A stretch of DNA of 64,000 nt, from positions 28,396,001 through 28,460,000 of the forward strand of contig NW_026262637.1 of assembly GCF_021869535.1 (NCBI RefSeq). The letters run 5' to 3'. Under the pieces are notes generated by a model. The model was not told the DNA's origin and did no database searches. It worked only from the letters and a program-made list of their open reading frames with translations. This document shows positions 1 to 64,000 of this stretch, in pieces. The DNA comes from Mytilus californianus (lineage: Eukaryota). Position 1 is the first letter of the stretch; the number at the start of each line of letters is the position of its first letter. The translations under genes and the position numbers were made by a program.

Positions 1-1031
1 AAAATTCTAGTACACACACTGGCCTTAAATTGAGAGAATGATGTAAGAAAGTTAAAAGTCTAGCACTAAATATATCAAGTCGAGCGCTGTAGACATGAGG
101 TTGCAATACACAGTTAGGAGTTTGGTTTCTCATTTTGGCCCTGGTAAATTTTTTAACTATGAAAGTTATTGTGCAATACAATTAATTATTAGATAGCTGA
201 AAAATAACAAAGCCTTCAAAGGGGATTCATTTGAACATCAAAATTGTTTTTTGCATGTTTTATATGCCATTTTCTGTTTGACAGTCCGTTTTTCACATTC
301 GTACCGGTTATATGTCCAGAAATTATTGAAGTGTTTTCCAATAGACTTTTTGCGCTCGAACTTTTCAATCCAATTGTATCGAAAAATGAGGTTAAATGCA
401 TTTGTGTTTTAGTTGACATCTTGATGAATAAATGTCAATGGTTTCAAAAGGTATCACTCAAATGGATTGAAATTTTAATTTGGCCCAAATTTTGGGGACA
501 TTTGTGACATTTTCATCCCCCTTTTTGCAATAATTTGGATGAAATAAATGCAGATTGTTGCCATGGTTACACCAAAAAGAGATTCCATTTCACAATGTCA
601 ACCTATTGAAGATGCTGTTTTCATACATATGCATATGCACGACATTAACAGTAAGCTTTATTTGTTAGAAAGAAAGAGAGTTGTTAAAAATTATGAGTGT
701 AAATTTTAAGTTTTTTCCTAACTGTTTATTGCTACCTGAAGTCAAGCGCTGGGTATGAAAAGTCCAGCGCTGGAGAAGCAACATCAAGCGATGGGGATGT
801 AAAGCCTAACTCTGTAGTTCTAAAGTCCAGCCATGGAGATATAAAACACAGCGATGTAGTCCAACGGACAGTAATAGTGGAACTTTGCATCTACTGCTCG
901 GATAGTTTTCTTCTACAGCAGCGCTTGACTTTATATCGACAGCGATTTGCTTTATATCTTCTGCGTTAGATTTTAAATCTTCAGCGCTAGTTTTTCCATT
1001 TGGTCAACTAGATTTTGAAAAACCACAACTC

Positions 1032-1488
1032 TATAGGTTGCAATTCTGTAAAGATAGACAATGCAATTTTCCATAGGAACTCCCTTTGCGGCTAAAACTG
1101 CCACTTTACTAGGAAGTTTCGTGAAAAATTATATCCCAGAACGGAAAGTTGATGTGCACTACTATTTTATTCAAAGGTCAAAATATAGGGCTGTGCGGCA
1201 TATTTTCAACATTTATATGCCCTGAACTTCTAAGAGTTTAAACTTATACTAAAATATTCTATTCTACCCCTACCTCCACTTTTGGACATCCTAAGAATTA
1301 AATTTTAGGCGCTACCATTTTTTTCTATACTGGTAACATTCTCAAGTTATGTCTCTATGAGATGAAATACAGAGATCATATCTGGGAACCAGTACGTTAA
1401 CAAATTAACATATCTATATGAATATTATATATCTCCCCAAAAGAGGCGTGGCTTGTGAAACAGCTGTATTTACAAAGTGCAACCTATA
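1032..1488. mobile_element. MITE copy 1 (~455 bp, TA-flanked, Tc1/mariner-like ends)
   Basis: tataggttgca...tgcaacctata terminal inverted repeat (imperfect to ~20 bp), TA at both ends; near-identical copy at 2698-3150. Confidence 0.75.
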
Positions 1489-2697
1489 CAAACATTTATT
1501 CAAATAAAAAACTCTTGAAAAACACTTATTTATCAGAATTATAGCCTTAAAGAAATCACTGCATATACTCTAACTTATCTTTTACAGTACATTTTATACC
1601 CCCACCTCTGTTTCAATCTTTTAAAGAAAATGAAAACAAGACTTTAATTATTGTCAGCTTATCCTATGTGCATGTTTTCTGACATGAAATGTCTAGAACC
1701 TGTTTGAAACTATTCTTATAACAAATTAAATGCTTTTCAGAATACTATAAATGATAGTTTAGTAGTTAATCATTCCAACATTCAAGATTATATAAAGTAT
1801 CCAATCCTGCCTTTGTCTCCAGTCCACATCTTACTGTATGCCTATTTGTCAATTAAAGTTAACAGTTTCTACCTCAAATGGTCAGTGTAGAAATGTTGTC
1901 ACAACAATATCATCTCTAACCATATATCTAACATAATGTAGCTAATATATGAACAAGAAGTGTTTAAACAAAGCCATATTTTCAAAAGTTGTATGTATGA
2001 AGTTACCAGTCTTATGTATGACTTCACTAAAAGTTTTATAGAACTGACTGCTAACATCTGTTTTTTGCATAATTTCAAAGCACAGTTACTGTTTTCTATA
2101 CAAAAGACCTTTAAAATAATAAAATCATAGCATTTACAGGTTAAATTATCTGTTTTGTGACCCAGGGGGTAGGCATATTTCTGTTTTTTGCCACTGGGGC
2201 CTCACATTTGCTAAATTATTCTGCTTTTTCTGTGAATATGGAATATTCAATACATATTTAGGATAAAACACACTATTGTTAGTTTTATTGAGGTATTTTT
2301 GTATTTCTAGTTTGTATTGTTTTATGCCGCGGTCACGAAAAAGCACATTCAGGTGTTACGGCTTACTTTTGGGTTATCGACAGAACAAAAACACCCCAAA
2401 AACAATATTCAGGAAGGATCTATGAGTTTCAATGACTGCGAAGAGTAAATATAAGCACTTCTAAACAATTCAAATTACAAATATCCATACATTAAGAATT
2501 TATTTTGAATTCAGGCCTTTAAGTAAACTATGCATATTGTAAACTGTGAATTTATGCTGAGTTATCATAGTTAAGGCCCAGGATTTTCTCAATCTTCATG
2601 AAATATTCATAAAACTTTGTATTTGAGTTAATTTCATTTAAATCTCTGAGATAAACCAGATTTGGTGAAATTCTATATGTTCTCTTTTTTCACCCAA

Positions 2698-3150
2698 TAT
2701 AGGTTGCAATTCTGTAAATATAGACAATGCAATTTTCCATAGGAACTCCCTTTGCGGCTAAAACTGTGCCACTTTTACTAGGAAGTTTCGTGAAAAATTA
2801 TATCCCAGAACGGAAAGTTGATATGCACTTCTATTTTATTCAAAGGTCAAAATATAGGGCTGTGCGGCATATTTTCAACATTTATATGCTCTGAACTTCT
2901 AAGAGTTTAAACTTATACTAAAATTCTATACTACCCCAACCTCCACTTTTGGACTTCCTAAGAATTAAATTTTAGGCGCTACCATTTTTTTCTATACTGA
3001 TAACATTCTCAAGTTATGTCTCTATGAGATGAAACACAGAGATCATATCTGGGAACCAGTACGTTAACAAATTAACATATCTATGAATATTATATATCTC
3101 CCCAAAAGAGGCGTGGCTTGTGAAACAGCTGTATTTACAAAGTGCAACCT
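2698..3150. mobile_element. MITE copy 2 (same family and orientation)
   Basis: Aligns end to end with 1032-1485 with few differences; right end degenerate. Confidence 0.75.
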
Positions 3151-3745
3151 TTAGTATCTGTATTAGACCAACAAGGCTCTATATAAAATTAATGTAAAAA
3201 CTAGAAACATATCAAAATGAAAACCACTATACATTGATGGTATCCGTCACTTCGCTAGTTGAAAAATTTATTCGACAGAAAATCTCAACTTTGGTCATGA
3301 ATATCACAACCTATACCAGACAATCTCAATCCGACATACTTTTTAACTTATTCAGCTTAATAAAATCATATTCGTAAAGAAATAGAAAAAATGTTATTAA
3401 AGGTTTTTAATGATTAAGAAGAATACACTAATATATATGCTAGCTTCATTGATGATTTCAGTGTCATTTTGTCAAACACTCAATGAGCTGGCCTCACTTA
3501 CCTGCGGGGAAACAGTGATTCCGATGTCATTTTAAATTATATTGGTCGGAGTAATAAACGAGACAAGCTCTCATTTTGTTATATATGGCATGACATTCTC
3601 CTATTTAACAAAAAAAAAATCACAGATTGACAATAAATTTTCGAAAAGTCGACCTACCCTATGTATATTTTTGATATTTGATACCAGAAAAGCTCAACAG
3701 GAAGTGCCAGTAAACTTTTCTCTCGCTAAACCATTTGGTTGAGAT

Positions 3746-5023
3746 TTGATGGTTTACCATGCGTGTGGTGTCAAGAAGTCAACAACAACAACAAACCACC
3801 CTATGGATAATGGCCAATGCGAACGTTTTAACCGCACATTATTGAATATGCTTGGCACACTTCAGAATCATCAAAAAGCCGATTGGAAATCATTACTTGG
3901 TCCAATTGTTCACGAATACAACAGCACGAAACAGGAAACAACTGGAATCTCACCATTTGCTCTGATGTTTGGTAGAGAACCACGCCTGCCTATAGATCTT
4001 TCACTGGGATTAGAAACATAGAAAGAACAGAAGACAAATACGAAGTTTATTGAGAACTTAAAAGAAAGACTGAGGAAATCTTGTGAGTTAGCTACGAATT
4101 CAGCAAAGATAGCTCAAGGACGTCAGAAGAAACATTATGCCAACAAAGTGCGTGGAGCCATATTACATCCAGGCGACCGAGTACTCGTAAAGATTCTGAG
4201 TTTCGATGGAAAGCACAAGTAATCTGATAAATGGGAGAATGACAGCTACGTCATATTAGATCAACCTAACTCCACTATCCAAGTCTTCACAGTGGGGAAG
4301 GAAAAAGGACATGGAAGAAATAGAATTTTACATAGAAACCTTCTTTTGCCTATTGGTTAGGTTTCCATCGATAAAAAGGAAGAAAAGGAGAAGCCTAGAC
4401 CTACTCCTGCACCACGATTAAGACCCAGGAAGAATAGAGAAACAGATCCACAACCAACGTCAAATCTACCTGATAGCACTCTGACAAGTTCTGACGAAGA
4501 AAGTGATGATGACTACTAGTATTTGGTTTATGTGGTTAGAGAACCTAACGTTGATGACTAAAGTGCTCCACACAGTGCTATTGAGGAGTTAGATACTCAG
4601 GATGATGATGATACTGTTCAGGATGAGGCTGGTGACGATCAGGAACACGTTGCTGAACAGCAAGATACTGGAATTGAGGGTGACGACCTTCCATCTGAAG
4701 AGAGTGATACAGTTTATCCAGGACTTGAGTCTGATGAAATGACAGAGACCGATCATCAAGTAGCTGACACTACAATACCTGATGATACAGATGAACCTTG
4801 GCAAGACACCACTGTTGACGAAACAGTAGATTATGTCCCTCAACCGGACATTGAAGCACCATTGATAGATCCAAGAAGATCTGTACGTGCCAGAACATCG
4901 ACGGCTACCACGAAGTATAAGGAATTTATAGTTACCAAGAAGAGCCAGCCACAGCCTGATTGGAAGAGTAGAGTCGACTATCTGAAGAAGATTGCTTCTA
5001 GCGGTGCTTTCAAAGGCATGTAG
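3746..5023 (+). pseudogene. Ty3/Gypsy pol 3' remnant: integrase core plus acidic C-terminal extension
   Basis: HPMDNGQCERFNRTLLNML, YNSTKQETTGISPFALMFGREPRLPID and GDRVLVK are integrase motifs. The ORFs at 3746 and 4739 are in the same frame, separated by premature stops. RRSVRAR motif near the end. Confidence 0.9.
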
Positions 5024-5159
5024 GACCATATTCTAGCAGGTCTTTTGAATGTTGTACTTTTCAGACGATCATTATTGATTACGAGGACGTCATATTTTTC
5101 TCAGAAGGAGGAGAGATATTCATGATGTCATGGAAGACATTCTCCAACAGAAGGGAGGA

Positions 5160-6337
5160 TGTGATAGTGTGGATTTTTATTATATTAACCATTTATATAT
5201 TTATTATGTTTTATAGGTTATTTCGAGACACCATTAATTTATATTCTTTCATTAACAGAGTAGTTTACTTAATATGAATAAGAAGATGTGGTATGAGTGC
5301 CAATGAGACAACTATCCATCCAAGTCACAATGTGTAAAAAGTAAACAATTATAGGTCAAAGTACGGCCTTCAACTTTACCTTTATTCTGTTGATTGCCTA
5401 TTGATTATTCATTGATCCATAAAATCTAATTGTTTACCTTGTAGGATTTACCTATTATTGATTTTACTATCAGTACTCACTTTTCACTAGAGTGTATAGG
5501 TTTTCTTGTATTCTGATTGGTTTCTGAAGCCCTGCCCTCAGTTTTGGTGGTAGTTTTGAAAACAGTAATGGAGGCTTGATGTCTGTGTTGTGATCTTGAT
5601 ATATTTGTACGTTTTGATGCACTTTGTGCTCATAGACTTTATATTGTGTTTGATTAGTTGTTCCATAAGTTCTATGGATTAGTATATTGATGGAATTCAT
5701 TCTGTAACAGGACATCATGACTTTATATGTACCATATTTGATGTGAACCTCTGTTACCATTACTGTAGAAGTATGAAGATCGTTACTGTAAATATTATGA
5801 AGACTGTCGATGTTAGTTATTAAACTCAGTTCCACAGACTGGTGAGTTTATGTATACTTAAAATAGCATAATATATATATTGTTCATGTAAGACAGTGAA
5901 GAACATTTGATATTATGTAGAGTTATCTACCTTTGATACATATGTTATGGTTATTTATAAAATATGGATTTACACACCTATTTAGTTAATTCAAATAGTG
6001 TTATATGAACTTGACATTATAGTTATATGTTTAAGTGTCAAAACTGATGATTTTATATGAATGATGAATGAATATTTGCAAGTGCTAATTATCATCATGT
6101 CATCTTGTATATTGATATTATGGAAGAACTATAAATATTCATGGTTCTTATATTTATGTTGATCTGCAGTAATGTTATAATAACTGTAACACAGTACGAT
6201 ATAGTAATTATATAAATGTATCTTTATATTTTGTAGGCTTTATAATTATATGATTACACTATTGTTGAATAAAGAACCCTAGATAATGATGAAATGGACT
6301 AGTTGTTATTTGATTGTCCAGAAATTCACCTTTTACA
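5160..6337 (+). mobile_element. Probable 3' LTR of the Gypsy element
   Basis: Purine tract (agaagggagga) directly before TG at 5160; AATAAA near 6268; ends ttttaCA; interrupted by a repeat at 5278-5374. No 5' LTR in the window to confirm boundaries. Confidence 0.45.
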
Positions 6338-7054
6338 TTCACTCAATGTAGTATTAATGCAGAAGGTAGGATATGTGTTTCTTCAACAAATTAAAACGTC
6401 TAAATTTGAACAATTTGTTTAAATCTTACAATACAAATATATAAAAGGTTTTTTTTCATGAAGAACACGTAAGTATGTTGAAATGCGGGCTGTTTCCAGA
6501 TAAAAAAAACTGCACGCGAGCAAGATATGGACTGCAGTTTGATATACCAGAGGCAAAACTGTTGGTCCATATCGTAACGTTTGGGTAGTCTTAACATCAT
6601 AAGTTATTATAATTTAAGTTTTTTGCCAGATCATATTTTCAGTCGTTCAATCGTATTTGTAAATCTACTGCCATTTATGAAAATCTTTCATTCACAATTA
6701 AAAAACAGACACTTTATTATAATCAATATATTAACAATCGTTTTTAATTTGAAAATATAACTGCTTAATACTACAACAGGACAGATGTAAGATAATGAGG
6801 ATGGCAATTTAAGATCAAGACGAGCGTTATAATCATACATACACAGTATACCATTCGAAATATAAAAATATTAATAGAATGCATTGTTTCTAGCCTATGT
6901 CTTACGGTCCAAGTATAGTATACGTAAAAACAGTTCAGACAGAATAATGTTCATATAATACGCTGAGGCAACAGAGATTAATGTGCCTAAAATTTCTTTT
7001 AATAGCTTTGAGAAATACACGCTTTCTTACAATTGCAAAAACGACCTTTACTAC

Positions 7055-7410
7055 AGGTCAACAAATCAATGAGCCCGTATTTCACATTATTTCATGTTCT
7101 GCATGTCTTCGGGTCAGTAGGTCGACAGGACACAAATCAATAAGTATAGTAATTTAGTTCGTTTTATGTAGTACAAGACTTCGTTTCAACAGGTTGACAG
7201 GTCAGCAATCCGACAGCAGCTCTACGGGTCAACGGGTCAACAGAAACACAGATAAGTTAGTTTACATATCAGTTAGTTATATGTTCTACAAGTCTTCGGG
7301 TACGTAGGTCGAAGGGTCAGCAAGTCGACAAGTCAACGGATCAACAGGACAAAAATCAATTAATAGTAGTCTACATATCAATTCGTTTCGGTCGACAGGT
7401 CAACTGGTTG
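7055..7410. repeat. Degenerate tandem repeat rich in ggtcaac/ggtcgac motifs
   Basis: Recurring cgggtc...ggtcgacagg...caaatcaat blocks at roughly 120-bp intervals. Confidence 0.5.
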
Positions 7411-8475
7411 ATGCTGCATTCCTTTTATCATTAACTATATTTATGGTTTCAAATGAAATGTTTAGAAAGGTGAAGTTATTGCTGAGAAAATAAGACGTGT
7501 TATGGGAGCCAATACATAATAATCTGTCGATCTGTTCATTAACAATTCATCCTTAATTTTATTAAGAAATCGATATACCCAACCATTTTCTTCCCCTTCA
7601 AACCCAAGATATGTAGAAATCCATTCATTAAAATATCAATCTAATTAGTATAACTGAATTCTGTCTTTGATCATTTACAATAGTACTCAATCTTGTAAAT
7701 CTTTTATACCAACCGATCTAATCAAACTCTTAAAAGTGGAATATCGGAGTACTTCCGATTGAACTACTCTGCGTGTGTTATTCTGGTTCTGCGACTCATT
7801 TCCCAAGAAATGTTACGAGAAAAATACTTGTAGGTCATGAACATTTCAGTATAACTTACAATCTACTTTATTTATAAGATTTGTTGTGAAAAGAGTCCCT
7901 GATCGTGATCTATTTCAATCCAGCACCACATTAATTTCTCGTACACGACTGTTCATAAAGTGCATGATCTGAGCCAGTGTGTTTCTTCCGTATTTATCTC
8001 TTAATATTCATATTTTGTGATTTATTTTTTCGAAGGACAGGATACGAATTAAACACAGTTAAAATAATAAATAACTGTATTGTTTTTGAATACATTGTGA
8101 CAATAAAACTCCGTAGCACCTGACTTCACCATCGGTTTTTTCATGGGGTTGCTCAATCAAAGCTATTTGGATATTGTTTGTGATCTGTTGTATGTCTTTT
8201 CGGCTATTATTTTCTTTTTGATAATGGTGTTGTCCGTCTTTCTGATGAAGTGAACCTCTGACCACCAACATCTCTCCCTTGTCGAGCAATCTATCGTGAG
8301 ATGCGGTTGTATTGAGTTGTAACTCGTTAAATAAATGTAAGTAATTTTTAAATACTTACAAAAAGTATATCAGATCCAAAGCAAAGACAGGTATACCTGT
8401 ATACAAACAAAAAATGTTTTTCTTCTATATTTTATATCGATATTTTCAATCATCTATATTTTATTTTCATATAAA

Positions 8476-9037
8476 AACAAGCATTCTGTGAGTATTGCAT
8501 GGCAATACATAGTCCCCTACCGGTTAAAAATTCATTGTAATGGAGCAAACCTACCACTAAATTCTTCAAACAGTTTACTAAAGAAAAGGAAAAAAATCCA
8601 AAATGTCATTTATCTTAATACAATGTCTTTTACAAATCTTTAAAAAAAAAAAAAATGAGTTATTTCCCTTTGAAAAGAAATCTAGTAATTAATAAGTATT
8701 TCATCAAAAATTTAATTCTAGGGAAAGTTAAAAAATGAGTTAATTCCCTTGAAATAGAAATCTAGTAATTAATAAGTATTTCATCAAAAATTTAATTCTA
8801 GGGAAAGGGCTTTAACTGAACAAGGAGAAAAGCTAAAATCGTGAAAATCGAACTTGACCTGTAACTTGTCATGATAAAACACTGCACCAAATATTAAATC
8901 AATATCTTCAAGCATTAAGAAAAAAAGTCTGGAAAACTGTTTTGCCGGACTGACGGATGGACAGACGGACAGACGGACAGACAGACGGACAGGGTGCAAA
9001 CCTAAAGTCCCCTTCGACTTCGTCGGTAGGGGACTAA
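8476..9037 (+). mobile_element. HINE/DINE-1-like (Helentron-associated) non-autonomous element
   Basis: aacaag start; subterminal IR agtcccctaccg (8511-8522) / cggtaggggact (9024-9035); 3' hairpin; GACG/GACA microsatellite at ~8950-8992; internal ~78-bp tandem duplication. Confidence 0.7.
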
Positions 9038-9263
9038 TAAGAAGATGTGGTATGATTGCCAATGAGACAACTCTCCACCAGAGACCAAATGACATAGAAG
9101 TTAACATGTCCAGAATATTTCTGACCTTTATTCGATAATTGATTGGATTCTAACCTCTGATACATTATATTTAGTAATATTTTATTTCTCTCGACATCTT
9201 TGAAGAAAGAAGTTCACACAATTGTCAGGACAAATTATATTTGTTATCGATGTATCGGTATCT

Positions 9264-10691
9264 TACGAAAGCCTATTAGGGTCACAAAAAAAAAAAAATA
9301 TCTCGTAATTACGCGATAGTTTTCTCGAAATAACGAAATAATTACGAGAAAACTATCGCGTAATGACGAGATAATCATTTTTTAACTCGTAATTACGAGA
9401 TAATTATCGCGTAATTACGAGAAAAATATCGCGTAATTACGAGTTAATTATCGCATAATTACGAGAAAACTATCGCATAATTACGAGATAAAATAAATTG
9501 CTTTGCTGAGCGCAGCTCGATACGCCCGCAGAGGTCCAACCCTGAACAGTTGGGGCAAAAATGGACACAATATTCAAGCTTGATACAGGTTTGAATTTGG
9601 ATTGTAATTAAATATTTGACATATTATAAGTTTCTGAATAAATGTAGTCAAAGAACTTGAAATTGGTTATATGAATTGAATTTATATTTAATTAAAGATT
9701 TCTTGCTGTTGTGCAATACACTGTGCTGTTGCGCAATACTTAGTAAATCTGTTGTCAGACTATAAACAAACAAAGTTCAATTAATTCTCAATGTCATATT
9801 AGAAATTTATGAAAATGTAAAGGGAGCTTACATAAATAGATATAAACTATTCACCAAAGTTTCATGAGAATTGCTGACAGTATTTTTGAGTTATTGTCCT
9901 AAAACTGAAAAATCACCCCTTTTTTAATGAATAAAATCCAATAACTCAGAAATGATAAATGAAAAATTTATAAAATTCTAAATAGAGCTTACATCAATAA
10001 ATATAAACAATTCACCAAAGTTTTATAAGAACTGCTGAAAGCATTTTTTTTTTGTCCAAAAACTGGAAAATCACCCTTTTTTATGAATAAAACCCCATAA
10101 CTCGGAAACGTATAATCTAAAATTTATAAAAAACGAAAGGGAGCTCATGTCAATAGACATAAACAATTCACCAAAGTTTTATGCAAATTAGTTAAAGCGT
10201 TTTTGAGTTAATGTCCGACATGTTGACGAAGGACGGACAGACGGACAGACGGACAACGGTATACCATAATACGTCCCGTAAACGGGCGTATAAAAATGAT
10301 TATCTCATAATTACGCGATAGTTTTCTCGTAATTACGCGATGATTATCTCGAAATTACGAGATTAAAAAATGATTATCTCGTAATTAAGTGATAGTTTTC
10401 TCGTAATTACGCGATAATTATGTCGTAATTACGAGATAAAAAAACTTCTTATCTCGTAATTACGCGATAGTTTTCTCGTAAATTATCGCGTAATTACGCG
10501 ATAATTATCTCGTAATTACGAGATAAAAAATGATTATCTCGTAATTACGAGATAAAAAATGATTATCTCGTAATTACGAGATAAAAAAGGATTATCTCGT
10601 AATTAAGCGATAGTTTTCTCGTAATTACGAGATATTTATTTCGTAATTACGCGATAAGTATTTTTTTTTGTGACCCTAATAGGCTTTCGTA
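9264..10691. mobile_element. Foldback-type DNA element, TAC...GTA termini, 6-bp TSD (IS3EU-like non-autonomous)
   Basis: TIR tacgaaagcctattagggtcacaaaaaaaa / ttttttttgtgaccctaataggctttcgta; GTATCT duplicated at 9258-9263 and 10692-10697; internal arrays of gtaattacg(c/a)gata units. Confidence 0.85.
9492..10295 (+). mobile_element. HINE-like element nested in the foldback element
   Basis: tacgcccg (9521-9528) / cgggcgta (10283-10290) subterminal IR; 3' hairpin atacgtcccg-taaa-cgggcgtat; (gacg/gaca)n microsatellite. Confidence 0.7.
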
Positions 10692-11644
10692 GTATCTAGT
10701 TCATTTATTCCGGTTTTTTTTCATTCAGAATATTTAACGGCGTGCCTACTTATGATATCAAAACTTATAGTAAATAGTTACTTTCATTAACAGGTATAAT
10801 TTCTCCTACATTCTTGATAGGTTGTCCATTGTCATAGCAACAACGCGTGTCTGATTTCCTTCTAAAAATAAAATGCGGTTCATTGGACACCATTGTTTTG
10901 TCAGAATACCTTAGCTTGTCTTTTTATTTTCTTTTGTTTACATTTTGCTTATCTTATTGAATATATGTTTTATTCTTCTTAAATTTTACTTTATTTTGAA
11001 AAAAAAAAGCACTGATGGTGTGTGAATTTTCAAACTCTTATGCTTAGACGCCTACCTACGCACGATTACATGGTTTTTTATCACATATATTACATTTCAT
11101 TGCATTTTAAAAGGAGTAAGACGACAAATGTCAACAGCAAAAAAAAAATATCAAAGATACCAGACTTATAACTATGTATGCCAGACACGCGTTTCGAGTA
11201 CATGACTCGTCAGTTACGCTCGAATAAAAACATTAATATCAACGTTGACATAAATGTATTGCTGTTGTCAGGTCATTAAAGATTGCATATTTTGGCTTTA
11301 ATATTGATTCACTTATAGGGTCTTTGCATCGGAATTAAACATATTTATTCTAAAAACAAGTTGTTGGCATGACACGGGTTATGTTCTTCTCATATATTTT
11401 ATGATGGTATAATACTAAACCCCTAACAGGAGGGATTGTGCCTGATATTCATATGATGAAGACATAATCTTTCAATCAGTTTAATTGAGGTCTGGAGCTG
11501 GCATGTCAGTAACTGCTAGTAGTCTGTTGTTATCTATGTATTATTGTCATTTTGTTTATTTTCTTTTGTTTCCTATTCTGAAATCGGACTCGGACTTCTC
11601 TTAAACTGAGTTTATCTGTGCGTACTGTTGTACGTTTGTTTTTT

Positions 11645-11982
11645 ATACATTGGCTAGAGGTATAGGGTGAGGGTTGAGATCTCAAAAAACATGTTTAACC
11701 CCGCCGCATTTTTGCGCCTGTCCCAAGTCAGGAGCCTCTGGCCTTTTGTTAGTCTTGTATCTTTTTTAATTTTAGTTTCTTGTGTATAATTTGGAGTTTA
11801 GTATGACGTCCATTATCACTGAACTAGTATACATATTTGTTTAGGGGCCAGCTGAAGGACGCCTCCGGGTGCGGGAGTTTCTCGCTGCATTGAAGACCCA
11901 TTGGTGGCCTTCGGCTGTTGTCTGCTCTATGGTCGGGTTGTTGTCTCTTTGACACATTCCCCATTTCCATTCTCAATTTTAT
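11645..11982 (+). repeat. Abundant ~340-bp interspersed non-autonomous repeat
   Basis: Other copies at ~28120-28418 (+), 37582-37920 (-) and a 60-bp fragment at 43069-43128; shared end ...gacacattccccatttccattctcaatttt. Confidence 0.8.
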
Positions 11983-12573
11983 TCCATTGCGAAACAGTTG
12001 AGTTACATCTGAAATGTTAGCTTTTCAAGCATTTCATATACAATGACTCGTTATACCTCACAATCTGCTAGATGATTTGTTTTTCTGAATTCGAATGAAC
12101 ATATGAATAATATATTTTGAAAAAAAACATGCCAACCTTCCCAACGGTGAATTGACTAACGAACAACAATTCTGTGAAATTATTGTTGACTCGAGTACGA
12201 ATTTCCTTCCCTTTAAGTCAAGACATGGAATATATTTGATATAGCCCTTGCATTTGGTTTTGTCGTCATCAACCTGTTGGTTCATATTCCTAACAAACAT
12301 TTGTTTCCAATTTCTTCAAACGTTACACTTTACTACTAGATTGAAATGATAAATTTAAAAAAAATATGTTTATTATATTTATTTTTCATTACTAATAAAA
12401 CAGATAAAAAATAAATATATGTAAAAAGTCAACAAATAAATAATACGATTTCATGAATCAACAATACAGATATAAAAAATGAGGACGATAAATTACTATT
12501 AAGTATTCATTTTTATGTACATTATGTATGAACAAATGGGTGTTCTTAAACAGTCTGTTATATATGCGCTCTC

Positions 12574-12705
12574 TCAGTTATTTCGACCATTGTCCTGTAT
12601 CTGTGAGGCCATCCATCTAAAGCCATCACCATATCCAATTTGTTGTACAACACTGCTCATTACTAAGGTACATGGTCTGGTGCTGGATTTATCTTCTGTA
12701 TTTAC
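12574..12705 (-). CDS. SAR1: Sar1-like A exon 6 (RP...GYGDGFRW, stop)
   Basis: 132 nt including TGA; AG acceptor. Confidence 0.93.
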   Translation of the reverse strand, partial: VNTEDKSSTRPCTLVMSSVVQQIGYGDGFRWMASQIQDNGRNN

Positions 12706-15700
12706 CTATAAGTGCAAAATTTGTGAATTTATTTGTTTTACTGGACAGGATATTAATGATATAAAGAAAATTAAAGAAAAGGTATGCTGTAATTTAGTAT
12801 TTAAATTAATGGTTCCCCGCCCATCCACCAAATCCTCGAAAATTGGTTCACCACGAATATTAAGTAATCTACGGTACTTCAATGAGACATCACAAAAACT
12901 TATAATATTTTTCGACACCTATTTGTCTATCTGTTTTATCATGCATACTGTAATAATCAATACTGTCATACTTACATTTTCCGATAAATGCATGTTTATT
13001 CCAAGCTCTTGGATAAGTTGTTCTTTACCATAGCAACCACGTTTGTCTATTTTGTTACCAAGTATAAGGACCGGTACATCGGACACTATTTCGTCTGTTA
13101 GAATACCCTGAATAAAATGTGAACCTGATTAATGAAATAGTGAAAATGATAAATGTGATACATTAATTGTCTACATAATATAGAACTTTTTCTCATAAAT
13201 AGATACATTGGTATGCACATTCCAACGCTGATAAAATAATTGGATATTCAAAATGAACTTCCCATGCTCATATGTCAGTGTATATTTGTTCCGCCTAACA
13301 GAAGTTTCCCTAGAAACTTTGTTATGCATAATGCCATATAATCTGTTCCTGTTGGAACAAATATTCTATACTTTTTATTCCGTTATGAACAAATACTGTA
13401 ATATTTGTTCCAGTGGAAATAATATTCCAGAATATTGTTTTCCATTTGGAACTTATTCTATGAAGGAACTTCTATGTCATGACAATACACTAATTATCTA
13501 TTATAATTATCCACAATTGCTTTTTATACAGAAAGGAAAGACCGCAATTGTAAACTTGTTTACAAGCTAACGGCTTATATTATTCAATTTGAAGGGCATA
13601 AAACGCCTTATAAAACGACATTATAGGATTTTAACTTCTATGACATCAATAGGTTGAAGATTTATTCTATAATGCAAGCAAGACTTTATATACCTTATCG
13701 ATGCATCCGGTCTCCATCAACTTTTCCCTCAGGTTTTTGCTCTTGTTTTTTTTAATGTACGAGTTTTGAATATTGGCAAACTATAGTTACCTTCCATTTA
13801 TATAAGACATGTGGTTCTGAGACCAAGGTATAAGAACGTAAGCAGTTAATTGATAAACTAGTGTTGAGTTTTATGTATATTCGACCTCTTCTATGAAAAA
13901 AGCTTATTAGGACCCTCCGTGCTATGTGAAAATATTTTAAATATTTTTGAATAGATTTCAGAAAAAGCCGGATCAAGTTTAAATTGTTAGATTGTGAAAT
14001 ATTGTAAGCATTGCAGATCTTTATAAACACAGGATTTTAGGTTTAAATATTATAACTATTTTACTGATTCTGACGCATGATTTTTCGTGTGTTTTAGCAT
14101 TATACATGACTTACAGTTATTTCTGCTCTAGCCTCTGGTAATCTTTCAATGTCACACCCATCAACAATAAACACTATACCATCAACTGCTGGGAAATATG
14201 TTCTCCAAACTCGTCGTGCTGTTAAAATAAATGCCACAATTATACACAATTATTGTTAGCAACTACTCATTGTTGAACTCTAACAAATTCTTTCGTATTT
14301 AATTGTATAGACCAGTTAGCAAAAGGAACAGATTATTTTTTATTTAACATGCTAGTTTATTTGACAGCTGAATTGCGTACGTTCTTAAATCTCAAATTCA
14401 AATATTAATTTTGCTAGATATAAATTTTATTATTTGAATGTATAATATTATTCTTTGAAATCTTTTTTTATTTTTCACGAAATTTCTTCAAAAAATCATG
14501 TTATTCTGTCATTAAACATATTTCCCGTACTAAGACAGATGTGTACATTGTGGTTTCATACCGGCCAACTTTTCAAAATCTCCATGGAGGAATTTAAGAG
14601 CAAGAAGAACTAATGCTCCTCTTATATTGTCATAAGTGTTTTTAATCTACTACTATATTATTTGAATGAGTATGTATGTGCTAAAATGCAATTCCTACTC
14701 ATTTGAATGCCTGTTTTGAGGTGTTTAGTTTGTATAATAAAGAATTTCAAAATTCAGGTCAACACCTCTCATTGGGGAAATCCCCCATAAATAGTGATGG
14801 TTGGCAGGTCTGTGATTTATCTCTGTCGTACTTTCTTCTTCCTTAAACCGTCAACCCTTAAATACATGAAATCAATTTTAGTTTCAGATGACTGGAGGTA
14901 TATGTATGTTTTTCAATGGTTTTTATTTGATAATTACCTGATGCATGTCCTCCTAGATCATACGCTTGGAAAGTCACTTTTCCCACCGTTAGCTCCTCCG
15001 ACCCTAGTATATGAATAAATTGAAAAATATATTGTTGGTATTATGTTGTCAATGCAAGAAGATTAAGATGGTATAAACAAATCAATGCTACATTCTGTAT
15101 GTGCTTGTCCCATGTCAGAAGCCTGTAATTAGTGGTTGTAGTTTCTTGCTGTAAAGTTTCATCCTGTTTATCTTTTTTTTTAATTCATTTTTACCTCGTC
15201 TTTTCTGTTCTAGTTTTTATGGATATTTAGTATGTTAACTTAACTTTATTGAAGAATGTTTGGCCTGACACTTGACTTGGACTTTGTATATCTACACAAC
15301 CGTGTGTTTATGTATTAAAACGGAAATATAAAGTATACGTCGATGCAACCTATATGATATTATTAAGAAGAGACAACGCTCCATCCAAGTCACAATGTAT
15401 AAAAAGTTAACAATTATAGGTCAAAGTACTGTAACAAATTCTAAAAACTAGAAGTAACACAGGGTTTTCAAAGTATCTGCCCTGAATCGTCCTCAAACTC
15501 GACAAGTGATAAATGAGTACTTTGGAATCAAACTTAAACTAAATGAATACAAAATTTATGTTTTATTATCGTTTTTACATTGAACCCTCATTGTATAAGT
15601 TGAACAGCTAACAGGTAGCATAGTCTTGAACTTTATCCTATCAAATTCTATGTCTGGCGTAATTAAAATAATATAACAAATTGACAGTCACATCCTATAG

Positions 15701-16779
15701 TAATACTGTGTATATAAACACAACTTACATGGTTGATTTGTTGGTGGATGTTGCACGAGACGTCCATCTTTTATCTTCGACAGAAGGGTTGATTTGCCTG
15801 CGTTATCTAGTCCTATGATGAGCAATTTGCATTTCTTGTTGATGAAACCTACAATGGTAAACTTAATTAATATTGTATTTTGCGAACTCAAGTGAAAGGC
15901 CATTTTTCGTTTCCCTTATATGGTTGTATATCTATATCCTTTTCTTTCGTCACCTCATTCTGCATCAGTGTATTATACTGTTCATAAACTTGAAAAAACA
16001 GAACAGATAATCAGCATGTTAATTAACGAACAAGAACTTTAGAATGTACTTTGTCAATGTGTAGTCTTTTTTTGGCAAATTTGAATTTCAGTGGAATTTT
16101 CTGCGACAATGTTATCCTTAAATTTTGTTGGCTTTTCTGTTTAAATTCCTTTTTTGTTATATAGCTCCTCACGTATTTTAAACATCCTCGGCTTTCATTT
16201 TTTAAGCGTACCTGGGAAATAGCGCTTCGGAAGTACTACATTCAAAAGTCTTATTTTTATACTTTGAGTTAAACAAATGTCTATGTAAATATTCTATAAA
16301 TCAAAGTTATAATTCATAGAAAATTATATCAACGCTGTCAATTCAGACATGTTTATGATGTTTTTATTACTGCGAAAGGTTTTTCCATGATTTAAAACTC
16401 GTATTTAAATGCAATAGCATGATTTGCATTGATCAAATCCTAAAAAAACATGTATTAATCTGGCATTTACGTTAGTTTATTATCAATCCCATTCATAATT
16501 CGCCAATCATCAGTGAACGATAGCGATAACTATATTATTTTATTTCATCTTGAAAAGACTGCTCATTAATGTTCAAAATTTTTGATTCCCTTTCAAAATT
16601 TTAATATCCTAAATCAGCAAGATATTTTAACCAACAAAACAAGATAAAAGAAAAACTTATATTATAATAAATAAACAATTATAACATAATTTTATGATAT
16701 AAAAAATATAAAATATAAAAAATATTATAAACCTACCGAAATACTGCAATATAGTTCTAAACCAGTCAAACAAAAACAT
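12574..16779 (-). CDS. SAR1: Sar1-like small GTPase, paralog A (6 coding exons, 198 aa)
   Basis: Exons (minus): 16737-16779, 15729-15848, 14938-15003, 14115-14218, 12976-13107, 12574-12705; total 597 nt, all introns GT-AG, frame open. Protein: [198 protein letters not shown]. Has the N-terminal amphipathic helix, GLDNAGKS, the Sar1-specific DLGGH, NKID and GYGDGFRW. Confidence 0.95.
12976..13107 (-). CDS. SAR1: Sar1-like A exon 5 (NKID)
   Basis: 132 nt, AG acceptor, gtaagt donor. Confidence 0.95.
14115..14218 (-). CDS. SAR1: Sar1-like A exon 4 (RRVW...GIVFIVD)
   Basis: 104 nt, AG acceptor, gtaagt donor. Confidence 0.95.
14938..15003 (-). CDS. SAR1: Sar1-like A exon 3 (SEELT...DLGGH)
   Basis: 66 nt, AG acceptor, gtaatt donor. 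Confidence 0.95.
15729..15848 (-). CDS. SAR1: Sar1-like A exon 2 (P-loop, switch I)
   Basis: 120 nt, AG acceptor, gtaagt donor; GLDNAGKS. Confidence 0.95.
16737..16779 (-). CDS. SAR1: Sar1-like A exon 1 ([15 protein letters not shown])
   Basis: ATG at 16779; 43 nt; donor gtaggt; nearly identical to B exon 1. Confidence 0.9.
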
Positions 16780-16902
16780 TGTGAATATTTCTTTGCATAC
16801 ATAAAATAATTGATTTAGTTAATGTTGGTATTCTTTATATACACTATTTCTTGTTCTATTTTTAAATATGTCCGTCATTCCAAACATGTAACGGTATCCA
16901 CG

Positions 16903-16933
16903 CTGGCAATGATCGATATGTATAATACACGAC
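16903..16933 (-). promoter_or_regulatory. Conserved upstream block of paralog A (TATA-like TATACAT)
   Basis: 27/31 identical to 33560-33590, at a similar distance (~125-155 nt) upstream of the ATG. Confidence 0.45.
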
Positions 16934-17622
16934 GACAAATCGTTACTATTTAATTTCACAATGGGTATTTTCCTTTCATATAAAGTATTAAGTATAAGGA
17001 AAATAGGTAACAATTAAAAAAACTAAAATCACCTTGATTTATTCATTTGTTATTAATGTAAGTATAGATGTGTTATGAAATCTATTTATAGAACAGATAC
17101 AACACGTTACTTATGATTATAGATTTTGAATATAACACCTTTGAGTAATTTATTTCGTTTGTATAAAAATCAGGAGATGTACGTGGTATGATTGCCAATG
17201 AGACAACTATCAACCAATGTTCAAATGAAGTGGATGTAAGCAATTAAAGGCAACCTAATACGTTACAATACAGTTAAGTTAATAACGTACATCGAACAGA
17301 GGCCTGACAGAATAGTCTAAACATTCTAAGTTAAACATTTGTATTTTAGTGTTACAACTCTTTAAGAGAGGCAGAAGATTGCCAAGGGATAGTCAAACAA
17401 GTCGAAAACAAACTGACAATGCCATGGTAAAAAACAAAACAAAAAACGACAAAAACACAAACAACAAAACTAAAGACTGGCAAAACGATTGTCGAACCCA
17501 CCAAAAACCGGGCTATATGCACAAAAACTACTAGTGTGAAGCTAGCCGTCGATAACATCCGCGTTAATATTCATCTAGTACAAAAGCTTCAAAAAATTAA
17601 ACCAACACGTTATAAATTTAAT

Positions 17623-17664
17623 GCGTCCGAAGCGCTTTTCTGGATTTACCTTCATCAGGAACGC
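17623..17664 (-). ncRNA. Near-intact minimal type I hammerhead motif in a Penelope pLTR-like repeat
   Basis: gcgttc-CTGATGA-aggtaaatcca-GAAA-agcgct-TC^-ggacgc: 6-bp helix I, palindromic helix III; helix II is weak, with an A.A closing pair. Confidence 0.55.
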
Positions 17665-20345
17665 TCAAAGCCGAATATTTGAAAGCCAAGAATGTATAAG
17701 AACCGAAACAGTTGAAGAGCTATATAACCAAAAGTACCTAAAAATAGCCAAATCCATTTAAGGTCAACTTTGCCTGAGGGAATTGAAACCTCAGTTTCCT
17801 TTATAATTTCAAAATTTATAAACGGACAATTTTAGAAATGTTTGTTATAAATCATGTCAGTACCGAAGTACTGACTACTGATCTGATGATACCCTGGGGA
17901 CTAAAAGTCCACCAGCAGAGGTATCGACCCAGTGCTGTAAAAAATGTCCAAATCTATTTTTTTAAAGCCAGAAATGAAAGGAACATGCACGTTTCGGAGC
18001 CACTGGACTTTTTGTTTGAGACAATTACATTAAGTTTGTAGAAGGCAATATTTTATAATTTGGGTCCTCTATGCTTTTCAACGTCGTATTTTATTTGGTC
18101 TTTTAACTGTTTTTGATTCGAGTATTACTGATGAGTCTTTTGTAGACGATACGCACGTCTGGCCTGGTATGTTTCATGAGTTATTTTTACATAAATATCA
18201 AGATTTTTTACACGAAAAACACCTAACAAACAATAACAAAGGAAATCAACATGTGTTCTTCTTCCTAGAACTCATAAGCGCATGCATAATGTGGACTATT
18301 ACAACATGCTATTGTTAATCAAAATTAAAATCTCGGGCGATTTTTTAATGAACATACTATTTGCACATGTTATCATTCACTTATTAACATGGGTGCATCT
18401 TTCAAATCCAGACAAAGCGTTAATGGCACTACAAGATAAGGAACACAATTGGAAAATAAAAAGGATTTCAGTGCACGTGGTACTTTATTCAAAACCACAA
18501 GTGTTCCAAGCCATATAACATTAAACCATCAAAGAAATGCCAACGTCTGATGTGATTTAAAAGTAGTTTATGTCTTCAAATTAACTATTTGCCTTATCCA
18601 CAAATTAATATTTTCTGGATTTGGTTTAACGAATAAAATGAACAAGCCATAAAAAACATATATATTTATACGTCTATCTCTCTATATGAACGTTTTTTCA
18701 AATAAGGATATTTGTAAACTAATATTTTTATTATTAATACAATATTTTTATAATGCAAGAGGCAGCTTTCTTTAGAAACTTGACATATTGTATGCATACC
18801 TGTCTGTTGTTGAAGACTTTATGTTGTCCTCTTGATTATTTTGTGCTTGGGTTGCTGTTTATAACGCATACGTGACACATCCTTGTATTCACATTTATGA
18901 AAGTAAAAAACATAAAATCATATGTGAGGAAACCTTAATGTGTAGATTTTGCTTAAGTTTTTAAAAGTGGTAAACATCCTTTAAAACGACTCAACTATAA
19001 AAACGTATTAACAAACAATTCCCAACTCCAGGCTAAATTCCAAAAGTGGGATGCCCATAACACCTGAAAAATTCAAACGCCTGACTATATTAACCAACGG
19101 AACGAATGGAAAACAACTGTCATATTTCTGACTTGGTACATACATTTTTTGAAGAAAGTAGTGGATTAATAAAAGCAACAGTAGTATACCGCTGTTCAAT
19201 AGTCATTATTCGATTAAGCGAAAACAAATATGGGTAACAAACTAAAACCGAGGGAAACACATCAACTATAAGAGGAAAACAACAGAACAACAGACACACT
19301 GAACTACAACAAAAGCAAACGCCAACATACATAGAAACGGACTATCTGATAACAACTGCCATATTCCTGACTTGGTACAGGACATTTTAAGAAAAAAAAT
19401 GGTGGATTGAACCTGGTTTTATGGCTAGCCAAACCTCCCGCTTATATGGAAGTATATTTCAGTCATAATGAGCCGCTTAAACCTGATTTCATAGCTAGAT
19501 CAACCTCCCACTTGTATGACAGTTGTTTATAGTTCCGTTATGTTCACAAAAATTGGACAATCCACATATACAGACATAATTGGTTAACGTGACACAGATC
19601 ACAGACATACGTGACATACAACTGACTTCAAAATTATCACGACGTGGACAAACTGCTGAATTCAAATCTAGCTATCGTTTGTTTGATTTTTTTTTTGTTT
19701 TTTGCTTTTTTTTTGTCCTTTTTTTATGGTACTTGTCATGAATACAATTTACCTACAGATGTGTTTTCACTATATCTACTCTTTAGTGAACGAACTTTAT
19801 TTTCTTCAACAATGTGGACTCAAAAAGCTTGATTCCGTTTCATATTTAAATTCATCAGTATATTTCAGTCATAATGAGCTGCTTATGTCACCAGCAGTCC
19901 AACATTAAGAGGAAGGAAAAAAATGTTGAACAAACTGAAGCACCAAAATTGCAATTTTTGTATGACTTGACGATTAATAATTGGTCCCACTTGAAATCAA
20001 AATTTGATACAGTCATCCATAACAGCTTGGTCGAGATCTATCTGTTAGTTCTTATACCAATCGAAATATCTAAGCACAAAACCTTTCACAAACAACTAAT
20101 ATAAAGAAAGGTTAAATTTTATAAACATTTATTCTTCAGTAGCAAAACAGACAAAAATAAATAAAAACAATGTATACAAAATAAAATTAATGACAGGAAT
20201 AAAATAATTCTTTGTGAAAATAAATAGTGATGATAACTAACAATAACTCATGATAATTAATGATGAAGATGTATGAACATGATATATACAGAAATGAATA
20301 TAAATATGATATTTAGAGTAATTATCTATATATATATATATATAT

Positions 20346-20956
20346 ACAAGTCTAAATTGAAAACAACGTTCAAACCTATGATTGCGTTGGATAAAAACCG
20401 CAATTTTTATACGTGTGCATGCAAAACAAATTTCTTGTTAGAGGGGTCTAAATACAGCACAAACAACATTTTCCAAAAGACCAAAAAAGTGAAAAAGTAT
20501 ATTTTAACAAAACGCATTTGACTAACAGGTCGAACAACAAATGTTCTTAAACCCTGCTGACTGCCATTGGCGATTGCCAAATAAACGGATCACCGATGTA
20601 ATAAATGGATCTTAAATATAAATTTAATACTAAACAGAAAACAAAAAAACTTGCGGAAAAGATGTTATACCGCAAACAAAAGGTGCAAAGGTTTTTGTAC
20701 ACCATATCCGGATTTCGACAATTAATGTCTCTTCAGTGATGTTAGGAATCGAAACGGTATTTGGAAAGCCATACAATTTACCTCAATTTAGGATAGACTC
20801 CTGAATTTTGAGGAGTCAAAATAGGATGAACGGATCATATAAACCCGAAGGCAAATATAATACAAGCCCAAACGAAAAAATATAAACAAGTCTAAATTGA
20901 AAACAACGTTCAAACCTATGATTGCGTTGGATAAAAACCGCAATTTTTATACGTGT
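20346..20956 (-). mobile_element. Hammerhead-carrying 540-bp monomer plus 71-bp direct repeat (retrozyme / PLE pseudo-LTR)
   Basis: 20346-20416 is repeated at 20886-20956 (period 540); one HHR at 20699-20742; 3' end abuts (TA)n. Confidence 0.75.
20699..20742 (-). ncRNA. Minimal type I hammerhead ribozyme (minus copy)
   Basis: Exact reverse complement of 21128-21171. Confidence 0.8.
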
Positions 20957-21418
20957 TTGAACATTGTTTTCAATTTAGACTTGTTTATATTTTTTCGTTT
21001 GGGCTTGTATTATATTTGCCTTCGGGTTTATATGATCCGTTCATCCTATTTTGACTCCTCAAAATTCAGGAGTCTATCCTAAATTGAGGTAAATTGTATG
21101 GCTTTCCAAATACCGTTTCGATTCCTAACATCACTGAAGAGACATTAATTGTCGAAATCCGGATATGGTGTACAAAAACCTTTGCACCTTTTGTTTGCGG
21201 TATAACATCTTTTCCGCAAGTTTTTTTGTTTTCTGTTTAGTATTAAATTTATATTTAAGATCCATTTATTACATCGGTGATCCGTTTATTTGGCAATCGC
21301 CAATGGCAGTCAGCAGGGTTTAAGAACATTTGTTGTTCGACCTGTTAGTCAAATGCGTTTTGTTAAAATATACTTTTTCACTTTTTTGGTCTTTTGGAAA
21401 ATGTTGTTTGTGCTGTAT
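20955..21418 (+). mobile_element. Inverted partial copy of the 540-bp HHR monomer
   Basis: 464-bp inverted repeat of 20452-20915 (one mismatch seen); ends in (TA)n. Confidence 0.8.
21128..21171 (+). ncRNA. Minimal type I hammerhead ribozyme
   Basis: acatca-CTGAAGA-gaca(ttaat)tgtc-GAAA-tccgga-TA^-tggtgt: intact core, 4-bp helix II, palindromic helix III, AUA triplet, 6-bp helix I with one G-U; predicted cleavage after 21165. Confidence 0.82.
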
Positions 21419-21496
21419 ATATGTATATATATATATATATATATACATCTTATATTAGTATCGTTGTGCAAATCTCTAGACTTATATATATATATC

Positions 21497-21692
21497 ATAT
21501 ATAACCAGTCTAAAAGGGTACAACATCACCAAAAAATGACAATAAACGAACACATGTAACTATAAATATTTCGGATAACAGATATCCTTCATCAGTATGA
21601 GCACGATGTCTTATCCGAAATATTTATAGTTACATTTGTTCGTTTATTGTCATTTTTTGGTGATGTTGTACCCTTTTAGACTGGTTATATAT
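21497..21692. repeat. 82-bp-arm palindrome with a hammerhead-like core at the apex
   Basis: Arms 21497-21578 and 21611-21692, one mismatch, 32-bp loop; minus-strand CTGATGA-a-ggata(tctgt)tatcc-GAAA at 21569-21595. Confidence 0.8.
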
Positions 21693-21767
21693 TATATTTT
21701 GTAGTGTACTGTATCATATTTATATGATCCATCGCCCCGTAAGATTTATCGTTGGCTATTATTCAGT

Positions 21768-21809
<42 letters not shown>

Positions 21810-21811
<2 letters not shown>

Positions 21812-22008
21812 ACATTGTTTTTCGACCTGTTAGTCAAATGCGTTTTGTTAAAATATACTTTTTCACTTTTTTGGTCTTTTGGAAAATGTTGTTTGTGCTG
21901 TATTTAGACCCCTCTAACAAGAAATTTGTTTTGCATGCACACGTATAAAAATTGCGGTTTTTATCCAACGCAATCATAGGTTTGAACGTTGTTTTCAATT
22001 TAGACTTG
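21810..22008 (+). repeat. 3' fragment of the 540-bp HHR monomer between (TA)n tracts
   Basis: Matches the reverse complement of ~20346-20540. Confidence 0.8.
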
Positions 22009-22040
22009 TATATATATATTTGTATATATATGAAAAAAAT

Positions 22041-22253
22041 GATTAATTGATTGATTGTATGTGTTCAACGCCACTTTCTGTCAGTTTTACTTGGAGGAGG
22101 AAGCCAGAGTGCCCGAAGAGAATCACCTTCCTTCGGCAAAATAACTGACGTTCCTAATCAATTAAGATCGGAGTCGAACGCACCTGCCACGTGAGTGTCA
22201 CATGCTAGTGATCCAGTAGATGAACTACTTAGACTTGGCCACCGAGGCCCCGC
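22041..22253 (-). mobile_element. tRNA-derived SINE-like element
   Basis: Minus strand gcggggcctcggtggccaagt (A-box-like) ... ggtgcgttcgactcc (B-box-like) ... (caat)n tail. Confidence 0.65.
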
Positions 22254-22255
22254 TA

Positions 22256-22420
22256 TTAAGAAGATGTTACTGTCACAGTGGTTGAATTGTTATTTATTCG
22301 GTCTTCTTCATGAATTTGTGTGGCCATCCATTTCAAACCATCGCCATAACCTGTTTGGTGTAAAAGACTGCTCATTACTAAGGTACATGGTCTGATTCCG
22401 GACTTGTCTTCTGTATTTAC
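22256..22420 (-). CDS. SAR1: Sar1-like B exon 6 with S/T-rich tail
   Basis: 165 nt including TAA; AG acceptor. Confidence 0.9.
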   Translation of the reverse strand, partial: VNTEDKSGIRPCTLVMSSLLHQTGYGDGLKWMATQIHEEDRINNNSTTVTVTSS

Positions 22421-25400
22421 CTTTGAATGAATGGAGAATTTTTGAAATTTTACAGCGATTTAATGAACGGAATATAAATGAGACAAAGTAAAATATAAGA
22501 GTAAATGTACTGTAATTGGCTGAAATATCATCGAGTACCATTTAAATGCAAGAACGATTTTTTTTTAAATTACCAGTTTTGTATAATTCTTTAGAGTGAC
22601 CTTTCGGTAAAATTGTCGTTTGTCCTAATAACAATAATGTAACAAATAACTATGTAACTCATCACACAATGTATTATGACAAAGTATTGTTTTTAATCAT
22701 AAGAATTCTGAAATTCGGTATGCACAGTAGAATGACCAGTCTCGTAACGTTTGGAGATCAAGAATTTCCTCGCGTTTTGTTTGAGGTTTTTCGTCTTCAG
22801 TTGTAAAATGACTAAAGTATACGGAATGATCTTCTTTCGGTATAATCCGGATCATAACGATCAATGTGCCAAATATATTTAAAAAAAACCTTCACAGAAC
22901 TGCCAAAAAGTCTAAGGTCAACTTTGCCGGAGATATATACGACTTTATAAGTATCATAATGCATGAATTTTGAGGAAGAGTCGAAAGTAAGTGATTATTT
23001 TGCCCGTAAAGTATAGCTTACACTTTCACTGATTAGTGTTTTAACAAGTTTAACAAAGCAATCGCATCTATCTGTTTAACTTATAGTTATTTGTGTCATA
23101 GTTATTAAATTTTGTTTAATACTCATTTGTAAGAAGTTTGATATTCATTGTCTAGGTCGCTAACATTTTCGACATGTTTGTATAAATGATACGAAAAGAA
23201 ATAATAGATAAAATATTGCAAATGATTCCTCTTTGCTGCTGGTTTTTCTCGATTCTTGTGTTATCTTATCTTTGAACTTGAATATTTCAAAATATTATGA
23301 AAATAATTATAATCTTATTGCCTATTTATTCGTTTAATCAACATTATGGATTACTTTATGATTCTGAATAAGAAAAACTAAATGTGCGTGTCTGTGTCAG
23401 CCTACATTTACATTAGGACGTTTCGGTATTTAGGTCCGTTATACTGGGATTTTCTCACTCAGAATATTCAATCGTGCATACTAAAACATCGGTACTTATA
23501 TTTTCATATTATCGATAGTTATCGATAGTTATCCTAACATTTTCATAATATCGATCCTTTTCATAATGTTTACGTAAACTTACACTGTTAGATAAATGTT
23601 GATCTATTCCAAGCTCTTTGATAAGTTGTTCTTTACCATAGCAACCTCTTTTGTCTATTTTGTTACCAAGAACAAGAACCGGTACATCAGACACATCTTC
23701 ATCTGTTAGGATACTCTGAATAAAAAGTGAACTTGAGTTTTCACATTAGTCTTCAATTATTTTAAATTTAGGAATGTGTCTTCCCCATGCATAGTTCTGT
23801 TTTTTTCCATGTTTGGCTGTTTGATTTTTTGATTTTATCATCTCTTCAACGGATTTGTTTGGCCTTCAGCATCGCTGAAAGGACATTTATTGTCAATAGG
23901 CGAGTCTGGTGCAGTAAAATATGTACTTTTAATGTTATTATAACAATTCGTCTATACCTCTGTGGTTGTACTATAAATCCAGCTCAAGATGGCAGTACTT
24001 CGATAAGAATATATGGATATTGTTTTATTGGAATTTGCTGTTATAAAATTTTTCTATTGCGTCATTTTAAATTCAGGAATGTTAACTCGTCATACATGGC
24101 TCTGATTTCTGGTCCTGGTTCGGCTTTACTTTTGGTACTTTTTTACCGAGCATCAATGAAGATCTCGAGACATAACTTGTCGAAATACGCATCTGGAGCA
24201 GTAAAATTGGTATCATTTGTGTTATAACTACCACTAGATCATTGCTTATTAGGTTTCGAAATTCAATTTATGATTGCCTCGAGCATCACCGAATAAACAG
24301 GTTTTGTCAAAACGCGCATCTGGTACCGTTAATGTTATTACCTTCAAAGTTGATTAAGACTAGTATTTCTCATAAAATGTTTATTTGGTTTGAATCGTCT
24401 GTGTGCTTATAATTGAATATTCTTAGTAATAAATACATATATTATCGAACTTCATACACTGTTTTTGTCATTGTAAGTGTCTGTGTTCCTCAAAGCCGTC
24501 TTAGTCGAAAATGGTCTTTAAAACAAAGAATACGGTATTTATCTTGTTGAGAAGAATTTAGTTTTTCCGAATAAAAATGAAAAAATAGCATTTTACTATT
24601 TGTCCTTTTCTTCTGGGAATAAATTCCATCAAGGCCTTGAAAAAAGATGCAAATTTGTCTAAGACATATTTTAGACAAAGTACATAGATATTGAAGGCTA
24701 CGTGGATCACTTTAACCGCATGACACAAATAACCAAAAAGTCAATTCCGAAGTTATGATAGTTTGTTTTCTGCGTTTATCGTTTGATGACAGTCGAGATT
24801 TCAGATTTAAAATGAATACTAGTAGTCTTTATTCTGACTTTGTAAGCACAGTGTTTAAACTTAAATATTATGAATATTTTATCACCCCAGCGACTTGATC
24901 TTCCATGTGCTTGAAGTAATATTACATTGCTTACTTTCATTTTTTTGCCAAGCCGCTGGTAGTCTGGAAGTTATTTTTCATGTATATGAACTAGTATTTT
25001 ATTACTTACAGTTAATTCTTGTCTCGCCTCTGGTAGTGACTGAGAGTCCGAAGCATCAACAATAAACACTATACCTTTAACTGCTGGGATATATCTTCTC
25101 CAAAAACTTAGTGCTGTAATAATTCTTGGATCATAACAATTGACTGTTCATTAATATGTAGAATGTGCAGGTTTAACTTTGTTCGAAACATGTAAGCTTC
25201 AAATTTAAGATTCAATGACTTGAAAATCACTTGCGATTCATTGAGTGACTAAAATGTATATGTCATAGCCGTAACAATGAACTGTGGTTTTGTCATACTG
25301 TTTTCAACTGCTTTTCTCTCATAGCGGAATTTTGCGTCCGTAATTCGGTGTATCGAGCTCGATTCCGTTGATATTATAAAAAAATAGCGTAAAAACTGTA

Positions 25401-28400
25401 CACGTTGCCGGTATTCTGTTAGGAAAATAATTTGTTTTAACAGGTTTATTACATCTATTCAATAATTAAATTGAAATAAAAAAAAGCAAGAATTTTTCAA
25501 TTTAATGCATTAAAGAAAAGGCTGATATTTACTTAAGAGTTACAAAATTACAAAATGCAATGATAACAAAACGTTTATGCTTTAACAATTTTTCGTTTCG
25601 GTTGGCTGTAAAGAAATATTCACAGATGACCACGAATATTTCCGCTTGTTTTCCTCGATTTTGACATCTCTGAGTGTGCACTTACCATGAACAACACGAT
25701 GGCGTGCAATTAGTGTTTTAACATAATCTATTTACTATTCCGAAGCACCTGATATCAACCTCAGTTTTTGCGGGTCATTAAATTTTGTTGCTCAGTCTTT
25801 AGTTTTTTATGTAGTGTTTTCTATATAAACTTGTTCGTCTTTTCGTCGTTATACGTTTTTTGCCATGGTGTTGTCATTGTTTTGATTATCGCCTTGGTAT
25901 CTTTCGCCTGTTAACCGCCTCGGTGGTCTCGTGGTATCGGTGTCGCTTCGAGTGCGTAAGGTTGCGGGTTCAAAATCAGCCGGGTCAAACCAAAAATTTG
26001 AAAATTGGTATTTGCTGCTTCTCCACTAAGCAAGCGGCATTTAGGAGTAAGTGCAAAAACTGGTTGGCTCGGAGTAAGAATAATTTTTCCGAGGTTGAAA
26101 TGTCTTCCTGCGGACTGTTTGCGTGTGTGCTTTGTATTTAGTGTCTATATGCCATTTTGTTTTTCTTTTTTGATATAGTTGTTTGTTTTTACAGTGATTA
26201 ACATTATAACACAATGTTGACTGCTGTATCCCAATTTTTGACAGTTTTACCCATTATATCTGTTTGTTTTGCTCACACATTGTTGTCAATATTATGGCAT
26301 TCTATGCGATTGTCATACAACTGAGAGGTTTAGCTAGCTATAAAACCAGGTTTAATCCACCATTTTCTACATAGTAAAATGCCTGTACCAAGTCAGGAAT
26401 ATGACAGTTGTTTTCCATTCGTTTGATGTGTTTGAGCTCTTGATTTGCCATTTGATAAGGAACTTTCCTATTTACTTTTCACCTTGTGAACTAGTACATT
26501 AACAAATTGACTCAGCGTGTCGGTCTATTGAACTATTCATTCGATTTTTTAAGGACGCCATCACGAGTTGTTTGACTGACCGTTATGGAATATCTGTTTC
26601 ACAGATGACGACGGATATGTTCCAATCGTCGTAACCACAACCTCGTCCTCCTTTTCCCCGAATGTGACCTACCGAATTAAATTTATAACCGGGTTTGTAC
26701 TTGCATGAGCAACACGACGGGTACCAAATGTGGAGCAGGATCAGCTAAACTTTCCGGAGCACTTGAGATCATCTCCGGATTTAGTGGGGTTCCTGTTGCT
26801 CAGTCTTAGATACTGCTGTTTCTTTTTTTTTTCTTTTTTGCCATGGCGTTGTCATTTTTTTTCGACTTATGAGTTTGAATGTCCCTTTGGTATCTTTCGC
26901 CTCTCTTCTAGTACAAAGCAGGGTTTATATTTATATCAATTATCATGTTCTCGTCCGGAATATGCTTTATTTTCCACTGGACGTAAAGCAGCCATCCCTC
27001 CATCATCTTCCGCCTCTTTTTGCATATTGTCGTAGCTACAATCAGGTCTTCTTTTCTTAATCGAACCCGACTTATCACCGAATTTTCAATGATCATTAGC
27101 AATACGACGGTTGGCACCAGTTGATCAAGATTTGCTTATCCTACCGGTCATCTTAGATCCTCCATAGTATTTGTTTGGGTTCTAGTTGGTCAGTCTTGAA
27201 TTTTCTGTTTTGTGCTTTGTATACCATTATTTTCCAATGGAATTGACTGTTTTCCTTCAACTCACGATTTTTGATTGTCATTTGTACCTTCTTTTTCACA
27301 GATTTTAACTGCGCTATGATAATTACCTAATATGTGACCTCCTAGATCATACACTTCAAATGTCACTTTACCAACTGTAAACTCTTCTGACCCTACAAAA
27401 TTAATTAAACAAGTGAAACTGCGAGCTACTGCTCACTGATGATACCCCCGCCGCAACTGGATAATTTTAATGAGATTCACTTGTTGTCGAGTATCGAGTT
27501 GCGAGTTACAAAAGTCGAGTTGCGAGTTACAAAAGTCGAGTTGCGAGTTACGAAAGTCGAGTTGCCAGTTACGAAAGTCGAGTTGCCAGTTACGAAGGTC
27601 GAGTTGCGAGTTACGAAAGTCGAGTTGCGAGTTACGAAATTAGATTTGCGTGAAAATGGGGAAAACTATTTTAATTTTTTAGTGTACCTCTTTAACATTT
27701 TTGAAAGATGATTGCTTATAGAATTGTATACAGTATTGTTGATTCTTTTTGTTGTTAGGACTTCATCGTGTAAAAAAAATCGAATGAATTGCTTACATAA
27801 TCACTACGCAAAGTATGGTTATTTTCTGAAGAAACAGATAGCCTTTTGAAATACAGCGGATGGCTTGGAGTTTAATGAATTATTATTAAATTTCATCGCT
27901 AGCACCTTCATATTAAACGTAAAGTGAGATAGCAACTAAACGATATAGGTATAAAAAGATGTGGTATGAGTGCCAATGAGACAACTCTCCATATATGTAA
28001 AATACCTCTTCTGCAGATTTCGTTAAGAGTGGGCTCTTTGGGGCAGCTGCAGAGGCAATATTTGTTAGTGACGCTCAAAGTTGTGGACGTTTAAGTTAAA
28101 TATGTGAAGGGGGAAGGTTGAGCCCTCGTAAAACCTGTTTAACCCCGCTGCATTTTTGCGTCTGTCCTAAGTCAGGAACCTCTAGCCTTTGTTGGTCTTG
28201 TATATTTTTTTTATTTTGGTTCATCTATATGTTTTGGAGCATAGAATGGCGTCCATTTTCTTGATCTAGTGTACATAGTGTTTCGGGGCCTGCTCGGGGC
28301 TGCCTATGGGTGTGGGATTTCTCGCTGTGTTGAAGACCCATTGGTGGCCTTGGGTTGACTTATATATTTTGTTTGGGTTGTTGTCTCTTTGACACATTCC

Positions 28401-31400
28401 CCGTTTCCATTCTTTATTCTATACATGTAGCTGTCAAAGATACTTTTGTAAAAGAGACAAAAGACGCAGTTTTGGAATATGTAACTTCTTTCTAAAAAAC
28501 GGTTAATCATACAAAAATGTACAATACCAAGCTGATATCTGAAACTACAACATTTGCATCAAGGCTGCATGCAGGTAAAAAAGTAAACTTGTGACAGACA
28601 AGGCTTCCGTGCTCATACCGTAAAAACACACGCCATAACATTCCTTAAAACTGTTCCTTTATTTTTTGTAACAGTGGTGTAGCTAATTGTAGAATAACGT
28701 CTTTCCAAATTAAAAAACAAAATCCATATTATGATCTCCTATGCCAGGAAGTTACCATAATGCCATAGAAAGACATCTATAGCATGCTTATTTTTGCGTT
28801 GTAGTATTCAGATATATATACATACATTGCACAACTCGATTATTAACTCTCCACTTCGGGTTGAATCACAAAGTTAACAAAGTTCAAAATTATTCAATTT
28901 ATCACATAAAGCACATAGCATATCACATTTCAGACTAATTCATGAGATATTTTCCTAAGTTAAATGTGCAATTGTGCCTATATCACCCTAAACCTTTGCG
29001 GAAGACGAAGCTTTAGCACTTGGTATGCTAATGAATATCCTTTATTCAAGCGTCACTGATGAATCTTGTAAATACAAAACGCGCGTCTGGCGTATAAAAT
29101 ATTATAAGCCTGTACCTTTGATAAGTATTTACTTTAGGCCTAACACAGTGCAATATTATGTGAGATGTCGATAATTTGCAAGTATATTTCATTTGTCTAC
29201 ATAATTTATTTTCTTATGCTTGATTTGTTCAGCACGGTATACGTTTTTTCTTGTATCACAGTATATCCTGTTTTATTTTAGCAAATGAACAATGTCGCTC
29301 TCATGAAAGAAATTTAAGCGTGCGTGACTTTGCAACAGAAAGGCTCTTATAAATAAGTATCACATAACTCTTTCAAATCCTGCAATCAAAATATCGGGAC
29401 CCTTCCTCATGCAGTGTATAACTAAGGTCGGGTACATGTATGTTTTGTTTATTAAATGCGAAGTAAACCTGAAAATTCTGTTTCAAAAATCAGACGACAC
29501 GACCGTTTATACAATTATATATAATTCTTAAGAAATTAGAGAAACATAATATGTTTGTAACTCGCAAATCGACCTTCGTAACTCGCAACTCGACCTTCGT
29601 AACTCGCAACTCGACCTTCGTAACTCGCAACTCGGCCTTCGTAACTCGCAACTCGACTTTTGTAAATCGCAACTCTACTTTTGTAACTCGCAACTCGGCC
29701 TTGGTAACTCGCAACTCGACCTTCGTAACTCGCAACTCGACTTTTGTAACTCGCAACTCGGCCTTGGTAACTCGCAACTCGACCTTGGTAACTCGCAACT
29801 CGACCTTCGTAACTCGCAACTCGGCCTTCGTAACTCGCAACTCGAATTTCGTAACTCGCAACTCTACTTTTGTAACTCGCAACTCGGCCTTAGTAACTCG
29901 CAACTCGACCTTCGTAACTCGCAACTCGACTTTTGTAACTCGCAACTCGGCCTTGGTAACTCGCAACTCGACCTTCGTAACTCGCAACTCGACCTTCGTA
30001 ACTCGCAACTCGACTTTCGTAACTCCCAACTCGACTTTTGTAACTCGCAACTCAGCCTTTTCAACTCGTAACTTGCAACTCGACGATAAGAAACCATCAA
30101 TTTGAATAGTGTAAAAATATGCAAGTGTTCGGTAAACAGGGAGTTAATGAGTGATGAATCTGAAAACGCATCACACGGTATAGCTGACTTATATAAACCC
30201 TGAAACCAAATTTCAGAAATCCTAATGATGTAGTTCATGAGAAAGATAAGACGAAAAATATTCATGGGACGGATGGACGGACTGACGGATGGACGGATGG
30301 ACGGACGGACAGAGGTGAAACAGTATACCCCCACTTTTTTAAAGCGGGGTATAATTACAAATTATTTTGATCAGGACCTTGTGTTATTTGTTGTATGTCT
30401 GTTGTTGTCGAATAATTTGTGTATTGGTGTTGATGAGGTCTGATGTATTGTCGTATATTATTCGTGATTCCTGTTATCCTTTTAATGTAATATATACTAA
30501 GTTCATTATGTTATCATCATTGACCTTTTTTGTACTGTTGACCAGGTAATCTTGTGCATTTCAATATAAGTGGGTTGAGGTTGCTGGGTGTATTTGGAAT
30601 CTGTACAACTGTCAGCATGAATATAAAAACATTAAACTTCATAAAAATATTTAGAAATTCATTATGTCTGCGCTCCATCGAATTGTGCTTCTGCGCTCCA
30701 TACAAATTGTGTTTGTATGACGCAAACACTAATACCTCGCTGGTGTTTGCCCCCGATGTAAAGGGGTATAGTTTCTCAATATATATATATATAACACCAT
30801 AATTAAGAAATGAATGCTTCTTTTTGTAATTTTATTGGGATGTAAAAGTGTTGAACGAAGCACATTTTGTTTGAAGCGCGGAAGCGCCTCATTCTAAAAA
30901 TGCAGGCGCGTAGCTACGTTTACGTCAAAACGCCCGGGCGTGCACATGAATTTTGGAGGGGAAAATATTTTGATCCAGATAAATTAAAGGAACTGTTTAA
31001 AGCACACGAGCAATTGTAATGTTTTCTTTGATGACTGAAGATAAAAGTGACGAAATTTACTTTTTATTCAAATTTGTTCATTTTCTGTCAAACTTTGAAT
31101 CTACTGTGCATATTCTACTCAGATTACTATTGTTTAAAGCAATTTGGTATCTGTTGGGATAAAACATCTGTGGCTTGAATTTTTATGTTACACCTGACCA
31201 TCTATGAAAATTAATTATTTCATGCGTCCATTAACGAAATTTTCCCGTAAAAAGGTGTGAAAATTATATGAAGTTAAAATAATTAATAGAACTTGCTTTT
31301 TTTTCCTATTTTTATACAGTTTTGATTTTTTGTCGATTGATTTGGTTTACCCAACATCTCCTTTTAAACATATTCTAGAGTAACTGGTTTGGACATTTTT

Positions 31401-33443
31401 CTCAAAAAACAAAGGACCATTATATTCCATATCAAGACAATGAAATTAACATGAAAAAAACCCAAATCAAACTTTAAAAGAGCGGCGAAAGATATCAAAG
31501 GGATATTCAAACTCATCAGTAGAAAACAAACTGACAATGCCATTTCAAAAGACGAAAAACGACGAAAAGACAAACAACATTACATAAAAGACAACATAGA
31601 AAACTAAAGACTTGACTATACGAACACCACCTAAAACTGGGGGTGATTTCAGGGTTCCAGAAGGGTAAGCATATCCTGTTTCACATGCGGCACTCGTCGT
31701 GTTGCTCATGTAAGTAAAAACTTGGTGATAAGTCTAATTCGGTAGGTCATATTCGAGGAAAAGAGGACGCCATTGTGGCGTCATGGAACACGTCCGTCGT
31801 CATCAGTGAAACAGTCAACCAACTCGTGATAGCGATCATAAAATTTCGAAGGAATTCTTTCAACTTCACCACTTGGAAGTTTTGGTTTAATAGCTTCTTT
31901 GTAAGTAGCAATCTCATTCAAGGAAATCATGATGAGAAATGCAAGTTCTGAAATATCGTATCAACTGGGAGATATATACTCCATATGCAGGTTCTACTGG
32001 AATGTTGCTACATAGAAATGGAAATTTCACAACTGTGAAGCTGAAATCATCTCTTAAGTAGTAAAGTGTTTTGTTCTCAACCGACCAAGTATGTTGCTAT
32101 TGGTGAATTTTGAATGACAGAAATGGTATCTTTTTCACGATAACGCGTGAGCTTATGGGGGTTTCGCCCCCTACCCGGAGGTCCTCTGCCCAGGGTTCGC
32201 TGGGGGGCGGCCATCAGACCACTCGCCGAGGTTCGTGCGTACACTTAAAAATGGCCTTGCTACGCCACTGAAATGTGTGCACGATCAACACTTTCACAAT
32301 CCTATCAAATTACTTAAAGAAGCATTCATTTGTTATAATTACATTTGTATGCTCAGAACATGAAAAAAACGTTTTATCAAGTTTTTCTTTTCTTTATCTG
32401 TGCACTTTTTTGTGGAAACACGTGTCATCACGAATGTAACATTTCATTTTGATATGAAGATTAATTGTTGTTAGCCAATCAAACTAACGGATTCTCGTGA
32501 AGCATACATGTAATGTAATTATTCACTGATAAAGATTGGCAGAGAAAGCGGGAAAATACTTATATATGTACAACTTACAGGGATGATTTGTTGGTGTATG
32601 TTGAACTAGACGTCCATCTTTCAGCCGACTCAGGAGAGTGGATTTTCCTGCATCGTGTAGTCCTAGGATAAGCAAGTTGCATTTCGTGTTAATAAAACCT
32701 GCAAGGGTGTATAAACTTATATAATTGTGATATTGGAAATTCAAGGGTTAGACTATACATCATTGATTGGTATTACTACATTGTTTAAAGAATAGAAAGG
32801 ATACTCATCATGCTGTTTTAATGTACCTGCAGAGGTGGAAGGAAGGGTGTTTTTCCCAAAAACTGAATATATACATTTTTTGGACTATTTTATGTAAATC
32901 GTGAAAAACATGATATGTTTGGGGGGATCAATGGGGGCGTATCCCCTCCACCCCGCCCACCCCCCATCTTAAGCGTGTACAAGTACTTCTATGTTTAATT
33001 AACAGAACATTTTTTCAAATAAAATTCCGTACACTTATCATTTTTAAACAATTTGTAAGGCCTCCATTTACTTCCCTCTACATAAGCAGCAACTCTTGCA
33101 CAACGATCCGCTTAAAATGATTTAAATTAATATATCCTTGAAAGAGCTTTACATATGTGAAAACTCTTTGATTCCGATGGCGCTCATCAGTGTAATAAAA
33201 CTTTAGAAACATTTCCAACTAATGTCTTGTTAATCATTTTGGTTTTCGATAAAATCAGCTCATTTATTTTCAAAATTTCAATCGCTTGCAAAAGTGGCGG
33301 TGAACAATATGAACCTCATATCTTATTGATAAACCCAAAACAAAAGCAAATAGTTAATAGTCATAATATTGTTTATGGAAAAGTCACCACAAATACATAC
33401 CAAAATACTGCAGTATACTTCTAAACCAATCAAACAAAAACAT
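22256..33443 (-). CDS. SAR1: Sar1-like small GTPase, paralog B (6 coding exons, 209 aa)
   Basis: Exons (minus): 33401-33443, 32579-32698, 27327-27392, 25010-25113, 23584-23715, 22256-22420; total 630 nt, all GT-AG, frame open. Protein: [209 protein letters not shown]. Confidence 0.93.
23584..23715 (-). CDS. SAR1: Sar1-like B exon 5 (NKID)
   Basis: 132 nt, AG acceptor, gtaagt donor. Confidence 0.93.
23868..24326 (+). repeat. Three decayed hammerhead-like motifs in tandem (intron 4 of paralog B, antisense)
   Basis: agcatc..gaca(n5)tgtc..tctgg pattern at 23868-23912, 24149-24199 and 24282-24326, each with core mutations. Confidence 0.6.
25010..25113 (-). CDS. SAR1: Sar1-like B exon 4
   Basis: 104 nt, AG acceptor, gtaagt donor; GIVFIVD. 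Confidence 0.93.
25914..26130 (+). mobile_element. tRNA-derived SINE
   Basis: ccgcctcggtggtctcgtgg (A box) ... gcgggttcaaaatc (B box), followed by the ggtatttgctgcttctccactaagc central block. Confidence 0.65.
26480..26900 (+). mobile_element. Penelope-like element 3' fragment (RT C-terminus and UTR)
   Basis: Decayed (GR)HHEL..DRYGISVSQMT-type coding plus UTR; homologous to the reverse complement of ~31480-31840. Confidence 0.6.
27327..27392 (-). CDS. SAR1: Sar1-like B exon 3 (SEEFT...DLGGH)
   Basis: 66 nt, AG acceptor, gtaatt donor. Confidence 0.93.
27480..30090. mobile_element. Foldback element with inverted 21-bp satellite arms
   Basis: Termini cttgttgtcgagt / actcgacgataag (11/13 IR). 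Left array of ~7 units (27494-27639, gtcgagttgcgagttacgaaa); right array of ~25 units (29554-30085, gtaactcgcaactcgaccttc) in the opposite orientation. Confidence 0.65.
29554..30085. repeat. 21-bp tandem repeat (~25 copies)
   Basis: gtaactcgcaactcg(a/g)c(c/t)tt(c/t/g) units directly visible. Confidence 0.97.
30903..32270. mobile_element. CAG...CTG TIR element with a 5-bp target duplication, carrying a PLE fragment
   Basis: caggcgcgtagc / gctacgccactg ends; AAATG at 30898-30902 and 32271-32275. Confidence 0.6.
31480..32090 (-). mobile_element. Penelope-like RT C-terminal fragment
   Basis: Minus strand RDDFSFTVVKFPFLCSNIPVEPAYGVYISQLIRY, then UTR. Confidence 0.8.
32579..32698 (-). CDS. SAR1: Sar1-like B exon 2 (GLHDAGKS)
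   Basis: 120 nt, AG acceptor, gtaagt donor. Confidence 0.93.
33401..33443 (-). CDS. SAR1: Sar1-like B exon 1 ([15 protein letters not shown])
   Basis: ATG at 33443; 43 nt; donor gtatgt. Confidence 0.9.
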
Positions 33444-33559
33444 TATGAAGCTCCATGTCCAAATACGAAATAATTCACTGTTTACTTTGTATGTGTATTT
33501 TCCTGTCTATTTTTAAAATATGACAGGTAACGTTTAAATATAACATGAAAGGATTATCC

Positions 33560-33590
33560 CTGGTAATGGTCAATATTTATAATACACGAC
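33560..33590 (-). promoter_or_regulatory. Conserved upstream block of paralog B containing TATAAAT
   Basis: Minus strand gtcgtgtatTATAAATattgaccattaccag; homologous to 16903-16933. Confidence 0.5.
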
Positions 33591-33844
33591 AAAACATCTT
33601 TACCTGTTAGGTACAAACAGGCGAAGTACCTTGTTTTTTGTTTAAGTATTCAAAATTATTATTTGAAAGAATTGAAAAGGAGTAACTTATTTTGTCATTT
33701 TTGTCATATAATCCATTTTAAATATAGTCTGAATAGTCCGCATTTTAATATTAATAGATTGTTAGACCATGAAAACAGTCTATATATAAACATATTTGAC
33801 ATTTTCATACTTAATTTCCAAGTGAGTAATGATCTATGAAATGA

Positions 33845-34483
33845 CAGCAACAACAGTCGAAGACATAAAGATAAACAGTTACCTCAGAAGATGGCTAGGA
33901 GTACCACAAAGTTTTACAGCCATAGTTCTTTACAGTTGATTATCACAAATCCAGCTACCTTTAACATCAACTTTGGAGGACTGCAAGGTATCAAAGAGCA
34001 GACTTGTAATGACTCTCAGAGACTCAAAGGATAACATGATCAGTAAAAGTGGAATCCAGACATGTACTGGGCAAAAATGGTTGACGAAAACTGCAGTAGA
34101 TCAAACAAAAAGTATTCTTCATCACAGAGACATAGTCGGCAACACCTGTACTGTTAGACAGGGCTTAGGAATGACACATTTCCAACAGTGGTCAAAGGCA
34201 ACACCAAAAGAGAAATGCAGCATGGTGCAGTCAGAAATAAGAGAAGTAGAAGAAGAACAAAGGAGGGCAAAATCAGTAGAGTTAAGCCGGCAAGGAGCAT
34301 GGTATGAAGTGGAACTTGCCAGTAAGAAAGATCACATGGGTAGAGTTATGGAGGATGGAACCATTCAGAATTTCATTCATGCTTAGGTCAGTCTTAGGGA
34401 CTGATAGAAGAACCAGGCTGCAAGTTCTGTGGGAAAAGAAGTACGATGACACACATACTTTCAAGTTGTAAAGTTGCACTGAC
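33845..34483 (+). pseudogene. Non-LTR retrotransposon C-terminal remnant (RLE type, HERO-like)
   Basis: YLRRWLGVPQSF...RLVMTLRDSKD...GLG...QGAW, then a frameshifted LPVRKITWVELWRMEPFRISF and a CKFCGKRSTMTHILSSC CCHC knuckle. Confidence 0.75.
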
Positions 34484-35086
34484 TACCTTTTAAAACTTAT
34501 ATACCTCCCTATTTTGATTACACAGATCCACCTATTATTTCGTATACATACAAAAAAAACCTAGCAGAAGTTTGATTTTTAATTTACATCAGTAACATAA
34601 GTTGTCTGTGTAGAAAATAATAATCCTCTAACTTGAGACTGAATCGTCGAATTTCAGATATGATCCCTATGGTCATTTTATTACGGGAGACCTCAATATC
34701 GTTCAAGACTGAGAGGTTAAAAACGTTTTGAAAAAGGACAAAAAAATCGTCCTCCATCAACAATGGAAACAACTTGTCGTCAGGTCATAAAAAGTAAAAT
34801 CATTATAGCAAAAATACCGAAATCCAAGGAAAATTCAAAACGGAAAGTCCTTTATGAAATGGCACAATCAAAAGCTCAAAAACATTAAACGAATGAAAAA
34901 CAACTGTAATATTCCTGACTTGGTACAGGCATTTCCTTATGTACAAAATGGTGGATTGAACCTGGTTTTATGACCAGCTAAACTTCTCACTTGTATGACA
35001 GTGCTCTTTCATCGTATTTTATAAATTGGTGTAAACGGACAAAATCGAATGAATAATCTCTTGATCCTTATTAAATATATATATAT

Positions 35087-35496
35087 ATCCTATTTTGACT
35101 CCTCAAAATTCAAGAGTCTATCCTAAATTGAGGTAAATTGTATGGCTTTCCAAATATCGTTTCGATTCCTAACATCACTGAAGAGACATTAATTGTCGAA
35201 ATCCGGATATGGTGTACAAAAACCTTTGCACCTTTTGTTTGCGGTATACCATCTTTTTCGCAAATTTATTGTTTTCTGTTTAGTATTAAATTTATAATTA
35301 AGATCCATTTATTACATCGGTGATCCGTTTATTTGGCAATCGCCAATGGCAGTCAGCAGGGTTTAAGAACATTTGTTGTTCGACCTGTTAGTCAAATGCG
35401 TTTTGTTAAAATATACTTTTTCACTTTTTTGGTCTTTTGGAAAATGTTGTTGTGCTGTATTTAGACCCCTCTAACAAGAAATTTGTTTTGCATGCA
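35087..35496 (+). mobile_element. Third copy of the HHR monomer, between (TA)n tracts
   Basis: Near-identical to ~21042-21418 plus its continuation; intact HHR at 35172-35215. Confidence 0.82.
35172..35215 (+). ncRNA. Minimal type I hammerhead ribozyme (third copy)
   Basis: Identical to 21128-21171. Confidence 0.8.
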
Positions 35497-35519
35497 TATA
35501 TATATATATATATGTATAA

Positions 35520-36748
35520 ATGCTGTGGATATTCAAATACCACATTTTGAAAATAATTCAGAAACATAATACGCCCATTTCTAGAATATGAAACAAATCA
35601 AAGTACTTGCAAAGCGATTTGTGTTTGTAACAGCCAACAATGTGGTAGTGGTATGTCTTTAATACTACAAGGAAGTTCTTAAGAAAGAAATTTCAAATTC
35701 TTCTACATTCAAATCCGTGCGCCCTAGAGAGAGTCATTTAGTAAACATTCATATCAATACCACATCACAGCTTAAGGCCTCTTGTGAACATTTGAAGGTC
35801 CCTACTGTGTATTAGTTACCTAAACTCGTAAGTGTTCTACAACTAGTCTTTCAGCGCTTTTAACTAGTTCCTTAACTACTATCAAAGAACTTATCATTAA
35901 CTTTTGTAATAAAATATATGAAAATAGTGGAATTAACTCTTATTTGCCGCAACTCATTAAAAGCCTTCTTCTCTAATGAGAAAGGTACATATGCTAGATA
36001 TACTTACTGGAGGTGTGGTGAGATGATTGAAGCTGTTAATTTTACCCTTAATAACATTTATGTACGTTTCGGAAATAAAGTTTATCGACAGGTTGTAGGT
36101 ATTCCTATGGGCACCAATTACGCTCCTTTAATAGCAGACTTGTACTTGTACTGTTATAAATCAGTTTATGACCAAACTCAGTAAATACCTGTATAAATTG
36201 CATTTAATTCATCAAATTCAACTATACTTACCGTTATCTTGATGATATTGTTCCGTTAGATAATCAAGTATTTTCTAAATATATGGCCGAAATTTACCCA
36301 AACAGCTTACTTTATAAATAAATCAAATATAAACGGTAATAACTGTTCTTTCCTATATTTAGATATTTCAGTTTTACACGGGACGCTCTTCACAAAAAAT
36401 TACGTCAAAAGGGAAGATTTTTTGTTCCCTATCGTTAGTTTCCTTTTTTGGACAGTGATGTTCCTTTGGAACCATCTTACGGTGTATATATATATATATA
36501 TCACAACTCGTTCGATATGCCCGTGTTTGTTATGACGTTTTGGATTTCCATGAACGTAAACTATGTTTAATTTTACGGAGATGTTGTTTACCGAGACCGG
36601 AAATTTAGATAAGATCCGTGAAACTTATCGATCTTTAAATAACCTTATTCTAAAAGGTTACCAATTCAACACTGTTATTAGATATTTGAATATTGTTTTA
36701 TTGGTATAAATATTGATTTCGTTATCGGTAAATTCAAATCAAACTAAA
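35520..36748 (+). pseudogene. Penelope-like reverse transcriptase, decayed
   Basis: ANNVVVVC, YRQVVGIPMGTNYAPLIADLYLYCY, YRYLDDI and GVYISQL-type motifs, with stops and frameshifts. Confidence 0.88.
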
Positions 36749-37581
36749 TATTATTTTTATATACATATGCACATTCATAGCTCTACAATCTATCGATATC
36801 TGTATCTTGGCATTGTACAAGGTCATGTTTTTCTCTTACTGCTAATGACGTCTTTACACTAAATCCATTGGATGTTGGGTGTGTACTGATTGATATTTTA
36901 GTCTTAGATGCATGATTTGTATTAGTTGTTATTGGCTTTGAACTAGCTGCGAGTACTCTCAGATCTGTACTTAGTGTCTTTTTTGTTGTTGGAATGTATA
37001 AATACACTGCCACGTCCGGTCTGTTTTTCTGCCCTGTATCGATCTGATGAGTTACGCCCTTTTCAACTGATTTTTTTTTAATTTGTTCTTATATTGTTTT
37101 GTTGCACTACTGTCCCATGTTAGGGGGAGGTTTGGCGCCAGCAAACTAGTTTAACCCCGCCACATTCTGTATGTGCTTGTCCCATGTCAGGAGCCTGTAA
37201 TTCAGTGGTTGTCGTTTGTTGCTGTATATCATATTTGTTTTTCGGTCATTGTTTTGTGCATAAATCAGGCCATTAGTTTTCTCGTTTAAATTGTTTTACA
37301 TTTATTATTATTTCGGGTTTCCTTTATATCTGTATATGAGGTATCGATTTTTCTCATTATAAAGGCCGTACGGTGACCTAAAGTTGTATTGGCAATCATT
37401 CCACATCTTATTATTTTTATATAGATAAAGAATTGTTGGTTTTGATGAGGTTACATTAATAATTCATAAGTTGTTGTTTGATACAACGTCGCTAATTTTA
37501 AAACAAAATACATTACAGTAAACCAAAGCAAGAATTTTGATACGAACATTTTTTTCTGTTTATACTGTAATAATAATAAAT

Positions 37582-37920
37582 AAAATTGAGAATGGACATA
37601 GGGAATGTGTCAAAGAGACAACAACCCGACCAAAGAGCAGAAAACAGCACAAGGCCACCAATGGGTCTTCAACACAGCGAAAAAATCCCACACCCGGAGG
37701 CGGGCTTCAGCTGGCCCCTAAGGAAAAATGTGTACTAGTTCAGTGAAAATTGACGTCACATTAAACTCCGAAACATATAAATGAACTAAAATTAAAAAAA
37801 ATTCATTCAAGACTAACAAAGGCCAGAGGCTCCTGACTTGGGACAGGCGCAAAAAATGCGGCGGGGTTAAACATGTTTTGTGAGATCTCAACCCTTCCCC
37901 TATACCTCTAGCCAATGTAG
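37582..37920 (-). repeat. Copy of the 11645-11982 repeat family
   Basis: Reverse complement aligns over the full length. Confidence 0.8.
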
Positions 37921-39598
37921 AATTAATATAGTTATATATGGATAATAATAATAATGTTAAATTTCATTTGTGTTTAGATTATTATATTTACCAAACGTCC
38001 AATACATTTTTATCTTTCGTTATCTAAAGAAAATGTGCAATTGTGCCTTATTGTTTTAATTCAAAAACTTGTCTGCTCGTTTATTTAACTCCCTTACATA
38101 TACACTCAATGTTCCTGACACAAGCCATGGACCTATGTAAGTTTGTTCGTTTTTTCTTTTTTTGTTTTTTTTTTTGTTTGTTTTATGTTGTATTTGTAAT
38201 TAGATAAACCTGTTTAGAAAACAGAAAAAGAATAACAAGAATCAACAAAATACTGAGAAAAGTACAACAGATCACATCAACCACTAATATTCGAAAAAAA
38301 CACAGAAATTTAAACAAAGACAACCAGACACATACACATAGACAATATCAACAAAGATCAGCACACAGATCACAAATTGGTAGAAAATGTGATGGACTTT
38401 AAATAGAATAGGATGCGGCAAAATGACCATAGTTTTAGTTATGTCTTTTAAATTTTTCTCTATTGAAGTTGCTATCTCTTTAGATTATATTTTTTCACGC
38501 TGTTTAGAGTGTATGTTATTCCCTTATTTTCTCTCATACATTTGATTTTACCTGGATATATAAAATAAAATGAAAGTTAGCGGCAGACTGGCACGTGCAG
38601 TTGTAAAAATAAGATTTTTGTAGGTTAGTTTGATTTCATGTCATATTCTGAAAACGTGTAAATCAACGTTTTACCTGAATACACATATTGCTTAATGGCC
38701 AGAATCAGTCAACGAATAAATCTTCTTGGTGACTTCCTTGTTTCATTATTCAATTTTGACATAAGTCATTCATTTTCATTTTCATAGCTAAGCATGCTTA
38801 AACCATCCCAAACTAAGGGTCATATTCAAGGTTGCATGCATACGGTCGAAGTATTGCTTTGCAAGATAATAATATACCCGCTACGATTTTGGGCTTATTT
38901 TTACAAAGTTGAAAAAAACAGACTTCTAATAGCGAGTTGCTAAATAGTACTTGAATATCCCGATTTTATTAATGTTTGAAATAAAAATCATCATATTTAG
39001 ATTTTTCGTCCAAATCGTAGCCAATGCCCGGCTCGCCTTTGTCAATAATGTAATAAAATAGAACATTTATTGGACCAAACGACTCATTGCATAAAAGATG
39101 AACACAACGTGAGCGTTTCAACTCTCCTCCTTAGCGTGGACAGGGGGTTAACGGAACATAAAAAAGAACCTGCAAATTAACAAAATTCAAAACTAAATGA
39201 TGGATAGATGAGATGGAACCAATTTAAGCAAAAGAACCATAAAAATCTGCACAGGACAATATAAAAACAAATCATATCAAAAACGGTGATACAGGTGTAC
39301 AGACAAACAAGCTTAGACGTAAAACTGTGCTTACGAACAACTTATATTAATAATTAAAACGAGGTCGATATTATTTGCCCCGGAAGGGTAAATACGGTTA
39401 CTCCTTTTCATTTTTTTTCCTCCAGGTCAGATGACTGAATCAATAAAAAAGATAAATTGATTTTTTGTTTATTCAGAATTCGTATTGATTGTATTTTAGT
39501 CTTGTAGCTTTGTTAGAAGTTGTTTTTGTCTAACATTGTATTGCAGCAGACATTTTTTTTATTTTTTTTATTTTCAATGTTGTATTACTGTCACTTAA

Positions 39599-40368
39599 GG
39601 ATGTACACCTCTGAGGAGCCAAACATTTCTAGAATTAAACTTTTTTTCTTAACCTGATATTTGGGTTTATATGACTTTTAAAAAAATAATTGGTGAAGAA
39701 AAAATCATATGGTGGTGAACTTCTTTTTGTGCTACAGCCATTTGAAAGTACCCAATTTTGATGATTTTTTCATTTTTCATCAATTTTTACCCATTTTTGG
39801 GCTATTATCATGAAAAAAAAAAACACAGTTTCACAATTAAACTTTTTTTCATACTTTCACTAAAGATGAAGTGGACCAATCTGAATAAATTCAACTTAAA
39901 AATACTATAGGTAGGTGTTAATATAAGAAAGTTTTATAAAATTTTGTTGCTTTTTAGTGTCAAATTTACCATGTTGTCAATTTTATAAATTTGGGATTTT
40001 TCTCTTTTTTTAGAACAAAAAGCATATTATTTCAACTTCTTTGTTATAAATGATTGAAAAAATACATATCTAAGAAATTTGAAAAGAAAAAATTGATGTG
40101 GGATGTACATGTATCTGGTAAAATAATTTCTTGTACCACTCACCCATTTTCTCAACATTTTGGCTAATGAGACTGACTTGATTTGTTATAAAATTTGAAA
40201 ATTTTATTGCTCAAAAACTACTTATTGTAAATACACAATATTTTCACAGATTTAAGTTTGATTATAATATTTTTTAAATTCATTGATATTTTCCACTTGT
40301 ATCATATGTTTTTGAAATAATTCCAGAAAAGGATTTCAACGAGACTGAAACGTCAGAAGAATACATCC
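39599..40368. mobile_element. TTAA-flanked non-autonomous DNA element (Kolobok-like ends)
   Basis: TTAA|ggatgta ... tacatcc|TTAA. Confidence 0.6.
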
Positions 40369-40372
40369 TTAA

Positions 40373-43340
40373 AGACAAGGAGTCAGAATAAGCTTTTTAC
40401 CGTGAAAGTGTCAAATCAAACACACTTATTGCTCTCTGTTCATGTTATTACTGTTGATTTAAATATGATTCAACATGAACATCTCCGGAAGGTGGTATTT
40501 CATGGTCACAAGTTAAGAGAGCCCCGCTACATTAATTGGAACAATAACTTTAAAATAATAATGGGTTCCGTTGAGGATTATGCCAGAGCTTGGGCAAAAC
40601 GAGAAAAGGTTAAACTAGACACTCTTTCGAAATGGGTTAAAGCAATTAGGTCATTAATACAACGTAGAATCCACTAGTTTAAAAACTGTGTAAATGTTCG
40701 ACCTTAGTCCGTATTCAGAGACAAAGAGGCTGTGAAATGTCTGAAGTCTCTTCGCGACAAATATGCTGTTCCTGTGGAAAACACTTGAAACAATGTTGTT
40801 TTTCTCTGTAAATCCTATTACTACGAGTCGCTTATCAAAAAAGTAGGAATGAATAAACACTCGGGTACTTCCACGTGTAAAAACGTCACCTTTGATAAAT
40901 AATAGATATTGGCATACCACAAATTTTTCATGGCCTGAATGAATATTTCAATGAGCAAAAAATCTGAGGCATATCATTGATTGTATTGGATACCTTAACT
41001 TGACAAAGCTCCGTACAAACAACGGAACATTGCCGGCTCATCTGCATGTTCTACCAAGGAATTGTCCGTTATGCCTAGGTCACATATTCACGAATTTGAC
41101 GCCGAATTAGCGACGGGTACGATCCGGCATCATTCGTGGTAATCTGTAGTGGTCCGTAGATTTCCGTATTGTAGCCGTAGTCATACGTAGTAGTACTTGT
41201 ATATCCGTGACAATTTTTGAACATGCGCAAAATTTGACCGCGGATCAAACAACCGTAGTATATCCTTACTAAACCGTATTAGAACGTACTGATCCGTTTT
41301 AGTCCATATTGAAACCGTATCAATCCGTACTTATTCGTAAGCCCGAAGTCATCAAGGATTTCTACGCTTCCGGAGAACTTCATTTTTGTACGTACTAGTA
41401 CGGTTACATCACGTATTTGCTAAGGATACAATACGGTTTGTTACGAATTTGTCATGGAACGGCACGATCTCATTACGTTGCATTACGAATAGCTAGGGAT
41501 CAGCCAGGGTTCTCATAGTCTTTTACGGTTTACTGCGTTACAACACGACAAAATACGGAATATTACGGTCCACGACAAACTCACATCAGGCTTCTGTATA
41601 AATACTCCCTACTTATAGGGCCCAACGTAGTCTGTATTGCCATAGAGGTATACATAACATTATCCAACATGAACAATCAACAACTGATGCTTGCAATTAA
41701 GTGGCTGGAATTGGATATTGATATGACACAAAATTGCCAGGGCAGTGGTCGAGCTACTTGATGACAGACGTAGAGGTGACCGGAGGCAGAGGAGATGGTG
41801 GACTAAGGACTGGGTTCTCAAAAGCCCTATCCATGGCCAGTATGAGGCCCTCATGGCTTAACTTTGTGTGGAAAATCCAGTTGCATTTTAGAACTTTGTA
41901 AGAATAGACCCAAATATGTTTCAAGAACTGCTACATGTCGTTGGTCCGAGGATTACGAAGAAAACCACCTGGTACAGAGAGTCGATCGATTCTGGATTGA
42001 GGCTAGCAATACCCCTGAGATACTTGGCTACGGGGGACAGCTACCGGACACTGATGTATGGTTTCCGGGTTGCGGACAATACCATCTGTGGTATTGTTCT
42101 GGACGTGTTCGAGGCCATAGTTTCAGCGTATGCTGAGGATGTCTTCCAGACTCCTACTGAGCCTGAACAGTGGCAGGCTATAGCTGAACAGTTTACAGCG
42201 AATTGGCAGTTCCCCCATACGCTGGGTGCTCTAGATGGCAAACATGTAGCCATACGGTGTCCTAAGAACGGAGGATCCCTATATTACAACTATAAAGGAT
42301 ATCACTCAGTGGTGCTGATTGCCCTTGTCGACGCCGATTACAAATTCCGATGGGTTAATATAGGTGCGCAAGGTGCATGTTCTGACGCTCAGGTATTGAA
42401 CCAGAGTGACTTGAAGAAGGCCATTGAAAGGGGGTTAATCGGCATGCCAACAGCAACCCTTCTTCCCGGTGACGACAAACCAATGGGCTATTATATCATC
42501 GCAGACGACGCTTAGAACTAAATTGATTAATAAATTAAAATCAAAATTCAAAATGTCAATGATTCATATGTACTAAAAAGGCACTAATTCAAAAGAACCA
42601 AAATGTCTTTGATCAGCTAAAACACCTAACGGTTAACTGTTTTAATTCAATGATATTGTAAATATATATTACACTGCATGAATATCACTATCACAAGATG
42701 ACAGTATGCTACAGTTTCTCATTCACAACTTATTTGTTGAATTTGAAGGTAGAATTTTCCAGCAGGTTGTCGGCATTCCTATTGGAACCAACTGTGCACC
42801 CCTCTCGTGTCCGACCTTTTCTTTATTTTACATACAAGTATATTGATGATGTTCTTTCCATTAGAATCCAAACTTTTCTGATTGGTTCATATTAATATAT
42901 CCTCCGAAACTAGAGATTAAAGAATCCACAGATACAGCTTCCACCGCCTCATTTCTAGACATTTACATCGAATTTGACAACCGCGGTCATATCAGTACCT
43001 GAATCTATGACAAACGAGACGATTTCAATTTTGAAACTATAAATTTTCCTCACCTTAACAGCAATATAGAATAGAGGACGGAAACGGGGAATATGTCAGA
43101 GAGACAACAACCCGACCAGAGAGCAGAAAATATACCAACTTCATCCACGTACGGAGTATACATTTCTCAACGCATACGATATTCAACAGCTGGCAGCTGC
43201 TACTCAGATTTGTAAAACGTCATCGGTGTCTGAGGACAAAAATCAATGAGGCATGGTTTTTTCAAACAACGTCTCTTCCTTTTTCTCAAAACCTTTATCG
43301 GAAAGTACCAGGACCTAATAGATAACTTTTCAGATAATAC
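40373..43340 (+). pseudogene. Penelope-like RT remnant interrupted by Harbinger
   Basis: KLREPRYINW, LYWIP..APYKQRNIAGSSACSTKELS (to ~41070); resumes at ~42690 with FQQVVGIPIGTNCAP, KYIDDVLSI, SFLDIYI and YDKRDDFNF. Confidence 0.85.
41071..42515 (+). mobile_element. PIF/Harbinger transposon, 3'-truncated, with a HARBI1-type DDE transposase remnant
   Basis: LRYLATGDSY, FPHTLGALDGKHVAIRCP, YYNYKGYHSVVLIALVDADYKF, GACSDAQV; cut off at IIADDA. Decayed N-terminus from the ATG at 41669, with a frameshift and stops. Confidence 0.92.
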
Positions 43341-44039
43341 AAGATGGTCTTGAGTTGTAGATCCTAGGTGCTGAAGTTGTGTAGTTTTTTTTTTTTTTAT
43401 CTATTTTACAGCTTTCCCTTTATTTGTCCTCTTGCTATTATGTTTGTTTTGGTCTTCTGACTTTTTACGTGACTCGGTATGTATGCAACACGCTAGCGGG
43501 GTTTTGACTTCGGTCTTTCCTTATGTAAGTGGGTCCTGGGGTGCGATTAGGACGCAAGAGGTTTTTACAGTGTTATTTCCATTTTGTTTACCCTTGTATT
43601 TATACTTTACTTAATTTGTAATTAATCGAGAATGTGTATGCTATAAACGGTATGTACTATCAACTACAAACGTTTATTGCGTCTTTCTCGGTTTTCCATC
43701 GGCTTCACGGGCGTTTTTGTTGGCGTCTTTGTCAAATTAACTTTCGGCTACGACACTTGTTTTGTTTGCGTCTTTCTTGGATTTGTTTGTGCGTTTTTTT
43801 ATACGGTTCTGGCTGTTGGATCCCAATTGTTGTCACATTGGCCTATTGTGTCTGTTTGGGTTGCTTCCCCAATTTTGTCAATGTAACGGAACTATAGACG
43901 ACTGTTAAGCGGATGGTAGTTTGGCTAGCTGTTGTACCCGGTTTGACCCACAATTTTCTTCGGAAAGTGCCTGTGCCAGGTCGGGAATGTAAACATTTCT
44001 CAACTCATACGTTATTCAACAACTGTCTACTCTATCCTC

Positions 44040-47000
44040 CAACCCGTGTTTCCACATCTTTTATTTATCTTAAGGTATCAGCCATCCACTAGCCTTGTTC
44101 GACATATTTGGATTACACTAGTATTGCATCCATCAACCATACCGCGTTCCTTTACGTCTGAATAAATGCAGGGGATCAGCCTTTAAACAGTTCTTTGGTT
44201 CGGCATGTAGCAATACCATGGGGCAGTTTTCATCCGCCAGTTAATGTGTCATGTTTAATTACCATATTTCGACATTATTGCATTGCATCAGGGTAGCATC
44301 AACCCAATAGCCCGTATTATGACAAGTTTGATGTACACCACGATAGCACCCATACAATAACAATTGCTACGAAAAGTTTGAATTACATCAGTTTAAAATT
44401 CACACAATAGGTCGTTCTTTTCATATTTGAATTATTACTACATCAGCGTAGCCTCTATACCTATGTTTATAGCCCGTGCTTCTGCATGTTTAAATAACAT
44501 TAGAGTAGCATTCATACACAATCCCGTGTTTCGGCACGTTAAAATTGCTTCAGGGTAACATCCATATACTAGCCTCCGTTGGAATGAATGTTTTACATCA
44601 AGGTAGCATCCATACACTAAACCGTGCCTGTGCATGTCTATATAACATAAGGGTAGTTTTACACTACTATTCCATGCTACGTCATGCTTAAATTACACCA
44701 GTGTAGGTTCATACACCTGCTTGGGTAAGTTTGAATAACAACCGGGTTGCACCCAAACACTCATCCGTGTTTCGGTATGTTTGAAATGCATCAGGTTACC
44801 CTCATACACTAGCCTCTGTTTCATTAGGTTTGAATAACATCCGGGTTGCACATATACCCTAGTGCGTGCTTCGTAATATTCAAAATACTAGTATTTAGAT
44901 TCCACCAGAGTAGCATTCATCCATTATCCCTTGCTTCGGCATGTTTGAATTAAACCAGATTAGCTTCCATACACAAGCCTATGCTTTCTATTGTTTGAAT
45001 CTCTTCAGAATAGCTTCTTTACAAACATTTCTCCTTCCGCATGTTAAATTAGATCAAGGTTACATCTATAAAATAGTCCGTTTTTCTACATGTTTAAATT
45101 ACATTAGGGTAGCATACATCCACCTGCCTGCGTTTTCTCATATTTCAAATACATCAGGGCAGCACCCATACATTAGCCCTGGGTACATGTTTGAATAACT
45201 TTATGGTAGCATCCATCCACCAGCCTATGTGAAGGCATGTCTTAAATACTTCAGGAAAGTTTCCATCCGCCAGCCCCGTGTTCCGACATTGTTTGTTTAC
45301 ATCAAGGTATCATCCTTACAATAACCTTGTTTGACATGTTTGAATTACACTAGGATAGTAACCATAACGTGTTCCGTCACGTCTGAATTAATCCAGCCCG
45401 TTGTTTGGTATGGTTGAATTTTAACGGGGTAGTATTAATTCGCCAGCTAATGTTTCGGCATGTTTTATGACATCAGGGTATCATCCATACACTAGATCGT
45501 TGTTCAGTATATTTGAAAAACATAAGGGTAGCTTCCAACACCAGGCCAGCTTCCACGTTTTTCAACAAAATAAGGTAGAATTCAGACACTTTTTTATGCT
45601 TCGGCATTTTGACATTACATCAAGGAAGCACTATCCACCAAACCGTTTTCAGCATTCTTGAATTGCATCAGGCTGGCATCAAGTCACTAGCCCGTTTTAT
45701 GACAAGTTTGACGTACACCAGGATAGTCCTTATACACTAGCGTTTGCTACGAAATGTTTGAATTACATCATTTTAGCATCCATATAAGTTTTATATCCTG
45801 GTATCTTTTTTGATTTTTTATATGTCGTACTTATGATTAAATTAACTTGGTTTTCCAATATTTTACAGATGCAGAATAAGCTAACAAATAATGGGATTCA
45901 CTACTATAACTGTATAAAAATGGGGAATGTATTAAACATGCAAAAATAAGACACTATGTGGTGTATGTGAGGTAACTCTTGATAACCATTTCATATGAAA
46001 AGCGCAGGTTTCATAGAAAAAAACTGTTGCACGGGAACGCACGAAAATAACAATTTTAGAAAATTCTGATTTTTTACAACATTTTCCATGGCGTTTAAGT
46101 AATGTCTAAATAAGTTACTAAGTATGTATAAAATTGGATGTCTTATCGATGAAACGTAGGGTTCGTGTTGCTCAGTCTTTAGTTTTCTTTGTTTTGTTTT
46201 GTGTGCTGTTTCTCTTTTCGTTGTTTTTCGTTTTTTGCCATGGCATTGTCAGTTTTTTTTAGAGTTATGAGTTTGGTTTCTTTCGCCTTTCTTTATACAT
46301 TATCATTTGACTTTAGATGTTACTCTTTTCATTTTAATAATTAATTCTTGTCTGTTCTCAGAACAACTGATTAACAAAGAAGGAGAGAGAAAGCGTGACA
46401 ATCCGGAATTCACCCGTCAATTGTAACAATGTTTTTTTTAATAAAGTTATTTACCTTTGACCCGAAACGATACCTGTAAAAGCTACGATACACTAGCTTG
46501 TACTTTGGCATGTTTTAATCTAACAAGGTATTGACTATTCATCAGCCTGTGTTTCGGAATGCTTGAATTAGATGACGGTAATACCAATTCACAGCCAGTG
46601 TTTCGGTATGTTTGATTTACATATGTGGAGTATCCATGCACCAGAACTTGTTTGGCATCAGGGTAGCATCCATACACTAGCCCATGTTTAGGCTGTTTGA
46701 ATTCCATTAGGGTACTATTCACACACTACCCCGGGTGCCTGCATTTGTGCATTACATCAGAGTTACATCCATCAACCAGTTCATGTATAGGCATGTTTGT
46801 ATAACATAAGAGTAGATCCCACATATTAGTCCGTGTTTTTGTATATGTGAATTACATCAGAGTAACATCCATCCTCCAGTCCGTGTTACCAGTATGTTTG
46901 AATTACACCAGAATGGCATCCATACATCAGATCATCCTACTTCTGCATAGTTGAAATCCATCTAGAAGCAGAAATAGACCAGTCCATCTTTAGGCATTAA

Positions 47001-47090
47001 GAAATTATATCAGAGTATCATCTATCTAGTCCTTGTTTAGAATACATCAGGGTATCAGCCGTGCACTGACAAGTGCTACGGCATTATTTA
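44040..47090. repeat. Degenerate ~50-bp satellite, interrupted at ~45790-46460
   Basis: Consensus roughly atgtttgaattacatcagggtagcatccatacactagcccgtgtttcggc; measured spacings 48-50 bp. Confidence 0.85.
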
Positions 47091-50000
47091 TCCTAACTTG
47101 TTTATGTAATTTTGTTTTAGTATCAACAACTCCACTGTAATCATTTTAGTTCATCTTTTCAGTGAAGGTCGGAATGACATTTCGTATTGCGCGTTGGATT
47201 TTTTTACTTTCAATGGTATTTTTTATATTAAAGTAGTCAACAAAACCATAGATGATCATGTATAGGTTTATACATCTATGTATGACAAAACAAACAGCAT
47301 CCACATTTTTGTCAATTTCTACGTCGAGTTATTTCCCTTCTACCGTATTATTGAATTTTACAAAAGTAACGGAAATATTTGAGGTTATTGCTTAACAACG
47401 AAGAAACATTTATGCATGTTTATTACTTACCTTAAAAGTGGTCTAGCATAATTTGACGATTGAAATGTGACAAAATTAAAGAAATGACGAAAGTATGTGG
47501 CCGATGTTTAAGACCTTTAGCTTTGTAAAGGGAAATAGTTGGATTGTGTGTCAAACGTCCAGTATTTTTTATAAACATTCAAAAGGAGGAAAAATTAACA
47601 ATTTATACAATCGGTAGATTCTGCAAATTTGGTCACCCTGGATTAAGGACAGGCGAATAGGACTGTCATTAATAAATGAGATTATGATAAATATGGTCAG
47701 AAAATTCCTTGCATCGGACCATTAACAGATCCACAAACATATGTTGCGATTATTTTAACGGTGAGGCGTGCACTGTCTCCATAACGACGCGTTAACATCC
47801 CCATTTCGACCGGACGTTGCAATATATTTATAAATCCCACAAAGCATGGGTTGTAATACCGAAAGGGAGCAGTCAAGGCGGCGATATTTTTAGACCCCAG
47901 TCAACCCTTTGGGATTGTTTGCGGTGTCGTTATAAAACTTCAATGACTTTAAAATAACAGGACAAACAAAATGTTTTCAGAATTGTAAAGAACTAAAAAT
48001 AAAGAAATTTAAAACAAACGCACAATGTTTTGTTCCAATGAGAATACCGAGTATAAACTGCTCTTAAAAATTACACCTTGTAAAGAACACACCATGAAAG
48101 CATTAAACGTGATTTCAAAGATCAAAGAAGATAAAAGAAAAATAGGGAAAAAATCTGGCCCCTAAACTTAATATTCATTACGAACAAAAATCTCGCGATA
48201 CAGGAACGAATTCAGTTTATATAAGAATAAAAGGATTTGCGGGGCGTACGACAAGGAGATTAAAACTCAACGACATTTTTCTTAAGAATAACGAGTTTCT
48301 GCTTTTCTAGTTACACCCATCATGACGCTAAGTTTATATTCGGTGCGAATGCATCAGACAATATGCAACTATCCCTTTTTAATTATCAACAAGCAAATTA
48401 TTTAGTTTTATTTTACTTGCATTCTGTAATTGAGATCCCGCCTACGATAGAAGGGGCATTTTGTTTTTCCGGTCTGTGCGTCCGTCCGTAAGTCCTCTCT
48501 CTGTAAGTACTCATCGTTTCACGTTAAAGATTTAATTGAGTGCAGTTTACCAGGAAGATGCATGTGGTTACATCAACTCGAAACTTCTTGCATATATTAC
48601 AATAAAGAGATGTAGTATGATTGCCAATGAGACAACTTTCCACCATACCGTATAGTCAGCTTTAAAAGGTCCCGACATGACAAAATGTGTCACATTTCAA
48701 ACGAAAAAACTAACGGCCTGATTTATAACATAACCATTAACGGAAAACAAATATGACAGACATGAACCAACGAAACGACTCATTTACATGCCCCTGACTT
48801 AGGACAGACACACGATGAATGTGGCGGGATAAAACCTGTCTATGAGCGCTCAAACCATAATTATGTTTATCATAATGCAAACGTTATAAAATATATGCCG
48901 CAGTAGAGTTTTGACCAAAATTTCGCGGTTCGTTATTTAACAACAAAAAATTGCGATGGTGTGAAATCAGGACATTTTCAGGTTAATGCTTTGTTTAATG
49001 GTAGTTTACCATAAACTTGTGGTCACATCAACTTGAAATTTAATACACATGTTCATTATAATGAAATAAAAAAAAGATATATGAAAAATGAGGGTTTTGA
49101 CCCACATTTAGTGATTCACACAATACATTAATGAAAATATGTATTAATGTGAAAATGCAAGCGGGACATGGTGTCCTATGGTCACATATTCTTGTATCTC
49201 TCAGAAGTATGGTATTATATCTTTGATAGTAAATATAGAAGTTATAAGAAAGCCAATTACGTTTTGGCCCCTTGAATTTGAAAATCAATACAAAAAAACT
49301 CTGGTAGATTTTCATAAGGCATTAATCTGTCAGCTGCAGATAGAGTATTGAAATATTTGAAATTTGACATACATATTTTCCTTTTGACTTCTTTATTTTC
49401 TGATTATGGAAATGATGCAAAAGTATCTCCATTTGAGATTTTTTCATTAGTATTTAGCTAAGAGCCAAAGCCACCAAAAAATAATATTTTGCTACAAAAT
49501 ATCTTGTATAAAGGTGTTACTTTTTATGGTATGGGAAAGTATCTTTCAGAGTAAGACTGGGGCTCAAATTTTAATTTTACCAATACCATATGTAAAATGG
49601 CCGTTGAAAGTCCAAGTTATAGTCAAGTCGGAAATAAAAATAAAACAGTGTAAATGAATCAAATCAAACCGTAGCTTCAAAATAAATCGCAGATGGTAAA
49701 TAAGCTATCAACTAAAATGTATCACGTCATAGCTAATGTTTTTGTTGTTGTTATTTTCAGAATTTATAGAAAGGAAGATCTATAATAACCTCAATATAAC
49801 TTATTTACAATTAGTTTTTAGACATGGGGCGTTTAGACCCTGATATTTAGACATGGGGCGTTTAGGCCCTGATATATAATTGGTACAGTTCTATGGCATG
49901 AAGACTGCATGACTTTTGTTCACTTGTCTTTTGGTTATTTGTGGCGTTGAGTTGCTGTCTAATTAACTCATATTGGTGTAAGTGACTATACGGTCACCGA

Positions 50001-53000
50001 ACGGTCTTGAACAATGAATGAGAAAAGCCAATGCCGTATAGTCGGCTATCAAAGGCCCAACATTTACGTGACATATGATGTCAGAGAAGATACTAAGACT
50101 ATGCGCTATAACCAGTGAAAGTGGTACATGCAACTGTTGTCGTCTGTCATAAGTCATGTGTTATGTACAGGTGCCATAATGTCGGACAACAGGGAAATAT
50201 GGCACTTGTTATCTCGGAAAGATTCTTTGTGTAAAAGTTTTTGGTGATTATGGTGCCAACACAGTCCAGTGTGATCATTACTAAGATTTGACGACCACAA
50301 ACTTAGATATACTATTCGAGGAAATGTAAATATAATAATTTAAATTAAGAGGGAAAAAGGCAAGGATAATCCTAAGCATAAAAGAAAATGTAACCATTAG
50401 GATATTAAAAAAACCGTATGTCGTTTGTCGCAAAGTGTATTCGGTGACAGTACATTGATGCTTAGGGTGAAATTGAAGAAAATGGCATATTGTAAGATGA
50501 TGTATAAACCCCTTGCGAAACAGCACCACAAAGTCCAAGAAGAACTCTTTATCTTTCTACCGTTTTGTTTCTATTTTGATAAGTTGACTTTTATTTTGTT
50601 CGGTTTTGTGATAATAGTTTGGTTGGTTTGTACTTTGTTATATGTTTGTTGTTTATTTGTTTGGTATCTTTTCCGTTCAATGGAGGAAGTGTTTCACCAT
50701 TAACATGAAAATGAATTTAATTATCAGTGGAAATGTTACTAAGACTGTGGTAAACCAATTTATGATTAAAATAAATTCTTTAGTTTATTCAGGTTCAAAT
50801 TAATTCAAAATAAACTTTGAAACATATTGCGTTTTATCTGGGGTTGAATTTATCCTTTGAAATAAACTCTGTTTAAAAAAAAATAAAATCACATCTTGCG
50901 GTAAAAGTAAAATACGTATAGAACACTAATAACACACTTATGTTTGCGTGAAGACGCTGTTGCGTGCTATTTGGTTGTTGTTTTTTTTTTTTCAACACAT
51001 AGAAAGTGTGAAATATGGTTCTAGATTACATTAAAGTAGAGCCAAAATGGATGCCCCTCTATATACATGGTGTTCTTGTCGGATGGGAGAGGACATATCA
51101 GATTATTATTTATGCTGGATTTAGACGAGTGCGATATCAAATATTGAAGAAAGATTAACTTTAACGAAATTTACACACAGTCTCAATTGCATTGAGCAAA
51201 CAGATTTCACCATATATGCACTATAGTTATAAAATCTCGTTATCATTAATACAATAACGAACCTTTTGATACGCAGTGAAATGTTTTGTTAATTAATGAC
51301 AGTCAGATAGTTTCACTAGCTGCACACGACAAACATAAAAATGCTTTCCATTAACCAAAACATAATAAACAGCGATATCTAGACAGATATTAAAAGCTAT
51401 TAAATGAAATATTACGAAATTTGTGTAAATAAAGAAACGATGGATGATCGTATCTCCTTCGTCGAGTGGGTAAATGAAACTAAAAACACAAGAAAAAGCG
51501 AGACTTATTTTTGTAGAAAATAAAACTGAATGACCTATATCACCGACCCGTAACCCAAACTTCTTTACAGATGCTTCGTCACTGCTTTACTATCAAAACC
51601 CAAATCAAAGAGCCAATTTGATCCGTGGAAAATGGGAAGCTATAATTTATCCTTAAATGGTCTTATCCTTTGTTAGAAAAATAAATTTTATTAGATGTAA
51701 TCCTATCTGAATGCGAGCTCTATAACTAAAGGTATTGACTCTGATACATGGCAAATTAGCCGCAAGGTGGGAAAACTACCACTAACTTATATTTTGGCAA
51801 TGAAAGAGGATGTGCTTAATTTCTTTAAATCTTTGGATTCCTGAACAGGTGTGATTATTGATAAAAAATCTATTTGGGATTTTAATAAAATCACAAAATA
51901 TCCCACGATCGGACTCAGTTTTGGACAGGAAGAAATCTGAATGGTTTTGTTCTACCTTTATTTAATTCTTTCAAATTTAAAAAAGAAGTTCATGTTTCAA
52001 ACAAAAACATTTGTCATTGTTTGAACTAGAATAGATTGGCATTCTTTGAAAAGAGTGTCATCTTCTACAACAGGTGTTTTTGTTAAGCGAAATAAAAGAA
52101 ATCAGCGTAAAACATTGGCAGATCAATGAACAAAGGTAGTAATGATAATAATAGACATCCGAGACAATTCGGGAAATTGTTGCCGACCAATGTACTAGTT
52201 AATTTTATTTTAAAATGCTGTTCTTAATTATAAAATCGTTTTTTAATGTGGACTCTGTGAAAAGTGTTTTAATGTTGGGATAATATGCTCTTACTAGGGA
52301 GCATCTTGTGGTGTTTAATCTTTATTGTTTTATTATTTTTCCGTTACTTCCTTACTAGGGTTTTGTCCATTTCCACATTGTCTTATTTATTAAAAAAAGG
52401 TCATACTCGCGTAGCAAATATGTTAGAAAGTGTTGCTTGTCTGTGAAATTGTGTGTAGAATGTGTGTTGCAAGTGAGTGAAATAGTGTGTAGAATGTGTG
52501 CAGAATGTGTGCGAAGTAAGAACAGCATATGGATACTTCAAAGACAATCTCAACAAGTCATTTGCGTTAACCGTGTTTACATTATTTACAGATAATAGCA
52601 ATATAACCGTGGTTTAAGTTCGGAAACTGTTGTATTGATAATAATGGGGTCAATATTGATACTATCTAGATATATCTTATGTAAGTTATTTTAATTGAAA
52701 ACAGCATTAACTCATTGAAGTTTTCTTTCTCAACTTAATTACCATAGATTCACACCCTGTAACAGATATAAGTACATGTTGCAAGTATTTAAGTACAGAG
52801 AAATTATATATATATTTTTTCTGGGTCTACAATTTTTATTGAGATTACTTGAATGTCGCACCTTTATTTACACTACCATAGACCGATCCATACTCAGCTC
52901 CTCTTAACGATTCTCATTGAAATCCACTCAAGAATATGATTGACGAAGGCAGTGTACAAAAACTTCCAATAACAATTATTACGCATGGCTTTGATTGCCA

Positions 53001-55657
53001 AGTTTAACTTCATTTTTATCTACTTGTAAGCGTTAATTCCACTAATTAACGCACATAAACCAATTAACGCCGATGTTACGGGTAAACACTCAAACCGGAA
53101 GTGTCACGTCGACGTTCAAAGGAGAGAAATATGTTGGAGTACTCGTTGATCCTTTTGGTATTCGCTGATTTTGTTTATTTCTAGAATCATTATCGCCCAT
53201 TTCGGTGTGTTAACACCGACTTACAATATGTTTCAGACAATAGAAAATAAAATCAAAAGACAAAAAGCACAACCATTTTACTGAGGGATCGGACTGAAAG
53301 AACAATAAGTCATTTATTATATTGCCTCGTCAAAGTGGTTTCGTTTAAAAGGGAAAAAAAGGTATGGCGGGTCCTAAATATCGTTCACAGAACAAAGAAT
53401 TATTTGCACTTGACCATTGAGTTTTCTATATATGACATACCATCTACTAAAAAGTAAAATAACAAAAATAACGAACTCCAAGGAAAATTCAAATAGGAAA
53501 GTCCCTTATCAAATGGCAAAATCAAAAGCTCAAACACATCGAACATCTAAGTTTATGCTATATCAACAAACTCAATTGTGTGTTCGTGTTCACAAAAGTG
53601 CTTGCTGTTTCAAAATTTGAAACATGAATTTGATTAAAAGAATAAAATAGGAGGAAGTGAGAATTCAATGTCATTCAGTTACAAACAAGTACGCCAACGT
53701 ATGCCCTAAATATCAATTCTGAAGAAAAAGGAATTCAGCATCAAGAAACAATGGAATAGCACTCCAGTCCTCTCTTTTTAGGGAAAAATTCCAGGAAGTT
53801 TGATCAGTGGCTTCCTGTTTTTGAAAAATGTGTTCCTGATCTCGCTATATAAATCATAAATTAGTGAATGGCATGGTAAAATTGGTCATAAACTTTCTTC
53901 TAGTAAGTTATGGACCATATTTCCGGAGGAACCGGAAAGACAAATATTGTTATAATCAGCCTTTCATGGAACACATCACGACAAATAAACGCTTTTTCTT
54001 TCAGATGTTTGTTATTTTATTTGAGAGAACTGTCACGTTCTGAGACAATTGCTATAAAAATATTGTCAATTTCATCTTTATTTGACAAAAAAATCTAAAG
54101 CAGACAATCCAAATATAATTAAAAAGACTAAACCGATAGAATACGATATTCACCGGAAAATGTCCGAAATATTGTCACAAATGGCCAACTCGTTATGTCC
54201 TCTTCACGTCGTTAAGCAGCTAAGATCAATTTCACGTGTCAATTTCCGACTGTTTATGCATTGATTCTAAGTGTTTTTATTGCATTTGTCCAATGTTAGC
54301 ATCATATTGTTATAATTTAGTGACTGTATTGAAGAAAAGCGACTTTTTGTTCCAATATTATCTAGACAGATACAATGATTTACTAGTATCAGGAACGATT
54401 TTTGACTTGTTATGACTGTAGAAACTGTAACTATATTCCACCTCGCGATTGGGTGTATACGTGTAATTATTGACGACGTAAATGCTTCTTTAAATATGGT
54501 AGAGACTATGAAATGGTAACGAAAAATTAATTGATCAATGTTTTATGCAAAAAAATGAAATTTCATTTGTTTTTCAATCTTAAAATAGAAAACTTCAAAC
54601 ACTTGCGAATAATCATTTAAATTTTGTTTTAATAAACAAAACCAATTGCGGAACATCCGGTGTTTTAACCAATAAATGTCTTTGATTTGTTCATTGACAC
54701 AGGTCAGCAATATACAAAGATTTGCGTGGGACTGATCAGCTATAGTATAATACTATAAAACAAACTAAAGAACTCTGTCACCTTTTCATATATCGTTTTT
54801 CAAGATATAACATACTTGTAACGCTTTGTCACCATAATTTAACTTTTGAACATGTAAAATATGACACATACTCCTCCCAACTTTTCACTTAAAAAGCTTT
54901 TTCAATACCTTTGTCATATTTTGTTGCACAAAACGACATTCATCTCACTGGTAATACAAGTAAGGTCGTGTTATAGTTGCCCAGGGCAAAGTTGTGCTTC
55001 GGTACAGACACTGTGCACATATAGTTATTAAAATGCCTTTTTGTTTCATTTATTTACTAAATAATAAAGTTGAATTAATGCATGCGCTGTCTTTGTTTTA
55101 TTGGGCTTTTATTGTGTTTAACTGCTTGTTATAAACTAAGTTGACGTTTTTAGATTCGGCTAAGATCTATTGTTTGTGGTTCGTCTAAAGTGAGGTTGAC
55201 AATGCATGTATAGTCTGGTTTTACAGACAATTAATTTAAGGTTGCTCGGTGCTTAACTTTTCTACCATGTAGGTATCATGAACCATTTAATCAGAACAGA
55301 TTCCAAGAAAGAGACAAAATGTTAGCAGTGTAGGTCTTATTTAATTCGTAAGCAACGATAAAAAAATACAAAATTTGGGTCCTGCAATAGTCTTAATTGT
55401 TATCCTGGCAAATCTACCACTTAGTTGCAAAATATTCTGGGGGAGGGTAGGGGGGAAGGATTGGCTACAGGTGTTGGGTTTTTTTTTTGTTTCATCAAAC
55501 TCCCAAAGTGTCAGGACCTTTACTTTATAGTTTAAGCGGAGATTTTTTTAATTGACCAGTCAGAGCCAAAAGATTGCCCCAGGCTGTCAAATGAGCAATA
55601 ATTGTAGCATACCTTCAAAACAGCATTCTATGTAAGGGGGCTAAAAATAGGCAAATA

Positions 55658-55830
55658 GATATAAGAAGATGTGGTATGAGTGCCAATGAGACAACTCTCC
55701 ATCCAAGTCACAATTAGTAAAAGTAAACTATTATTGGTCAAATACGGCCTTCAACACGGAGCCTTGGCTCACACCGAACAGCAAGCTATAAAGGGCCCCA
55801 AAAATGACTAGTGTAAAACCATTCAAACAA
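55658..55830 (+). repeat. Copy of the 'aagaagatgtggtatga(g/t)tgccaatgagacaact' family
   Basis: The same terminus recurs near 5278, 9038, 17172, 27953 and 48605, and reversed near 37410, 57500 and 61177. Confidence 0.8.
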
Positions 55831-56375
55831 AAACATTTGTTGTTGATTATAATGGGGGATGGCATTTTTTAAATTTAATTGGCAGTGTACTAAATGCCTG
55901 CATTTTTTCTCTACTTTAATTTCTATGTTTATGCACAATCACTTAGTGCTAATTTAAAAAAGAGGTTGTCCCAACGCTTAAATCACATCAAAAAGTTTCG
56001 GCATTCATATATCTACGCTCCCTCTAGATATAATCTACATCGCATCTTATTCATTGAGATACCGCTAAAACTGTTCAACAAACATTTCAAATATTAAGTG
56101 AATAGTGAATTTTCCATTTCTAAGTAGTGCAATACCTTCGTCTCCTGTGTACTGTGCTTACAATTAATTCTCTATAAAGGAGTACTTAATACAGTGACTC
56201 CCCTGAAAGAACAAATGTAGTCTCAGTTTTGTTTTGTTCTGAGGTTATTGACATTTTGTTATCTTTGTAAGCGTTTACTCATGTACTCGAATAAAAAAAA
56301 TATAAATGACATAATCTATCAACAATTGTCGATAATATACAAAAAAATGGGACTTGAAAATTAACATTCTTAGTA

Positions 56376-56423
<48 letters not shown>

Positions 56424-59400
56424 AATTGATCGAGCTCTCAATTATTCGGACAACCAATTCTAAATCAAACAATTATGAATAATTTGGTTGCTTACAGCTT
56501 TACGTCATGGCCGAGCAACACGAACCTCACCAAAACAGGGCGTGAACTCAAGTGCTCCGGGAGGGTAAGCAGTTATTTCTCCACACGTGGTACCCATCGT
56601 AAGTAAAAATCCGGTAATAAGTTTCATTCGGTGATGTCAAAATCTATAAGAAAAGGGGGGTTGTGGTTAAGACAATTGGAACATAGATTTTAAAGCTGTA
56701 ACCATTTTACTTCTTTTGTACAGTTGAAAACAAACACTTGGTATAATCACAATAGCACAATAGATAAAATGGATGTAGAAATAATTCACAGCATGGTCAT
56801 GGTAGTACAACTGATAATCGCTTCTTTCACCGGTATAGTTTGGCACTGCCTTGTTTTGGAAACACACATGTTAATAATTGTTTGGTATGAGAAACTTTAA
56901 AAAGGTTTTTTTATCTGCATTTGTTACATGCACAGGGTAAAAATCAAAAATTTATTGAAACGTATTAGAGTTTTATTTTAACGATTTTACATAAAATCAA
57001 AATGTTATACAATGTTGTTGAAGAACAATATTGATATATAACAAAATTTTACATGTGTTTGTAAATTTGGCATAGACGGACGGACATTCGTGGAAATTCG
57101 TAGCCAGATTGAAATAGTTTTTATCTCATGAGAATACTGAACTTTGCTTATTTCAGAATTTGGCTGTTATAAAGAATGTCCCACTTATTCGTTTCCGTTT
57201 TTTTTTCAATATTTCAAATTTATCAAAATCTATCATAAATGTGGTTTCCGGTCTTTTTTTAAAGAATTTATTATGTGGTAAAATGTTCAGAAAAATATAT
57301 CATAATAGAATCATTTATATAATTTGAATATCCAGGATATCAATGTAACAATGCTACGGATGACAGATCGGGAGAAAATAGACTGATATTTTACTGCAAT
57401 GTTATCTTTCAGAATCTTGGTAGACAAAATAATTGCTTACATCTACTTCATTTGAACCTTGGTGGATAGTTGTCTCATTGGCAATCATACCAAATCTCCT
57501 TATTTTTATAAAATTGTATTTTTTGGATTCAGAAATTGGTGCATGAGAGAATTTGAATGGCGAGTTGTCATTGTTAGCACGCTCGATCAAACCATACAGC
57601 AATAGTAGATGTATCTTACTTTATGGTAACATTGTTAATGAAGCTCAGTCAAGATGGGGGTTGACATTTTCACTTTCTAAATGAATAAATTGTCGCATTA
57701 AGTTTTCATCTTGATTCCAAAAGCACATCAATTAATTTGAAGGCAATGACCACAAACAAATGAATATTAGTTTATAGGTCATCGGACATGTTAATTATTT
57801 GCTAATGTTTTGTGAGTTTTGAAATTAAAATACAATTTATATCCATCTTCAAGAATGATTGAAATATGTCACAGTTACAATTGTTTACCATGAAATTTGA
57901 ATTGATGACAGAAAATCAAATTTTGTGAAATTTTCTAGTCTAAGATAAGTAATCAACCGTAATCTTATTAATATATGATAATTCTATTGCAAAAAAATGA
58001 ATAAATGAATGCTCCAAGTGCAAAAACCTTAAATGAATTTCCCATAAATGAATATATTCTTTCTAGTTCGTATTGAAGTAAACATATGTCCGCTTAGTTA
58101 AGTCCTTTTGGCAAATCAGTTATTCATAGAAATTCACTACATACATATACATGAAACCGTAATTTATTCTTTTCGTATTTGAAATTTCAATTGTTATTTT
58201 ATTGCTAATACACCGAATGTATAATAAAGCAAATCTGCATCAAAATGAGTTAAATGAATAATTCTGTTTCATTTTAGCCAGTATGACTCGTTTAGTGAAG
58301 TCGAATGCATTTTTCAGATGGATACTATAAAACTGCACTCCTTTTCCTTCAGACTGTGTTAATGATAAGTTCAAGGATATAAATTCATTAGAGAAATTAA
58401 TTTAAGGAGGGTGTAGAAAACGAGATGTAAGTAGAGATCTTAACCTGTTACATTTTATGTCTTAGTTTTACGAGATCATTTGTCATTGTAACACCTCAAA
58501 ATAAATGTCTGTAACGCGTTACTTCCTGGTATTTTCAGCGCATGCGCATTATGGATAATACTGTGTGTCCATTTTAAGCAACAAAAAGAATGATAGTATA
58601 GTCTGAACATAAAATTTACTCAAGGTTGCTCTAACGATAATAGATTAACATGTAACTTTAAAATTGATGGAATCGTGCTCAAGATGTTTTATCTAAAAAC
58701 CAAAATTTATATCTATTTCATAAATTCTTGAATGAATAAATTTTATTATTACAAAGACAGTCTAGAAGGAAATACATTTATATCATATGTTTTGAAAAAT
58801 TTTTCTTACATTTTTCATTGACAAATGGACTCATTCACTTTTAACAGTTGTTGACAAATGCAGCATATTATCTTATAAATCAAGCTTACAGTTTATATAA
58901 ACTTGATACTTGCTACATTTGAATATTTCTTCACTAGCAATATGACAAAGAAAATGAGACAACAACCCAAAGACACACAAAACCAAAAGGTGCCTTGCGG
59001 TCAACATGCAGTTTACAATAATAGACATAGGTCAATTCAATATGCCAAGCTTTAAATTGCCACAGGCCTAATAATACATAGAATAATTAATTTGTTAATT
59101 TTCATTTAAACAAATTTTAAACGTTAGCAGTCTGGACTCAGATAAAAATCTCCTGATTGTTTCACTTCCGTGTGATTATTTTTGTGATAAAAGATGAAGA
59201 ATAAAAAGGGAAACAACACATTTTTGTATATTCTGTACTCGTGTTTCATCACTTGCACGCGGCTTGTTATTAATTGCATATTTTAATATCTTTTTAACAT
59301 TAAATAAAACGGCCGATTTAACTTGCGTTATACGAATATTGCACACAGTGTCATCCGAAACATTTAATTGCATACGTCTATAATGATAAAAATTCGTACG

Positions 59401-59879
59401 TTAATATTTCTTGTCACGGCAACCAATCAAGAACAGTAACAGTAAACTAAAACTAAAACTAATGTATAGCATTTCAAAATTTAAAAGAAAAAAAAACGCA
59501 TTTTGCCTGCGAAGACTTTGTTTTCTCAGAAGTAAATGTCAAATTTGCATGATTTTATAAAATTTTGTATTAGAGGGCATCTTATCCAAAACATATAAAT
59601 TCGTATATTGAATAGATACATACTCCAAATTTGCCAAAATCTAACAAAACGCAGTTTTAAGTCATCGTTCAGCATTCATTAATTGATTGTATGGTCGTTT
59701 CATTAGAATATCAAAGTACACGAACATTTGATACTGAGAATTTCAGTCAAGATTGAAAGACTTTTAAATAAAGGATCGGATACCTAACATATTTGATGGA
59801 AACTTATTATGTTTCGAACTTAGCATATCTTTTTAAGAACCTCAAGAGTTAACTGGGGTATAGCAATATAGTTACCCGA

Positions 59880-60250
59880 ACTTAACTTCTACCATTAGGA
59901 AGTAATTCCGTGCTAATTTAAGGCGTCCGTTCGGGTGTGCAGGATATGTCAATACGCAGCAACGTACGGTCGAAATGAGGACGCAAAACCATATGCCTCA
60001 TATAGAGATACTAGTAGTGTCGCTCTCTCTGTATGTTTATTTTAGAGGTCCGTAGGTGACTTGTTTGTAGGCAAGACTACTGTCCATATTCAACACACAT
60101 CCTGTGTTTCCCCATGTCTAAATTTCCCGCCCTTTAAACCGGTTAACCCACTTTGTACAACTAACCAGTTTAACCTATTGTTAATTCGTTTTTGTCCCGA
60201 TCTTGCTTGAAATATCTGCCACTTGACTTAACCATGCAATAATCAATCTA
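59880..60250 (+). mobile_element. Probable SINE
   Basis: Relatively GC-rich body ending gatcttgcttgaaatatctgccac...caataatcaatc, similar to the tail of the 22041 element. Confidence 0.4.
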
Positions 60251-60859
60251 CCCTTTTCATCTAAAGTTAACAAAAGTCAGTGTCATGATATGTTTATTTT
60301 TCAAATCGTGAACACAACATATACATGCAATATAAAAAAAAAACTAATATTTAAATGTTTTACTGAAAACCCTAATAATCAATTGGTATCCTTGTAAAAG
60401 AAAAGGGGGGAAATCAAAAACAAAAAGACAGACAAGCACATGGTCAAACGAAAAACGATGAACAGACAACAACAGTCCACAAAACACCTCACAGAAATCT
60501 AAAGATCGAGTAACACAAACCACACTTCAAACGGGGATGCCTTTATCTGTTCTAGAAGGGTACGTAGCTCTTGTTGCACCATCAACACAAGCAAAGCGTA
60601 AAATGCCGAATATTGCACTTTTCAAGAATTTTTCGTGAAGAGTCAAAAATGTAATTCTTATAGCTAGCAAGTTTTCTTAATTTGGCGAGTTTATATTTAG
60701 ACTGCATATTTCTGATAGATTTTTCAAAAACCATGAACATCTATTTAAATGGTTGCTGTTGTCTTACTTTTTGTTTACTCTTATCTTTTTACTGGAGACT
60801 GGTCATTGTTAGAAGTCTTATTTCTGGCTATTGTTTCAGGTAGGGTGAATGTTGGCGCC

Positions 60860-61177
60860 TATTAAAACTGTTTTAACCCACTGCATTTGTTTGCACCTTT
60901 CCTAAGTCAGGAACCTGATGTTCAGTGGTTGTCGTTTGTTGATGTGGTTCATAATTGTTTCTCGTTTCTCGTTTTTTATATAGATTAGACCGTTGGTTTT
61001 CCTGTTTGAATGGTTTTACACTAGTCATTTTTGGGGCCCTTTATAACTTGCTGTTTGGTGTGAGCCAAGGTTCCGTGTTGAAGGCCGTACTTTGACCTAT
61101 AATGGTTTACTTTTACAAATTGTGACTTGGATGGAGAGTTGTCTCATTGGCACTCATACCACATCTTCTTATATCTA
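60860..61177 (-). repeat. Long copy of the 'aagaagatgtggtatga' family
   Basis: Reverse complement matches 55658-55830 and extends to the tttaaccc...aagtcagga block also seen in the 11645 family. Confidence 0.8.
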
Positions 61178-64000
61178 CTTACAGTGACATTTAGTGCTTC
61201 CTTCCTTCCTGGTTTTAGACATAATGCTTAAGAACATAAAAAAATGTGTATCTTATCTTGAAGTCAAAGCTTTTTCGTGTTTATGGTAGTCATGTTGGGG
61301 TTCTGAGACATATTTGGTATCCAAATAGCTTTAAAGTGTGCATGCTTAATTGTTTAATCTTTAATCACTGTGGAACATTGATGCATGGTTGTTCAACTTG
61401 TTGATACTGTTTTTGATATTTTAGGGGGGAAAGGGGGGGGTGTATAAAACTTCAGGGGGAACACAACTAATTAATGGCCTAATTACTTCCTATGTTAAAT
61501 TCCTCAATTTCACACAGTCACAGATCTTTTGTCTTAGGTTGAAATAAAGGGACAATCAATGCATGTCAAAGCAACACATTATGGTGTCTTGTACTGAAAA
61601 AATCAACATACCTTTCATTGGTTTTAAGAGAGTACTGGTTCTCGGAACTACGGAAGTACCAAAAACAGGTATTTCAGATCTGACAAGCAGGCAAAATATA
61701 CTCTCCTTTTTAAAAAAATTTGGCATTTTTTTTATTATTCAAAATTTTAAGTCAAAAAGTGTTCTAAAATGATCACCAGTCATTCAACCTTCACTGGATA
61801 CTATAATTAACAAAATATTCTACACATTTTGAAAGTAACATGCCCATGCGTATTAACTATTTTGTTTTAAATACGTGCTACTCTATTTCTAACCAAGCCC
61901 GATTTAGGGGTGTTACACCTTAAAATGTGGTTTGGCTTTTATATATATAATTATATGTGTGTCTGTGCATGTCTAACATTTTATAAGTTATCACTTTTAT
62001 TTTTTATATTTTATGTTTACCTACAAACAAACAGTTTTCAAAGACATAACATACAAAGTTTAATTTTGCAGCCTCTTCATCATTAACGTCGTTCCTGTTT
62101 TTCCATCTTAAAAATTACGGCATATATGACAAGGTCATACACTTGTTATATTTATAACTGAACATGATTACTTTGTAAGCTTTGGTTCTGCTTACCATTA
62201 AAACGTTAATGATAAATATGAGAAAATAGACAATTATATTTCACTTCAGAGACAAAGAAAAGATTAACGATGTCAGTCGTCTGCCCTTGTCATGGCCGTC
62301 ATTTTTACCCCGCTGACGTAATTAAGAGACGATTAATTTTACGTCATTGTATTTTTCTTTGAGATGTGACTCGTGCAAAAATAACTATTAATTAACAGAA
62401 TTCTCATTCACTTCATAAAAGATATTTCTATGATTATTATTGTTTCCTGTTTACATCCTTATTTCTACCCTACCGAGTGAACTCTTATACATAAACTTTA
62501 AAATAGTTTTTTGCATTTATAAAGAAAAACGTCTATGTTGACATATCATCGGTTCCGTCGCTCACGGAAACTTATTCTTTTAAATGGCATATGGTCAAGA
62601 AAACCTTTTTAGGGGAGAAAAGACGACTGCCGGAAATAACAATATATTTGTGGCACATATACATATTGTAACATTAGATGTGATGCTGGGTGGAGATGAA
62701 GTGAAGTTCAAGTCTGTCCCGTGTTCTGAGGTCTATAAGCATAAAACATGAAATACTTGTTGACAATAGGTTTGGTAGGCAATATACTTGTGCTGTATGA
62801 CAACTTTTTTGCATAATAGTCATGGCTCTACATCTATAAATAATAACGTATTTTTTACATAATTGTTGAAAAGATTCTTTGAGATTTTTTACGCCATGTT
62901 ATGTACACTGCATAAGCTAATTTCGCAACACGGCATGGTCTTTCTGCATTCTAGTTAATATTATTTTTATTATAAATTTATCTTAACCGATGACTTAAAA
63001 CTTTAGTTATGTCGTCAATGTGCGATACATTATTTTTCAAAATAAAAAAATAAGGAGATGTGGAAGAAAAACTACTGGTGTTCACGAAAGACAAAATGCA
63101 GGAGTGAAAACAACTATACCAATGAGCTAAACTTGTATCGTATAGTTAGCTAGAAAGGGCCCGGGGAAAATTTGAAATAATTAAAATAAAAAACTAGCGA
63201 TCATTCAATCGTTTGAGCTCAGTTTCTAGTGTTTTTCATTCAGAAAAAAAATCTCTATATGATAAACCTCTGGACATCATGCAATTATATCGGATAATTT
63301 CCAGTCATGGATGACTAATCGAAAGGACGTGAATCACTTGCGCGTGACAAAACCGTTGTTTATTTGTTGCATCAAAGGATCGTGAAGTAAATATCACCCA
63401 GACATACGTGCTCGTGCATATGCTGGTATGGGTCATAATCCGGGTACTACGTAGGTTGTCAGCTCTATACTTAATTTATTTCGATCATGTTAAGGCATAT
63501 AGTTGATTAAACTGGGTTTTTTTTTGAAACGTTATTCACAGATAATAAAAGAAAAGAAAGATAATTTAAAAGTATGTTTACTTTCATTAAATAAGAAGCG
63601 GTTATTTTTATTGCTGAGCGTAAAATGGAATTTTTAGGATATATGATTTATTTTAGTTTTTTTTATGTATACCATGTATCAAAATATCATCAAAGATACC
63701 AGACTTATAATTAGATAAATCGTTTAAATAATGTTACTTTTGAAGAATTTGGTAAAGGTAGATACTGATATAAACATTTGCAAAAGAATAATGTGTTAAT
63801 TTTCCCATAAAACTGTGAAGGACTCTTATGATAAAATTTATATCCGAATACGTAGAAGCATATTGCTTATCCTTTTGAAGTATCTGATGTTACTTCCAGT
63901 TTTCCGTACATTTGTATATGCTCATGTTTTTGTGACTATTTGTTTGATGATAGTCTAGTATAGTGGTATTGTCCTATTTTTGTTCTGTTAGGTTATAGCT

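Follow-up and report, generated by a model that had tools for sequence, protein, structure and literature searches.

The locus described here holds two Sar1-like GTPase genes, placed one behind the other on the minus strand of a window of 64,000 nt from Mytilus californianus (GCF_021869535.1, NW_026262637.1, 28,396,001-28,460,000); all coordinates below are positions in this window. Gene A (12574..16779, minus strand) consists of six coding exons, with 597 nt of coding sequence for 198 aa, and gene B (22256..33443, minus strand) likewise has six, with 630 nt for 209 aa. In gene A, exon 1 (16737..16779, minus strand, 43 nt) carries the ATG and the hydrophobic/amphipathic N-terminus and is followed by the donor GTAGGT; exon 2 (15729..15848, minus strand, 120 nt) encodes beta1, the P-loop GLDNAGKS and the switch I segment QHPPT; exon 3 (14938..15003, minus strand, 66 nt) the interswitch and AYDLGGH, comprising Walker B and the catalytic His; exon 4 (14115..14218, minus strand, 104 nt) the switch region; exon 5 (12976..13107, minus strand, 132 nt) the G4 motif NKID; and exon 6 (12574..12705, minus strand, 132 nt with the stop) G5 and the terminal helix. 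The corresponding exons of gene B are exon 1 (33401..33443, minus strand, 43 nt), exon 2 (32579..32698, minus strand, 120 nt) with a changed P-loop, GLHDAGKS, in which Asp34 is replaced by His, exon 3 (27327..27392, minus strand, 66 nt) with VYDLGGH, exon 4 (25010..25113, minus strand, 104 nt) with a changed switch II, ALSFWRRY (Arg83 to Leu, Arg84 to Ser, Val85 to Phe), exon 5 (23584..23715, minus strand, 132 nt) with NKID, and exon 6 (22256..22420, minus strand, 165 nt with the stop), which encodes a longer C-terminal tail ending in EEDRINNNSTTVTVTSS.

The first five exons of both genes measure 43/120/66/104/132 nt, and only the last one differs in size (132 nt in A, 165 nt in B). All introns are bounded by GT..AG, their positions match between the genes, their phases are 1,1,1,0,0 in each, and stops and frameshifts are absent. 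Global alignment of the two proteins gives 148/198 identical residues (74.7%). The spliced models and this alignment thus reproduce the original prediction of a six-exon pair with common intron positions, GT-AG sites, open frames and exactly this identity. Its description of the pair as hidden was mistaken, as RefSeq already carries both models: A is an exact match of XP_052089058.1 and B of a second RefSeq protein, each named 'GTP-binding protein SAR1-like [Mytilus californianus]'. The 5' flank of A (16731..16946, minus strand) can still be aligned with that of B (33395-33603) at 70% identity over 225 nt, which indicates that the duplication took in the start region. Searches of the window for a third copy, by tblastn with all Mytilus paralogues and by blastn with gene A, recovered A and B alone; a weak match at 10893-10804 (40% over 30 aa) is regarded as chance. 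Rfam and tRNA scans of the window gave zero matches at the gathering threshold.

Both proteins are members of the Sar1 family and not of the Arf family, as judged from their sequences. Residues 8-191 match Pfam PF00025 (Arf) with E-values of 3e-48 for A and 1.5e-43 for B, and a sequence search of the PDB returned Sar1 chains at 2e-56 to 6e-41 vs about 4e-23 or weaker for Arf/Arl. The AF2 model of B has Sar1 chains as its top Foldseek matches, the best being yeast Sar1 in the Sec23 complex (1m2o_B, TMt 0.92), and a helix is predicted at residues 3-13. A and B both begin with MFLFDWF, without Gly2, and this segment aligns with F3-I4-F5-D6-W7 of hamster Sar1, in which F5 is essential in an N-terminal STAR motif that is required for Sec12 activation (PMC2150902). 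The catalytic His of DxxGH, the place of which is taken by Gln in Arf and Ras, is found in both; it is invariant in a 19-sequence alignment of the clade described below, and among all 26 paralogue rows it is replaced, by Tyr, solely in a 218-aa copy of M. edulis. The N-terminal segment, the switch I Thr, the DLGGH His, NKID and the G5 Ser had all been predicted to be kept, and alignment finds each of them in A and B. Across the whole clade G1, Thr56, DxxGH, NKxD and GYGxxxRW are retained. Walker B, which typically has Phe in Sar1 and has Trp in SarB and Arf, carries Tyr in 26/26 clade members; a further 26 Sar1 sequences of the set that are canonical in all else share this Tyr, and the residue is a weak discriminator.

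The two genes part company in the P-loop and switch II. Asp34 is described as invariant in the Sar1 family, bonds with His79, and its change to Gly stops GTP loading (PMC2150902); it is present in A and in every other clade member outside the Mytilus B lineage, and absent from B and the other four B-lineage sequences. Sec12 contacts in yeast Sar1 include D32, F72, R82, K85/D86 and Y87 (bioRxiv 10.1101/2020.10.08.331793). According to the alignment, A retains the equivalents of D32, R82 and Y87, with F72 changed to Tyr and K85 to Arg, and B is without those of D32 and R82 (Asp34 and Arg84). D34H and R84S are confined to the B lineage, where R83L, V85F and R107S are further substitutions.

Few trafficking proteins are as conserved as Sar1, and M. 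californianus possesses a canonical copy, XP_052069540.1 (193 aa), which we located through cluster membership. As the original prediction had supposed, this gene is separate: it lies on JAKFGE010000007.1, a scaffold of 117.9 Mb, and A and B on one of 31.7 Mb. This separate gene, together with the distinct clade (support 100/100) to which A and B belong, rules out either of them as the housekeeping Sar1 orthologue, let alone as the sole ordinary Sar1 of the species. Like canonical metazoan Sar1 (XP_052069540.1 and human SAR1A/SAR1B), A and B have the same fold and length class, six exons with introns in matching positions and phases, a STAR-like N-terminus, GxxxxGK(S/T), Thr56, DxxGH, NKxD and a GYGxGFRW helix, and they lack a Gly2 site for myristoylation. 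The exon sizes 43/120/66/104/132 and the phases 1,1,1,0,0 are common to the canonical gene, A, B, M. edulis A and M. galloprovincialis B. Unlike canonical Sar1, however, A and B evolve several-fold faster and are just 46-51% identical to the species' own Sar1 (98/192 residues, 51%, for A; 46% for B). Identity of A to vertebrate SAR1B is 50% (97/195), in line with the predicted figure of about half for human SAR1A. Where canonical Sar1 hardly varies, A and B have changed at about 34-41% of positions. Clade-wide substitutions relative to canonical Sar1 are F30I/L31I, T39S, V54P, T60R/W, T73A, F74Y, R148I and R183Q, as well as L57x. Among most bivalve orders the paralogue is 42-63% identical (77% for the closest pair, Mya-Dreissena) vs 88-96% for canonical Sar1.

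In the Sar1 tree the paralogue clade comprises 26 rows on a stem of 0.62. Its internal topology tracks the bivalve orders, and A and B split within Mytilus (support 100/99). Members come from protobranch (Solemya), pteriomorph, unionid and heterodont bivalves, that is, from every major bivalve group sampled, and in sampled species of each of these four groups the paralogue is retained alongside canonical Sar1. Among the sequences gathered here, relatives of the paralogue were recovered from bivalves alone. The subfamily is thus shown to be bivalve-wide and old, dating to the common ancestor of living bivalves or earlier, and the A/B duplication to have taken place within Mytilus, before the split of M. 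californianus from the M. edulis complex. A fast-evolving Sar1 subfamily apart from the housekeeping gene had been predicted and is borne out, but not its supposed restriction to the mussel lineage, since Solemya and other bivalves share it and the A/B duplication alone is specific to Mytilus. Each of the five introns has the position and phase of its counterpart in canonical Sar1, and the paralogue therefore arose from it by DNA-level duplication. The paralogue and the canonical gene come from contigs of identical length in eight bivalves and were on that basis read as lying on the same chromosome; in Pecten maximus, checked by coordinates, about 18 Mb of one chromosome separate them.

The point at which this clade attaches to the rest of Sar1 is not decided by the tree. 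Without constraint, the paralogues fall near the base of metazoan Sar1 and not with molluscan Sar1, a basal placement that fits long-branch attraction given the stem of 0.62. The AU tests are not decisive: grouping the paralogues with canonical bivalve Sar1 is rejected (p=0.023), under a constraint that also forces monophyly on canonical bivalve Sar1, which the free tree does not recover, and grouping them with canonical lophotrochozoan Sar1 is not rejected (p=0.33).

Purifying selection acts on A and B alike, with omega at 0.11 between A and M. edulis A, 0.33-0.40 between B and its co-orthologues, and 0.2-0.28 between A and B, and pN<pS in every comparison (Fisher, p 1e-11 to 4e-5). The non-synonymous rate of B is about three times that of A; of the two, A is the conserved one and B a faster-evolving, Mytilus-specific duplicate. 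After a dS of about 0.6, neither ORF is broken and the ten splice sites are all preserved. B is also transcribed, and its splicing follows the model at three junctions. In a read search that covered B exons 3-6, spliced contigs from three runs and two samples join exons 6-5-4-3 at exactly the modelled sites; the RNA label of these runs is a guess, and the splicing itself argues for RNA. Junction 25113|27327 is present in contigs of all three runs and in one raw RNA-seq read from another run, 23715|25010 in contigs of all three runs, and 22420|23584 in contigs of one run. One B contig, of 661 nt, is long enough for the whole CDS. Pseudogenes, for which junction-spanning reads should be lacking and dN/dS lie near 1, are thus not what is found here, with pN<pS for both genes and B spliced in RNA. 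In M. edulis and M. galloprovincialis there is, in addition, a third copy in which exon borders have shifted and the DxxG motif is degenerate.

The reading that we favour, with a probability of roughly 60%, is that A and B are a functional tandem pair belonging to a bivalve-wide, fast-evolving Sar1 paralogue, A being a Sar1-like switch and B a more derived one. From the conserved motifs we infer a specialised role in COPII transport. In such a role the hydrophobic/amphipathic N-terminal segment of A (MFLFDWF...) would enter the ER membrane upon Sec12-driven GTP loading, its switch regions would then recruit Sec23/24, and GTP would be hydrolysed via His79 under the control of the Sec23 GAP. As about a third of the nearly invariant positions have changed, A would be expected to differ from housekeeping Sar1 in kinetics, partner preference or tissue use. 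In B, the more derived copy, the replacement of Asp34, of Arg83/Arg84/Val85 in switch II and of Arg107 has probably altered nucleotide loading and Sec12 dependence, and the protein may switch more slowly or under different regulation. A more detailed scenario, rather speculative and in our judgement improbable, is that bivalves possess a second, separately regulated ER-exit switch that starts a COPII-type carrier of a specialised kind, distinct in kinetics or partners, which could convey large or very abundant secretions, for example shell-matrix, byssal or gamete coat proteins; Mytilus B, after losing Asp34 and Arg84, would then be a Sec12-independent or hydrolysis-altered regulator.

A core coat component would not usually evolve at the fast rate of the paralogue, which, on the strength of sequence comparison, could mean different partners. 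A neofunctionalised switch outside COPII, which kept the Sar1 fold and GTP cycle and acquired new partners or a new membrane, for example in germline-, immune- or secretory-tissue trafficking, is the strongest alternative, clearly less probable than the favoured reading and yet to be taken seriously. It would account for the persistently high rate of change, and is in keeping with the alteration of a third or more of the canonical near-invariant positions, the low identity among bivalve orders when set against canonical Sar1, the clade-wide changes in switch I and the interswitch (V54P, L57x, T60R/W, T73A, F74Y), and the loss from the B lineage of two residues whose yeast equivalents touch Sec12. 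However, the STAR-like motif, Thr56, His79, Arg83/84 (except in B), Trp86, Tyr89 and GYG..RW are all kept, which is the set expected for engagement of Sec12 and Sec23, and the nearest structures are those of Sar1 in COPII complexes.

That the pair are redundant or decaying duplicates, namely a recent tandem copy drifting to a pseudogene or retained for dosage only, is largely refuted and very improbable. The threefold higher non-synonymous rate of B and the degenerate third copy of the two other mussels would suit such decay, but intact frames and splice sites at the observed dS, highly significant pN<pS in both lineages, splicing of B in RNA and retention of the clade through the entire bivalve radiation all speak against it.

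Even less credible is descent from SarB, an ancient eukaryotic paralogue known for a Walker B Trp and for some introns not common with Sar1, and described from protists (Vargova et al. 2021, PMC8358228). Compared by published description, SarB resembles the bivalve clade in being Sar1-like, in always co-occurring with a bona fide Sar1 and in branching outside the tight Sar1 clade, and both the basal position in the unconstrained tree and the rejection of the bivalve-only constraint could be read in its favour; however, the bivalve clade has a Walker B Tyr, all five introns at canonical Sar1 positions and phases and none besides, members recovered from bivalves alone, a same-chromosome reading with canonical Sar1, and a long stem that offers another account of its basal placement.

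Vertebrates offer a more familiar parallel, as SAR1A and SAR1B likewise represent a second Sar1 gene kept beside the first. SAR1A and SAR1B are about 90% identical, and SAR1B is specialised for large cargo, e.g., chylomicrons; the earlier idea of bulky secretions was drawn by analogy with this role. The duplications are nevertheless independent, with turtle SAR1B placed among deuterostome canonical Sar1 in the tree, and the bivalve paralogue, in contrast, is old and class-wide and matches its canonical partner at only about 50% of residues. Non-vertebrate animals are generally credited with a single Sar1. The sequences show a second Sar1 retained by an entire class of animals from its beginnings onward; at only about 50% identity to the first, it changes several times faster yet preserves the catalytic machinery. 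For COPII biologists this is a natural experiment on which Sar1 surfaces tolerate change while the switch stays, and the protein is a candidate regulator of the unusually heavy secretory output of molluscs. Mytilus A and B add a comparison inside one genome, that of a conserved member with one altered in its P-loop and switch II.

Among publications on Sar1 in bivalves, Mytilus and oyster, none was found that describes the paralogue, one proteomics preprint lumping the paralogues together, and molluscs are absent from the main text of the ARF-family survey (PMC8358228). Automated annotation had already predicted the genes as such; the novelty lies in the recognition of the clade, of its age and of its origin. 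The Mactra protein named 'SAR1a', a candidate for canonical bivalve Sar1, turned out to be a member of the divergent clade and extends it to heterodonts. A B copy from M. trossulus and a paralogue from Argopecten are also among the clade members.

Two Sar1-like GTPase genes, A and B, lie in tandem on the minus strand of the window, where they were located by motif scans and six-frame translation, and both are functional members of an old, bivalve-wide and fast-evolving Sar1 paralogue derived by duplication of the Sar1 gene. Gene A comprises exons 16779-16737, 15848-15729, 15003-14938, 14218-14115, 13107-12976 and 12705-12574 (coding sequence 597 nt, 198 aa), and gene B exons 33443-33401, 32698-32579, 27392-27327, 25113-25010, 23715-23584 and 22420-22256 (630 nt, 209 aa). 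Both reading frames are uninterrupted, GT..AG borders occur in all ten introns, and exons 1-5 measure 43/120/66/104/132 nt, with phases 1,1,1,0,0, in either gene. Global alignment of the proteins gives 148 identical residues of 198 (74.7%), in exact agreement with the original prediction, and the DNA of the two genes can be aligned only over the exons, the sequence directly beside them and a stretch of about 220 nt spanning the start codon. No third Sar1-like copy was found in the window; a weak tblastn match to exon 5 of A at 10804-10893 on the minus strand (40% over 30 aa, E 0.04) was treated as chance, since no further exon-like matches lie nearby. The genes were initially described as hidden, which they are not: both are already predicted by NCBI's pipeline, protein B being identical to the RefSeq entry 'GTP-binding protein SAR1-like [Mytilus californianus]' and protein A to XP_052089058.1 under the same name, and both proteins are assigned to a 31.7 Mb scaffold.

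The proteins match the Pfam Arf family (PF00025; A 3e-48, B 1.5e-43), and comparison with solved structures places them with Sar1 chains (E ~2e-56) rather than Arf/Arl chains (~4e-23). The AlphaFold2 model of B (pLDDT 75.7, pTM 0.74) has as its best structural match yeast Sar1 as found in its complex with Sec23 (1m2o_B, TMt 0.92). Protein A is 50% identical to a vertebrate SAR1B and 51% to the mussel's own canonical Sar1, to which B is 46% identical. This canonical protein of 193 aa (P0341, XP_052069540.1/XP_052069541.1 by cluster membership) is unchanged in sequence across other Mytilus species and is encoded at a separate locus (L002) on scaffold JAKFGE010000007.1 (117.9 Mb; assembly GCA_021869535.1), so that the proposed separation from the housekeeping Sar1 holds, and neither A nor B is the sole, ordinary Sar1 orthologue of this species. 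In canonical isoform pairs from scallop, oyster, hard clam and a unionid (P0299/P0346, P0340/P0353, P0322/P0323, P0045/P0060), differences are confined to residues 16-49, that is, to exon 2, which suggests from sequence that this exon exists in two mutually exclusive versions, …LLHMLKDDRMAQHVPT… and …LLSVLKEGH.xQPVPT…; in a tblastn search, the canonical locus of M. californianus together with its 10 kb flanks shows just one.

Protein A is most closely related to other Mytilus proteins, and next to proteins named 'SAR1-like', 'uncharacterized' or 'hypothetical' from Sinanodonta, Potamilus, Pinctada, Ostrea, Saccostrea, Pecten, Argopecten, Ylistrum and Solemya; a search that started from Mactra 'SAR1a' also brought in Mercenaria, Mya and Dreissena. 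All of these paralogues share a three-part signature missing from canonical Sar1, consisting of a 13-residue motif in place of the canonical KLVFLGLDNAGKT, QHPPT in place of QHVPT, and AYDLGGH in place of TFDLGGH. Among 529 fetched proteins, the full signature occurs in bivalves and in two Logan sequences nested inside the clade, and in none else, and of 1.84 billion representatives searched by profile, only three showed a strong preference for that of the paralogue (Saccostrea, Solemya, Mytilus). In a maximum likelihood tree (LG+C20, 71 rows), all 26 paralogue rows form one clade with support of 100/100 and a stem of 0.62, and the canonical proteins of the same species fall in a tight metazoan Sar1 cluster. 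Within the clade, Pteriomorphia (mussels, oysters with pearl oyster, scallops) stand apart from unionids, heterodonts and Solemya, the inner branching approximating bivalve phylogeny. The split between A and B falls within Mytilus (100/99) and is older than the separation of M. californianus/M. coruscus from the M. edulis complex, in which the B lineage duplicated again. Thus, the original prediction of a lineage-specific, fast-evolving subfamily is borne out as to speed and distinctness from the housekeeping Sar1, but the clade is bivalve-wide and only the A/B split is specific to Mytilus. A divergent gastropod copy from Nucella lapillus (P0032, 195 aa, end branch 0.55) retains GKTT and falls with canonical Sar1, and is therefore an independent lineage-specific duplicate outside the bivalve clade.

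As regards origin, exon sizes in the canonical gene of M. californianus are 43/120/66/104/132/117 nt, all five introns of this gene match those of A and B in position and phase, and M. edulis A and M. galloprovincialis B have the same exon-intron structure, which points to a DNA-level duplication of Sar1 itself. This shared structure also argues against identity with SarB, which is reported from protists and described as having Trp in Walker B and certain introns peculiar to it (PMC8358228). Paralogue and canonical protein are reported from equal-sized contigs in eight bivalves (Solemya, Sinanodonta, Mactra, Mya, Mercenaria, Dreissena, Pecten, Ostrea), which we read as the same chromosome; coordinates checked in Pecten maximus put the pair at 42.03 Mb and 24.03 Mb of LR736838.1, with both genes on one strand. 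The Mytilus loci of paralogue and canonical Sar1 occupy separate chromosomes or scaffolds. A constraint joining the paralogues with canonical bivalve Sar1 was rejected (p=0.023), though it also imposes a canonical bivalve monophyly absent from the free tree, and one joining them with canonical lophotrochozoan Sar1 was not (p=0.33; control p=0.25). No date for the duplication can be read from the tree; distribution, introns and linkage, taken together, favour an event in the bivalve stem lineage and rapid divergence thereafter. We found no paper recognising this clade.

Between bivalve orders, identity is 88-96% for canonical Sar1 and 42-63% for the paralogue, whose closest such pair, Mya-Dreissena, reaches 77%. 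Omega (dN/dS) is 0.11 for A against its M. edulis orthologue (dS 0.27), 0.33-0.40 for B against M. galloprovincialis B (dS 0.29-0.33), 0.29-0.36 for B against a 218-aa M. edulis copy (dS 0.33-0.45), and 0.20-0.28 for A against B (0.35 by one method; dS about 0.6). pN is below pS in all four comparisons (Fisher p 1e-11 to 4e-5), hence both genes are constrained, B about three times less than A. Gene B is also transcribed and correctly spliced. When a single raw RNA-seq run and three sets of contigs were compared with window positions 22100-27500, which include exons 3-6 of B, spliced records joined 22420|23584, 23715|25010 and 25113|27327; these coincide exactly with introns 5, 4 and 3 and read CT..AC on the plus strand. 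These junctions occur in runs X1-X3 (two samples of one study), whose designation as RNA is a software guess for which the intron-less contigs argue, and in one raw read of run X8. A 661-nt contig contains B exons 6, 5 and 4 and continues for another 239 nt, a length that matches exons 3, 2 and 1 with a short leader. Decay into pseudogenes, with dN/dS near 1 and no junction-spanning reads, is contradicted by omega below 1 for A and B and by the spliced B records. Very high depth at 26263-26443 and 26806-26986 in B intron 3 (contig depth summing to as much as ~38,000 in X1, and a depth of 48-63 among raw RNA reads) concerns segments that recur elsewhere in the window, e.g. at 35000-34829, 19448-19348 and 31855-31475, and that look like transcribed interspersed repeats rather than parts of gene B.

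A keeps 69 and B 62 of the 105 alignment columns that hardly vary among 41 canonical Sar1 proteins. Kept throughout the clade are Gly32, Gly37, Lys38, Thr40, Gln52, Pro55, Thr56, Asp75, Gly77, Gly78, His79, Trp86, Tyr89, Pro91, Ala92, Asp101, Asn134, Lys135, Asp137, Arg171, Ser179, Gly185-Tyr186-Gly187 and Trp192. Clade-wide changes are T39S, which leaves the P-loop hydroxyl in place, F30I/L31I, V54P, L57x, T60R/W, T73A, F74Y, K87R, S143G, R148I/S/V and R183Q. D34H, R83L, R84S, V85F, R107S, F190L and R191K occur in the Mytilus B lineage only, and those in the P-loop and switch II strike residues whose roles are documented. Asp34 has been described as invariant among Sar1 proteins, with a hydrogen bond to His79; a yeast Asp-to-Gly change at this position is reported to block GTP loading and budding, and activation by Sec12 needs the N-terminal hydrophobic STAR motif, particularly Phe5 (Huang et al., PMC2150902); A and B both retain the motif (MFLFDW). 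In the yeast Sar1-Sec12 structure, the contacts named are Sar1 Asp32, Phe72, Arg82, Lys85/Asp86 and Tyr87 (bioRxiv 10.1101/2020.10.08.331793), corresponding to human positions 34, 74, 84, 87/88 and 89. Gene A keeps four Sec12-contact positions, conservative F-to-Y and K-to-R included, and has Thr for Asp88; B lacks Asp34 and Arg84. The product of gene A is probably a Sar1-type ER switch whose N-terminus would insert into the membrane, which would be loaded by Sec12 and then recruit Sec23/24, with hydrolysis depending on His79 and with kinetics or context perhaps specialised relative to ordinary Sar1. In B, nucleotide loading or GEF dependence is probably altered. The main rival is a role of the paralogue outside COPII; a special route for bulky secretions, as first proposed, is a possibility.

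In M. edulis, the 218-aa copy (P0008; locus L005, 17145-23043) lies 2.3 kb downstream of the A orthologue and has no M. californianus counterpart in the window. With exons of 43/135/63/134/132/150 nt and a degenerate G3 (YEVGAY instead of YDLGGH), this copy is a derived pseudo-GTPase, or else it is decaying and was rescued by the gene predictor. No Rfam family reached its gathering score over the whole window, hammerheads included, and no hammerhead match at E<=1 was obtained in 20000-21800, between A and B; this interval has only sub-threshold microRNA-like hairpin matches, the best being MIR8562 at 20795-21075 (110.7 bits, gathering score 211), in keeping with a long inverted repeat. Overlapping ORFs of 156-186 aa on both strands of 29490-30334, in B intron 2, have weak, scattered Pfam matches and are probably low-complexity or tandem-repeat DNA and no gene. 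A 199-aa ORF at 41916-42515 on the plus strand matches DDE_Tnp_4 (PF13359, 2e-13) and is a Harbinger/PIF-type transposase fragment.
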